From NCBI RefSeq assembly GCF_028641065.1, contig NC_073406.1, positions 13,888,001 to 13,952,000 on the forward strand: DNA of 64,000 nt, written 5' to 3'. A program made the position numbers and the translations under genes. Positions 1 through 64,000 of this stretch are shown in pieces (within the stretch, counting starts at the first letter, position 1; every line of letters begins with the position of its first letter). The DNA comes from Leucoraja erinacea (Eukaryota). Under the pieces are notes generated by a model. It saw only the letters and a program-made list of their open reading frames with translations. It made no database searches and was not told the DNA's origin.

Positions 1-284
1 TCAGGTGATCCCTCAGACTCATTCATTCTAGAGAAAACAAGTTGAGCCGAAACAATCCTACCCCATAACCAAAGTCCCCTAATCCCTATCTCTCCAGTAC
101 AATCACCTTCTTTCTTGAGAGTAGCTACCAGAACTGCACACGATACTTCAAGGCTTAACCAATGTTTTATGGGAACATATTGTCGTAATGTTTATACTCT
201 ATGCCCTGAAGTATGAAGGTAAACATGCCAAATGTCTTCTTCAAAACCCTATTGACCTGTGTTGCCAATTTCAGACCTCCCGTT

Positions 285-623
285 GGATTGCAACCTTGTC
301 GTGGTCGGGGAGCTTGTGTGGCTCAGTGACCCCTGGAGCTATGCCAGTGGGAGATTCGTCTCCTGTTTGGGTTTCCCATGGTGGACAGGTCGAAGGGTAG
401 AGGCGAGACGAAGAGCGATCCACTGGTCCTCCAGGCTGGAGGTTGAGCACAGAGCTAACAACCCTGTCTCGTAAATCAAATATGTTACGTAAACAGCAAC
501 TGAAGGAATCAACACTGCAGGACATGGCCTGGGGTCCAGAAGCTAGCCCAGAACAGACAGGAGTGGAGGACCTTCGTTGTTGCCCTACATGCCAGGAGGC
601 ATAATAGGCAGTAAGTAAGTAAG
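285..623 (+). mobile_element. Internally deleted RTE-clade (BovB/Expander-like) LINE derivative
   Basis: An RTE-type 5' UTR (ccttgtcgtggtcggggagcttg...gagctatgcc) is joined to an RTE-type 3' end (cagaacagacaggagtggagg...gccctacatgcca) and a (taag)n tail. Confidence 0.6.
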
Positions 624-2507
624 CAAATTTCAGAGAATGTTTTGGAAATGCAAAATCGACATGACACAAATCACTGATGTTGAGGTCCACCCATAGACGT
701 TGGTGTTGCCTTAGTGGCAGGAGGGGGTCCAGGGTAATGGTGTAAGTTGAATGAACTCATCATCACAGCAGAAGACTGGTAATGCATTAGAAGGTCAGAA
801 GTTCAGTAGAGGAAAATCCCCCAAATCCCACTGCTGATCCTCTGACAAGAACAACTGGTAAATGCTGGCAGTTTTAATGTAACTGGCAGAAGGGCATCTG
901 GAGATTAGCTCCTGTGTGTTTTTGGGTATTACTCATTTTTTTTAATTTACTTATCTTTTGCCTTGCTCTCACCATGATTACAGTTAGTATCTGCAGACTC
1001 TTGTACTTTCAAGGTACTTGAAGTTGTAGAATTCATTACTGGGTAAAGAGAGCAGCAATGTGCCCAGACAGAAGATGAAATGTTGTACCTCAAGCTAGCG
1101 ATGGGTCTTATTGTAACACCGCACATTCTTTGAAACTACACAGATTGAAATGTACCATTTCAGTTGTAACGATCATATCAGGAGAATCCGTTCATGCTAG
1201 GAGCCAGCTCAGTGAATTTCTACTGAGTTATCTGCAATGTTAATATATCATCTGTTATATAAAGGGACCCAGAATATGACTCTTGATCTTTGCTTTGAGG
1301 ATAGGCTCCACTACCAGTGATCCAGTCTACACTGAGAATTTGTAGCTTGGCCGAGAATTCTGTCAGAAATCGGCCTAGAAATCTAAATGTGGGACGCAGT
1401 CATGGTGGACTGCCAGACTCCATCAAATATTCAGCTGGGAGTGTGTAGAACATTGAACAATACAGCAACAGAAACAAACCCTTGGGTCAATGAAGTATGG
1501 GCTGACTATGTAGCCAATTTAAACTGGTACCATCTGCCTCCACATGGTTCATATGCCTGTTCATGTATGTACCTAAATAGCTCTTGAATATTACTATTAT
1601 ATCTCAAGATTCAAGAGTTTATTGCCAAGTGTCCCTGATAGAACAATGAAATTCTTACTTTGCTTCAGCACAACAGAACATATTAGGCATTGACTACAAA
1701 ACAGATCAGTGTGTCCATATACCATTATATAAATATATACACATATGATATACACCCAGACTATGCCCCCTTGATTTTTGCTTCAATTACCTCCCTTGGC
1801 AGTGTGTTCCAGGCAGGCATCTTCCACTCTATGTGTAAAAAAACTTACCCGATAAACCTTTAAACTGAAGAAGGGTCTCGACCCAAAACGTCACCCATTC
1901 CTTCTCTCCAGAGATGCTTACTGTCCCGCTGAGTTAAGTTACTTCAGCTTTTTGTGTCTATCTCCTTTAAACTTTCTCTCCTTCAGCTGCAGTAAAGCTC
2001 CTGACCAACTCATTATCCAGGTATCTGGCACCAAGGATACTCTCTTTTACTTACTGACTGCCAGCTACTCGGAATCATGGAAAATGGTTACTGTATCCAT
2101 CACATCCAATGTTTGCCTCTAAGTTTTCCTTAATTTTCAGTGCCAGAATCTCGATTGGTGGTTGCAAGAGTGAAATCAAGTGACAATTGGAATAGTTGTG
2201 ATAGTTGGAATGTGAGGAGAAGGGGAGTCTCATCTTTCTCACTGTTCTCAGCTGCAGTACGTCTTTAGAAAACAGAAATCCACCAATGCTGCTGTTCTGA
2301 AATATAAATGATGTACTCAGACCAGGCTAGTTCTGATGAGAAGCCAACAACCAAGACCACTGACTCTTGTTTCTTCCCCCACAGATGTAACCTGACCTGC
2401 TGAGTGCTTGCACTAGGTTTCTTTGTATCTCAGTGTTAGTCATCATCATCTATGGGAAGGAACACCACTCCCTCCTGAGCGCATTAGGAAATCAAGGTGC
2501 ATCTTAC

Positions 2508-2773
2508 TTTTTAGCTTACTTTCGAGATACAGCGGTCCACTGAGTACGCGCCGACCAGCTATCCCTATCCTACACACATTATCAATTAATCTTCAAACCT
2601 GTACGTCTTTGGAGTGTGGGAGGAAACCAAATATCTCTGAGAAAACCCACGCGGTCATGGGGAGAACGGACAAACTCCTTAAAGACAGCACCTGTAGTCG
2701 CGATCGAACCCGGGTCTCTGGCGCTGTAAGCATTGTAAGGCAGCAACTCAACTGCTGCGCCACAATACCGCCC
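2508..2773 (-). mobile_element. tRNA-derived SINE (HE1-like, elasmobranch)
   Basis: The minus strand reads ggcggtattgtggcgcagcagttgagttgctgcc...cgggttcgatc (A/B boxes), then a body and a (ctaaa)-like tail. Confidence 0.7.
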
Positions 2774-5716
2774 TGTCTTGAGATGCTGTTGGGCCTTGTT
2801 GTTATGTACAACCTGTTCTGCAAAGAAAAGCAGAGCTGCAAAAATGAGCCTTGCACAAGCTTTTTAGACAATAATGGAGTCATTACCGTTAATTATGTAA
2901 TAAATGTGGGCCACAATATAAAAAGGTAAGAGATTGATGGAAATGTAATGATGGAAACTGATACGAGTTGAGACAGAGATCAGGGTGCGGTAGATTGAGC
3001 AAGTGTCTCACCTAGTATCTGTTTTCATCATGAAAACCTCCTACGTCTCCTACAACAATGTGTTCAGGCTGTAATAATTATCCTCCAAAGAAACAAGACC
3101 ACCTTCTTTCATGCAGTAAAAGGGAATTGCAGATGCTGGTTTATACCAAAGAAAGACACAGAATAGTGGAGTAACTCAGCGAGTCAGGCAGCATCTCTGG
3201 AGAAAATGGATAGGTGCCTTTTTTGAGTCTGGACCTTTCTTTTTGTTGGAGGGGGGGGGGATGTTGTTGGAAATTGTTCCCATAGAAACTAAGAAACTAG
3301 ACCTTAGACTATTATGTGAGAAACTAGGCTTTTGTCTCTCACTTAAATGATCAAGAATCGAAGGAGCTGTCAATTGGGGAAAGAGGTGTATATGCAAAGA
3401 GGACACGTACCAGGTAATAATTGAATGGGAATAAGGAAATTGGTTTCAAGTTAGCAACAATCTGTGGACATGTAGTAGTAAAGTGAGGAACATAAGGACC
3501 ACGGGCAATATCATAATCAAATTATCATAACAAGAGTTAACTATTGGCAGACTGCAATGGTCCCATCATGGATCCTAGTTAGAACACAACTAGCCATACA
3601 AGACTGGTATACTCGGGTCAACCCTATGCTTTTGTGCAAGAGGGCACAAAAAACGTAGGCCTTTTATTCGGATTAACATAGATCCTATTAGGATGTATTA
3701 TGCCTCGGACAATTCGACGGCATTATATGACACAATATGTGTGCACATTTCATCCATTACATTACTCATTTTGTCACTTGTTCTATCCGGTATCACTAAC
3801 ATTCTCATTCTATTCATTTTCTGTTGGCTTGATACAGGAAGGGATATCAGATGTATGAATGGAAGTGAACCATTCATTGCTTTGAGGTTGTCTTGCTATT
3901 GATAAGAACCATGAGAAAAACACAAAGTGCTGGAGGAACTCAGAGGATCAGGCAACATCTATGGAGAAAATGGATCGACGAAGTTGTATCAATGACTAGG
4001 GCAATTCCAGCAGGTAATTGATATTTCCAAATGCTCACTGCCCTTTACTCTTACTTAGTTGAGCAAGCTCTGATATGTTGGGGAGGCAGATATACAGTTA
4101 GAACAACTGTCTGGACTAAGAGCTGGTTGAATCTCATAGATGAGGCTAGTTTGATCCTGTGAGTACGGAGTAGGTAGCTGCACCCCTGACCACAAATGAT
4201 ATCTGCTATTGGCTTGAGCTGTTGAAATATTTTGATCCTTACCATGACTGTCCTTATTTATTTTATTTTTGTATTTGGTTTACTCATAGCCTCGAAGATG
4301 GGAATATGACTAAAAATATGTGTATTGCTAATAATTTAAGATAGAACTGCAGATGCGGCAAAAAACGTAATGTATATTTCGCAGAAATTACAACTACTTG
4401 TTGTAATTAGAAATGATGGAATATTTCTACTAATATAATGCACGTAAACAAAAATGCTGGAGAAACTTAGCGGGTGAGGCAGCATCTATGGAGAGAAGAA
4501 ATAGGCGACGTTTTGGGTCGAGACCCTTCTTCAAATTAATAATTAGATAGTTTACCGAAGGAGCCCTAATCAATGAAAATAATGCTTCAATTAATTCCTT
4601 TAAAAGTTGTTGTTCCCTTGTAAGGGAGTTGAATATGTGTTAATTAGAGGCAGCAGTAAACAGAACATTATTAAAGACGTGCATTCCTTGGAAGAGAGAA
4701 ATTGTCAGGCGTGTCATGTTAATCATCAGACTGCTGAACAATGCTCCCATAAACTACAATGTGCTCCCGAACTCCCAACCTGTTTTGTGACCTTGAACTT
4801 TTTTTTCTCTCTGCACTTACCTAAGATGTTTCAAAGTGCTTATGTATAGTGATACGAGTACTGATCTGAATACAGAAATACATTTCCCTGTACCTGGGTA
4901 CATGTGACAAATAAAGTACCATTGTCCATTGATTTCTCAGTAGCTGTAATACTAAATTCTGCACTTATGTTTCTCTTTGCACTACCTGTGCACTTGTGTA
5001 TGACTTGATTGTACTCAGTCAGGTGTGATCTGACTGGACAGCATGCAAATCAAAGTTTGACACTGCATCTTAGACCATGTGTCGATAATAATAAACCAAA
5101 CATTTTAGTCATGTGGGAGGATTTTCTGGAGACAACATGAGTGCCGCGTTTCCCATGGTTTGGGTGTATGCTGTAAAATTCCAGATATCAGAAGCTGATA
5201 ACCCCGCTTTCATGATAACAACCTTCTACACAAGTACCTTCCAATCTGCCTGTCCCACTGAGTTACTCCAGTTTTTTGTGTCTATTTTCCAATCACAAAA
5301 GCTGTCATCAAACATTATGCACTTTTTTGGAACCAATCTGTCACTTTTCCATAGTATTCTAAGCAAATTTTATAAATTAATATAAATTATTCATAAAACT
5401 CTGATGAAGTAACATTAGATTGGTTGGAAGGCGCAAACATCAATAATATCCAGTCAATTTGTAGCATCAACAATAGAAAATCAGCCATTCCAGATATTAG
5501 AATTGTTTGTTTAGATCAAATAGCTTAAAGTAAGTATTCTGATTATATTTCGCAGAAATTACAACTACTTGTTGTAATTAGAAATGATGGAATATTTCTA
5601 CTAATATAATGCATTGGTATTACAGTAACATGTCAACACCCAAGACCACTGACTGTTTCTTCCCCCACAGTTGTAACCTGACCTGCTGAGTACTTGCACT
5701 TTGTATCTCACTGTTA

Positions 5717-6563
5717 TGGCTCTTTCTCACGGTGCGACCTGACGCAAGACTTAACAAGAGTTTAACATCGTGGGAACCTCCTGCGATAACAGTACGGCAT
5801 TCGTGGACCACCGAGGACCTCCGTGGCGCTAACGGCAGGTAGTCGTGTAACTTGTTAAGGTCGGGAGAAAATTCAAACATTTTTGAATTTCTCCAAGAGT
5901 GACTTGAGCAGCGTTGCGACATTGTATGAACGCAGATGCCAGTGCGATATCCGTGCGATATCCGTAATGACTCTTGTGGGTACCGTGGGAACTCCTGCGA
6001 ACGGTAATATGGGTTGAGCACAACACCGGCTGAAAGGAGGCCATCGAGAAGCAGATGTACGCTTTTGAAAATTTTTTGGCATTGGCTTTTTTAAATGTTT
6101 TATGTAGTTTATGTTTTTATGTGTCTTGAGTTCTATGTGCAAATCCTTTTCAGTTCCAGGTATCAGAGTGTTGGAAGCAGGATGCCAGAGGCCACTCAGC
6201 CACTCTAGCCTGCCCCCACCCACCCACACTTACCGGGCACCTCCTTTCAGCCGGTGTTGTGCTCAACCCATATTACCGTTCGCAGGAGTTCCCACGGTAC
6301 CCGCAAGAGTCATTACGGATATCGCACGGATATCGCACTGGCATCTGCGTTCATACAATGTTGCAACGCTGCTCAAGTCACTCTTGGAGAAATTCAAAAA
6401 TGTTTGAATTTTCTCCCGACCTTAACAAGTTACACGACTACCTGCCGTTAGCGCCACGGAGGTCCTCGGTGATCCACGAATGCCGTACTGTTATCGCAGG
6501 AGGTTCCCACGATGTTAAACTCTTGTTAAGTCTTGTGTCAGGTCGCACCATGAGAAAGCCCTT
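5717..6563. mobile_element. Non-autonomous PIF/Harbinger-like foldback MITE with ~315-bp inverted arms and a TTA target duplication
   Basis: 5722-6038 is the near-perfect reverse complement of ~6240-6558 (mirror ORFs in the track). tta flanks both ends (5714-5716 and 6564-6566). The paralogous empty site is at ~2436-2438. Confidence 0.85.
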
Positions 6564-6632
6564 TTAGGCATCATCTATGGGAAGGAACACCACTCCCTCC
6601 TGAGCACATTAGGAAATCGAGGTGCATCTTGC

Positions 6633-6913
6633 TTTTTAGTTTAGTTTAGAGATACAGCGGTCCACCGAGTATGCGCCGGCCAGCTACCCCCGCACATTAA
6701 CACTATCCTACACACATTATCAATTAACCTCCAAACCCGTACGTCTCTGGAGTGTGGGAGAAAAACCAAAGATCTCAGAGAAAACCCACGTGGTCATGGG
6801 GAGAATGTACACACTCCATACAGACAGCACCCGTAGTCGGGATTGAAGCCAGGTCTCTGGCGCTGCAAGCGTTGTAAGGCAGCAACTCGACTGCTGCGCC
6901 ACAATACCACCCT
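6633..6913 (-). mobile_element. tRNA-derived SINE (HE1-like); duplicate of the copy at 2508-2773
   Basis: Same sequence and same flanks as the first copy. Confidence 0.7.
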
Positions 6914-6939
6914 GTCTTGAAATGCTATTAGGTCTCTGG

Positions 6940-7432
6940 TTTTGGTTGATTACTGCGCAAACACCTCATAAGTGGTGATCTCGCACAGGTTGGAGTGAGT
7001 AGAGTAGTGATTACATTTTGAAGTGGGCCTTTTTTACCAAGTTGAGGAGATCTAGTTGCTCAATCCCCTTTTAAAATGACTTAACATCGGGAGCAGCACA
7101 TGTGTTGGGTGGTAACATATTCCATTCCCTTATCGTCCTTGGGTAAAGGGAATATTGGTGGCAAAGCTTATTGAAATTTAGCGAGTTGATGATGGAGGGA
7201 CAGTTATTTTGTCTTGTTTCATGGTAGTTGGTGCTCTGGGATGACGGAAGATTTGATGGTGTGATTTTGTCAATCTCCTTGTAAATTGCAATAAGTCTTA
7301 GCCTGATTCTGCGGCGCTCTAGGGTATCGCTTACGAGAGAAGTCAGCATATTATTCACGCTTGATTTGCACTTGTAGTCATTACATACAAAGCGGGCTGC
7401 TCGGCATTGTACTTTCTCCAGGGTGATCTTGT
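6940..7432 (-). mobile_element. CR1-group (Daphne/Crack-like) LINE ORF2 3' fragment
   Basis: The minus strand translates ITLEKVQCRAARFVCNDYKCKSSVNNML...LERRRIRLRL...YSLYPRTIREWNMLP, a typical CR1-group C-terminus. Confidence 0.75.
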
Positions 7433-7578
7433 TTTTCTTCTTCTTCTTCTTTCATGTGGCGTGCACAGCCTAAAGTTGTAGAACAACTTATTCTTTTTGA
7501 TCTTCCGTTTGTGCATGTTGAGTTGATTGCATTAGTCGAAACAGGGCGGACCACGTGAAGGTTGCAATCTTCCACCCC
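7433..7578 (-). mobile_element. Short interspersed element with a (gaa)n tail; second copy at ~17555-17693
   Basis: Shared sequence cttcttctt...gtgcacagcc..aagttgt.gaacaact...ggttgcaatct..cacccc. Confidence 0.6.
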
Positions 7579-10142
7579 ATTGTTGTTGTTGAATGGTCTT
7601 GATGTACAACCTGTTCTGCCAGGAAAAGCAGAGCTGCAATAATGAACCGTGCACAAGGTTTTTAGAGAATAATGGAGTCATTAATGTTAATTATGTAAAG
7701 GCGGGCCACGGTGTAAAAAGGTAAGAGATTGTCATGACGGAAACTGATACAAGGCAAGACAGAGATCAGGGTGCGGTAGACTGAGCAAATGGTAATCTCA
7801 TATGTCCCCTACACCAATGTGTTCAGGCTGTAATCATTATCCCCCAAAGAAACAAGGCCATCTTTCATGCAGTAAAAGGGAATTGCAGGTGCTGGTTTAT
7901 ACCAAAGAAAGACACAGAATGCTGGAGTAACTCAGCGAATCAGGCAACATCTCTGGGGAAAATGGATTGGTGCCTTTTTGGGTCTGGACCCTTCTTCAGA
8001 CTGATTGTGGGGGGGGGAGGGGGGGAGGTGATGTTGTTGGAAATTGGTCCCGTAGAAACTAGACTACACAATGTGCTCCCGAACTCCTAACCTGTTTTGT
8101 GGCCTTGAATTGTTTTTCTTTCTGCACTTACCTAAGATGTTTCAAAGTGCTTATGTATAGTGATACGAGTACTGAACTGAATACAAAAATAAATTTCCCT
8201 AAATAAAGTACCATTGACCATTGATTTCTCAGTGGCTGTAAGACTAAATTCTGCACTTATTTTCCTCTTTGCACTACCTGTGCACTTGTGTATGACTTGA
8301 TTGTACTCAGTCAGATATGATCTGACTGGACAGCATGCAAATCAAAGTTTGACACTGTATCTTTGACCATGTGTCGATAATAAGAATCAAGACATTGTAG
8401 TCAAGTTGGGACATTTTCTGGAGACAGCATGAGTGCCGCGTTTCCCATGGTTTGAGTGTCTGCTGTAAAATTCCAGGTCTCAGAAGCTGATCCCGGCTGA
8501 TAATAACTTTCCAGATAACAACCTTTCAGGTTGGCAGACAATTATTGGTTGATTGTTATCGAGGTCAGTCCTACAGAGGCTCACTATTTATAGGAATAAT
8601 TAATATCTGTTGAATAAATGTCACATATCTCTGATTATGGGCTGAAGGGCCTGTTCCTAATCGAACAATAGATAACAAGACCACAAATAGAATAATAGAT
8701 AACAAGACAGAACGTAGTGTAACGGAGTTTACTGATGTTTAGTTTAATTTAGAGATACAGCGCGGAAGCAGCCCTTATGGCCCACTGAGTCCACACCAAC
8801 CAGCGACCCCTGCATATTAACACTATCCTACACACACTAGCATTATAAAAAATATTTTTTTGAACTAAGAATAGGAAGGTATCTGGGTGTGCCAGTTTAT
8901 AGGAACTGTTTTGGAATATAAACATGCACATATAGCCCCAATTATGAAAATTAGTGGTATGTTGATATTTATTCAACGGATAATCCTGAGCGATGATTTC
9001 ATACAATGTTTTGAAAAGGATCTACAGCCTGAGAGCCAAACATTAGCAATATGATACAAGACAATTCAATAATGAGGCGAGGGGAATTTTTTTGGGGCAG
9101 TTGGTTGTAATCTTTAGAATTCTCCACCTGAGAGAAATAGACTTCTTGGCACCAAGGGAATCAAAATACATGAGGTCGCGGGAGAAAATAGACGAGATTC
9201 ATCATCACAACGCATCTTGTTCACTAGTCAGATAGACAGAAAATGCTGCAGTAACTCAGCGGGACAGGCAGCATTTCTGGGAAGAAGGAACGAGACCTTC
9301 TCGTTTGCAGGCTATCCAGTCAAAGAAAATACCATACATGATTATAATCGTTAACATGAACTCCTCCTATTTAGACTAGCCATCTCCACAAGGGTCTTCA
9401 AGAGTGCAACCATCACAAAGTATTTCATCATTGAGACATAGAAAATAGGTGCAGAAGTAGACCATTCGGCCCTTCGAGCCAGCACTGCCACTCAATATGA
9501 TCATGGCTGATCATCCCGAATCAGTACCCCCATTCCTGCTTCCTCCCCATATCCCTTGGTTCCGTATCTTCATCATGTGTCAATGGTCATAATGAGCAGA
9601 AGCATAACAAAATAATCCATAACAAGAGAAAAACTACTAATGGAGGCAATATATTTGAACCCTGCATAGTGCCTTTCCTCCTGACCCAGAAACCCTCACC
9701 ATCATCAACACGGCCCAAGTTAAAGCTGCTTGCGACCTAACATCGAGGAGTTGGCGGCCTTTGCTGGAGACCAACTTCGGGGAGCTCCACCGCGGAGCCT
9801 GCGGACTTACCATCACAGAGCTCACGATCCCTGTCAGAATCGACTTTGGGGCTCCATCGAGGCTGACCGTAGAGCTCGCGTTAAGACCGTAAAGCTCGCG
9901 TGAAGCCATTAACCGGTCGTTAATAACCTCAAGAAAATATTAAGTCTACGTGAGCCTGCTTCAGTTTCCTGGGTCCAACAGAGAGAAGTCTTCCCCCCCC
10001 CCTTTCCAGGGTTAATCACTCTGTTTACAATGATCTCTGCATTATGAAGTCCTCAACAGTGAACCCCATGGGCAATTACTACCAAAGTGTCTGCCCACAC
10101 AGTCAGTACACCTCTCGTACACTTGTCTCCCGTACTAAGTCA

Positions 10143-10212
10143 CCCCACCCCCCCCCCCCCCCCTCCCCCCATCCTCCTCCCCCCCCCCCCCCCCCCCCCC
10201 CCCCCTCCTCTC
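10143..10212. repeat. Poly-C / C-rich low-complexity tract (G-quadruplex-prone on the minus strand)
   Basis: Runs of up to ~26 C. Confidence 0.85.
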
Positions 10213-10364
10213 CCGTCCCGACCCCCCTAAGAAAGGGCAGATGCTGGTTGACAAAAAGTGAACACACAGTGCTGGAGTAACACAAAGACGTAGCAGAATT
10301 TTGGAAACGTCATCCCGTCACCTATTCCTTCTCTGCAGAGATGCTGACTGTCCCGCTGAGTTAA

Positions 10365-10682
10365 AAAGTTAAAGAGTGCCCATGGTAGACTCAAGAGTCA
10401 CTACGGTAAACTCACGGGACACTACGTTCTTACGAGTTTAAATTTTTCCAAATTTTAACTTCAAGAGTAAATTTGACTCGTGGAAATCTTTAAACATGTT
10501 TAAAGTTTTTCAAGAGTTAACAAGTTTCCCGGATACCTGCTGTTAGCGCCACGAGTCGCTAAGTTGCGTCCACGAGTTCCGACGTTCCCGCATTATTAAT
10601 TGTACGTGATTACCACGAGTTTAATTTGTTTTAAACTCGGGGTCACTCGTGGGTCGACTCGCACCGTGAGACAGGGCGTTAA
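10365..10682. mobile_element. Single-arm remnant of a Harbinger-like MITE related to 5717-6563
   Basis: Ends tcgcaccgtgagacagggcgttaa versus tcgcaccatgagaaagcccttt; shares ttaacaagtt..cga/gga.tacctgc.gttagcgccacg. Confidence 0.6.
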
Positions 10683-12567
10683 GGGTGCAGTTCTGTGAGC
10701 AGATACAGTGTGCTCATGGACTAAACAATTTTACTGTACAACAAAGTCTATTGCATAACAGAGTTTATTACTTCCAACTGCCTTATAATTATATTCCGCA
10801 CACCTATATTTTGTTGCATAACTGGTGAATCATTCCATACTTTGTTTATCATTGGTAACTAAAAGATAATGTCTACCTAATTGAGTGTTTATATGTTGTG
10901 CATCATTACTAGATAATTACAATATCTCAAAGTCAGGTCCATTTCAAGTAAATATAATGGAATTTTGCACACCACCTAATCACATAACCTCGTGGGAGAG
11001 GGAAATGGGATAATCAGCTTCCATGATATTTCCCCTGACCCTTTACTTGTAAAAGGTGCAGAGATTGAAGAAACCCATAATGATGGGAACAGAACGAGAC
11101 CTTTCATCCACCCACTGATATGCAACAAACAAATCACCTCTACTTTTATAAATTCCCTCAGAGTGCAATCTAATGGAAATTTGTTGATGTTGAAGAATTC
11201 CATGGGTCTGCTGCTCACTTTCTCCTGAACTCCAGATTTGATTCACCATTTTTCCGGTGTGGTAGGAATACCGTGATATGACGTGAAAATACTTCAGAGC
11301 ACAAGTTCAGCCGACAAAAATACAGGTACAGACAAATGACTGCAGAACAATATATTCCTGGCTGGCATTTTCCTGATTCTTAAATATTTGTTTCCTATGT
11401 GTAAAATGGGGTTAGGGTCCAGTACTGCACTCGATGAGTTCTGATGAAGGTTCCAGATCTAAAAATGTAACCATTTCAATTTTCACTTGTGTTACCTGAC
11501 CTGCTGACCTTCATTTTCAGTTTTCATTCAGATATTCAACCTGTGTTTATTTTATTTTTTAATTGCACGCAAGACTGACATTGTTTAATTCTTAAACCAC
11601 GCTGGTATAACAAAACATCTTTGCACAGTTTTCTCTTCCCCAATTCTATAAGTAATAGAAAAAACACAATTGCTTTTGTCATCATCAACTTCCTTGCTGT
11701 CAGGTCAGATTTGACAACATTGAGGCGTTAGATGGCAAAGTGATTTAAAAAAAATGTTACAATGTTAGGAGGTAATAGCAGGAAATGGCCAAATTCATCA
11801 CATAACTAAACAAATCTGTACACTGACTCGATTGTAATCATGTATTGTCTTTGACTGACTGGTTAGCACCCAACAAAAGCTTTTCACTGTATCTTTTCAC
11901 GGTACACCTGACAATGAACTAAAACTGAACTGAACTGATCCAAATAAAAGTTAAAAAAAATATTTAATAATCAAAGGAGGCAAATTACCCAGCAATGCAA
12001 TGCTCACTGTTGACCCTATTACCTCTATAGTGTTTCAACTGATGGGTCAAACAAAAAGGCTCTAAACCAAGGTTTAGTTTAGTTTAGTTGAGTACAACTT
12101 AATCTTTATTAACATTCGCGTAACTTTAAACATGCATGCAAACAATTGACTTTTAATAACTTCTCATTTACCTTTCTAGTTCAACATCACTTCTTAAACT
12201 AAATCACAAAACTCATGACTTGGACTCAGATGTATGAATGAATTGGCCAGATTCACTCTGATGGTAGGGGGTAGTCTTCTCTGAGCTTCAAACTCAGGTC
12301 CCTCCTTCTTGCGATGGTTGTTCCCAGGTTGTCGCGCCTGATGCCCTCCTTTATACTACTTTTCCTTCCATCTTCGAATCAAAGCCTTTGTTCTAACACA
12401 AGGCTCTCATGACTTTACAGTTAATCATTTCAAGCTGTCACTCCTCCAAGGGCTGAATAAACCAAACACATCTTTATTCCTTATCAGGCTAGAGAGTTAT
12501 TAATTATGTTGCTTGTTCATATTTCCTTCTCATTATAGTTGTTTTAATCTTCTCAATCTAGTTGTAT

Positions 12568-12748
12568 AGATTGCTATGTTAAGAGGGAGTTAAATGTGGC
12601 CCTTGTGGCTAAAGGGATCAGGGGGTATGGAGAGAAGGCAGGTACAGGATACTGAGTTGGATGATCAGCCATGATCATATTGAATGGCGGTGAAGGCTCG
12701 AAGGGCCGAATGGCCTACTCCTGCACCTATTTTCTATGTTTCTATGTT
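12568..12748 (+). mobile_element. CR1 LINE 3' end fragment
   Basis: gatcagccatgatcatattgaatggcgg...gggccgaatggcctactcctgcacctattttctatgtttctatg tail. Confidence 0.8.
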
Positions 12749-14450
12749 TTGCAATATGTCCGTTCCAGGCACCTTATCTTCTCAAGGCCGTACTGCCTTA
12801 GCCATGAAGTTACCTTCAACTCTGCTCCCACCAGATGTCAATGACGTGACTGTTTTCACTGCGCTTCTTTGTTCTCCTGGCTCCAGCATTTTGCCCTGTC
12901 TGTCTCTAGCTAGTAACATCCTCCCAAAGCCTGTCGGGATACTTGACATCCAGTCCCAGGCTATATCACAAAAGCATAACAAACCAGCTACTGATTGCTG
13001 CTCTTCAGTCCACTCTCAATCATCAGCACCGATGGAACATGGTGTTGAGCAAAACTCACCCGCCAAGCTGCCAACTCAGGCTCTGTTTGACTTGCATTAA
13101 AATTAGCTGAATTGTGTCTTCACAACCCAGACTCACAGATGGACAAAAGAATGGTGCATAGAAATTAGATTTCATAGTCCTGGACAGACCTCATTTTGGG
13201 TCAGAACCCTTCTTTAGACTCAAGAAGACTCCAAGTGAAACATTGTGCAGTCCATTTTCCTCCACAGATGTTGCCTGAGTAGTTGAGGTCCTCCAGCAGT
13301 CTGTTTTATTGCTCAGGTTAAGAATAAGGGGTAGGCCATTTACTACTGAGATGAGGGGGCCCCCTGTGGGGGCAGAGAGATAGAATCCTCTGCACACAAT
13401 GATGGCTCCTGCAATGAACCATGCTGTCCTGACCCCAGTTATGTCTGCCGGGAAGAAACAGATCTGCGGTTCCGCCCTCCAGTGATTTACCGGGACAGAT
13501 TCTGTGTGCTGCTTCCAACTGAGTAGTTTGGCGATGCCAGGCATCTTTTCCTGTGGTATTTGCTCCTCTGACGACCAGGAATACAAGAGGATGCATCAGA
13601 ATGAAAGAGTCCCCTCCGGGGCAGCCATGGGAACTGGGCCTTCTAGTGACTGACCGTGAACAACAGTCAGAATATGAATGAAAGTCAGACCATACGTATG
13701 GGACGTGTGGTAATGTTGATTGATGAATCATGATTACACCAGAACCCCACTCTTTAAAATAATGTAATTGTACCTCTTGCATTCATATGAGAGGCAGAGA
13801 GCGCTTTTGTATCTAAAAGACAGCACTTCTGACAGAACAGTACTTACTCAATGTGCTCAAGTGGCTGTATTAAAATTTCAATTCACTGCCTTCTGACCAG
13901 GATACTTTCTTTCTACAGAGCAGCAGGTCACATCTAGCTTAATGCACTTTCTAGTTACTCTTACAATAAGGTTAGGCGGCCTATTAATTTGTGCAATAAT
14001 TCCAGTTGGGGTTGCCAAAGTATTTCATCTATTTGAAGGTTGTCCAATTTCTCAAACAATGCATTTGCTTTGATATGGTGAGGTTGATGTGAATTTAATT
14101 TGCCAGTGGGCAAATGCCTGGGTAAATACTTGCTCATAATTTAGAAGCTTCTCCCAGAAATATGTTTGCCACTGTAACTTTGCTGAAGGAATTGCAAGAA
14201 TCAACATTTGAAAAACAAACTTGAAAATAATGAAAACACATTTTATGTATCTGAGCTGTCAAAGAATACCTAGAGTGACACACCTAGTAGAGCTACTGCT
14301 TCACAGTTCCAGAGACCCAGGTTTACGTTGAGTTCGGGTGCTGACTATGTGAAGTTTGCATGTTCTCCCTGTGACTTCATAGGTTTCTTCACAAGGGTGC
14401 TCTGGATTCCTCCGACATCACAAAGATGCAAGGGTTGGTAGGTTAATTGG

Positions 14451-14785
14451 AAACATAGAAAATAGGTGCAGGAGTAGGCCATTCGGCCCTTCGAGCAAAC
14501 ACCGCCATTCAATATGATCATGGTTGATCATTCAAAATCAGTACCCCGTTCCTGCTTTCTACACATCACCCCTGATTCTATTAGCCTTAAGAGCCATATC
14601 TACCTCTCTCTTGAATACATCCAGTGAATTGGCCTCCACTGCAGAGATTTCCACATATTCACAACTCTCTGGGTGAAAATGTTTTTTCTCATCTCAGTCC
14701 TAAATGGCCTACCCTTTATTCTTAAACAATGACCGTGGGTTCTGGACCCCCACATCGGGAACATTTTTCCTGCATCTAGCGTTGA
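14451..14785 (-). mobile_element. CR1 LINE 3' fragment nested in a + strand HE1-like SINE (~14275-14930)
   Basis: LDAGKMFP..SRTHGHCLRIKGRPFRTEMRKNIFTQRVVNMW; aaacatagaaa tail. Confidence 0.8.
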
Positions 14786-15252
14786 CCACTGTACATTGCA
14801 TAGTAGAATCTGGAGCAATTAGTAGGAAAAAGGGACAAATAAAGAATTAGTATAGGATTAGTGTGAATGGGTACTTGATAGTCAGTATGGCCTCATTGGG
14901 GCGAGGAGTCTTTTTCCATGCTGTATGTCTCTGGTGTGCACTCCTATGCTTAGAGCAGTGGTCTGTCAAAATGTATTGTGATTATTTTGTTGCACAACAT
15001 TAAAATCCACCACATCCTTGTCCTACGTGTATCAGAGTTCCTTTGTAAAGTTTATCACCATTGTGCCTAAATATTACATTTGCTTGTTCCAGTTGTTACT
15101 TTCTCCTGCATTCTTTTCTGAATAATTTAACTGTCAGAGAGAAAATGTGGAGTTCAGTGCAGATTGCAACATCTGACTGTCAAGTAATTTCCTCCTACTT
15201 CAATGATTATGAAATTTAAGGTAAAATATTTACATAATAATGTCTTTTTGAA

Positions 15253-15293
15253 CACCACCCATTTCCAGCTATTGGTTGCCTGAATATATAAAA
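15253..15293 (+). promoter_or_regulatory. Candidate core promoter: CACC(A)CCC box, reverse CCAAT (ATTGG) and TATA box
   Basis: caccaccc at 15253-15260, attgg at 15271-15275 and tatataaaa at 15285-15293, about 75 bp upstream of a strong donor CAG|gtaagg at 15366/15367. Confidence 0.5.
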
Positions 15294-15314
15294 CAGGTAA
15301 CAGGGTGCTGATAG

Positions 15315-15366
15315 ATGTCACACAGTGATGCTGTCATGTTATCCTGCCCATAGCTGACTCCCACAG
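15315..15366 (+). other. Probable non-coding exon 1 (5' UTR) of the poly-CysD gene
   Basis: Lies ~25-30 nt downstream of the TATA box and ends in the consensus donor ccacag|gtaagg. The start is estimated and the link to exon 2 is an inference. Confidence 0.45.
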
Positions 15367-16479
15367 GTAAGGTCTTAAACATTATTTTTCAATAAGAAAC
15401 AGGAGTTGTTGACCAAGCCCCATAAAGTAAGATGGGAGTGAATAGGGAAGATAGGGTAAGAGGAGAAACAATGTTGTCAAGCTTGGTGTTTAAGAGTATC
15501 CTAATTGCAAAATGTTCTTTCATTCTTCCCTTTCTTCTAACTCAGTAACTTAGGATGGAAGATAATTTGCTTTTTCTCCAACTACCTATGCAGGGTGAGG
15601 CCAATGTGGAAAGGAAGCACAGATTTGTTCATAAATGAGGCGGATGGGTTGGTTGTTTGTGAGGTGATCTACTCCTTTCACTCCTCATGTCGGGTGTCTG
15701 TATTCTCCATTTATTAAATATTAAAGAATAAAGAGATGCATGGAGACTATATGTAGGAATTTACGGGCTGCCAGATGGAGGTTCTTATTTTCTCTAACTT
15801 TTTTTGTCAGCAGTTATTGCTCATCCTAATTACTCTTGTAAAAGTGTTGGTGAGCCGCCACCTTGAATCAGTGCAGACCTCCCAGTGATGGTGCTCCCAC
15901 AGTCTTGTGGGCGGGAGGGAGTTCCAGGAGTTAAACCCAGGAAATTCCGGGAATTAGCAACCAGTATTAAATGCCTGAATGATGTAACGTTGGGAACATT
16001 TTAGGAGAGAGGTGGTTCATTCTTCAGGTTGAAAGGAAGAGGTCTTTCACAGAATGCAAATGAACATTTTGGTTTTTTTTAATCCCACCTCAGCATAAGC
16101 ATCTCATGCTGGATATTCGAGGCAGAGCCAAGATTAAAACTAATTCGAATTTTGTAGTTACAACTAATGTTATAAAAACTGAAAACACCACATTTAAGAA
16201 ATTTCGATCCTACTTGCAGCTTGAGCTTATTATGGGGGTTACGTGTTTGAAAAGCAGCGTGTACATCAAAAAGCGCAAAAATCAAACGTTTACCAGGCAT
16301 CGCACACAGCTACTTTGCCAGGCATAAATTTAAGTGTGTTATTCCGAAAGTAGAAATACATAAATTAAACTTTGGTAGTAATTAGACAGGCATTATTCTA
16401 TGAATGCGTAAATCATGCATAAGTAAAATGCAAGGTGCCTGTATTTGGAAAGAGCCACTAACGTCACGATCTTATATTA

Positions 16480-18610
16480 TGATGTTTACAAGCAGCATTA
16501 TTGGGTTTGCTGGTATCTCTATTGCAAGCACTTGGCAAGGTCCCACATGGTAAGCTTGTCCAGGATGTTACGTCACATGGGATCCAAGGCGGTTGTTGAT
16601 AAGAGACAGAAGGTTGTGGTGAAAGGATGTTTTTACTGATTTGAAGTATGTGACTAGTGGTATACAACAGGGAATGGTTTCAAGGTTTCAGGATCAATTT
16701 ATTGTCACATGTACCAATTAAGGTACAGTGAAATTCGAATTACCATACAGCCATACTTTAAAAAAAAAGCAACAAGACACATAAAAATCAACATAAATAT
16801 TCACCACAGTGGCTGTCCCACATTCCTCACTGTGACGGAAGGCAATAAAGTCCAATCTTCTTCCTCTTTTATTCTCCCGTGGTCGAGGCAGTCAAACCAT
16901 CTGCAATCAAAGCTCCAGTTTTGGGGCGGTCAAAGCTCCTGCGGCTTGGAGTTCCCGAAGTCGGTCTCTAACCAGAGACCGCAAACTCCGCGATGTTGAA
17001 GTCCGTAGACACCCATGGTTGGAGCCCCAAAGATGATTCCCGTTGGGGATTGCGGGCTCCCGCGGTGGAGCTCTCGAAGACTGTCTCTAGCAAAGGCCGC
17101 CAACTCGTCGATGTTAGGCCACAATGCGAACAGAGATACGATACGGAAAAAAATCGCATCTCCGTCAATGTAAGAGATTGGAAATAGTTTCCCCCAACTC
17201 CCCCCCTAGCCCCCCACATAAAACAAGCTAAAGATCACAAAACAACATACATTTAACACATACTATCAAACAACAAGGAAGGAAGGGGCAGCCATTGCTG
17301 GCGCCACCCGATGGTGCAGACCTTTCATGTTTGTGATATATATTAAAGAGTTGGGTACTAATATTGGAGATATGAATAATACGTTTGCAGATGACATGAA
17401 AATTATTGGTGCGGTAGATCTTGACAAATGTAGGGTGATGCATTTTTAGGAAATCAAATAAGGTTCGAACAAACAGTAGGGCACTGAGAAATGTTGATAA
17501 ACAGAAAAAAACCTAGGAGTCCAAGGCCATAGTGCCGTGAAAGTGGAACACAGATCTTCTTCTTGCATATGATGTGCACAGCCCAAAGTTGTCGGACAAC
17601 TCATTCTATTTGATCTTATTTGATTGTGTACACCAGGTTGATTGCATTCATTGAAACAGGGCGGCCCACGTTAAGGTTGCAATCTCCCACCCCTGAAACA
17701 CAGATGAAGATGGCATATGACATTTTTTACTTCATAGATTAGGACACAGAATGTAAGAGTTGCAATGTTGCAACTTTAATAAACTCTGGTTCGGCTGCAC
17801 TTAAAGGTATCGTGAACATTTCTGGTCACCACAACTATATGAAGGATATGATTGCACTGAAGCGAGTGCAGACAAGATTCACCTGAATGTTGCTTGGATT
17901 GGATGTCTTTAGTTATGGGGAGGGTTCGGAAAGGCTGGGCTTGTTATCCCTGGAGCGATGGAGGCTGAGGAATGTCTTGATAGAAGTATATAAAATAATG
18001 AATGATGTAGATTAGGTAGATAGTCAGAATATTTTCCCATGGTAGGGATATCAAAAGCAAGCTTTCATCAGAGGGTGGTGAATCTGTGGAATTCTTTGCC
18101 ACAAAGGGCTGTGGAGGCCAAGTCAATGGATATTGTTCAGGAAGAGATAAAACGATCCTTGATTAGTACAGGTGTAAGGGATTATAGGGAGAAGGCAGGA
18201 TTATGGGGAGAAGGCAGGAGAATGGGGTTAGAAGGGAGAGATAGATTAGCCATGATTGAACGGGGGAGTAGACTTGATGGGCCGAATAGCCTGGTTCTGC
18301 TCCTATCACTAATGGCCTTATGACTTAAGTAACAAAGATTTAAGGTGAAAGGAAGAAGTTTTAAAGGGATTTGAGGGGTAGGTTTTTTAAACGGGGATTG
18401 GTTGATATCTGGAACTCCCTGCCAGAGGAGGTGGCAAAATCAGATACAATCATTGCATTTAAGAGGCATTCACCTGAATGTTGCTTGGATTGGAGTAATG
18501 CTTTGAAGGATACGATCCTAATGCAGGCAAATGGGATTAATGTACATGGGCAAAAAGGTAAACATTTATATATGGTGGGCAAAAGGCCCATTTCTGTGCT
18601 GTACAACTAT
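16480..18610 (+). mobile_element. Old fragmented CR1 LINE with nested insertions (~16680-17320, 17555-17693, ~18062-18325)
   Basis: Decayed RQKVVVKG, FADD-like (tttgcagatgac), [11 protein letters not shown] and VDIWNSLPEEV motifs in collinear order. Confidence 0.75.
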
Positions 18611-20802
18611 GACTATTGTACAGTATCCAGCAGTAAGCCTCACAACTGCAGAAACGGCATTTCGTTTGGACCTCCAGGGGTCCAAATGACAATTAAATTG
18701 ACTCTTGACTCTTGACTCTTGAGCTAACCTTTCAAAATACAACTACACAACACAAGAGGCACAGTTCCCGCCATTGGACAATGTTACTTCCTCAAGAAAG
18801 AATGTGCAACCATTGAGCAGGTATTCTGCTTGTAGGGGCTTGGAGAGGGACATAGATAGACGCAATGAGTGGGTTACTGTGCAAAAGAATCACATGTCCA
18901 TAGTAGCTATGATACCAATCACTTATACTCACATGTATCTCAGACGTGTAATTGCAGTTGCAATAATCAGATGTCAGTTGAACTCCCTTTAGGATTATTT
19001 TCTTCTCTTGTTCTGCATTTAAATCACTTCAGATTATATTTCGCTCAGTTCAATGGTATACACTTCATTTGTAAAACACGACCAGGAGTTGATTGCAGAT
19101 ACGTCCTGTTCTGCCACATTAATTATTTTACTAAAGCCAGCAATGCCCTGCAAACTATTGAGGTAAACATGTCTAAGATCAATAAATCCATCAGATGAAC
19201 AATGCCATGTTTCTGGTTAATGTTTGCCACGCACAGAGAAGTAAAAAGAAAGAAAATATAAATAAGCTGAGCCAATATCACAGATGGCCAACTGGTACAG
19301 ACTGAGAAGTCAAGTTGAAGGAAGGAACTGCAGATGCTGGTTTATACCGAAGATAGACACAAAATGCTGGAGTAACTCAGTGGGACAGGCAGCATCTCTG
19401 GATAGAAGAAATGGGCAATGTTTCAGGTTGTGACCCTTCTTCTGACAGGAAGCTTGTGTAAAACAATTAGAACTAGTATCAGTGGAGACACAAGGAACTG
19501 CAGATGCTGGAATCTTGAGAAAAATATCAAACTGCTGGAGGAATTCAGTGGGTGAGGCAACATCTGTGGAGGCATATGGACAGACAATATTTCGTGTTGG
19601 AACTTGTTTTCAAGGTTGATTCATTCAGTCTCAACCCTGAATGGCATCTGCCTATTTCCCTCCACAGTTGTTGCCTGACCTGTTAAGTTGCTCTCAAACT
19701 AGTGTCAGTTCCTGGTTTCCTCTCACTGGCACTTATGTAAAAAATTCTGTACTCAGTCCTTAGTGTAATCAAAGCAATTTGTCATTTCCAGAACTACAAC
19801 CTAGAGAAGTCAAGTTACCTGTTGTTGTAAAATATTGACTCCAGAAGGCTGCACATGCCCAGACTGAAAATAAGGTTGTGTGAGCAGCATACGTCCTGGC
19901 AAGTGGAGAGTATTCATTATACTCCTCATATCATCTGCAGATATTGAAAGGCCTTAGGCTGTTATGTAGGCATTTCACCTCAGGATATCCTGCTGCTGGC
20001 CTGCTCTCAGACTAATGCAGATATTCCCCCACTTACGTAAGGGTTATGTTCTGTGAACCCTTGCATAAGTCAGATTTTATGCATGTCATAAGGTCATAAG
20101 TAATAGGAGCAGAACTAGGCCACCAGAAGAATTTTTCTTCTGAAGAAGGGTCTCGACCCGAAACGTAGTCTATTCCTTCTCTCCATAGATGCTGCCTCAC
20201 CCGCTGAGTTCCTCATGGCTCCTTTGATGCTATTTATTGCAGTGGTTGAGCTGAACATTCTGAATAAAATAATTTCATACCTATAAAATGATATAAGAGT
20301 CATAGACTTGTACATCATGGGATCTGTTCTTTCTGCCCACCTTGTCCAAATTGGAATATTAATCATTTGCCTACAATTGGCCTATAACTTTCCAAACCCT
20401 TTGTATCCATATATCTGCCCATATCTATATTACTAAAAGTCTAATCTTGACCGCTTTTTGGCTCGCTGTGCTGTGATTTCCGAGAGAACGCTGCCACCTA
20501 CGGCCGTCATTTTTGGCAATTTCGCTCAGAGCCCCCCTCCGCCTTCCGGGACCAGAGGATTTTTCCCATCGATAAAAAATCAGAGAGAGATTAATGTTTT
20601 TTTTTAATTGCCATTCTCTTTACTGCCCCTGCTGGTGGGAGGGGGGAGGGACTATAAAACCCGGAAGTGGTGTGCCTCACTCAGTCTCTGCAAGATTGAG
20701 GAAGCCAGAGGGTCACGTCTTTCTGAGCTCTGAATAACACTGAACACATGTCTACTCAACTGTGAGTCCCCTTAATGTGGTTTGAAAATGAAAATATGGT
20801 TG

Positions 20803-21182
20803 GTTTGAAGTAAAAAGGCACTGCCTGCAAATGGTGGTTTGGGTGCTTTGGGTTGAAGTAAAAAGGCACTACTGCAAATGGTGGTTTGGGTGCTTTGGGT
20901 TGAAGTTAAAAGGCACTACTGCAAATGGTGGTTTGGGTGCTTTGGCTTGAAGTTAAAAGGCACTACTGCAAATGGTGGTTTGGGTGCTTTGGCTTGAAGT
21001 TAAAAGGCGCTACTGCAAATGGTGGTTTGGGTGCTTTGGCTTGAATTTAAAAGGCACTACTGCAAATGGTGGTTTGTGTGTTTTGGCTTGAAGCTAAAAG
21101 GCTGTACGGCAAATGGTGGTTTGGGTGATTTGGCTTGAAGCTAAAAGGCACTACTGCAAATGGTGGTTTGGGTGGTTTGGGT
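20803..21182. repeat. 47-bp minisatellite (~8 copies) inside the Helitron
   Basis: Unit ttgaagttaaaaggcactactgcaaatggtggtttgggtgctttggc. Confidence 0.9.
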
Positions 21183-21551
21183 AACTTCCTGTTTGCAATG
21201 TATATAGATTTTAGATAAAACGCTACCACTTATGGGTGTGATTTTTGGACATCTTACTCAGCTCCCTCCACTCAGCAGGCGCAGAGGATTCTTCCCATCA
21301 ATGAAAAATAAAAGTGTTATTAGTGTTTAAAATCTTTTGAGAATCTCTCTCCTGTCAATCACGCCATGAAGGCCACACCTTTTCCAGTGGGAGGGGGAGC
21401 GGTTATAAAACCCGGAAGTGTGGATGTGGCTCAGTCTCTGCATGATGGGGGAGGGAGAGGTCACGACTGTCTGAGTTGTGAATCAACTGAACACATTGAA
21501 TGTCTACTGAACTGTGAGTTTAGAGTTTTGTGTGGTTTTATGGTGGTTTCA

Positions 21552-21885
21552 CCCTGCTTGAAATGGTATGAAACTGCATTTGAATGTGGTGGCCTTGAAC
21601 CCTGCATGGTATGAAACTGCGAATGTGGTGGCGCCCTGCATGAAATGGTATGAAGCTGCATTTGAATTTGGTGGCCTTGCACCCTGCTTGAAATGGTATT
21701 AAACTGCTCTTGAATTTTGGTGGCCTTGATCCCTGCTTGAAGTGGAATGAAACTGCACTTGAATTTGGCGGCCTTGCACCCTGCTGAAAGTGGTATGAAA
21801 CTGCACTTGAATTTGGTGGCCTTGCACCCTGCTTGAAATGGTAGGAAAATGGATTTGAATTTGGTGGCCTTGCTCCCTGCTTGGA
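21552..21885. repeat. ~48-bp minisatellite (~7 copies) inside the Helitron
   Basis: Unit ccctgcttgaaatggtatgaaactgcacttgaatttggtggccttgca. Confidence 0.9.
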
Positions 21886-22704
21886 ATTTCAAGGAATAGC
21901 CATGCGTCAACTGCCAGTCCACCAGCCGTGAGTGAGCTGCCAGCACATCAGGCTTGTGGGACTGAGCTGCCACCACAAAAACCCATACCCGCCCTCCAGA
22001 AAGCCCCCCCACTGACCACCAATATTGGAATTGGTGGAGAGGTGGAATATTGCGTCGGGGGACCAGCCCTCCTGTGTGAACATGGGACCCAACGGGTCCC
22101 ACTTAGTCTAGTATCTTTTAAAAGTCATAATTATATATCTTCTATTGCTTTCTTTGGCACGATATTATAGATACAGACTTCCCTTTGAATGAAAAAGTTG
22201 CCCCTGAGATTGCTCTTAAATCTCTCCCTTTATCTGAAGCCTTTGTCCTCTAGGTTTAGTATCCTCAACCCTGGGAAAAAGATTGTGAGCATTCACATTA
22301 TCCATGCCCCTCATGGTCTTCTACATCTCAATCAGCCTCTTACATTCCAAAGAAAAAAGTCCCAGCCTATCCAACCTTTCCCTATAACTTAAGCCTGGAA
22401 GTCCAGGTAACATTCTGGTGCATCTCATCTGCACCCTTTCCAACTTACTTGCTATAAAATGATGACAGCCGACGTGGTTCATTGATTTTATTGCTGTGTA
22501 TCTGAGGAAACAACTTTGGACAAATACATAGATAGGGAAAGTTTAGAGGGATATGGGCCAGGTTCAGGCATACAAGACAAGCTCAGATAGACACCTTGGT
22601 CCACATGGACAGGTTGGGCCTGTTTCCATGCGGTACAACTCTACGACTCCAAAAGAGTTTTGCCAGAGAAGTGCACTATCAAATATCTGAGCTGAATGCA
22701 ATAA

Positions 22705-23005
22705 AAACATAGAACATAGACAATAGGTGCAGGAGTAGACCATTCGGCCCTTCGAACCTGCACCGCCATTCAATATGATCATGGCTGATCATCCAACTCA
22801 GTATCCTGTACCTGCCTTCTCTACATACCCCCTGATCCCTTTAGCCACAAGGGCCACATCTAACTCCCTCTTAAATATAGCCAATGAACTGGCCTCAACT
22901 ACCTTCTGTGGCAGAGAATTCCACAGATTCACCACTGTGTGAAAAATGTTTTCCTCATCTCGGTCTTAAAAGATTTCCCCCTTATCCTTAAACTGTGACC
23001 CCTTG
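22705..23005 (-). mobile_element. Young CR1 LINE 3' fragment
   Basis: Near-identical to the 3' part of 39648-40740; (aacatag)n tail. Confidence 0.85.
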
Positions 23006-23449
23006 TAGTGAGTAATAAGTAAGAACTCCTCAGAACCTGAGTGTACAAAATGCTTGGTGAAGTTGGGTTTCGAATAGTAGGTCCAAGTAATCATATCCAC
23101 GTGATGGCTCCTATTGACCCAGGAGATGGTGCAGAGGGAAGCAGGTACAATCAGATACAGTTTAAAACCTACCTGTTATTATTAGAGGCTGATCAAAAGT
23201 GCTTCATTCTATTGAGAAATTGCACAGAATTGTTTTTGCAGATATTCGAGGTTTAAGGAAAACATTTCACTGTGGGGAAATATGATGCATAGGCTTATTA
23301 TTGGCCAGCAGGAACTGTATTAAAATATTGCATATTGCTATTACCACAGGTTACACATTTTATGTAGATATTTTTCTTAATGCATTTTGTGGTTTGTTTG
23401 CATTTCTTGGGTCATAATTGTAAGTTTTCTTTTCCAGAATTTGAACAGA

Positions 23450-23467
23450 ATGGTTAAAGCATTTTTG
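23450..23467 (+). CDS. First coding exon (exon 23438-23467): ATG at 23450, MVKAFL
   Basis: Acceptor ttttcttttccag ends at 23437; agaATGG is a good Kozak context; phase-0 donor TTG|gtaagt. Confidence 0.75.
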
Positions 23468-26400
23468 GTAAGTTTATCAATGTTCAGTCAAGAGAGACAA
23501 AGGTAAAACGTTCATTTTCCATCTACTGTTTCTTCAGCAACTACTTACAAGGAGGAAACCTTTCCCCAAAGTTTTGGATTGGAGTCAAGAGGATTATAGG
23601 GGATAGGCACAAAATGCTGGAGTAAATCAGTGGGACAGGCAGCATCTCTGGAGGGAAGGAATGGGTGACGTTTTGGGTCGAGACTCTTCTTGTAGGGGAT
23701 GTCAGGAAGAACTCTTCCCACAAGAGCGTAGTTGAAAACTGGAATGCACTGCCTGGGATGGTGGTGGAGGCAGAGACACGTACAACAATTTAGAAGTATC
23801 TAAATGGACAGTTGAATCACTAAGGCACATGAACCAAGTGGTGGTAAACAGGATGAGTAGTTAGATAATTGATGGTTGGTGTGGATATGGTGAGCCAAAG
23901 TGTCTCTTGTTGTCTGACTCTACACTGCATGACAATAAATGTTGAGGACAAAGACAGGGTGCAATACCACGAGCCTACAGTAGAGTAACTTTTATTCAAC
24001 AATGATTGGGATAAGTAATTATTTCCCAGGTCACTTTTTTTGAAATGAATATCAATTATAATTTATTAAATTATTACTGGTGATATTCTCAAGATATCTG
24101 AAAGAGATTGGAAAATTGCAACAAATTATTATTGCAAAACAATGAGATGCATGGTCTGAAGAAGGGTTTCGGCCCGAAACGTTGCCTATTTCCTTCGCTC
24201 CATAGATGCTGCTGCACCCGCTGAGTTTCTCCAGCTTTTTTGTGTAACCTAATGAGATGCATGTCTGTTTGTAGTTTGTTTGGTTGTTTGTTTGTTGTCT
24301 TTTTGCACAAAGTCCACGAGCATTGCCACTTTTCATTTCACTGCACATCTCGTATGTGTATGTGACGAATAAACTTGACTTGACTTGACTTGATTTGGAT
24401 ACTTTCACTTGCATTTATTTACAAGACAGGTATATTGAGATGCAGCTTTACTAATATCTTTGTTTGATCCTAGGTATTTATAACTATTGTTAAACTCTGC
24501 ACCAACGGTAAGTATTACCGTTTGCATTGGATCATTTACAAACTTTTTAAAATTAATTCTGAAAACCATTCAAATGATAATTACAACAATTGTTTGCTTT
24601 TAGATTATGTTGCTGGATTTCGCAGTGAGTATATCCTTTCCATTCTAAATAGAACAAATTTTCACTCCAACATCAAAGCTCCATAATGCTTCAACCAGTG
24701 TGTCCTATATATTAATCAACTTAAAGAAATGCCACAACAGAATAACATATGATCACACACTACTTTCCTTATTTTGCATTTATTATCAATTTTGATTGTT
24801 AACTGGTTTTGCAAACCATCGATCGGGCTGGTCCAATATGAAATAGTTCAAAGGACCCCTATAGACACAAACTGGGACCTAACATGAGCTGGTAATTTAC
24901 TACACATGGAGTTGATTGATGACGACAGATGTGATTGTGTCTGGATCAGTTAGGAAGGTAAGAGGTAACATGAAGTGGACAAGAAAAATAAAGTGATGGG
25001 CAGAACAGGTAAACGGGTGGAGGGGGTTTGGAGCCAGTTTTCTTCTACAAGAGTTTGTGATGCGTTTGAAGGGAAATTTTGCTACGTGTAAGCTATGCCC
25101 GTCAACGTCTGCAGCTGTTCCGTCACAAAGCTTTCAGGTCTATCAGATCAAATGTTTACATTTAATTAACTTTTTCCTTTGTTTCTTCAGAAGCAGTCTG
25201 TTGCAAAACTGAGTGGTTTGACCGTGATGACCCATCAGGAAATGGAGATTATGAACTCCTCGCCGATCTGCAAAAGGAAAATCCCGGCCGCATCTGCACT
25301 AAACCAATTGCCTGTGAGGTAGAAACCACAAAAGGGATACCGGCCTCACAGACTGGAGAGAACTTCGCCAGGTACAACATATAGCCGGCCATATTATTGC
25401 ACTTCTATTATTTTATTCAAAGAGCATCAATAGTTTTAGCAACTACTTTATCTCACCTCTCTACATTCTGATCAACAGTTGCAACATTTCTACTGGGTTC
25501 TTTTGTGTGAACAAAAACCAACGTGATCGCGCCTGTCAAGATTACAGAATACGATTCACCTGCCCTGATTCATTTTGTGAGTATGATGCAATTGTAAAAC
25601 TTATTTTGTTAATATTAGCTCCAGAAGAAGATTATGACGCTGACATAATTGCAGCTCACCTATTACTCAGCCATCTAATTCCGGTCCCTATATTTGTTGA
25701 TTTTCTTAATTTCTAATAATTAATGTGTCCCGACCTTAAACATTCCTCCGTCTTTAACAGTCCCTTGGAGGGTGACTTGCCTCCTCTCTGCCGCTGTAGT
25801 GTCTGAAGTGGTTGACGAGGTCAACATGTGGTGTGCAGACTCTTCCATAAAAGGGGCAAATATTGGATGACATTGATTAATTCTGAGCATGTCTCAAATA
25901 ATAACTGAATTGTTTGTTTCTGCTTTTAGGTAGTGTTACCAAACCTCTTGGTGAGTATATCACTCCCATTATAAATATGGCAACATTGACATTGACAGCA
26001 ATATGAAAGCTCTTTCGAGCTTCAACCAGTATGTGTTAATGTTCGCTTCATAATAATCAAACTAAAAAACTGCGACATTGGACAATGGGGGCTTCAGTGA
26101 GACTGAACCTTAAGATTTGAAATGGTTATCATCTCATGTGTGCATGTTTCGGAGGAAATGCAACAGATTCACGGGAAAGATTGCAGAAATTGCATTTTTG
26201 CCACATGAGGAGAGATTGAATAGACCAGGGATACATAGACCTGCAGATGCTGGTTTACAAAATCAGACACAAAGTGCTGGTGAAGCTCCGCGGGTTAGGT
26301 CCCGCTACGACTGGGACTGTCGCCGGCAGTCGTCTGAAAAATTGCCGAAGTAGCACAGGGGCTTAACTTTTGTGTTTCTCCGGTCCTCTGGCAGCACATG

Positions 26401-29400
26401 TTCACCCGAGGATGGTAAATCACTTAAGTCATTTAATTATCCTGCCAAGCAAGATATCTGATTGCAAAAGGTGGGATTGACATGATGAGCACAGGAAAAC
26501 TAGACAGGAATTTCAGAGGCACTGAGACATCATGGGATTTGAGATGAGCTGGGAATTTAGAAAGTCGTGTTTTATTGATGAGAGAGTGGTGATATGCAGG
26601 GGTCAAGACCATTAGCAGTGGTGAGAGGAAACAGTCACCAATATCAGCAAATGTGGCTCAAGAAGAGGAATGTGATGTGATGGGCAGAACAGGGAATTAG
26701 CTGAAGGGAACTGGAGCTGGGTCTCATGTACATGAGTATGTGATGCATTCTGCATGGAAATATTGCTGCATGCAAGTTATGCCCAACATAGATAGCAGCA
26801 GTTTCATTATGTAGCTTTCAGATTTAACCGACCCAATGTTCACTTTGAATCTACTTTCTCTTTCTTCTCCTCAGTACGGTGTTGCAAAACTGTATGGTTT
26901 GACCGTGATGACCAATCAGGAAAAGGAGATTATGAACTCCTCGCCGATCTGCGAACAGAGAATCCCGGTCAGATCTGCAAGGATCCAATCGCCTGTGAGG
27001 TGGAGACAACGTCAGGGATTCCGGCCTCACAGACTGGAGAGAACATTGCCAGGTACAAGATATAGCCAGCCATAATATTGCACTTTTAATATTTCATTCA
27101 AAGTCCATCAGTAGATTTATCAACTACTTTATCACACCTCCCTACATTCTACTCAACAGTTGCGACGTTTCTACTGGATTCTTTTGTGTGAACAGCAACC
27201 AACGTGATGGCTCATGTCAAGATTACAGAATACGATTCACCTGCCCTGATTTTTATTGTGAGTATGAGGCAATTGTAAAATATCATTTGTGACCATTAGA
27301 TGTAGGAGTAGAACTGATGTTGATTCTGACTGTAATCGCAGCTTAACTTTTACTCGGCCACCCTCTTCCTATCTGTCTATTTGCTGATTTCCTTCCAATA
27401 GATCATTTGTCCCAACCTTAATCATTCCTCCTTCTGTGACTGTCCCATGGGATGGAGGGTGGCATGCCTCCTCTCTGCTACTGTGGGGTCTGAAATGGTT
27501 GACAAGGCCAATGTGTGTCGTGCAGACTTTTCCACATACTGTTTGGGGCAGATATTGGTTGACATTTATTAATTCTGAACATGTTTCCAATGACAACTAA
27601 CTGAATTGTTTGTTTCTGCTTTTAGGTGATGTTACCACACCTCCAGGTGAGTAATCCAAGGGTCTCGACCCCAAGCGTCACCTATTCCATCTGTCCAGAT
27701 ATGCTGCCTGTCCCGCTGAATTATTCCAGCATTTTATGTCTATCTTCAGTGTAAATTAGCATTTGCATTTCCTTCCTACATAATTAACTGAATTCATTGT
27801 TTTAGGCAATGTTACCATCTGGTGAATATTAGCCTAACATTATAAATAGTATAACAAATAGAGCAATATACTCTGCATCTCCATCCCCCACTAGGAAAGC
27901 CCTCCGTTTCTTCCTCGACTGCAGAACCATCCAATTTCCCTCCACCAACACTCTACTCCATCTAGCGGATCTGGTCCTCACCCTTAATAACTTCTCCTTC
28001 GACTACTCCCAGTTCCTCCAGGTCCAAGACATAGCTAAGGGCACCCGTATGGGCCCCAGCTATGCCTGCCTTTGTAGGGTATGTTGAACAATCCCTGTTC
28101 TAGGCATACACTGGCCCTATCCCCAAACTCTACCTCTCTTACATTGGTGCTACCTCCTGCGCCCATGCAGAACTCATGGACTTCATCACCAATTGCCATC
28201 CTGCACTCAAATTTACTTGGACCATCTCCGACAACTCCCTCCCCTTTCTTGATCTCACCGTCACCATCACAGGAAATAGACTGACATCTATGACAAACCC
28301 ACTGACTCCCACAACTACCTCGACTCAGTGTTTCCACTTTGAAGGAAATTACCTGAAATTCGGGGAATTCCGGTTGTCTTTGGGTAATTTTAGGGAAATT
28401 AAATAATATTTCGGGAACTTTCCAGGCTCGGTAAGCCTTCCCCAACTCCGCATGTGTAACTGCCGTCCCAACTATGCACGCGCGGAATCCGGGCCCACTG
28501 CACACGCGCGGAGAGACTCCAAAGGGTCCAATCAGGCCCGCGGGATGATTTGCGGAAAAAAAGTATCTACTTGTATATTTACCACCATCCGCGCCTGTGC
28601 AGTTTGGGGAGGCCCGTCAGCTGCGTCACAATTGACAATGGCGGCGGTGACGCGGTAGGGATGCGGTCTCCACACGCATGCGCAGTGGGCCCGAGCTCCT
28701 AGCGTGCGCAGTTGGGGCGGCAGTCGCACATGCGCAATTGGGGAAGCGTTACCGGGCCTTCCACAGAGCCCATTCCCTCCGCAACCACCTGGTTAATTCA
28801 TTACTTCCCACCCAAACCTCCCCCTCCCCTGGTACCTTCCCCTGCAACCACAGAAGATGCAACACCTGTCCATATACTTCCTCCCTCGACTCTGTCCAGG
28901 GACCACAACGTTCATTTCAGGTTAGGCAGAGGTTCAATTGCACCTCTTCCAACCTCATTTACTGTTTCCATTGGTCAAGATGTGGACTCTTATTCATCGG
29001 CGAGACAAAACGTAGACTGGTCGTTTCGCTGAACACCTTCGCTTAGTCAACCTGAACCTGATCTCCTGGTTGCTAAACACTTTAATTCTTCTTCCTGTTC
29101 CCACACAGACCTTTCTGTCCTAGGTCTCCTCCATTGTCAGAGTGAGGCTAAACACAAATTGGAGGAACAGCATCTCATATCTCCCTTGGGCAACTTACAG
29201 CCCAGTGGTATGAATTTTGATTTCCCTAACTTCAGGTATCCCTGGCATTCCCTTTCTCTCTATCCCTCCCCCACCCAAGACTCACAAGCTTCACCTAACA
29301 AACAGCTAACTAGGCCTGTTTCCTTTATCATCATTACTGTAGCGGAAGATTTTTCAAATCTGCCGCTACAGGAAATTAACTCCCTAGCCACTAATTGGGT

Positions 29401-32400
29401 GAGACGGGATAAGGGGAATATCTTCGGTACGCATGCAAGCTGCCTCAGAGACCTTCAGAGCTTCTCCTTTCATAAAGCATCAGCACACAGTCTTTTAATG
29501 AATATTTTTTGCATATCTTTCATTCATTGTTCTTTATCTCTCTACATTATCGTCTATATCTCTCCTTTCCCTTATCCCTAACCAGTCTGAAGAAGGGTCT
29601 TGACCTGAAACATCACCCACTCTTTCTCTCCAGACATGCTACCTGTCCCACTGCTCTAGCTGTCAATCTTCAGTTTCAACCAACAACTGCGGTTCATTCC
29701 TACACAGAGCGATTTCAAAGTTCTTAAGAGCTTCTCCAAATGTGTTTTAATGGCCACCTCATAATAATCAAGTTAAAAATCTGCCATTACAGATTATGGA
29801 AGCTTCAGTGAGACTGAACCTCGAGTGTTGTCTATCATCTTATCAAGGAACATAACTTGTGCTAGCCGTAGAGGGGAATATCACTGGGAGGTTGCAGAAA
29901 TTGCAATTTTCCACATGAGGAGAGTTTGAAAAGACTTGGGTTATAAAGAATTGCAGATGCTGCTTTACAAAATAATTTCTGCAGCATCAGTGCATCAGGC
30001 ATCATCTCGGGATAACATGGCTGGGTGATGATTCGGGTCGGAACCTTTCTTCAGACAATAACTGTTTTGTCACGATTACAGAATACGATTCACCTGCCCC
30101 GATTCCTTTTGCGATTATGAGGCAATTGTATAACTTTATTTGTTAATGTTAGCTACGGAATTAGGAGTGAAGCTGATGATAACTCTGACTGTAATCACAG
30201 CTCACCCTTTACCAGGCTATCTCTTCCTATCTCTCTATTAGCTGATTTCCTTACTTTCCTATAATAAATTTGACCCAATCTTAAACATTCCTTTCTTGAC
30301 TGTCCCTTGGGGTGGAGGGTTGCATGCCTCCTCTCTGCTACTCTGGGGTCTGAAGAGCTTGATGAGACCAATGTGTGGTGTGCTGACTCTTTCACAGAAG
30401 GGGCAGATATTGAATGACATTGACTAATTCTGAACATGTTTCCAATCATCCAGTAATTAACTGCATTGTTTGTTTCTGCTTTTAGGTGATGTTACCATAC
30501 CTCCAAGTGAGTATTGGCCTCACATTATAAACAGTGCCACAAATACAGCAATTTCAAATCTCTCTAAGAGCTTCCTCAAATTAGTTTTTATGTCCGCTTC
30601 GCAATAATTAAGTTAAAAAAACTGCTACAAAAATGGGGGCTTCAATGAGACTGAACCTCGAGAGTTGTCTGCAGTTATCGTCTTATCGAGGAACATAAAT
30701 TGTGCCTACCATGGTGGGAAGTACCACTGGCAAGGTTACAGAAATTGCAATTTACCACACGAGGAAAGGTTGAAAAGACTAGGGATACAAAGAACTACAG
30801 ACGGTGTTCTACAAAAAAAGAAACAAAATGCTGGAGCAACTCAGTGGCTGACGCATGATATCTGGAGAACAGGGAATGGTGATGTTTCAGGTCAGGACCC
30901 TTTTTTAGACCTGATTTGTTTTGTCTAGAGATTTGTGGAATGGGAAGTTATCTCATTCCATGAGGACTCCGTGCACAGGCACCGGTGTCTCAGAATAGAA
31001 TGAAGATAATTTGGGACTGAAACAGGACTCATTTCTTCACCAATAAGCTGTTGAATGTATAGAATCCTCCATTCCAGAGAGCAATGGAGGTTCAATCAGA
31101 AGAGATTATTCATTTACTGCACATTGAAGGATACGTTGATAGTGTTGAACAATGAGTCTGTGGTAGAAGATTGCCAATTAATTAAATGAATGATGGAGCA
31201 GGTTCGTAGGGCCAGCCAAATCTCTGAAGCCTGCTCCTAATTCTTAGGTTCTTATCTTCTATTCCAATATATGTTTTCGAAGGCAACATTAGTACCCTCA
31301 TCAACTTTATGTATGATCTGTGAAATCATTGTAAAGACCTGTCATTTTGGGGATTATCTTTGCCCCTCTCTTGTACAATGGAGTAACATCTGCGTTTCCC
31401 CGGTGCTCTGGCTGCACTTCATCAGTGACCTTGATCAATGGCGGAGCAGGTTTGAAGGCCACATCTATGACTCCTGCTTCTAATTCTCACTTTCTCATCT
31501 TATATTCTGATCTACATTTTAGAAGGAACTAGAGTACCCGTATTAACTTCCTGAGTGATGTTGGTTCATCATAGAGTCTGAACATTTTTTCTTGTTTCTA
31601 TATTGCTGCTGCAAGTAACAATGGCATTGTTCTATCAGGGACATACTGTATGACAATAAAACACTCTTGTCTCTGGACTCTTGCCAGTTCCACAACAAAC
31701 CTTTCTGGTTTGTAAGACCCAAAGTAAACATTGTTACTTCATCCGAAAGGCCGGTCATTTTTGGGATCATCTTAGCCCCTCTCTTGAACAAAGGAGTAAC
31801 TTCTGCGTTTCTCCGGATCTCTGACAGAAATTGTTCACGAGAGGAAAGTGACTGACTTAAGATTCATTTGAGTATTCTGCCAGCCATGATTGAGGATTGC
31901 AGGAGGTGGGATTGACACGAGGAGGACCAGGAAAACTAGACATGGATTTAGTAGGAATTCTGGGACTTGGTATCATGCTGGTAATTTACAAAGTTGGGAT
32001 TTTATTGAGGAGAGAGTGATGGCGATTGATGTGAAGGGGTCAGGACCAAATTGGAGCAACAGAACCTCATATTTTGCTTGCTCAGCTTACAACCCAGCAT
32101 TATGAATATTCATTATTTTAAATTCAAGTAACCCTTGCATTCCCTCTCTCTCCAGCCCTCACCTGTCCTAATCATCCTGCTAGTTTTACTGTTTGTATCA
32201 TCTTGTTATCCCCTTCTCCAAAGCCAACAATGGACCATGTGGGTTCTTCGGCCATTAGTGCAGGCTCTGATTTGTTCTGTACCTTTTTCATACCTCTAAT
32301 TTCTCTTTCCTCCAACTGTCAGTCTGAAGAAGGGTCTCATCATGAAACATCACCTATTCCTTTTCTCTAGAGATGTTACCTCCACAGCTAATTTGCTCCA

Positions 32401-35400
32401 ACATGTTGTGTCAATCCATCAGACCCAATGTTCACTTTGAATCTACTTTCTCTTTCTGCTCTTCGTCAGTGGGGAATTGCAAAACTGCGTGGTTTGACCG
32501 TGATAACCCATCAGGAAATGGAGATTATGAAATCTTCCCCAATCTGCGAACTGAGAATCCCGGTCAGATCTGCACGGAACCAATCGCCTGTGAGGTGGAG
32601 ACAACATCAGGGATTCCGGCCTCACAGACTGGAGAGAACATTGCCAGGTACAAAATAGAGCCAGCCATATTATAGCACTTTTATTATTTAATTCAAAGTG
32701 CATCAGTAGTTTTATCAATAACGTTATCATATGTCCCTGCATTCTACTGAACAGTTGCAACGTTTCTACTGGATTCTTTTGTGTGAACAGCAACCAACCT
32801 GATCGTGCATGTCAAGATTACAGAATACGATTCATCTGCCCTGATTCCTTTTGTGAGTATGAGGAAATTGTAAATAATTATTTGTGAATATTAGCTACTG
32901 AATTATGAGTGGAGCTGATTATAACACAGACTGTAATAACTACTCACCGATCGCTTAGCCACCCTCTTCATGTCCCTCTGTTTGCTGATTTCCAGACTTT
33001 CCAATAGTAAATTCATCCCCATCATAACACTCCTCCTTCTTTGACAGTCCCTTTGGATGGAGGGTGGCATGTCTCATCTCTGGTTCTACAAGTTCAGATG
33101 TGGTTGATGAGGTCAACATTTGGTGTGCAGACTTTTGCAAAGATGTGGCAGATATCTGCCGATAATCATTAAATCTGAACATGTTTCAAATAGTAATTAA
33201 CTGAATTGTTTGTTTCTCCTTTTAGGTGGTGTTACCGAACCTCCTGGTGAGTATATCGCTCCCATTGTAAAGAGGGCAATGTTAACAGTAATATGAAAGC
33301 TCTTATGAACTTCATCCAGTATTTTTTAATGTCCGCTACATAATAAACAAGTTAAAAACTGCCACAACAGATTATAGGCGCTTCAATGCGACTGAACCTC
33401 AAGAGTTGCTTGTAGTTATCATCTTGTTAAGGAAACAAAATGTGTCCATGCCATGGAGGGAATGTAAAAACGATTCACGGGTTTGGGAACAGAAATTGTG
33501 ATTTAGCCACATGAGAAGAAATTGCAAGGACTAGGAATACAAAGTACAGTAGATACAGCATTACAAAATAAGAAATAAAGTGCTGGAGTAACTGATCATG
33601 TCAGGCATCATCACTGCGATCATGAATAGGTGATATTTCGAGTCGGGACCCTTCTTCACATTAGAACATGTTTCTCCAGGGATTGTAGAATGGAAAGACA
33701 TCTCCGTCCCTTTGGACTCCAGGTGCATGCACCACTGTCTCAACATGAGAGGAAGATATTTTGGGATTGAAATACGATTAGTTGTTTCACTCAGAATGTG
33801 GTGTATTTTTGTCATTCTTGATTCCAGAGTGCATTCGAGGACGTTCAGAAGTGATTGTTAGTTTTCTGGACGTTAAAGGATATGTTGATAGTGCTGGAAA
33901 ATGAACTTGAAATAGAAGATTGCTAGTTCAAATGGCCACATGTCTGACTCCTGCTCCTAATTCTTACTTTCTTTTCTGATATTCTGATTGATGTGTTAGA
34001 AGGCAACTACAGTACCCAACTTCATGTGTGGTGTTAATTCATCGTAAAGGCCTGTCATTTTTGTGATTATCTTTGCCCATCTCTTGAACAAAGGAGTAAC
34101 CCTTGCATTCCCTCTCTCTCCATCCCTCACCTGCTGCAATCATCCTACTAGTTTTACTGTTTGTATCCCCTCGTTATTACCTCCTCCAAAGTCAACAATG
34201 AACCATGTGGGCTCTTTGGCCATTAGTGCAGGCTCTGATTTGTTCTGTACATTTTCAAACCTCTAATTTCTCTCTCACCGGTCTCTCAGTTTGAGGAAGG
34301 GTCTCGACATGAACCGTCACCTATTTCTTTCCTCTAGAGATGCGACCTGCCGAGCTAATTTGCTGCAACATGTTGTGTCAATCCATCAGACCCAATGTTC
34401 ACTTTGAATCTACTTTCTCTTTCTGCTCTTCTTCAGTGGGGAATTGCAAAACTGCGTGGTTTGACCGTGATAACCCATCAGGAAATGGAGATTATGAAAT
34501 CTTCCCCAATCTGCGAACTGAGAATCCCGGTCAGATCTGCATGGATCCGATCGCCTGTGAGGTGGAGACAACATCAGGGATTCCGGCCTCACAGACTGGA
34601 GAGAACATTGCCAGGTACAAAATAGAGCCAGCCATATTATAGCACTTTTATTATTTCATTTAAAGTGCATCAGAGGTTTTATCAACAACTTTATCATATG
34701 TCCCTACATTCTACTCAACAGTTGCAACGTTTCTACTGGATTCTTTTGTGTGAACACCAACCAACGTGATCGCGCATGTCAAGATTACAGAATACGATTC
34801 ACCTGCCCTGATTCCTTTTGTAAGTATGAGGCAATTGTAAAAACATATTTGTGAATATTAGCTACTGAATTATGAGTGGAGCTGATTATAACACAGACTG
34901 TAATAACAACTCACACTTTGCTTAGCCACCCTCTTCCTGTCCCCCTGTTTGCTGATTTCCAGACTTTCCAATAGTAAATTCATCCCCATCTTAAACACTC
35001 CTCTTTCTTTGACAGTCCCTTTGGATGGAGTGTGGCATGTTTCTTCTCTGGTTCTTTGAGTTCTGATGTGGTTGATGAGGCTAACGTGTGGTGTGCAGAC
35101 TCTAGCACAGATGGGGCAGATATCTGCTGACAATCATTAAATCTGAACATGTTTCAAATGATAATTAACTGAATTGTTTGTTTCTCCTTTTAGGTGGTGT
35201 TACCGAACCTCCTGGTGAGTATATCGATCCCATTATAAAGCGGGCAATGTTAACAGTAATATGAAAGCTCTTATGAGTTTCATACAGTATGTTTTAAAGT
35301 CCGCTACATAATAACTAAGTTAAAACAGATTATAGGCGCTTCAGTGCGACTGAACCTCAAGAGTTGCTTGTAGTTATCAGCTTATTAAGGAAACAAAATG

Positions 35401-38400
35401 TGTCCATGTCATGGAGTGAATGCAAAACAGTTTCATGGGGAAGGTTGCAGAAATTGTGATTTAGCCACATGAGAAAAAATTGCAAAGACTAGGAATACAA
35501 ACTACAGCAGATATGGATTACAAAATGCTGGAATAACAGAACGTATCAGGCATCATCTCCGAGATCATGAATAGGTCCTGTTTCGATTTGGGACCCATCT
35601 TCAGACTAGAACCTTTTTCTCTAGGGATTGTAGAATGGCAAGTCGTCTCTGACTCCTGCTCCTAATTCTTACTTTCTTTTCTGATATTCTGATTTATTTG
35701 TTAGAAGGTACCTAGAGTACTCATAAAAACTTTGTGTGGTGTTAATTCATCGTAAAGGCCTGTCATTTCTGTGATCATCTTTTCCCCTCTCTTGAACAAA
35801 GGAGTAACTTCTGCGTTTCTCCGGTCCTCTGACATCACTTGTTCACTTGAGGAAAGTGACTCATGTAAGAGTAATTTGAGTATTCTGCCAGGCATGATTC
35901 AGGATTGCAGAATGTGGGATTGTCACGAGGAGGACCAGGAAAACTAGACATGGATTTCGTAGGAATTCTGGGACACGGTACCAGGCTGGTAATTTAGAAA
36001 GTTGGGATTTTATTGAGGAGAGAGGGATGGCGATTGATGTGAAGGAGTGAGGACCAATGGCAGCAGTGAGAGGAAACAGTCACCAACATCAGCAAATATG
36101 GGGCAAGAAGAAATAAGTGAAGTGATGGGCAGAACAGTGAACAAGGTGGAGGGAGCTGGAACCAGGTCTCATGTACTTGAGTATATGATGCGTTCTGATG
36201 AGAAATATTGTTCATGTAAGTTGTGCCCAACGGTTAGCAAATCGATCAGGTCTCTCTGTCTCGACATGAAAGGTAACCTATTCCTTACCTCTAGAGATGC
36301 TACCTGGAGCTAATTTGCTCCATAATTTTGTGTCAATCTGTCAGACCCAATGTTTACTTTCAATCTACTTTCTCTTTCTGCTCTTCAGTGGGGAATTGCA
36401 AAACTGCGTGGTTTGACCGTGATAACCCATCAGGAAATGGAGATTATGAAATCTTCCCCAATCTGCGAACTGAGAATCCCGGTCAGATCTGCACGGATCC
36501 AATCGCCTGTGAGGTGGAGACAACGTCAGGGATTCCGGCCTCACAGACTGGAGAGAACATTGCCAGGTACAAAATAGAGCCGGCCATAATATTGCACTTT
36601 TATTATTTCATTCAAAGAGCATCAGTAGTTTTATCAACTACTTTATCACATGTCCCTACATTCTACTCAACAGTTGCAACGTTTCTACTGGATTCTTTTG
36701 TGTGAACAGCAACCAACGTGATGGCTCATGTCAAGATTACAGAATACGATTCACCTGCCCTGATTTCTTTTGTGAGTATGAGGCGATTGTAAAATATCAT
36801 TTGTGAATATTAGCTACTGAATTATGAGTGGAGCTGAGTATTACACTGACTGTAATAACTACTCACCTTTTGCTTAGCCACCCTCTTCCTGTCCCTCTGT
36901 TTGCTGATTTCCAGACTTTCCAATAGTAATTTCATCCCCACCTTAAACAGCCCTCCTTCTTTGACAGTCCCTTTGGATGGAGGGTGGCATGTCTCTTCTC
37001 TGGTTCTATGAGTTCTGATGTGGTTGATGAGGCCAATGTGTGGTGTGCAGACTCTTGCACAGATGGGGCAGATATTTGCTGACAATCTTTAAATCTGAAG
37101 ATGTTTCAAACGATAATTAACTGAATTGTTTATTTCTCCTTTTAGGTGGTGTAACCGGACCTCCTGGTGAGTATATCGATCCCATTATAAAGCGGGCAAT
37201 GTTTACAGTAATATGAAAGCTCTTATGAACTTCATCCAGTATGTTTTAATGTCCGCTACATAATAAACAAGTTAAAAAACTGCCACAACAGATTATCTGT
37301 GCTTCAGTGCGACTGAACCTCGAGAGTTGCTTGTAGTTATCATTTTGTTAGAGAAACAAAATGTGTCCATGCCATGGAGGGAATGTAAAACAGATTCACG
37401 GGATAGGTAACAGAAATTGTGATTTAGCCACATGAGAAGAAATTGCAAGGACTAGGAATACAAAATACAGCAGATACTGGATTACAAAATAAGAAATAAA
37501 GTGCTGGAGTAACTGATCATGTCAGGCATCATCTCTGGGATCATGAATAGGTGATGTTTCGAGTCGGGACCCATCTTCAGACTAGAAACTTTTTCTCTAA
37601 TGATTGTAGAATGGAAAGTCATCTCTGTCCCTTTGGACTCCAGGTGCATGCACCACTGTCTCAGCATGAGAGGAAGATATTTTGGGATTGAAATACGATA
37701 AGTTGTTTCATTCAAAAGGTGGTGTATTTTTGTCATTCTTCATTCCAGAGAGCATTCGAGGACATTCAGAAGTGATTGGTAGTTTTCTGGACGTTAAAGG
37801 ATATGTAGATTGTGCTGGAAAATGAACCTGAAATAGAAGATTGCTAGTTCAAATGGCCATATGTCTGACTCCTGTTCCTAATTCTTACTTTCTTTTCTGA
37901 TATTCAGATTTATGTGTTAGAAGGCAACTACAGTACCCATTTCATGTGTGGTGTTAATTCATCGTAAAGGCCTGTCATTTTTGTGATCATCTTTGCCCCT
38001 CTCTTGAACAAAGGAGTAACCCTTGCATTCCCTCTCTCTCCATCCCTCACCTGCTGCAATCATCCTACTAGTTTTACTGTTTGTATCCCCTCGTTATTAC
38101 CTCCTCCAAAGTCAACAATGAACCATGTGGGCTCTTTGGCCATTAGTGCAGGCTCTGATTTGTTCTGTACATTTTCAAACCTCTAATTTCTCTCTCACCG
38201 GTCTCTCAGTTTGAGGAAGGGTCTCGACATGAACCGTCACCTATTTCTTTCCTCTAGAGATGCGACCTGCCGAGCTAATTTGCTGCAACATGTTGTGTCA
38301 ATCCATCAGACCCAATGTTCACTTTGAATCTACTTTCTCTTTCTGCTCTTCTTCAGTGGGGAATTGCAAAACTGCGTGGTTTGACCGTGATAACCCATCA

Positions 38401-41400
38401 GGAAATGGAGATTATGAAATCTTCCCCAATCTGCGAACTGAGAATCCCGGTCAGATCTGCATGGATCCGATCGCCTGTGAGGTGGAGACAACATCAGGGA
38501 TTCCGGCCTCACAGACTGGAGAGAACATTGCCAGGTACAAAATAGAGCCAGCCATATTATAGCACTTTTATTATTTCATTTAAAGTACATCAGAGGTTTT
38601 ATCAACAACTTTATCATATGTCCCTACATTCTACTCAACAGTTGCAACGTTTCTACTGGATTCTTTTGTGTGAACAGCAACCAACGTGATCGCACATGTC
38701 AAGATTACAGAATACGATTCACCTGCCCCGATTCTTTTTGTGAGTATGAGGCGATTGTAAAATATCATTTGTGAATATTAGCTACTGAATTATGAGTGGA
38801 GCTGATTATTACACAGACTGTAATAACTACTCACCTTTTGCTTAGCCACCCTCTTCCTGTCCCTCTGTTTGCTGACTTTCCAATCCTAGTAATTGCATCC
38901 CCATCTTAAACACTCCTCCTTCTTTGACAGTTCCTTTAGATGGAGGGTGGCATGTCTCTTCTCTGGTTCTACTAGTTCTGTTGTGGTTGATGAGGCTAAC
39001 GTGTGGTCTGCAGACTTTTGCACAGATGGGGCAGATATCTGCTGATAATCATTAAATCTCAACATGTTTCAAATGATAATTAACTGAATTGTTTTGTTTC
39101 TCCTTTTAGGTGGTGTTACCGAACCTCCGGGTGAGTATCTCGCTCCCATGATAAAGAGGGCAATGTTAACAGTAATATGAAAGCTCTTGGAGTGAATGCA
39201 AAACAGATTCGTGGGGAAGGTAACAGAAATTGTGATTTAGCCACATGAGAAAAAATTGCAAAGACTAGGAATACAAACTACAGCAGATATGGATTACAAA
39301 ATGCTGGAATAACAGAACGTATCAGGCATCATCTCCGAGATCAAGAATAGCTCCTGTTTCAATTTGGGACCCATCTTCAGACTAGAAACGTTTTCTCTAG
39401 GGATTGTAGAATGGAAAGTCGTCTCTGACTCCTGCTCCTAATTCTTACTTTCTTTTCTGATATTCTGATTTATTTGTTAGAAGGTACCTAGAGTACTCAT
39501 AAAACTTCATGTGTGGTGTTAATTCATCGTAAAGGCCTGTCATTTCTGTGATCATCTTTTCCCCTCTCTTGAACAAAGGAGTAACTTCTGCGTTTCTCCG
39601 GTCCTCTGACATCACTTGTTCACTTAATTTGAGTATTCTGCCAGGCATAGAAACATAGAAACATAGAAATTAGGTGCAGGAGTAGGCCATTCGGCCCTTC
39701 GAGCCTGCACCGCCATTTAATATGATCATGGCTGATCATCCAACTCAGTATCCCGTACCTGCCTTCTCTCCATATCCTCTGATCCCCTTGGCCACAAGGG
39801 CCACATCTAACTCCCTCTGTAAATATAGCCAATGAACTGTTGGCCTCAACTACCCTCTGTGGCAGAGAGTTCCAGAGTTCACCACTCTCTGTGTGAAAAA
39901 AAAAGTTCTCCTCATCTCGGTTTAAAAGGATTTCCCCCTTATCCTTAAGCTGTGACCCCCTGTCCTGGACTTCCCCAACATCGGGAACAATCTTCCTGCA
40001 TCTAGCCTGTCCAACCCCTTAAGAATTTTGTAAGTTTCTATAAGATCCCCTCTCAATCTTCTAAATTCTCGAGAGTATAAACCAAGTCTATCCAGTCTTT
40101 CTTCATAAGACAGTCCTGACATCCCAGGAATCAGTCTGGTGAACCGCCTCTGCACTCCGTCTATGGCAATAATATCCTTCCTCAGATTTGGAGACCAAAA
40201 CTGCACGCAATACTCCAGGTGTGGTCTCACCAAGACCCTATACAACTGCAGTAGAACCTCCCTGCTCCTATACTCAAATCCTCTTGCTATGAAAGCCAAC
40301 ATGCCATTCGCTTTCTTTACTGCCTGCTGCACCTGCATGCCTACCTTCAATGACTGGTGTACCATGACACCCAGGTCTCGCTGCATCTCCCCCTTTCCCA
40401 ATCGGCACACATTTAGGGAAAGTAATAGTCTGTGATTTCCCGTTTTTGTTTTTTTGCAAAGACTAGGACCAAAATGGATAACCTCACATTTATCCACATT
40501 AAACTCTCCGAGCATCTGCCCTGTTTCATTTGCCCACTCACCCAGCCTATCCAAGTCACCTTGCAGTCTCCTAGAGTCCTCCTACACAACTTCTAACACT
40601 GCCCCCCAGCTTAGTGTCATCCGCAAACACTTCTGGAGATATTGCCTTCAATTCCCTCATCCAGATCATTAAGGTATATTGTAAATAGCTGGGGTTCCCA
40701 GTACTGAGCCTTGCACTTGGTACCCCACTAGTCACTGCCAGCATGATTCAGGATTGCAGAAGGTGGTATTGTCACGAGGAGGACCAGGAAAACTAGACAT
40801 GGATTTTGTAGGAATTCTGGGACATGGTACCAGGCTGGTAATTTATAAAGTTGGGATTTTATTGAGGAGAGAGGGATGGCGATTGATGTGAAGGGGTCAG
40901 GACCAATTGCAGCAGTGAGAGGAAACAGTCACCAACATCAGCAAATATGGGGCAAGAAGAAATAAGTGAAGTGATGGGCAGAACAGTGAACAAGGTGGAG
41001 GGAGCTGGAACTAGGTCTCATGTACTTGAGTATATGATGCGTTCTGAGGAGAAATATTGTTCATGTAAGTTGTGCCCAACGGTTAGCAAATCGATCAGGT
41101 CTCTCTGTCTCGACATGAAAGGTAACATATTCCTTACCTCTAGAGATGCTACCTGGAGCTAATTTGCTCCATAATTTTGTGTCAATCTGTCAGACCCAAT
41201 GTTTACTTTCAATCTACTTTCTCTTTCTGCTCTTCAGTGGGGAATTGCAAAACTGCGTGGTTTGACCGTGATAACCCATCAGGAAATGGAGATTATGAAA
41301 TCTTCCCCAATCTGCGAACTGAGAATCCCGGTCAGATCTGCACGGATCCAATCGCCTGTGAGGTGGAGACAACATCAGGGATTCCGGCCTCACAGACTGG

Positions 41401-44400
41401 AGAGAACATTGCCAGGTACAAAATAGAGCCGGCCATAATATTGCACTTTTATTATTTCATTCAAAGAGCATCAGTAGTTTTATCAACAACTTTATCACAT
41501 CTCCCTACATTCTACTCAACAGTTGCAACGTTTCTACTGGATTCTTTTGTGTGAACAGCAACCAACGTGATGGCTCATGTCAAGATTACAGAATACGATT
41601 CACCTGCCCTGATTCCTTTTGTGAGTATGAGGCGATTGTAAAATATCATTTGTGAATATTAGCTACTGAATTATGAATGGAGCTGATTATTACACAGACT
41701 GTAATAACTACTCACCTTTTGCTTAGCCACCCTCTTCCTGTCCCTCTGTTTGCTGATTTCCAGACTTTCCAATAGTAAATTCATCCCCATCTTAAACACT
41801 CCTCCTTCTTTGACAGTTCCTTTAGATGGAGGGTGGCATGTCTCTTCTCTGGTTCTACTAGTTCTGTTGTGGTTGATGAGGCTAACGTGTGGTCTGCAGA
41901 CTTTTGCACAGATGGGGCAGATATCTGCTGATAATCATTAAATCTGAACATGTTTCAAATGATAATTAACTGAATTGTTTGTTTCTCCTTTTAGGTGGTG
42001 TTACCGAACCTCCTGGTGAGTATATCGCTCCCATGATAAAGAGGGCAATGTTAACAGTAATATGAAAGCTCTTATGAACTTCATCCAGTATGTTTTAATG
42101 TCCGCTACATAATAACTAAGTTAAAAAACTGCCACAACAGATTATAGGCGCTTCAGTGCGACTGAACCTCAAGAGTTGCTTGTAGTTATCATCTTGTTAA
42201 GGAAACAAAATGTGTCCATGCCATGGAGGGAATGTAAAAACGATTCACGGGTTTGGGAACAGAAATTGTGATTTAGCCACATGAGAAGAAATTGCAAGGA
42301 CTAGGAATACAAAGTACAGTAGATACTGGATTACAAAATAAGAAATAAAGTGCTGGAGTAACTGATCATGTCAGGCATCATCTCTGGGATCATGAATAGG
42401 TGATGTTTCGAGTCGGGACCCATCTTCAGACTAGAAACTTTTTCTCTAATGATTGTAGAATGGAAAGTCATCTCTGTCCCTTTGGACTCCAGGTGCATGC
42501 ACCACTGTCTCAGCATGTGAGGAAGATATTTTGGGATTAAAATACGATAAGTTGTTTCATTCAGAAGGTGGTGTATTTTTGTCATTCTTCATTCCAGAGA
42601 GCATTCGAGGACATTCAGAAGTGATTGGTAGTTTTCTGGACGTTAAAGGATATGTAGATTGTGCTGGAAAATGGACCTGAAATAGAAGATTGCTAGTTCA
42701 AATGGCCACATGTCTGACTCCTGTTCCTAATTCTTACTTTCTTTTCTAATATTCAGATTTATGTGTTAGAAGGCAACTACAGTACCCATTTCATGTGTGG
42801 TGTTAATTCATCGTAAAGGCCTGTCATTTTTGTGATCATCTTTGCCCCTCTCTTGAACAAAGGAGTAACCCTTGCATTCCCTCTCTCTCCATCCCTCACC
42901 TGCTGCAATCATCCTACTAGTTTTACTGTTTGTATCCCCTCGTTATTACCTCCTCCAAAGTCAACAATGAACCATGTGGGCTCTTTGGCCATTAGTGCAG
43001 GCTCTGATTTGTTCTGTACATTTTCAAACCTCTAATTTCTCTCTCACCAGTCTCTCAGTTTGAGGAAGGGTCTCGACATGAACCGTCACCTATTTCTTTC
43101 CTCTAGAGATGCGACCTGCCGAGCTAATTTGCTGCAACATGCTGTGTCAATCCATCAGACCCAATGTTCACTTTGAATCTACTTTCTCTTTCTGCTCTTC
43201 TTCAGTGGGGAATTGCAAAACTGCGTGGTTTGACCGTGATAACCCATCAGGAAATGGAGATTATGAAATCTTCCCCAATCTGCGAACTGAGAATCCCGGT
43301 CAGATCTGCATGGATCCGATCGCCTGTGAGGTGGAGACAACATCAGGGATTCCGGCCTCACAGACTGGAGAGAACATTGCCAGGTACAAAATAGAGCCAG
43401 CCATATTATAGCACTTTTATTATTTCATTTAAAGTGCATCAGAGGTTTTATCAACAACTTTATCATATGTCCCTACATTCTACTCAACAGTTGCAACGTT
43501 TCTACTGGATTCTTTTGTGTGAACAGCAACCAACGTGATCGCGCATGTCAAGATTACAGAATACGATTCACCTGCCCTGATTCCTTTTGTAAGTATGAGG
43601 CAATTGTAAAAACATATTTGTGAATATTAGCTACTGAATTATGAGTGGAGCTGATTATAACACAGACTGTAATAACAACTCACACTTTGCTTAGCCACCC
43701 TCTTCCTGTCCCCCTGTTTGCTGATTTCCAGACTTTCCAATAGTAAATTCATCCCCATCTTAAACACTCCTCTTTCTTTGACAGTCCCTTTGGATGGAGT
43801 GTGGCATGTTTCTTCTCTGGTTCTTTGAGTTCTGATGTGGTTGATGAGGCTAACGTGTGGTGTGCAGACTCTAGCATAGATGGGGCAGATATCTGCTGAC
43901 AATCATTAAATCTGAACATGTTTCAAATGATAATTAACTGAATTGTTTGTTTCTCCTTTTAGGTGGTGTTACCGAACCTCCTGGTGAGTATATCGATCCC
44001 ATTATAAAGCGGGCAATGTTAACAGTAATATGAAAGCTCTTATGAGTTTCATACAGTATGTTTTAATGTCCGCTACATAATAACTAAGTTAAAACAGATT
44101 ATAGGCGCTTCAGTGCGACTGAACCTCAAGAGTTGCTTGTAGTTATCAGCTTATTAAGGAAACAAAATGTGTCCATGTCATGGAGTGAATGCAAAACAGA
44201 TTCATGGGAAAGGTAACAGAAATTGTGATTTAGCCACATGAGAAGAAATTGCAAAGACTAGGAATACAAACTACAGCAGATATGGATTACAAAATGCTGG
44301 AATAACAGAACGTATCAGGCATCATCTCCGAGATCATGAATAGGTCCTGTTTCGATTCGGGACCCATCTTCAGACTAGAACCTTTTTCTCTAGGGATTGT

Positions 44401-47400
44401 AGAATGGAAAGTCGTCTCTGACTCCTGCTCCTAATTCTAACTTTCTTTTGTGATATTCTGTTTTATTTGTTAGAAGGTAACTAGAGTACTCGTAAAAACT
44501 TTGTGTGGTGTTAATTCATCGTAAAGGCCTGTCATTTCTGTGATCATCTTTTCCCCTCTCTTGAACAAAGGAGTAACTTCTGCGTTTCTCCGGTCCTCTG
44601 ACATCACTTGTTCACTTGAGGAAAGTGACTCACGTAAGAGTAATTTGAGTATTCTGCCAGGCATGATTCAGGATTGCAGAATGTGGGATTGTCACGAGGA
44701 GGACCAGGAAAACTAGACATGGATTTTGTAGGAATTCTGGGACATGGTACCAGGCTGGTAATTTATAAAGTTGGGATTTTATTGAGGAGAGAGGGATGGC
44801 GATTGATGTGAAGGGGTCAGGACCAATTGCAGCAGTGAGAGGAAACAGTCACCAACATCAGCAAATATGGGGCAAGAAGAAATAAGTGAAGTGATGGGCA
44901 GAACAGTGAACAAGGTGGAGGGAGCTGGAACTAGGTCTCATGTACTTGAGTATATGATGCGTTCTGAGGAGAAATATTGTTCATGTAAGTTGTGCCCAAC
45001 GGTTAGCAAATCGATCAGGTCTCTCTGTCTCGACATGAAAGGTAACCTATTCCTTACCTCTAGAGATGCTACCTGGAGCTAATTTGCTCCATAATTTTGT
45101 GTCAATCTGTCAGACCCAATGTTTACTTTCAATCTACTTTCTCTTTCTGCTCTTCAGTAGGGAATTGCAAAACTGCATGGTTTGACCGTGATAACCCATC
45201 AGGAAATGGAGATTATGAAATCTTCCCCAATCTGCGAACTGAGAATCCCGGTCAGATCTGCACGGATCCAATCGCCTGTGAGGTGGAGACAACGTCAGGG
45301 ATTCCGGCCTCACAGACTGGAGAGAACATTGCCAGGTACAAAATATAGCCGACCATAATATTGCACTTTTATTATTTCATTCAAAGAGCATCAGTAGTTT
45401 TATCAACAACTTTATCACACCTCCCTACATTCTACTCAACAGTTGCAACATTTCTACTGGATTCTTTTGTGTGAACAGCAACCAACGTGATGGCTCATGT
45501 CAAGATTACAGAATACAATTCACCTGCCCCGATTCCTTTTGTGAGTATGAGGCGATTGTAAAATATCATTTGTGAATATTAGTTACTGAATTATGAATGG
45601 AGCTGATTATAACACAGACTGTAATAACTACTCACCTTTTGCTTAGCCACCCTCTTCCTGTCCCTCTGTTTGCTGATTTCCAGACTTTCCAATAGTAAAT
45701 TCATCCCCATCTTAAACACTCCTCTTTCTTTGACAGTCCCTTTGGATGGAGTGTGGCATGTTTCTTCTCTGGTTCTTTGAGTTCTGATGTGGTTGATGAG
45801 GCTAACGTGTGGTGTGCAGACTCTTGCATAGATGGGGCAGATATCTGCTGACAATCATTAAATCTGAACATGTTTCAAATGATAATTAACTGAATTGTTT
45901 TGTTTCTCCTTTTAGGTGGTGTTACCGAACCTCCTGGTGAGTATATCGCTCCCATGATAAAGAGGGCAATGTTAACAGTAATATGAAAGCTCTTATGAAC
46001 TTCATCCAGTATGTTTAAATGTCCGCTACATAATAAACAAGTTAAAAAACTGCCACAACAGATTATCTGCAAGAAATTGCAAGGACTAGGAATACAAAGT
46101 ACAGCAGATACTGGATTTCAAAATAAGAAATAAAGTGCTGGAGTAACTGATCATGTCAGGCATCATCTCTGGGATCATGAATAGGTGATGTTTCGAGTCG
46201 GGACCCATCTTCAGACTAGAAACTTTTTCTCTAATGATTGTAGAATGGAAAGTCATCTCTGTCCCTTTGGACTCCAGGTGCATGCACCACTGTCTCAGCA
46301 TGTGAGGAAGATATTTTGGGATTAAAATACGATAAGTTGTTTCATTCAGAAGGTGGTGTATTTTTGTCATTCTTCATTCCAGAGAGCATTCGAGGACATT
46401 CAGAAGTGATTGGTAGTTTTCTGGACGTTAAAGGATATGTAGATTGTGCTGGAAAATGAACCTGAAATAGAAGATTGCTAGTTCAAATGGCCATATGTCT
46501 GACTCCTGTTCCTAATTCTTACTTTCTTTTCTGATATTCAGATTTATGTGTTAGAAGGCAACTACAGTACCCATTTCATGTGTGGTGTTAATTCATCGTA
46601 AAGGCCTGTCATTTTTGTGATCATCTTTGCCACTCTCTTGAGCAAAGGAGTAACCCTTGCATTCCCTCTCTCTCCATCCCTCACCTGCTGCAATCATCCT
46701 ACTAGTTTTACTGTTTGTATCCCCTCGTTATTACCTCCTCCAAAGTCAACAATGAACCATGTGGGCTCTTTGACCATTAGTGCAGGCTCTGATTTGTTCT
46801 GTACATTTTCAAACGTCTAATTTCTCTCTCACCGGTCTCTCAGTTTGAGGAAGGGTCTCGACATGAACCGTCACCTATTTCTTAGCTACTGAATTATGAA
46901 TGGAGCTGATTATTACACAGACTGTAACAACTACTCACCTTTTGCTTAGCCACCCTCTTCCTGTCCCTCTGTTTGATGACTTTCCAATAGTAAATTCATC
47001 CCCATCTTAAACACTCCTCCTTCTTTGACAGTTCCTTTAGATGGAGGGTGGCATGTCTCTTCTCTGGTTCTACTAGTTCTGTTGTGGTTGATGAGGCTAA
47101 CGTGTGGTCTGCAGACTTTTGCACAGATGGGGCAGATATCTGCTGACAATCATTAAATCTCAACATGTTTCAAATGATAATTAACTGAATTGTTTTGTTT
47201 CTCCTTTTAGGTGGTGTTACCGAACCTCCTGGTGAGTATATCGCTCCCATGATAAAGAGGGCAATGTTAACAGTAATATGAAAGCTCTTATGAACTTCAT
47301 CCAGTGTGTTTAAATGTCCGCTACATAATAAACAAGTTAAAAAACTGCCACAACAGATTATAGGCGCTTCAATGCGACTGAACCTCAAGAGTTGCTTGTA

Positions 47401-50400
47401 GTTATCATCTTGTTAAGGAAACAAATTGTGTCCATGCCATGGAGGGAATGCAAAACAGATTGACGGGATAGGTAACAGAAATTGTGATTTAGCCACATGA
47501 GAAGAAATTGCAAGTATTAGTAATACAAAGTACAGTAGATACTGGATTACAAAATGAGAAATAAAGTGCTGGAGTAACTGATCATGTCAGGCATCATCTC
47601 TGGGATCATGAATAGGTGATATTTCGAGTCGGGACCATTCTTCAGACTAGAACATGTTTCTCCAGGGATTGTAGAATGGAAAGTCATCTCTGTCCCTTTG
47701 GACTCCAGGTGCATGCACCACTGTCTCAGCATGAGAGGAAGATATTTTGGGATTGAAATACGATAAGTTGTTTCACTCAGAAGGTGGTGTATTTTTGACA
47801 TTCTTGATTCCAGAGAGCATTTGAGGACATTCAGAAGTGATTGTTAGTTTTCTGGACGTTAAAGGATATGTAGATTGTGCTGGAAAATGGACCTGAAATA
47901 GACGATTGCTAGTTCAAATGGCCACATGTCTGACTCCTGTTCCTAATTCTTACTTTCTTTTCTGATATTCTGATTGATGTGTTAGAAGGCAACTACAGTA
48001 CCCATTTCATGTGTGGTGTTAATTCATCGTAAAGGCCTGTCATTTTTGTGATCATCTTTGCCCCTCTCTTGAACAAAGGAGTAACCCTTGCATTCCCTCT
48101 CTCTCCATCCCTCACCTGCTGCAATCATCCTACTAGTTTTACTGTTTGTATCCCCTCGTTATTACCTCCTCCAAAGTCAACAATGAACCATGTGGGCTCT
48201 TTGGCCATTAGTGCAGGCTCTGATTTATTCTGTACATTTTCAAACCTCTAATTTCTCTCTCACCGGTCTCTCAGTTTGAGGAAGGGTCTCGACATGAACC
48301 GTCACCTATTTCTTTCCTCTAGAGATGCGACCTGCCGAGCTAATTTGCTGCAACATGTTGTGTCAATCCATCAGACCCAATGTTCACTTTGAATCTACTT
48401 TCTCTTTCTGCTCTTCTTCAGTGGGGAATTGCAAAACTGCGTGGTTTGACCGTGATAACCCATCAGGAAATGGAGATTATGAAATCTTCCCCAATCTGCG
48501 AACTGAGAATCCCGGTCAGATCTGCATGGATCCGATCGCCTGTGAGGTGGAGACAACATCAGGGATTCCGGCCTCACAGACTGGAGAGAACATTGCCAGG
48601 TACAAAATAGAGCCAGCCATATTATAGCACTTTTATTATTTCATTTAAAGTGCATCAGAGGTTTTATCAACAACTTTATCATATGTCCCTACATTCTACT
48701 CAACAGTTGCAACGTTTCTACTGGATTCTTTTGTGTGAACAGCAACCAACGTGATCGCGCATGTCAAGATTACAGAATACGATTCACCTGCCCTGATTCC
48801 TTTTGTAAGTATGAGGCAATTGTAAAATATCATTTGTGAATATTAGCTACTGAATTATGAGTGGAGCTGATTATAACACAGACTGTAATAACAACTCACA
48901 CTTTGCTTAGCCACCCTCTTCCTGTCCCCCTGTTTGCTGATTTCCAGACTTTACAATAGTAAATTCATTCCCATCTTAAACACTCCTCTTTCTTTGACAG
49001 TCCCTTTGGATGGAGTGTGGCATGTTTCTTCTCTGGTTCTTTGAGTTCTGATGTGGTTGATGAGGCTAACGTGTGGTGTGCAGACTCTAGCATAGACGGG
49101 GCAGATATCTGCTGACAATCATTAAATCTGAACATGTTTCAAATGATAATTAACTGAATTGTTTGTTTCTCCATTTAGGTGGTGTTACCGAACCTCCTGG
49201 TGAGTATATCGATCCCATTATAAAGCGGGCAATGTTAACAGTAATATGAAAGCTCTTATGAGTTTCATACAGTATGTTTTAAAGTCCGCTACATAATAAC
49301 TAACTTAAAACAGATTATAGGCGCTTCAGTGCGACTGAACCTCAAGCGTTGCTTGTAGTTATCAGCTTATTAAGGAAACAAAATGTGTCCATGCCATGGA
49401 GTGAATGCAAAACAGATTCATGGGGAAGGTAACAGAAATTGTGATTTAGCCACATGAGAAGAAATTGCAAAGACTAGGAATACAAACTACAGCAGATATG
49501 GATTACAAAATGCTGGAATAACAGAACGTATCAGGCATCATCTCCGAGATCATGAATAGGTCCTGTTTCGATTCGGGACCCATCTTCAGACTAGAACCTT
49601 TTTCTCTAGGGATTGTAGAATGGGAAGTCGTCTCTGACTCCTGCTCCTAATTCTAACTTTCTTTTCTGATATTCTGATTTATTTGTTAGAAGGTAACTAG
49701 AGTACTCATAAAAACTTTGTGTGGTGTTAATTCATCGTAAAGGCCTGTCATTTCTGTGATCATCTTTTCCCCTCTCTTGAACAAAGGAGTAACTTCTGCG
49801 TTTCTCCGGTCCTCTGACATCACTTGTTCACTTGAGGAAAGTGACTCACGTAAGAGTAATTTGAGTATTCTGCCAGGCATGATTCAGGATTGCAGAATGT
49901 GGGATTGTCACGAGGAGGACCAGGAAAACTAGACATGGATTTTGTAGGAATTCTGGGACATGGTACCAGGCTGGTAATTTATAAAGTTGGGATTTTATTG
50001 AGGAGAGAGGGATGGCGATTGATGTGAAGGGGTCAGGACCAATGGCAGCAGTGAGAGGAAACAGTCACCAACATCAGCAAATATGGGGCAAGAAGAAATA
50101 AGTGAAGTGATGGGCAGAACAGTGAACAAGGTGGAGGGAGCTGGAACTAGGTCTCATGTACTTGAGTATATGATGCGTTCTGAGGAGAAATATTGTTCAT
50201 GTAAGTTGTGCCCAACGGTTAGCAAATCGATCAGGTCTCTCTGTCTCGACATGAAAGGTAACCTATTCCTTACCTCTAGAGATGCTACCTGGAGCTAATT
50301 TGCTCCATAATTTTGTGTCAATCTGTCAGACCCAATGTTTACTTTCAATCTACTTTCTCTTTCTGCTCTTCAGTAGGGAATTGCAAAACTGCGTGGTTTG

Positions 50401-53400
50401 ACCGTGATAACCCATCAGGAAATGGAGATTATGAAATCTTCCCCAATCTGCGAACTGAGAATCCCGGTCAGATCTGCACGGATCCAATCGCCTGTGAGGT
50501 GGAGACAACGTCAGGGATTCCGGCCTCACAGACTGGAGAGAACATTGCCAGGTACAAAATATAGCCGGCCATAATATTGCACTTTTATTATTTCATTCAA
50601 AGAGCATCAGTAGTTTTATCAACTACTTTATCACATCTCCCTACATTCTACTCAACAGTTGCAACGTTTCTACTGGATTCTTTTGTGTGAACATCAACCA
50701 ACGTGATGGCTCATGTCAAGATTACAGAATACGATTCACCTGCCCTGATTCCTTTTGTGAGTATGAGGCGATTGTAAAATATCATTTGTGAATATTAGTT
50801 ACTGAATTATGAATGGAGCTGATTATTACACAGACTGTAATAACTACTCACCTTTTGCTTAGCCACCCTCTTACTGTCCCTCTGTTTGCTGATTTCCAGA
50901 CTTTCCAATAGTATATTCATCCCCATCTTAAACACCCCTCCTTCTTTGACAGTCCCTGGAGGAGGGTGGCATGTCTCTTCTCTAGTTCTACAAGTTCTGT
51001 TGTGGTTGATGAGGTCAACATTTGGTGTGCAGATTTTGCACAGATGGGGCAGATATCTGCCGATAATCATTAAATCTGAACATGTTTCAAATAGTAATTA
51101 ACTGAATTGTTTGTTTCTCCTTTTAGGTGGTGTTACCGAACCTCCTGGTGAGTATATCGCTCCCATTGTAAAGAGGGCAATGTTAACAGTAATATGAAAG
51201 CTCTTATGAACTTCATCCAGGGTGTTTAAATGTCCGCTACATAATAACTAAGTTAAAAACTGCCACAACAGATTATAGGCGCTTCAGTGCGACTGAACCT
51301 CAAGAGTTGCTTGTAGTTATCATCTTGTTAAGGAAACAAATTGTGTCCATGCCATGGAGGGAATGCAAAACAGATTGACGGGATAGGTAACAGAAATTGT
51401 GATTTAGCCACATGAGAAGAAATTGCAAGTATTAGTAATACAAAGTACAGTAGATACTGGATTACAAAATGAGAAATAAAGTGCTGGAGTAACTGATCAT
51501 GTCAGGCATCATCTCTGGGATCATGAATAGGTGATATTTCGAGTCGGGACCCTTCTTCAGACTAGAACATGTTTCTCCAGGGATTGTAGAATGGAAAGTC
51601 ATCTCTGTCCCTTTGGACTCCAGGTGCATGCACCACTGTCTCAGCATGAGAGGAAGATATTTTGGGATTGAAATACGATTAGTTGTTTCACTCAGAAGGT
51701 GGTGTATTTTTGACATTCTTGATTCCAGAGAGCATTCGAGGACATTCAGAAGTGATTGTTAGTTTTCTGGACGTTAAAGGATATGTTGATAGTGCTGGAA
51801 AATGGACCTGAAATAGAAGATTGCTAGTTCAAATGGCCACATGTCTGACTCCTGCTCCTAATTCTTACTTTCTTTTCTGATATTCTGATTGATGTGTTAG
51901 AAGGCAACTACAGTACCCAACTTCATGTGTGGTGTTAATTCATCGTAAAGGCCTGTCATTTTTGTGATTATCTTTGCCCCTCTCTTGAACAAAGGAGTAA
52001 CCCTTGCATTCCCTCTCTCTCCATCCCTCACCTGCTGCAATCATCCTACTAGTTTTACTGTTTGTATCCCCTCGTTATTACCTCCTCCAAAGTCAACAAT
52101 GAACCATGTGGGCTCTTTGGCCATTAGTGCAGGCTCTGATTTGTTCTGTACATTTTCAAACCTCTAATTTCTCTCTCACCGGTCTCTCAGTTTGAGGAAG
52201 GGTCTCGACATGAACCGTCACCTATTTCTTTCCTCTAGAGATGCGACCTGCCGAGCTAATTTGCTGCAACATGTTGTGTCAATCCATCAGACCCAATGTT
52301 CACTTTGAATCTACTTTCTCTTTCTGCTCTTCTTCAGTGGGGAATTGCAAAACTGCGTGGTTTGACCGTGATAACCCATCAGGAAATGGAGATTATGAAA
52401 TCTTCCCCAATCTGCGAACTGAGAATCCCGGTCAGATCTGCATGGATCCGATCGCCTGTGAGGTGGAGACAACATCAGGGATTCCGGCCTCACAGACTGG
52501 AGAGAACATTGCCAGGTACAAAATAGAGCCAGCCATATTATAGCACTTTTATTATTTCATTTAAAGTGCATCAGAGGTTTTATCAACAACTTTATCATAT
52601 GTCCCTACATTCTACTCAACAGTTGCAACGTTTCTACTGGATTCTTTTGTGTGAACACCAACCAACGTGATCGCGCATGTCAAGATTACAGAATACGATT
52701 CACCTGCCCTGATTCCTTTTGTAAGTATGAGGCAATTGTAAAAACATATTTGTGAATATTAGCTACTGAATTATGAGTGGAGCTGATTATAACACAGACT
52801 GTAATAACAACTCACACTTTGCTTAGCCACCCTCTTCCTGTCCCTCTGTTTGCTGATTTCCAGACTTTCCAATAGTAAATTCATCCCCATCTTAAACACT
52901 CCTCTTTCTTTGACAGTCCCTTTGGATGGAGTGTGGCATGTTTCTTCTCTGGTTCTTTGAGTTCTGATGTGGTTGATGAGGCTAACGTGTGGTGTGCAGA
53001 CTCTAGCATAGATGGGGCAGATATCTGCTGACAATCATTAAATCTGAACATGTTTCAAATGATAATTAACTGAATTGTTTGTTTCTCCTTTTAGGTGGTG
53101 TTACCGAACCTCCTGGTGAGTATATCCCTCCCATTATAAAGAGGGCAATGTTAACAGTAATATGAAAGCTCTTATGAGTTTCATACAGTATGTTTTAATG
53201 TCCGCTACATAATAACTAAGTTAAAACTGGCAGATTATAGGCGCTTCAGTGCGACTGAACCTCAAGAGTTGCTTGTAGTTATCAGCTTATTAAGGAAACA
53301 AAATGTGTCCATGTCATGGAGGGAATGCAAAACAGATTCATGGGGAAGGTAACAGAAATTGTGATTTAGCCACATGAGAAGAAATTGCAAAGACTAGGAA

Positions 53401-56400
53401 TACAAACTACAGCAGATATGGATTACAAAATGCTGGAATAACAGAACGTATCAGGCATCATCTCCGAGATCATGAATAGGTCCTGTTTCGATTCGGGATC
53501 CATCTTCAGACTAGAACCCTTTTCTCTAGGGATTGTAGAATGGGAAGTCATCTCTGACTCCTGCTCCTAATTCTTACTTTCTTTTCTGATATTCTGATTT
53601 ATTTGTTAGAAGGTAACTAGAGTACTCATAAAAACTTTGTGTGGTGTTAATTCATCGTAAAGGCCTGTCATTTCTGTGATCATCTTTTCCCCTCTCTTGA
53701 ACAAAGGAGTAACTTCTGCGTTTCTCCGGTCCTCTGACATCACTTGTTCACTTGAGGAAAGTGACTCACATAAGAGTAATTTGAGTATTCTGCCAGGCAT
53801 GATTCAGGATTGCAGAATGTGGGATTGTCACAAGGAGGACCAGGAAAACTAGACATGGATTTCGTAGGAATTCTGGGACATGGTACCAGGCTGGTAATTT
53901 ATAAAGTTGGGATTTTATTGAGGAGAGAGGGATGGCGATTGATGTGAAGGGGTCAGGACCAATTGCAACAGTGAGAGGAAACCGTCACCAACATCAGCAA
54001 ATATGGGGCAAGAAGAAATAAGTGAAGTGATGGGCAGAACAGTGAACAAGGTGGAGGGAGCTGGAACTAGGTCTCATGTACTTGAGTATATGATGCGTTC
54101 TGAGGAGAAATATTGTTCATGTCAGTTGTGCCCAACGGTTAGCAAATCGATCAGGTCTCTCTGTCTCGACATGAAAGGTAACCTATTCCTTACCTCTAGA
54201 GATGCTACCTGGAGCTAATTTGCTACATAATTTTGTGTCAATCTGTCAGACCCAATGTTTACTTTCAATCTACTTTCTCTTTCTGCTCTTCAGTAGGGAA
54301 TTGCAAAACTGCGTGGTTTGACCGTGATAACCCATCAGGAAATGGAGATTATGAAACGATCCCCGATCTGCGAACTGAGAATCCCGGTCAGATCTGCATG
54401 GATCCAATCGCCTGTGAGGTGGAGACAACGTCAGGGATTCCGGCCTCACAGACTGGAGAGAACATTGCCAGGTACAAAATAGAGCCGGCCATAATATTGC
54501 ACTTTTATTATTTCATTCAAAGAGCATCAGTAGTTTTATCAACTACTTTATCACACCTCCCTACATTCTACTCAACAGTTGCAACGTTTCTACTGGATTC
54601 TTTTGTGTGAACAGCAACCAACGTGATGGCTCATGTCAAGATTACAGAATACGATTCACCTGCCCTGATTTCTTTTGTGAGTATTAGGCGATTGTAAAAT
54701 ATCATTTGTGAATATTAGCTACTGAATTATGAGTGGAGCTGAGTATTACACAGACTGTAATAACTACTCACCTTTTGCTTAGCCACCCTCTTCATGTCCC
54801 TCTGTTTGCTGATTCACAGACTTTCCAATAGTAATTTCATCCCCACCTTAAACACCCCTCCTTCTTTGACAGTCCCTTTAGATGGAGGGTGGCATGTCTC
54901 TTCTCTAGTTCTACTAGTTCTGTTGTGGTTGATGAGGCTAACGTGTGGTGTGCAGACTCTTGCACAGATGGGGCAGATATTTGCTGACAATCTTTAAATC
55001 TGAACATGTTTCAAATGATAATTAACTGAATTGTTTGTTTCTCCTTTTAGGTGGTGTAACCGAACCTCCTGGTGAGTATATCGATCCCATTATAAAGCGG
55101 GTCAGTCAGCATCTCTGACGAAAAGGAATAGATTGTAATGAGGAGACCAGTCTTCAGTCTGAGAGTCAGGGGAGAGGGAATCTAGCGGTATGAAAACGTA
55201 CAGAACAAAGCAGAGCTGGCACCGATGGCCAAAGAGCCCACAATAATAAACCTTATCGGACGACTAAGGTGGAGAAGAGATGGAGAGAGTTGGAAGGCAA
55301 AGATTACATGAAATTAGAGAAATTAATGTGCAAATATTGGGTTGTAAGCTACCCAAACAAAATATGAAGTGCTGTTACTCCAATTTGCATAAGGCCTTAC
55401 TCTGACAGTGGAGGTGGTGCAGGACAGAAAAGCACTCTGACAGTGGAGACAGACTCGTTCTGTCCTGGGTCACCTCCAATGTCAGAGTTCGGCCACATGT
55501 AAATTGAAACAGAACCTCATATTTTGCTTGCTCAGCTTACAACCCAGCATTATGAATATTGATTATTTTAAATTCAAGTAACCCTTGCATTCTCTCTCTC
55601 TCCATCCCTCACTTGCCCCATACATCCTGCAAGTTTTGCTTTTTGTATCCCTTCCTTATCACCTCCTCCAAAGCCAACAATGAACCATGTGGGCTCTTTG
55701 ACCATTAGTGCAGGTTCTGAATTGTTCTGAACCTTTCCATACCCTAAATTTCTCAGTCCCCTGACTCTCTGTCTGAAGACGGATCTCAACATGAAAGGTC
55801 CCCTATTCCTTACCTACAAAGGTGCTACCTGGAGCTAATTTGCTCCATAATTTTGTGTCAATCTGTCAGACCCAATGTTCACCTTCAATCTACTTTCTCT
55901 TTCTGCTCTTCAGTAGGGAATTGCACAACTCCATGGTTTGACCGTGATAACCCATCAGGATTTGGAGATTATGAAACGTTCCCCCATCTGCGAAATGAGA
56001 ATCCCGGTCAGATCTGCACGGAACCAATCGCCTGTGAGGTAGAGACAACGTCAGGGATTCCGGCCTCACAGACTGGAGAGAACATTGCCAGGTACTAAAT
56101 AGAGCCGGCCATAATATTGCACTTTTATTATTTCATTCAAAGAGCATCAGTAGTTTTATCAACTACTTTATCACATCTCCCTACATTCTACTCAACAGTT
56201 GCAACGTTTCTACTGGATTCTTTTGTATGAACAGCAACCAACGTGATGGCTCATGTCAAGATTACAGAATACGATTCACCTGCCCTGATTCCTTTTGTGA
56301 GTATGAGGCGATTGTAAAATATCATTTGTGAATATTAGCTACTGAATTATGAGTGGAGCTGATTATTACACAGACTGTAATAACTACTCACCTTTTGCTT

Positions 56401-59400
56401 AGCCACCCTCTTCCTGTCCCTCTGTTTGCTGATTTCCAGACTTTCCAATAGTAAATTCATCCCCACCTTAAACACTCCTCCTTCTTTGACAGTTCCTTTA
56501 GATGGAGGGTGGCATGTCTCTTCTCTGGTTCTACTAGTTCTGTTGTGGATGATGAGGTAAACATGTGGTGTGCAGACTTTTGCACAGATGGGGCAGATAT
56601 CTGCTGATAATCATTAAATCTCAACATGTTTCAAATGATAATTAACTGAATTGTTTTGTTTCTTCTTTTAGGTGGTGTTACCGAACCTCCTGGTGAGTAT
56701 ATCGCTCCCATGATAAAGAGGGCAATGTTAACAGTAATATGAAAGCTCTTATGAACTTCATCCAGTGTGTTTAAATGTTCTCTACATATAAACAAGTTAA
56801 AAAACTGCCACAACAGATTATAGGCGCTTCAGTGCGACTGAACCTCAAGAGTTGCTTGTAGTTATCATATTGTTAAGGAAACAAATTGTGTCCATGCCAT
56901 GGAGGGAATGCAAAACAGATTGACGGGATAGGTAACAGAAATTGTGATTTAGCCACATGAGAAGAAATTGCAAGTATTAGTAATACAAAGTACAGTAGAT
57001 ACTGGATTACAAAATGAGAAGTAAAGTGCTGGAGTAAGGTCCTGATTCGAAACATAGAAACATAGAATTAGGTGCAGAAGTAGGCCATTCGCCCTTTCGA
57101 GCCTGCACCGCATTCAATATGATCATCATGGCTGATCATCCAACTCAGTATCCCGTACCTGCCTTCTCTCCATACCCCCAGATCCCTTTAGCCACAAGGG
57201 CCACATCTAACTTGGGATTGAAATATAGCCAATGAACTGTGCCTCAACTCAGAAGGTGGTGAGAGTTCCAGAGATTCACCACTCTCTGCATGAAAAAATT
57301 TCTTCTCATCTCGGTGATTAAAGGATTTCCCTTTTATCCTTAAGCTGTGACCCCTTGTCCTGGAATTCCCTAACATCGGGAACAATCTTCCTGCATCTAG
57401 CCTGTCCAACCCCTTAATAATTTTGTAAGTTTCTATAAGATCCCCTCTCAATCTCCTAAATTCTAGAGAGTATAAACCAAGTCTATCCAGTCTCTTCTTC
57501 ATAAGACAGTCCTGACATCCCAGGAATCAGTCTGGTGAACCTTCTCTGCACTCCCTCTATGGGAATAATGTCCTTCCTCAGATTTGGAGTACGCAATACT
57601 CCAGGTGTGGTCTCACCAAGACCCTGTACAACTGCAGTAGAACCTCTCTGCTCCTATACGCAAATCCTTTAGCAGTGAAAGCTAACATACCATTCGCTTA
57701 TCTTTACTGCCTGCTGCCTGCTGCACCTGCAATGACTGGTGTACCATGAGACCCAGGTCTCGCTGCATCTCCCCCTTTCCCAATCGGCCACCATTTAGAT
57801 AATAGTCTGCTTTCCTGTTTTTGCCACCAAAATTTATAACCTCACATTTATCCACATTATACTGCATCTGCCAAACATTTGCCCACTCACCCAGCCTATC
57901 CAAGTCACCCTGCAGTCTCCTAGCATCCTCCTCACAGCTAACACTGCCCCCCAGCTTAGTGTCATCCGCAAACTTGGAGATATTGCCTTCAATTCCCTCA
58001 TCCAGATCATTAATATATATTGTAAATAGCTGGGGTCCCAGTACTGAGCCTTGGGGTACCCCACTAGTCACTGCCTGCCATTGTGAAAAGGACCCGTTTA
58101 CTCCTACTCTTTGCTTCCTGTAGGAGTAAAAGGGTCCTTTTCACAATGGCAGGCAGTGACTAGTGGGGTACCCCAAGGCTCAGTACTGGGACCCCAGCTA
58201 TTTACATGTCAGGCATCATCTCTGGGATAATGAATAGGTGATATTTCGAGTCGGGACCCTTCTTCAGACTAGAACATGTTTCTCCAGTGATTGTAGAATG
58301 GAAAGTCATCTCTGTCCCTTTGGACTCCAGGTGCATGCACCACTGTTTCAGCATGAGAGGAAGATATTTTGGGATTGAAATATGATTAGTTGTTTCACTC
58401 AGAAGGTGGTGTATTTTTGCCATTCTTCATTGCAGAGCGCATTCGAAGACATTCAGAAGTGATTGTTAGTTTTCTGGACGTTAAAGGATATGTTGATAGT
58501 GCTGGAATATGGACCTGAAATAGAAGATTGCTAGTTCAAATGGCCACATGTCTGACTCCTGCTCCTAATTCTTTCTTTCTTTTCTGATATTCTGATTGAT
58601 GTGTTAGAAGGCAACTACAGTACCCAACTTCATGTGTGGTGTTAATTCACCGTAAAGGCCTGTCATTTTTCTGATCATCTTTGCCCCTCTCTTGAACAAA
58701 GGAGTAACCCTTGCATTCCCTCTCTCTCCATCCCTCACCTGCTGCAATCATCCTACTAGTTTTACTGTTTGTATCCCCTCGTTATTACCTCCTCCAAAGT
58801 CAACAATGAACCAATGATAATCATTAAATCTCAACATGTTTCAAATGATAATTAACTGAATTGTTTTGTTTCTCCTTTTAGGTGGTGTTACCGAACCTCC
58901 TGGTGAGTATATCGCTCCCATGATAAAGAGGGCAATGTTAACAGCAATATGAAAGCTCTTATGAACTTCATCCAGGGTGTTTAAATGTCCGCTACATAAT
59001 AAACAAGTTAAAAAACTGCCACAACAGATTATATGCGCTTCAATGCAACTGAACCTCAAGAGTTGCTTGTAGTTATCATCTTGTTAAGGAAACAAAATGT
59101 GTCCATACCTCCTCCAAAGTCAACAATGAACCATGTGGGCTCTTTGGCCATTAGTGCAGGCTCTGATTTGTTCTGTACATTTTCAAACCTCTAATTTCTC
59201 TCTCACCGGTCTCTCAGTTTGAGGAAGGGTCTCGACATGAACCGTCACCTATTTCTTTCCTCTAGAGATGCGACCTGCCGAGCTAATTTGCTGCAACATG
59301 TTGTGTCAATCCATCAGACCCAATGTTCACTTTGAATCTACTTTCTCTTTCTGCTCTTCAGTGGGGAATTGCAAAACTGCGTGGTTTGACCGTGATAACC

Positions 59401-62400
59401 CATCAGGAAATGGAGATTATGAAATCTTCCCCAATCTGCGAACTGAGAATCCTGGTCAGATCTGCATGGATCCAATCGCCTGTGAGGTGGAGACAACGTC
59501 AGGGATTCCGGCCTCACAGACTGGAGAGAACATTGCCAGGTACAAAATAGAGCCAGCCATATTATAGCACTTTTATTATTTCATTCAAAGTGCATCAGTA
59601 GTTTTATCAACAACTTTATCATATGTCCCTACATTCTACTCAACAGTTGCAACGTTATTACTGGATTCTTTTGTGTGAACAGCAACCAACGTGATCGCGC
59701 ATGTCAAGATTACAGAATACGATTCACCTGCCCTGATTCCTTTTGTAAGTATGAGACAATTGTAAAATATCATTTGTGAATATTAGCTACTGAATTATGA
59801 GTGGAGCTGAGTATTACACTGACTGCAATAACTACTCACCTTTTGCTTAGCCACCCTCTTCATGTCCCTCTGTTTGCTGATTTCCAGACTTTCCAATAGT
59901 AATTTCATCCCCACCTTAAACAGCCCCCCCCTTCTTTAACAGTCCCTTTGGATGGAGTGTGGCATGTTTCTTCTCTGGTTCTTTGAGTTCTGATGTGGTT
60001 GATGAGGCTAACGTGTGGTGTGCAGACTCTTGCACAGATGGGGCAGATATCTGCTGACAATCATTAAATCTGAACATGTTTCAAATGATAATTAACTGAA
60101 TTGTTTGTTTCTCCTTTTAGGTGGTGTTACCGAACCTCCTGGTGAGTATATCGATCCCATTATAAAGAGGGCAATGTTAACAGTAATATGAAAGCTCTTA
60201 TGAGTTTCATACAGTATGTTTTAATGTCCGCTACATAATAACTAAGTTAAAACACTGGCATAACAGATTATAGGCGCTTCAGTGCGACTGAACCTCAAGA
60301 GTTGCTTGTAGTTATCAGCTTATTAAGGAAACAAAATGTGTCCATGTCATGGAGTGAATGCAAAACAGATTCATGGGAAAGGTGGCAGAAATTGTGATTT
60401 AGCCACATGAGAAGAAATTGCAAAGACTAGGAATACAAACTACAGCAGATATGGATTACAAAATGCTGGAATAACAGAACGTATCAGGCATCATCTCCGA
60501 GATCATGAATAGGTCCTGTTTCGATTCGGGACCCATCTTCAGACTAGAACCTTTTTCTCTAGGGATTGTAGAATGGGAAGTCGTCTCTGACTCCTGCTCC
60601 TAATTCTAACTTTCTTTTCTGATATTCTGATTTATTTGTTAGAAGGTAACTAGAGTACTCATAAAAACTTTGTGTGGTGTTAATTCATCGTAAAGGCCTG
60701 TCATTTCTGTGATCATCTTTTCCCCTCTCTTGAACAAAGGAGTAACTTCTGCGTTTCTCCGGTCCTCTGACATCACTTGTTCACTTGAGGAAAGTGACTC
60801 ACGTAAGAGTAATTTGAGTATTCTGCCAGGCATGATTCAGGATTGCAGAATGTGGGATTGTCACGAGGAGGACCAGGAAAACTAGACATGGATTTCGTAG
60901 GAATTCTGGGACATGGTACCAGGCTGGTAATTTATAAAGTTTGGATTTTATTGAGGAGAGAGGGATGGCGATTGATGTGAAGGGGTCAGGACCAATGGCA
61001 GCAGTGAGAGGAAACAGTCACCAACATCAGCAAATATGGGGCAAGAAGAAATAAGTGAAGTGATGTGCAGAACAGTGAACAAGGTGGAGGGAGCTGGAAC
61101 TAGGTCTCATGTACTTGAGTATATGATGCGTTCTGATGAGAAATATTGTTCATGTAAGTTGTGCCCAACGGTTAGCAAATCGATCAGGTCTCTCTGTCTC
61201 GACATGAAAGGTAACCTATTCCTTACCTCTAGAGATGCTACCTGGAGCTAATTTGCTCCATAATTTTGTGTCAATCTGTCAGACCCAATGTTTACTTTCA
61301 ATCTACTTTCTCTTTCTGCTCTTCTTCAGTAGGGAATTGCAAAACTGCATGGTTTGACCGTGATAACCCATCAGGAAATGGAGATTATGAAATCTTCCCC
61401 AATCTGCGAACTGAGAATCCCGGTCAGATCTGCACGGATCCAATCGCCTGTGAGGTGGAGACAACGTCAGGGATTCAGGCCTCACAGACTGGAGAGAACA
61501 TTGCCAGGTACAAAATATAGCCGGCCATAATATTGAACTTTTCTTATTTCATTCAAAGAGCATCAGTAGTTTTATCAACTACTTTATCACATCTCCCTAC
61601 ATTCTACTCAACAGTTGCAACGTTTCTACTGGATTCTTTTGTCTGAACATCAACCAACGTGATGGCTCATGTCAAGATTACAGAATACGATTCACCTGCC
61701 CTGATTCCTTTTGTGAGTAAGCGGCGATTGTAAACTATCATTTGTGAATATTAGTTACTGAATTATGAATGGAGCTGATTATAACACAGACTGTAATAAC
61801 TACTCACCTTTTGCTTAGCCACCCTCTTACTGTCCCTCTGTTTGCTGATTTCCAGACTTTCCAATAGTATATTCATCCCCATTTTAAACACCCCTCCTTC
61901 TTTGACAGATGGAGTGTGGCATGTCTCTTCTCTAGTTCTACAAGTTCTGTTGTGGTTGATGAGGTCAACATTTGGTGTGCAGATTTTGCACAGATGGGGC
62001 AGATATCTGCCGATAATCATTAAATCTGAACATGTTTCAAATAGTAATTAACTGAATTGTTTGTTTCTCCTTTTAGGTGGTGTTACCGAACCTCCTGGTG
62101 AGTATATCGCTCCCATTGTAAAGAGGGCAATGTTAACAGTAATATGAAAGCTCTTATGAACTTCATCCAGTATGTTTTAATGTCCGCTACATAATAACTA
62201 AGTTAAAAACTGTCACAACAGATTATAGGCGCTTCAGTGCGACTGAACCTCAAGAGTTGCTTGTAGTTATCATCTTGTTAAGGAAACAAAATGTGTCCAT
62301 GCCATGGAGGGAATGTAAAAACGATTCACGGGTTTGGGAACAGAAATTGTGATTTAGCCACATGAGAAGAAATTGCAAGGACTAGGAATACAAAGTACAG

Positions 62401-63528
62401 TAGATACTGGATTACAAAATAAGAAATAAAGTGCTGGAGTAACTGATCATGTCAGGCATCATCTCTGGGATCATGAATAGGTGATATTTCGAGTCGGGAC
62501 CCATCTTCAGACTAGAACATTTTTCTCCAGGGATTGTAGAATGGAAAGTCATCTCTGTCCCTTTGGACTCCAGGTGCATGCACCACTGTCTCAGCATGAG
62601 AGGAAGATATTTTGGGATTGAAATACGATTAGTTGTTTCACTCAGAAGGTGGTGTATTTTTGTCATTCTTCATTCCAGAGAGCATTCGAGGACATTCAGA
62701 AGTGATTGGTAGTTTTCTGGACGTTAAAGGATATGTAGATTGTGCTGGAAAATGGACCTGAAATAGAAGATTGCTAGTTCAAATGGCCATATGTCTGACT
62801 CCTGTTCCTAATTCTTACTTTCTTTTCTGATATTCAGATTTATGTGTTAGAAGGCAACTACAGTACCCAACTTCATGTGTGGTGTTAATTCATCGTAAAG
62901 GCTTGTCATTTTTGTGATCATCTTTGCCCCTCTCTTGAACAAAGGAGTAACCCTTGCATTCCCTCTCTCTCCATCCCTCACCTGCTGCAATCATCCTACT
63001 AGTTTTACTGTTTGTATCCCCTCGTTATTACCTCCTGCAAAGTCAACAATGAACCATGTGGGCTCTTTGACCATTAGTGCAGGCTCTGATTTGTTCTGTA
63101 CATTTTCAAACCTCTAATTTCTCTCTCACCGGTCTCTCAGTTTGAGGAAGGGTCTCGACATGAACCGTCACCTATTTCTTAGCTACTGAATTATGAATGG
63201 AGCTGATTATTACACAGACTGTAACAACTACTCACCTTTTGCTTAGCCACCCTCTTCCTGTCCCTCTGTTTGCTGACTTTCCAATAGTAAATTCATCCCC
63301 ATCTTAAACACTCCTCCTTCTTTGACAGTTCCTTTAGATGGAGGGTGGCATGTCTCTTCTCTGGTTCTACTAGTTCTGTTGTGGTTGATGAGGCTAACGT
63401 GTGGTCTGCAGACTTTTGCACAGATGGGGCAGATATCTGCTGATAATCATTAAATCTCAACATGTTTCAAATGATAATTAACTGAATTGTTTTGTTTCTC
63501 CTTTTAGGTGGTGTTACCGAACCTCCTG
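23450..63528 (+). CDS. Multi-exon gene for a secreted tandem Mucin2_WxxW/CysD-like domain protein (CILP N-terminal/mucin CysD-like); at least 16 domains; 3' end beyond the window
   Basis: Hand-spliced with GT-AG boundaries and compatible phases throughout. Leader exons are 23450-23467, 24474-24507 and 24604-24624, followed by 16 cassettes of exon A (178 nt; 181 in unit 1), exon B (98 nt) and a microexon (21 nt). Consensus unit: [99 protein letters not shown]. The motifs WFDRDxPSGxGDYE, GxxCxNxxQ and CxDYxIRFxC are recognised from the Mucin2_WxxW family. Confidence 0.9.
24154..24250 (+). mobile_element. ~97-bp Penelope-derived short element with a 13-bp target-site duplication
   Basis: aatgagatgcatg flanks both sides (24141-24153 and 24251-24263); the body resembles the Penelope end at ~29585-29655. 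Confidence 0.75.
24474..24507 (+). CDS. Leader exon [11 protein letters not shown] (hydrophobic signal-peptide core)
   Basis: Branch-like ctaat at 24451, acceptor tag at 24471-24473, donor G|gtaagt; 34 nt, phase 0 to 1. Confidence 0.75.
24604..24624 (+). CDS. 21-nt microexon (D)YVAGFR, paralogous to the array linker microexons
   Basis: Acceptor tgtttgcttttag and donor gtgagtatatc; the flanks resemble those of the later 21-nt exons; phase 1-1. Confidence 0.75.
25191..25950 (+). CDS. CysD-like cassette 1 (exons 25191-25371, 25479-25576, 25930-25950)
   Basis: [100 protein letters not shown]; AG/GT ends. Confidence 0.88.
26875..27646 (+). CDS. CysD-like cassette 2 (exons 26875-27052, 27160-27257, 27626-27646)
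   Basis: [38 protein letters not shown].../CDVSTGFFC...CPDFY/CDVTTPP; AG/GT ends. Confidence 0.88.
27865..29660 (+). mobile_element. Degenerate Penelope-like retroelement (RT and GIY-YIG fragments) with nested inserts
   Basis: RT region ..[11 protein letters not shown] and [26 protein letters not shown]. Endonuclease [16 protein letters not shown]...[11 protein letters not shown]...[13 protein letters not shown], then EEQHLI..LG.LQP.GMN. Confidence 0.85.
30070..30506 (+). pseudogene. Decayed cassette: 3' remnant of exon B with a mutated donor, plus an intact orphan linker microexon at 30486-30506
   Basis: gattacagaatacgattcacctgccccgattcctttt is followed by gcgatt instead of gtgagt. The microexon gtgatgttaccatacctccaa keeps AG/GT. 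Confidence 0.75.
32470..33246 (+). CDS. CysD-like cassette 3 (exons 32470-32647, 32755-32852, 33226-33246)
   Basis: 178/98/21-nt exons, open frame, AG/GT ends. Confidence 0.88.
34437..35214 (+). CDS. CysD-like cassette 4, A type (exons 34437-34614, 34722-34819, 35194-35214)
   Basis: 178/98/21-nt exons; ICMDP variant. Confidence 0.88.
36389..37166 (+). CDS. CysD-like cassette 5, B type (exons 36389-36566, 36674-36771, 37146-37166)
   Basis: 178/98/21-nt exons; ICTDP variant; linker CGVTGPP. Confidence 0.88.
38357..39130 (+). CDS. CysD-like cassette 6, A type (exons 38357-38534, 38642-38739, 39110-39130)
   Basis: 178/98/21-nt exons, open frame. Confidence 0.88.
39648..40738 (-). mobile_element. 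Young 5'-truncated CR1 LINE inserted in an array intron
   Basis: ORF 39922-40554: [47 protein letters not shown]. (aaacatag)n tail; ctgcca(g)gcat is repeated at both junctions. Confidence 0.92.
41238..42015 (+). CDS. CysD-like cassette 7, B type (exons 41238-41415, 41523-41620, 41995-42015)
   Basis: 178/98/21-nt exons, open frame. Confidence 0.88.
43206..43983 (+). CDS. CysD-like cassette 8, A type (exons 43206-43383, 43491-43588, 43963-43983)
   Basis: 178/98/21-nt exons, open frame. Confidence 0.88.
45158..45936 (+). CDS. CysD-like cassette 9, B type (exons 45158-45335, 45443-45540, 45916-45936)
   Basis: 178/98/21-nt exons, open frame. Confidence 0.88.
47211..47231 (+). CDS. Orphan linker microexon (GVTEPP); the domain exons of this unit are deleted
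   Basis: Intact AG/GT; the upstream junction cctatttctt|agctactg at ~46883 skips exons A and B. Confidence 0.6.
48422..49199 (+). CDS. CysD-like cassette 10, A type (exons 48422-48599, 48707-48804, 49179-49199)
   Basis: 178/98/21-nt exons, open frame. Confidence 0.88.
50374..51147 (+). CDS. CysD-like cassette 11, B type (exons 50374-50551, 50659-50756, 51127-51147)
   Basis: 178/98/21-nt exons, open frame. Confidence 0.88.
52338..53115 (+). CDS. CysD-like cassette 12, A type (exons 52338-52515, 52623-52720, 53095-53115)
   Basis: 178/98/21-nt exons, open frame. Confidence 0.88.
54294..55071 (+). CDS. CysD-like cassette 13 (exons 54294-54471, 54579-54676, 55051-55071)
   Basis: 178/98/21-nt exons; variant DYETIPDL. 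Confidence 0.88.
55095..55800. mobile_element. Head-to-head decayed Penelope 3'-end fragments in the intron before cassette 14
   Basis: ctctgacagtggaggtg..caggacagaa (55401-55430) is inverted relative to ttctgtcctgg..cacctccaatgtcagag (55458-55487); the + arm resembles 29110-29280. Confidence 0.55.
55914..56692 (+). CDS. CysD-like cassette 14, divergent (exons 55914-56091, 56199-56296, 56672-56692)
   Basis: [31 protein letters not shown]...; AG/GT ends. Confidence 0.88.
57049..58204 (-). mobile_element. Young 5'-truncated CR1 LINE with an inverted 5' segment, in an array intron
   Basis: ORF 57682-58071: [32 protein letters not shown]. 58120-58206 is an inverted copy of 58021-58107. Confidence 0.9.
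58882..58902 (+). CDS. Orphan linker microexon (GVTEPP)
   Basis: Intact AG/GT inside a ~290-bp segment bracketed by a 28-bp direct repeat. Confidence 0.5.
59362..60141 (+). CDS. CysD-like cassette 15, A type (exons 59362-59539, 59647-59744, 60121-60141)
   Basis: 178/98/21-nt exons; CNVIT variant has lost the sequon. Confidence 0.87.
61330..62097 (+). CDS. CysD-like cassette 16, B type (exons 61330-61507, 61615-61712, 62077-62097)
   Basis: 178/98/21-nt exons, open frame. Confidence 0.87.
63508..63528 (+). CDS. Orphan linker microexon (GVTEPP); domain exons deleted
   Basis: Same deletion junction (cctatttctt|agctactg, ~63180) as at ~46883. Confidence 0.6.
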
Positions 63529-64000
63529 GTGAGTATATCGCTCCCATGATAAAGAGGGCAATGTTAACAGTAATATGAAAGCTCTTATGAACTTCATCCA
63601 GTGTGTTTAAATGTCCGCTACATAATAAACAAGTTAAAAAACTGCCACAACAGATTATAGGCGCTTCAATGCGACTGAACCTCAAGAGTTGCTTGTAGTT
63701 ATCATCTTGTTAAGGAAACAAAATGTGTCCATGCCATGGAGGGAATGCAAAACAGATTGACGGGATAGGTAACAGAAATTGTGATTTAGCCACATGAGAA
63801 GAAATTGCAAGTATTAGGAATACAAAGTACAGTAGATACTGGATTACAAAATGAGAAATAAAGTGCTGGAGTAACTGATCATGTCAGGCATCATCTCTGG
63901 GATCATGAATAGGTGATATTTCGAGTCGGGACCATTCTTCAGACTAGAACATGTTTCTCCAGGGATTGTAGAATGGATAGTCATCTCTGTCCCTTTGGAC

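Follow-up and report, generated by a model that had tools for sequence, protein, structure and literature searches.

The window analysed here is a stretch of 64,000 nucleotides from the little skate, Leucoraja erinacea (NC_073406.1:13888001-13952000), and contains no N. Its plus strand carries, between 23438 and 64000, an array of 16 three-exon units of 178, 98 and 21 nt (exons A, B and C), together with a decayed unit and four linker exons (21 nt) beyond those of the units. The array was delineated by blastn, with a copy each of exons A, B and C as query, and the splice sites and frames of the copies were then checked. The features of the gene are listed below.

23450-23467, plus strand: putative leader exon 1, coding part, ATG GTT AAA GCA TTT TTG (MVKAFL), donor gtaagt
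24474-24507, plus strand: putative leader exon 2, 34 nt, 11 residues plus 1 nt, acceptor ...tcctag, donor gtaagt
A 25194-25371, B 25479-25576, C 25930-25950, plus strand: unit 1, linker SVTKPL, 9 Cys
A 26875-27052, B 27160-27257, C 27626-27646, plus strand: unit 2, linker DVTTPP, 9 Cys
27654-32333, plus strand: decayed unit and inserted sequence, exon A absent
B 30068-30110 (truncated), C 30486-30506 (intact linker, DVTIPP), plus strand: remnants of the decayed unit
A 32470-32647, B 32755-32852, C 33226-33246, plus strand: unit 3
A 34437-34614, B 34722-34819, C 35194-35214, plus strand: unit 4 (M type)
A 36389-36566, B 36674-36771, C 37146-37166 (GVTGPP), plus strand: unit 5 (T type)
A 38357-38534, B 38642-38739, C 39110-39130, plus strand: unit 6 (M type)
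A 41238-41415, B 41523-41620, C 41995-42015, plus strand: unit 7 (T type)
A 43206-43383, B 43491-43588, C 43963-43983, plus strand: unit 8 (M type)
A 45158-45335, B 45443-45540, C 45916-45936, plus strand: unit 9 (T type), with an extra linker exon C at 47211-47231
A 48422-48599, B 48707-48804, C 49179-49199, plus strand: unit 10
A 50374-50551, B 50659-50756, C 51127-51147, plus strand: unit 11
A from 52338, B from 52623, C from 53095, plus strand: unit 12 (units 12-14 span 52338-56692)
A from 54294, B from 54579, C from 55051, plus strand: unit 13
A from 55914, B from 56199, C from 56672, plus strand: unit 14
58882-58902, plus strand: extra linker exon C (GVTEPP)
A 59362-59539, B 59647-59744, C 60121-60141, plus strand: unit 15 (M type)
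A 61330-61507, B 61615-61712, C 62077-62097, plus strand: unit 16 (T type), with an extra linker exon C at 63508-63528

Splice sites (AG/GT) and an open frame are kept in 52 of 52 full exon copies, namely 16 of 16 exons A, 16 of 16 full exons B (beside the one truncated B) and 20 of 20 exons C. The intron between A and B measures 107 nt in all 16 units, and the exon phases are compatible (A 2+174+2, B 1+96+1, C 2+18+1), with leader exon 2 setting the frame to phase 1 as needed by exon A of unit 1. After the leader exons, the gene within the window holds A, B and C exons only. Summed exon lengths reach 4,888 nt, or about 1,629 codons provided that all exons are used, and the frame is open at 64000; an earlier note on this DNA had proposed at least 16 CysD-like domains in tandem within an uninterrupted frame of more than 1,600 aa, and both figures stand, the second under that proviso. 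Each unit contains 8 Cys (three in exon A, four in exon B and one in the codon spanning the B|C junction), except for units 1 and 2, which have 9 each. The linkers encoded by exon C are 6-7 aa long, an N-x-S sequon at the start of exon B is kept in 14 of 16 copies, and the peptide suggested earlier for proteome searches is present in 12 of 16 exon A copies.

Both coding exons match the Pfam family Mucin2_WxxW (PF13330), which has a curated gathering cut-off of 22.4. When tested exon by exon, exon A covered profile positions 2-57 of 88 with 40.7-41.0 bits (three of three translations) and exon B positions 59-88 with 31.3-31.6 bits (two of two translations). Together with the fitting phases, these matches bear out the proposal of one long gene of tandem Mucin2_WxxW/CysD domains. 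The window units are predicted to adopt the CysD fold: the AlphaFold2 model of a window-encoded RefSeq protein, P0197, comprises three confident domains (block pLDDT 84-96, mean pLDDT 80.7) joined by low-confidence linkers, and its top eight Foldseek matches against the PDB were all mucin CysD domains, including 8oer_I of MUC5B (E 1e-4, TMt 0.75, rmsd 1.7), 6tm6 (MUC2 CysD1), 8ov0 (MUC5AC CysD7) and 8s03 (MUC2 CysD2). The family's namesake WxxW motif, a candidate C-mannosylation site, was found as W..W in none of the 16 exon A copies, all of which read [K/T]-T-x-W-F; C-W-T-x-W is kept in teleost members such as P0003 and P0004. Likewise, the ten-Cys, five-disulfide pattern of MUC2 CysD is not matched by units with 8 or, in units 1 and 2, 9 Cys, and the 8-Cys pattern is a variant within the PF13330 family. 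In alignment A1, the invariant or near-invariant columns D44, G50, D51 and E53 fall within an F-D-R-D...G-D-Y-E loop, and the CysD domain has two Ca2+ sites according to PMC7599080.

A new result is that the 5' leader exons can be placed through batoid homology. Exon 1 (MVKAFL) equals the N-terminus of Pristis P0219 (MVKVFL) at five of six residues and has the counterparts MAKVFL in Mobula and MAKVLL in Hypanus; exon 2 equals residues 7-17 of P0219 (VFITITILCPN) at 8 of 11, and the skate leader resembles sawfish MVKVFLVFITITILCPN. Since the leader exons drew zero reads, with depth 0 there and in exon A of unit 1 in four of four RNA runs, the N-terminus and signal peptide rest on these short homologies (5/6 and 8/11), which make the signal-peptide-like N-terminus described earlier probable. 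No VWD-C8-TIL, PTS or CTCK exons lie between the leader and unit 1, and in the upstream 23 kb the six larger ORFs tested (90 aa or more) gave no Pfam match.

Splicing of the array is documented by RNA. The A^B junction of unit 2 (27052^27160) is spanned in four of four runs, by a contig of depth 1932 in X1, by one of depth 13 in X8, and by two reads in X17 and five in X21. The letters of these reads agree more closely with unit 14's type than with unit 2; they therefore establish splicing and expression for units of this gene, but not for unit 2 in particular. One X1 contig runs from exon B through exon C to the start of an exon A. Three junctions singled out by the earlier note (25371^25479, 25576^25930 and 25950^26875) have canonical sites but are covered by no read in the four runs.

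RefSeq breaks this gene into at least three fragments, a circumstance reported here for the first time. Exact exon matches identify units 10 and 11 with LOC129711659 (P0229, 246 aa), to which exon B at 50659 is a unique match, and units 12-14 with XP_055515433.1, 'mucin-5B-like' (P0197, 345 aa), to which the exons A at 54294 and 55914 and exon B at 56199 are unique. Both proteins use the array's own splice junctions, yet start at an ATG that lies in the intron preceding exon A of M-type units, with a 25-aa beginning that recurs at six places in the window; their C-termini are read-through of the exon C donor, where pLDDT is below 50, and they have no signal peptide. P0172 and the model P0199 from A. 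radiata, in which double linkers GVTEPPGGVTEPP recall the extra linker of unit 9, suggest that the gene continues past 64000. The remainder, at least 11 more modules ending right after the last CysD, would be the downstream RefSeq LOC129711657. In P0172, the downstream model, the last CysD is followed at once by the C-terminus (...YKIRFTCP), and its precomputed Pfam assignments comprise PF13330 and one other family only, PF11747. The A. radiata model holds 27 units in a single protein with an end resembling P0172 and shark proteins, and the skate gene probably has 27 or more CysD domains in total.

Also new is the finding that a 3.9-kb two-unit repeat was the vehicle of the array's recent growth; the recent expansion proposed earlier is borne out by di-unit copies that are 93-99% identical, introns included. 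Within an array that is 93-100% identical, the copy number may be affected by mis-assembly. Among young units, exons are more alike than intron (97.0% vs 93.2%), while non-synonymous codon differences (462) exceed synonymous ones (183) and variable sites are spread evenly across codon positions (9/12/10), so constraint on individual units looks weak. This weak constraint, the one decayed unit (27654-32333) and the separate LOCs in RefSeq speak for a cluster of short independent genes, with products of 246, 345 and 1037 aa, or for pseudogene units in decay. Such a reading is nevertheless extremely improbable, given the intact splice sites and frames of all full exon copies, the X1 contig joining B^C^A, the intronic starts and read-through ends of P0197 and P0229, and the single long proteins modelled in A. 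radiata and sharks.

Sequence comparison shows to which family the gene belongs. A phmmer search with exon A against 1.84 billion representatives returned 487 matches, the best being a 1658-aa Stegostoma protein named 'si:dkey-205h13.2' with 18 matched stretches at 68% identity; poly-CysD shark models are single long proteins of 1,476-2,128 aa. A. radiata XP_032903886, with 27 CysD, shares one 90% cluster with L. erinacea P0172 and P0197, and two of the little skate proteins in that cluster are encoded within the window. Of the other family members given in PMC11765562, S. canicula XP_038629501 falls in the P0171 cluster and tongue-sole XP_008309417 in the P0004 cluster. Over an alignment of 301 aa, P0197 and carp si:dkey-205h13.2 share 49% identity; the figure is again 49% for that of Danio aesculapii, and PMC11765562 gives 48.75% between A. 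radiata and zebrafish. For one-to-one orthology of the skate and zebrafish genes, the NCBI naming of shark genes as si:dkey-205h13.2 is the only pointer.

The poly-CysD architecture has already been described: it is the fish "Mucin-5AC" family, with a signal peptide and 2-27 CysD domains (PMC11765562; Ma et al., Int J Mol Sci 2025;26:708), whose tabulated 27-CysD skate homologue is XP_032903886. Since that model begins within a domain (MNSNQRD...), neither its N-terminus nor the figure of 27 is complete. In print since January 2025, the family comes with a knockout phenotype affecting the lateral-line cupula of zebrafish, and models of poly-CysD proteins of like build exist for sharks and other batoids as well as for teleosts, bichir, sturgeon and lizards; the earlier note's terms 'largely uncharacterised' and 'lineage-specific' are therefore untenable. 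The novelty it claimed falls as well under the refuting condition it had set itself, an orthologue of a known mucin with equal architecture in many vertebrates. Like fish Mucin-5AC, the skate protein has only tandem CysD after a putative signal peptide, without VWD, VWC, CK or long PTS. The two differ in that zebrafish has 6 CysD and the skate 16 in the window, that cyprinid domains lack two of the 8 Cys of elasmobranch domains in the alignment, and that batoid genes have an additional 21-nt linker exon.

CysD domains of MUC2, MUC5AC and MUC5B share the skate units' Pfam family and fold (Foldseek probability 1.00, TMt 0.56-0.75, 26-28% identity). MUC2 CysD has five disulfides (PMC3195396) as against 8 Cys in skate units, and the K/T-T-x-W of 16 of 16 skate units is unlike gel-forming mucin CysD at the WxxW position. 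According to PMC4948705, a gel-forming mucin has VWD-C8-TIL assemblies at its N-terminus, long PTS regions and a CTCK at its C-terminus. In such mucins CysD is placed singly among the PTS, whereas in the skate CysD is the whole protein. A gel-forming mucin of the MUC2/MUC5AC/MUC5B type was accordingly rejected, there being no VWD or CTCK exons between the leader and unit 1, no Pfam match in the six upstream ORFs of 90 aa or more tested, linkers of 7 aa, and relatives' C-termini that end after a CysD. A search for VWD, C8, TIL, CTCK, TSP1 and Ig parts found none, and in the family proteins nothing follows the final CysD. In CILP proteins, a single WxxW domain is combined with TSP1, Ig and a long stretch at the C-terminus. 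CILP1 and CILP2 thus have one Mucin2_WxxW domain in common with the poly-CysD family, several members of which are auto-named 'CILP-like', and nothing comparable to the CILP-type TSP1, Ig and long C-terminal parts was seen in the skate gene. A mouse tandem-CysD transgene, reportedly engineered from human mucin by Gouyer et al. in 2015, is said to act in gut mucus. It is likewise a secreted run of consecutive CysD domains, and mice carrying such artificial stretches had more robust mucus, the mucin gel being reported as strengthened (PMC7599080).

Taken as a whole, the region is likely to represent roughly the 5' two-thirds of the little skate orthologue of muc5AC (formerly si:dkey-205h13.2). 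The product would be secreted, with a short signal peptide followed by CysD (Mucin2_WxxW) modules only, each a predicted beta-sandwich of about 92 aa and 8 Cys from exons A and B, connected by 7-aa G-V-T-E-P-P linkers from exon C into what may be a multivalent beads-on-a-string scaffold. Its beads could bind each other or glycans non-covalently, probably in a Ca2+-dependent manner, and thereby cross-link an extracellular hydrogel. Non-covalent CysD dimers have been proposed as cross-links (PMC3195396), and the solved CysD binds two Ca2+ ions and engages in contacts that MUC2 requires to form filaments (PMC7599080). By analogy with zebrafish, neuromast support cells of the lateral line would secrete the chain into the cupula. 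PMC11765562 reports expression of the zebrafish gene in neuromast support cells, and both in situ hybridisation and a reporter driven by a 3-kb promoter showed it in neuromasts only; CRISPR mutants had a shorter cupula (38.2 vs 47.4 um) and a weaker startle response to vibration, and Mucin-5AC protein was not seen in the cupula in that study. Function has been tested in zebrafish only. The lateral line, absent from the tissues listed by the earlier note, is the one site with experimental support, in an orthologue.

Among the tissues that were listed, skin mucus, egg jelly or capsule and cartilage matrix are very unlikely sites, where the protein would be a cross-linker of a general kind. CysD domains do act in epithelial mucus (PMC3195396 and PMC7599080), family members bear automatic names such as 'mucin-5AC-like' and 'CILP-like', and the stingray relatives Hypanus P0222 and Mobula P0002 have true PTS stretches between CysDs. 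Those names reflect the domain only, however, the zebrafish gene is confined to neuromasts, and the VWD-to-Ig parts sought above are missing. The little skate, unlike the stingrays, has only 7-aa linkers between CysD domains, as the proposal of a protein free of mucin PTS had it.

The protein could also serve at another or additional site, the gel of the ampullae, as the 'mucin-like' core carrying N-linked keratan sulfate; an electrosensory gel was among the tissues listed by the earlier note. According to reviews, skate ampullary gel contains a mucin-like glycoprotein with low-sulfation, mainly N-linked keratan sulfate (PMC6425839 and PMC10987296, citing Zhang et al. 2018), for which Zhang et al. 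2018 proposed a mucin scaffold according to PMC8379299, and the sequon at the start of exon B would offer attachment sites. Spliced contigs reach depths of about 830-1930 in X1 (2018) vs 7-13 in X8, although contig depth is a poor measure of expression. Cell contamination makes ampullary proteomes hard to interpret, and proteolysis hardly alters proton conductance (PMC8379299), so we regard this role as doubtful. Doubtful, too, and somewhat more speculative is a joint reading in which the elasmobranch form of this cupula protein rose by amplification from a few CysD beads to some 20-28, growth in skates proceeding by the very recent two-unit repeat with its batoid-specific linker exon, and acquired a role in ampullary gel. 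If true, the gel's 'mucin', long without identity, would get a name and become testable.

Unit 1 is divergent, with 84-86% exon identity to other units, CC at its start and a tandem NAGNAG acceptor at 25191/25194. The exon 1 start given by the earlier note, 23438, lies directly after an AG. In the decayed and inserted stretch, four of four ORFs tested gave no Pfam match; 27654-29716 is not unit sequence, and GC is 0.478 at 28001-30000.

One query exon of each kind, taken from the junctions in the earlier note, was compared with the window by blastn, after which splice sites and frames were examined; the window contains no N letters. On the forward strand, exon A (178 nt) occurs in 16 copies between 25194 and 63528, exon B (98 nt) in 16 full copies plus one truncated copy at 30068-30110, and exon C (21 nt) in 20 copies. 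The exons, composed of 2+174+2, 1+96+1 and 2+18+1 nt, start in phases 1, 2 and 1, respectively, and their boundary letters form the split codons AG/T, T/GT and G/TG or G/TA. They are ordered as two A-B-C units, a decayed unit holding the truncated B and a C, and fourteen further A-B-C units, with an A-B intron of exactly 107 nt in each of the 16 full units. Units 9, 14 and 16 are each followed by an additional C exon, which leaves the frame intact because exon C measures 21 nt; doubled linkers are also present in P0199, the Amblyraja radiata model. The summed exons amount to 4,888 nt, close to 1,629 codons, in a frame that has met no stop by 64000. The tandem-domain array described in the earlier note is confirmed. 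All 52 full exon copies retain an upstream AG, a downstream GT and an open frame in the expected phase. A NAGNAG tandem acceptor (cag/aag/) precedes exon A of unit 1 at 25189-25195, the two sites lying one codon apart and both keeping the phase.

Each search started from a single exon or from a database protein. Exon A matches positions 2-57 of the PF13330 (Mucin2_WxxW) profile in all three copies tested, and exon B matches positions 59-88 of 88 in both copies tested. Because the two exons cover adjoining parts of the profile and each alone exceeds the gathering score, A plus B constitutes one complete domain and C a linker, which reads GVTEPP in 16 of its 20 copies; the domain family proposed from the sequence is thus borne out. 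Structural prediction employed P0197 (XP_055515433), a little skate RefSeq protein encoded by units 12-14, with exact, unique matches of exon A at 54294 and 55914 and of exon B at 56199. Its model, obtained from a 24-sequence alignment, comprises three confident domains, the linkers and both intron-derived ends being of low confidence. In a Foldseek search against the PDB, the top eight matches were all mucin CysD domains, from MUC5B (8oer_I), MUC2 (6tm6, 6tm2, 7a5o, 8ck2 and 8s03) and MUC5AC (8ov0). This search settled the fold, the sequence-only PDB search with exon A having returned just a weak MUC5B CysD match (E 0.089) beside chance xanthan lyase matches. The product is a beads-on-a-string chain of CysD folds.

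The skate units differ from human CysD, which has ten cysteines, in possessing eight (nine in units 1 and 2), and from the WxxW motif that names the Pfam family in carrying K/T-T-x-W in all 16 units. Adjacent cysteines open unit 1 (VCC, 25196-25204) and unit 2 (RCC, 26877-26885) and account for the ninth cysteine. Close to the N-terminus, the odd cysteine could link two molecules through a disulfide; it is absent from the N-termini of the sawfish, Mobula and Hypanus proteins.

Searching 1.84 billion representatives with exon A by phmmer yielded 487 matches at E≤1e-3, the best being proteins with many matched stretches. These include a Stegostoma protein of 1658 aa labelled "uncharacterized protein si:dkey-205h13.2", with 18 stretches and 68% identity, a Mobula "mucin-2-like" protein (7 stretches) and proteins of Sebastes (10) and Cynoglossus (8); clusters of the best matches also contain members of 1,476-1,950 aa from whale shark and bamboo shark. 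According to Ma et al. 2025 (PMC11765562), zebrafish muc5AC, formerly si:dkey-205h13.2, encodes a signal peptide and six CysD domains, lacks VWD and PTS regions and is expressed in neuromast support cells; in its CRISPR mutant, cupulae are shorter (38.2 vs 47.4 um) and vibration elicits a weaker startle response. The homologues listed there carry 2-27 CysD domains, with 27 in A. radiata XP_032903886 and 19 in Scyliorhinus XP_038629501. The same source refers to A. radiata as "little skate". XP_032903886 (P0199) shares one 90% cluster with P0197 and with a second little skate protein, P0172 (XP_055515432, LOC129711657, 1037 aa), and XP_038629501 falls in the P0171 cluster. Furthermore, P0197 is 49% identical to both carp si:dkey-205h13.2 and its Danio aesculapii counterpart, the level given for skate versus zebrafish in PMC11765562. 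On sequence grounds, the shared cluster and the cyprinid identity place the window gene as the little skate member of the published fish muc5AC / si:dkey-205h13.2 family.

The earlier note had presented a lineage-specific novelty, to be set aside for an orthologue of a known mucin or CILP with the same architecture in many vertebrates. The architecture, its spread across cartilaginous and bony fishes, a skate homologue with 27 CysD domains and a loss-of-function phenotype all appear in PMC11765562. The note's interpretation holds in part, and its claim of novelty falls by the condition that it set itself. In full-text searches of the literature, six accession and LOC numbers of the family occurred in PMC11765562 alone, as did cupula together with CysD; tandem or poly-CysD yielded nothing relevant beyond PMC7599080. 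The discovery value is consequently low, and the practical value lies in curation.

In RefSeq the little skate gene is broken up among three or more short models, which start in intron sequence and end by read-through; two of them lie in the window:

48325-51200, forward strand: LOC129711659 (P0229, 246 aa), units 10-11
52241-56760, forward strand: XP_055515433 (P0197, 345 aa), units 12-14

Both are fragments of one gene. Each begins at an ATG in the intron upstream of an M-type exon A (the two unit types, M and T, are told apart by the peptides QICMDP and QICTDP), so that its first 33 residues are translated intron, and the 25-aa start is found at six places in the window. The C-terminal ~20 residues of each are read-through of an exon C donor. 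The third model, P0172, has no exact exon in common with the window and starts mid-domain. It continues with two more linker-type units and nine linker-less "NCKTQW" units and terminates in YKIRFTCP, as shark proteins do. Its scaffold has the same length (28,221,721) as that of P0197 and P0229, its LOC number adjoins theirs, and A. radiata P0199 displays the same order, with 17 linker-type followed by 10 linker-less units. From these three correspondences, P0172 would be the 3' portion of the window gene, which would then encode a total of approximately 27-28 CysD domains or more. XP_032903886 itself begins mid-domain (MNSNQRD...), so the published figure of 27 is a minimum, and the model lacks a signal peptide and 5' end. 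The window contributes the probable start, the 178/98/21-nt exon grammar and the repeat history.

Two leader exons were delineated upstream of unit 1:

23450-23467, forward strand: coding part of leader exon 1 (MVKAFL), donor gtaagt
24474-24507, forward strand: leader exon 2, with a pyrimidine-rich acceptor, a gtaagt donor and homology to the sawfish N-terminus

A second leader exon with a length of 1 mod 3 is required because the frame must reach the phase of exon A. The N-terminus of the sawfish protein P0219, MVKVFLVFITITILCPN..., shares 5 of 6 residues with leader exon 1 and 8 of 11 with leader exon 2; the corresponding N-termini are MAKVFLAFLTVII in Mobula and MAKVLLVFLTVII in Hypanus. 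The most hydrophobic candidate for leader exon 2, at 24275-24311, was rejected because its sequence is rich in T and G and of low complexity, its donor (gtccac) is weak, and it sits inside a high-copy repeat with a depth of 1e5 in every run. The N-terminus of a Rhinoraja model was likewise discarded as a guide to the start; the introns ahead of six T-type units in the window encode the same peptide, which identifies that N-terminus as a prediction artefact. The signal-peptide-like N-terminus suggested in the earlier note is backed by this 17-residue homology to batoid N-termini, and the window probably supplies the start of the gene; read depth was zero over the leader exons, and over exon A of unit 1, in all four runs compared with 22000-27700.

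The A-B joint of unit 2, 27052^27160 (GT..AG), was recovered in all four runs, at depths of 1932 and 13 in the contig runs X1 and X8 and with 2 and 5 reads in the raw RNA-seq runs X17 and X21. One X1 contig passes from exon B through the consensus exon C into the beginning of an exon A. Where reads over the joint depart from unit 2, their letters agree with the type of unit 14, which demonstrates that units of the gene are spliced and expressed, but not unit 2 itself. The bulk of the depth in this region falls on high-copy interspersed repeats at 22573-23145, 23528-23718 and 24101-24482, where depth is very high on both strands in all four runs, reaching ~1e6 in contigs and thousands of reads in the raw RNA data.

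Across units 3-16, M and T types alternate and together form a 3.9-kb two-unit repeat. Copies of this repeat fill 32.3-64 kb, apart from interrupting insertions, and share 93-99% of their nucleotides with the introns counted in. Units 4, 8, 10 and 12 are 100% identical (rounded) across the exons and the A-B intron. Mean identity is 97.0% in exons versus 93.2% in the intron, with 31 of 270 versus 22 of 107 columns variable. Among units 3-16 (32470-61712), variable sites fall about equally on the three codon positions (9/12/10), and codon comparisons across all pairs of these units count 462 non-synonymous against 183 synonymous differences. Together with the high identity of the repeat copies, these patterns indicate that the array is young. 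Frame, cysteines and splice sites are intact in all 14 young units, and single units display little visible constraint beyond these features. Units 1 and 2, with exon identities of 84-86% and 90-93% to the remaining units, are older than the rest. Homologues of the linker exon in sawfish encode AVTTPP, up to three in succession. In the stingrays Hypanus (P0222) and Mobula (P0002), linkers between CysD domains have grown into long Ser/Thr/Pro-rich stretches, so the family includes true mucin-like members; such stretches are almost absent from skates and sharks.

According to work on mucins, CysD domains form non-covalent dimers and have been suggested as gel cross-links (PMC3195396); a solved CysD binds two Ca2+ ions and makes contacts required for MUC2 filament formation, and artificial tandem CysD stretches are reported to strengthen mouse mucus (PMC7599080). 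By analogy, a chain of ~27 CysD beads may act as a highly multivalent extracellular gel cross-linker. Orthology with zebrafish suggests that the gel in question would be the neuromast cupula; ampullary gel, as a different or additional site for the skate protein, appears rather unlikely to us. Because the little skate serves in the laboratory to study how the lateral line and electroreceptors develop, a corrected gene model would make it possible to ask whether ampullary organs also make the protein of the zebrafish cupula. The lasting use of the finding lies in this corrected annotation for a model elasmobranch and in a testable link between a cupula protein and electrosensory gel.

Inside the decayed unit, ~2 kb of GC-richer non-unit sequence (27654-29716) contains 120-156-aa ORFs on each strand. 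Pfam searches matched none of four insertion ORFs (28-29.6 kb) and none of six upstream ORFs, so that a Penelope-type retroelement as the source of the insertion is unsupported. Two minisatellites lie upstream, at 20800-21180 (47-bp unit, 8.1 copies, 93% matches) and at 21634-21887 (48-bp unit, 5.3 copies, 86%).

What the first reader, a model, noticed from the sequence alone, without database searches (positions are those of the whole stretch)
24604..63528. Three-exon, phase-1 symmetric module with a dedicated 21-nt linker microexon
Seen: each domain is split into exon A (phase 1 to 2) and exon B (phase 2 to 1), and a 21-nt microexon (phase 1 to 1) supplies the linker. The eighth Cys codon is split across the exon B/microexon junction (T|GT), so the microexon is needed to complete the Cys set. 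A+B is 276 nt and the microexon is 21 nt, both multiples of 3, so modules can be gained, lost or skipped in frame. In mammalian gel-forming mucins, CysD domains mostly sit within large central exons. Inference: the architecture permits combinatorial length isoforms and free copy-number change.
Basis: partly seen in the sequence, partly recalled or inferred. Interest (0 to 1): 0.7.

Follow-up and report, generated by a model that had tools for sequence, protein, structure and literature searches.

The report
Borrowed leader microexon in skate mucin
In a skate gene for a known fish mucin-like protein made of 30 repeated cysteine-rich domains, the first 20 joints carry a predicted 21-base extra exon whose flanking DNA matches the gene's own leader exon; shark versions lack the insert, and in stingrays it likely grew into a longer sugar-carrying spacer.

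Summary
The pattern is real. Between 24604 and 63528 lie 16 A exons, 16 B exons and 21 21-nt microexons, all GT-AG, which join into one open frame. The gene is the skate member of the known CysD-only fish 'Mucin-5AC' family (si:dkey-205h13.2; a lateral-line cupula gene in zebrafish). It continues beyond the window to 30 domains, about 2,941 aa in 87 coding exons, with one assembly gap. The microexon is not a basic part of the module. The last nine joints, and 145 of 145 joints in 11 sharks, lack it, and in the skate's nine Cys8 is completed across B|A. In the 5' block, skipping it loses Cys8 at 20 of 20 joints, so it is likely constitutive, not a splicing switch. Its flanks match the leader spacer exon, so it was likely captured by a batoid duplication; 7 of 7 batoids carry the insert. 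Deletion of A+B leaves in-frame orphan microexons, and ray gene models with long Thr/Ser/Pro spacers read into the same intron. RNA reads confirm only the A-B splice (6 reads). Verdict: known gene, ordinary phase-1 symmetry, modestly new evolutionary story.

The parts
23438..23467 (+). Leader exon 1 (ATG at 23450, phase 0 donor), predicted
   Evidence: matches N-terminus of Amblyraja model P0014
24474..24507 (+). Leader exon 2, 34 nt, rest of the hydrophobic signal-like leader, phase 0-1
   Evidence: matches P0014 and Pristis P0007
24604..24624 (+). Leader spacer microexon (21 nt, phase 1-1); its flanks are homologous to all linker microexons tested; likely their source
   Evidence: local score 94-197 vs shuffle maximum 80-101 in 5 of 5 comparisons
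25191..25950 (+). Module 1: A 25191-25371, B 25479-25576, microexon 25930-25950; extra Cys before Cys1
26875..27646 (+). Module 2: A 26875-27052, B 27160-27257, microexon 27626-27646; extra Cys before Cys1
30068..30110 (+). Remnant of an exon B (3' part only, donor decayed to GC) left by a deletion
30486..30506 (+). Orphan microexon 1 (deletion breakpoint 30067/30068)
32470..33246 (+). Module 3: A 32470-32647, B 32755-32852, microexon 33226-33246
34437..35214 (+). Module 4: A 34437-34614, B 34722-34819, microexon 35194-35214; used as the read-laying reference
36389..37166 (+). Module 5: A 36389-36566, B 36674-36771, microexon 37146-37166
38357..39130 (+). Module 6: A 38357-38534, B 38642-38739, microexon 39110-39130
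41238..42015 (+). Module 7: A 41238-41415, B 41523-41620, microexon 41995-42015
43206..43983 (+). Module 8: A 43206-43383, B 43491-43588, microexon 43963-43983
45158..45936 (+). Module 9: A 45158-45335, B 45443-45540, microexon 45916-45936
47211..47231 (+). Orphan microexon 2 (breakpoint 46882/46883, A+B deleted)
48422..49199 (+). Module 10: A 48422-48599, B 48707-48804, microexon 49179-49199
50374..51147 (+). Module 11: A 50374-50551, B 50659-50756, microexon 51127-51147
52338..53115 (+). Module 12: A 52338-52515, B 52623-52720, microexon 53095-53115
54294..55071 (+). Module 13: A 54294-54471, B 54579-54676, microexon 55051-55071
55914..56692 (+). Module 14: A 55914-56091, B 56199-56296, microexon 56672-56692 (variant type that fits the RNA reads best, with module 19)
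58882..58902 (+). Orphan microexon 3 (breakpoint 58813/58815)
59362..60141 (+). Module 15: A 59362-59539, B 59647-59744, microexon 60121-60141
61330..62097 (+). Module 16: A 61330-61507, B 61615-61712, microexon 62077-62097
63508..63528 (+). Orphan microexon 4 (breakpoint 63179/63180, identical to that of orphan 2, so one deletion copied). The gene continues past the window: modules 17-21 (L001; 178-nt A, four more microexons) and modules 22-30 (L001-L004; 175-nt A, no microexon), stop at window-equivalent 99499

Best explanation
This is the skate gene of the known CysD-only fish 'Mucin-5AC' family, 30 WxxW/CysD domains in a row, and its 21-nt linker exon is likely a constitutive add-on that batoids copied from the gene's own leader spacer exon. 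Shown: the ancestral-type unit is two exons (A' 175 nt + B 98 nt = 91 aa) and builds Cys8 across B|A' at all nine 3' joints. The 5' units are microexon + A (178) + B (98) = 99 aa, with Cys8 across B|microexon. Inferred: a duplication whose upstream break lay just before the leader spacer exon copied spacer+A+B. Unequal crossing-over then expanded and homogenised that unit in skates, and deletions of A+B left in-frame orphan microexons. Inferred: Cys8 pairs with Cys1 of the same domain, so at least one microexon must be kept at each 5' joint. The result would be a secreted beads-on-a-string protein whose 5' beads are spaced by an 8- or 15-residue Pro/Thr/Gly linker and whose 3' beads are close-packed; by orthology it is likely a structural part of a sensory gel such as the neuromast cupula.
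For: Exon map and open frame: 87 exons, 2,941 aa, all GT-AG. No microexon candidate in 9 of 9 3' introns against 20 of 20 5' introns. All 9 A' exons start GT or GC, giving a Cys codon. 0 of 145 linkers in 11 shark species have the insert; 7 of 7 batoid species do, 5' of the compact joints wherever both occur. Leader and linker microexon flanks are homologous in 5 of 5 comparisons above the shuffle maximum. Shark leaders carry a 7-residue spacer at the same place. All 24 genome-wide DNA matches to the microexon lie in this locus. Cys1 and Cys8 are lost together in 12 terminal domains and one first domain, and both are present in 207 of 223 domains. Family: Pfam PF13330 only above cut-off; 49% identity to zebrafish XP_689574; the Amblyraja model XP_032903886, 98% identical to the 3' part here, is in Table 1 of PMC11765562; the fold matches MUC5B and MUC2 CysD.
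Against: No read spanning a microexon junction was listed. Only 10 reads of X12 and 23 of X6 were laid, several of them intronic. The insert in other species comes from database gene models, which can copy one another, and their genomic DNA could not be fetched. The leader microexon has a weak acceptor (-0.3 bits) and only about 10 of 21 bases match the linker copies. Three shark first domains lack Cys1 but keep Cys8 (a leader Cys four residues upstream may substitute). No disulfide map came out of the AlphaFold runs, and the long model was low-confidence (pLDDT 57.8). Skate tissue expression is untested, and similar tandem-CysD proteins occur in lizards, which lack a lateral line (recalled).
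Confidence: 0.72

Rival explanations
1. The microexon is a regulated alternative exon, and the architecture yields combinatorial length isoforms.
For: All parts are frame-preserving. Nine of 9 shark isoform pairs differ by whole multiples of 91 aa. At four joints a second microexon could be skipped at no cost to Cys8.
Against: Skipping a single microexon loses Cys8 at 20 of 20 joints. The microexon has the strongest combined splice sites in the unit (13-17 bits). The shark isoforms occur without any microexon and are database models in repeats, where mis-mapped reads can fake skipping. No skipping joint was listed, though depth was too low to exclude it.
Confidence: 0.2
2. The 21-nt segment is not an exon but passenger intron DNA copied with the 2-kb repeat, and B joins A directly.
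For: Copies are not independent; no junction read at the microexon.
Against: A direct join would lose a Cys kept in 193 of 193 internal domains. Splice sites are intact in 25 of 25 copies, and identity is at coding level rather than intron level. An in-frame insert at this place appears in 7 batoid species.
Confidence: 0.04
3. The three-exon unit is ancestral, and the microexon was lost in the 3' block, in sharks and in bony fishes.
For: A few bony-fish and lizard linkers are longer than the shark 10 (11-15 residues), and the zebrafish gene has reached exon 8 by its second domain (PMC11765562), so other small exons may exist there.
Against: It needs repeated loss in all sharks (0 of 145) and most bony fishes. 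The 3' introns hold no trace of the microexon or its flanks (best hits 10-11 nt, E 0.68 or worse). The flanks match the leader exon instead.
Confidence: 0.08

Closest known systems
Fish CysD-only 'Mucin-5AC' (zebrafish muc5AC = si:dkey-205h13.2; Ma et al. 2025, PMC11765562, whole text read)
   Same: Leader plus tandem CysD domains and no VWD, PTS or transmembrane part; 49% identity to zebrafish; the paper's 27-domain skate entry XP_032903886 is 98% identical to the 3' part of this gene.
   Different: The paper does not describe the exon structure of skate or shark genes, the microexon, or the two joint types. Domains here have 8 Cys and no first Trp. There are 30 domains here against 6 in zebrafish.
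[quoted passage not shown]
   Same: Same fold (Foldseek 8oer E 6e-5, 6tm2, 8ov0, 6tm6) and the same Pfam family.
   Different: No VWD/C8/TIL or cystine knot, no large PTS region (23% P+T+S), 8 rather than 10 Cys, WxxW motif absent in 144 of 144 cartilaginous-fish domains, and the domain is split by a phase-2 intron.
CILP-like and other single WxxW-domain genes in the same genome (L010, L011, L012)
   Same: Domain bounded by phase-1 introns (both ends in L010 and L012; donor side only found in L011).
   Different: One domain rather than an array. The CILP-like domains are single exons, and the L010 domain has a phase-0 intron at a different place. The names CILP and CEMIP are recalled from sequence motifs, not tested.
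Chicken Muc13 (Lang et al. 2006, PMC1552070, passages read) and de novo mucins (Pajic et al. 2022, PMC9417175, abstract read)
   Same: Muc13 has a PTS region built from many small exons, one repeat each, with alternative splicing proposed; Pajic et al. describe mucin regions arising by gain of exonic repeats.
   Different: Here the seed is likely a leader spacer exon that became welded to a domain Cys codon, and short-to-long states are visible across batoids.
Oikosin 1 of Oikopleura (as described in PMC3195396, passages read)
   Same: Secreted structural protein of tandem CysD domains (13) in a gel-like matrix.
   Different: Tunicate protein with WxxW kept in 11 repeats; orthology not tested.

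Membership tests
Fish CysD-only Mucin-5AC (si:dkey-205h13.2) | Tandem PF13330 domains as the only domain type | tested here: met
   11 stretches in P0004, 2 in P0010, 27 in P0019, no other family over cut-off; database models were scanned, not the joined 30-domain product
Fish CysD-only Mucin-5AC (si:dkey-205h13.2) | Sequence closeness to listed members | tested here: met
   49% to zebrafish XP_689574; 98% to XP_032903886 of the paper's Table 1; domain tree groups skate, shark, zebrafish, caecilian and gecko rows apart from CILP-like rows at 95/88, although four long-branch gel-mucin rows fall inside that group
Fish CysD-only Mucin-5AC (si:dkey-205h13.2) | N-terminal signal peptide | tested here: inconclusive
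   a hydrophobic 17-residue leader is predicted and matches Amblyraja and Pristis models; no signal-peptide predictor was run and no read covered these exons
Fish CysD-only Mucin-5AC (si:dkey-205h13.2) | Expression in neuromast support cells and role in the cupula | not testable with these tools
   RNA runs are coded and of unknown tissue; only low sense-strand expression was seen
Fish CysD-only Mucin-5AC (si:dkey-205h13.2) | Conserved gene neighbourhood | tested here: inconclusive
   a C1q-like neighbour suggested by a fused catshark model was not found in the 154 kb held
Gel-forming mucins (MUC2/MUC5AC/MUC5B) | VWD-C8-TIL assemblies and C-terminal cystine knot | tested here: not met
   the predicted product is leader plus 30 CysD domains ending at the last domain
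Gel-forming mucins (MUC2/MUC5AC/MUC5B) | Large PTS region | tested here: not met
   23.3% P+T+S overall; inserts of only 8 or 15 residues
Gel-forming mucins (MUC2/MUC5AC/MUC5B) | CysD fold | tested here: met
   AlphaFold model pLDDT 70; top 8 Foldseek hits are mucin CysD structures
Gel-forming mucins (MUC2/MUC5AC/MUC5B) | Ten cysteines and WxxW motif per CysD | tested here: not met
   8 Cys per internal domain; first Trp absent in 144 of 144 domains of 11 cartilaginous-fish proteins
Regulated (tissue-specific) microexons | 27 nt or shorter and frame-preserving (definition recalled) | tested here: met
   21 nt, phase 1-1, 25 of 25
Regulated (tissue-specific) microexons | Differential inclusion between tissues | tested here: inconclusive
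   too few reads; no joint at the microexon listed in four runs
Regulated (tissue-specific) microexons | UGC motif upstream of the acceptor (motif recalled) | tested here: not met
   present in 4 of 25 copies, all at the diverged 5' end

The most novel reading that the evidence does not exclude
A mucin PTS domain caught being born: a 21-nt leader exon, captured into the CysD repeat in the batoid ancestor and locked in by a split Cys codon, multiplied by losing its A+B partners and grew into the Thr/Ser/Pro-rich spacers of stingrays and devil rays, so that this CysD-only gene converged on the CysD-PTS alternation of gel-forming mucins and retuned the spacing of a sensory gel.
Probability: 0.45. 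Interest if true: 0.62.

Novelty: new variant of a known kind. Interest (0 to 1): 0.4.

Why it matters
The gene family and symmetric phase-1 modules are known, so the finding as worded is ordinary. What is new within the searches made is the history. One gene holds both the old two-exon joint and the new three-exon joint, the donor exon is identifiable, and batoids show graded linker inserts: +8 and +15 residues in skates, +8 and +22 in sawfish, +9 and +25 in Mobula, and a long PTS run in Hypanus. That gives a testable series for how PTS spacers arise between CysD domains, and a natural experiment on how bead spacing affects a CysD gel. Practically, the database splits this gene into at least five short models with read-through ends, and the true copy number is unsettled by an assembly gap.

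Tried and rejected
RNA search: no RNA holder listed, which is no evidence either way. First read-laying (runs X8, X12, X15, X6): swamped by interspersed repeats, no informative joint shown (220 joints were not displayed), and no reads on the leader exons or module 1's A exon. Second laying: X13 gave 0 reads and X14 gave 1, so neither is a test. AlphaFold on the 1,037-aa model was low-confidence and did not separate the two linker types; neither model gave disulfide pairs. Domain tree: my L010 row was out of frame in its second half, so that row is void (correct translation); gel-mucin rows sat on a long branch inside the family and the skate 5' modules were unresolved, so the tree was used only loosely. 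The synteny test with a C1q-like gene found nothing. The first leader translation had a one-base slip, corrected. The first small-exon regex was too strict and was replaced by the scored scan, whose base frequencies are approximate and recalled. Literature: 'CysD'+'microexon' 0 papers; 'Mucin2_WxxW'+'shark' 1 paper, Lang 2016, whose passages do not cover this gene; 'dkey-205h13.2' 2 papers, one with no main-text passage; passages of PMC7599080, PMC11912381 and PMC8379299 gave no Cys1-Cys8 map and no link of this protein to ampullary gel; some searches were seen as listings. No supplements were opened; those of PMC11765562 and Fig. S8 of PMC7599080 may bear on exon structure and disulfides. Earlier scan findings: none. 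No complex prediction was run, since no binding is claimed.

Full report
Observation. The window is G000:C30:13888001-13952000, + strand. Scanning with one unit as probe finds 16 A exons, 16 B exons and 20 linker-type 21-nt microexons, plus a diverged 21-nt exon at 24604. A is 178 nt (the first is 181, or 178 from a tandem acceptor), B is 98 nt, and the A-B intron is 107 nt in all 16. All ends are AG/GT, and the joined exons read 1,619 codons without a stop. The order shows four places with two microexons in a row. Because the units are tandem copies (96.8% mean identity of A+B among modules 3-20), their agreement is not independent evidence. Better support: microexon identity among copies is 97.3% against 92.6-93.3% for the neighbouring introns, and the microexons are the top-scoring in-frame small-exon candidates in 20 of 20 B-to-A introns of the 5' block (13-17 bits; weights approximate and recalled).

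The whole gene. Two predicted leader exons (23438-23467, 24474-24507) and the 24604 microexon precede module 1 and match the N-termini of Amblyraja and Pristis models. Downstream loci add five more modules of the same type and nine diverged ones. In all there are 87 coding exons, 30 domains and 2,941 aa, all GT-AG. A 100-N gap at window-equivalent 67095-67194 lies inside the array, so the count is provisional. Database proteins named Leucoraja erinacea sit on a contig of the same length as C30 and cover the gene in at least five fragments. Pfam finds only PF13330 above cut-off in the models scanned. A two-domain AlphaFold model (pLDDT 70.1) matches MUC5B, MUC2 and MUC5AC CysD structures as its top 8 hits. 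The protein is 49% identical to zebrafish XP_689574. Ma et al. 2025 (PMC11765562, whole text read) define this family as CysD-only fish 'Mucin-5AC', expressed in zebrafish neuromast support cells and needed for full cupula length. Their Table 1 includes XP_032903886, which is 98% identical to the 3' part of this gene. The gene is therefore a known kind. It is not a gel-forming mucin: no VWD, 23% P+T+S, 8 Cys, and the first Trp of WxxW is absent in 144 of 144 domains examined.

The microexon is an add-on. Modules 22-30 have a 175-nt A exon that starts GT or GC in 9 of 9 cases, so B|A' itself gives TGT or TGC. The same scan finds no candidate small exon in 9 of 9 of these introns and no trace of the microexon's flanks. 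In 11 shark species (one model each; one further Mustelus isoform left out) 140 of 145 linkers are the compact 10 residues and 5 are 12; none has the insert. All 7 batoid species seen have it. Skates show 18 and 25 residues, Narcine 18, Pristis 18 and 32, Mobula 19 and 35, and Hypanus 20 plus a long PTS run; the long joints lie 5' of the compact ones wherever both occur. These are database models, not transcripts I could check. Bony-fish and tetrapod linkers are 11-15 where the pattern caught both ends.

Origin (inferred). The DNA around the leader microexon aligns with the DNA around linker microexons in 5 of 5 comparisons, above the best of 100 shuffles, from about 50-120 nt upstream to 180-390 nt downstream. 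Sharks have a 7-residue spacer at the leader position but no linker insert. All 24 genome-wide matches to a linker microexon fall in this locus. The simplest history is a duplication of spacer+A+B in the batoid line, followed by unequal crossing-over in skates. The four orphans come from three deletions that removed A and all or most of B; two share one breakpoint. Four of 18 long linkers in the Amblyraja model are double and one in Pristis is triple. The translation of the intron behind the skate leader microexon matches read-through stretches in the Mobula and Hypanus PTS-rich models (scores 64 and 54; next best 32, median 19 among 155 proteins). This suggests that their PTS units end at the same donor and intron. 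It is the basis of the novel case and needs their genomic exon maps.

How it works (inferred). Cys1 and Cys8 are both present in 207 of 223 domains and both absent in 13 (12 terminal domains and one first domain). Three shark first domains lack Cys1 only. This points to a Cys1-Cys8 bond within each domain; it was not read from a structure. Skipping the microexon gives Leu at 20 of 20 joints, or Trp or a stop through the distal tandem acceptor at 7 of them. One microexon per 5' joint is therefore likely obligatory, while orphans could be skipped freely. The product would be a secreted chain of CysD beads, spaced in the N-terminal two-thirds and close-packed at the C-terminus. MUC2 CysD forms non-covalent dimers (PMC3195396, passages), which offers a cross-linking route; it is untested here.

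RNA. In run X12, 6 of 10 laid reads span A to B (107 nt, GT..AG) on the expected strand. No joint at the microexon reached the listing threshold, and some reads of X12 and X6 are intronic. X13 and X14 gave 0 and 1 reads. Microexon inclusion is thus unverified. The read variants fit modules 14 and 19 rather than the majority type. Nine of 9 shark isoform pairs differ by multiples of 91 aa, which fits module skipping but does not involve a microexon and may be a mapping artefact.

Two CILP-like WxxW domains in this genome are single exons. A third gene has a phase-0 intron at another place. Ten gel-mucin-type CysDs examined are uninterrupted and begin at a phase-1 acceptor, five of them within short phase 1-1 exons. 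Phase-1 modularity is thus the norm for this domain here, and only the internal phase-2 intron and the microexon are particular. Small repeated PTS exons with proposed alternative splicing are known from chicken Muc13 (PMC1552070, passages), and de novo mucin repeats from Pajic et al. (abstract). Searches for CysD with microexon, Mucin2_WxxW with shark, and the gene name found no description of this exon structure; subscription journals are largely not covered.

Verdict. Observation confirmed, interpretation partly supported. This is a new variant of a known kind, interest 0.4. The most novel reading, a PTS domain seeded by a captured leader microexon, has probability 0.45 and would merit about 0.6.

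Noticed in passing
window 15285-15367: TATA-like box followed about 80 nt later by a strong donor; a possible non-coding first exon of this gene, 8 kb upstream of the ATG exon. Not covered by the read-laying.
   Followed up: no
window 25191-25371 and 26875-27052: Modules 1 and 2 carry an extra Cys just before Cys1 (also in the first domain of the Amblyraja model); several shark leaders have a spare Cys too. Candidates for inter-chain bonds.
   Followed up: partly
L001 (window-equivalent 67095-67194): 100-N assembly gap inside the homogenised array; the database splits the gene into at least five short models, several ending by reading through a microexon donor.
   Followed up: yes
window 34395-35260: RNA read variants fit modules 14 and 19, a minority type in this assembly but common in the Amblyraja model. 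This may reflect 3' bias or array turnover between animals; unexplained.
   Followed up: partly
proteins P0075, P0085, P0108, P0127, P0119: Tandem CysD-only proteins of this type occur in gecko, wall lizard, caecilian, axolotl and coelacanth, so the family is not limited to fishes and may have roles beyond the lateral line.
   Followed up: partly
window 45158, 50374, 54294, 55914, 61330 and L001 modules 19 and 21: Tandem (NAGNAG) acceptors at seven A exons; the distal site gives a 175-nt exon like the 3' type.
   Followed up: partly
L004 5411-5514 (window-equivalent 99411-99514): The last B exon has its stop before Cys8 yet keeps an intact donor 10 nt further on; polyadenylation-like signals start about 750 nt downstream.
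   Followed up: no
L013, L014, L019 (C22 11.8-13.7 Mb): Arrays of gel-mucin-type CysD plus short PTS encoded as repeated single phase 1-1 exons about 1.8-4.3 kb apart, unlike the large central exon of mammals.
   Followed up: partly
window 27880-29500, 39650-40740, 57040-58200; 28424-28759: Repeat insertions in microexon-to-A introns, including an inverted repeat pair (28424-28517 / 28666-28759) around a GC-rich stretch; none disrupts an exon.
   Followed up: no
window 20800-21180 and 21634-21887: 47-nt and 48-nt tandem repeats upstream of the coding exons.
   Followed up: no
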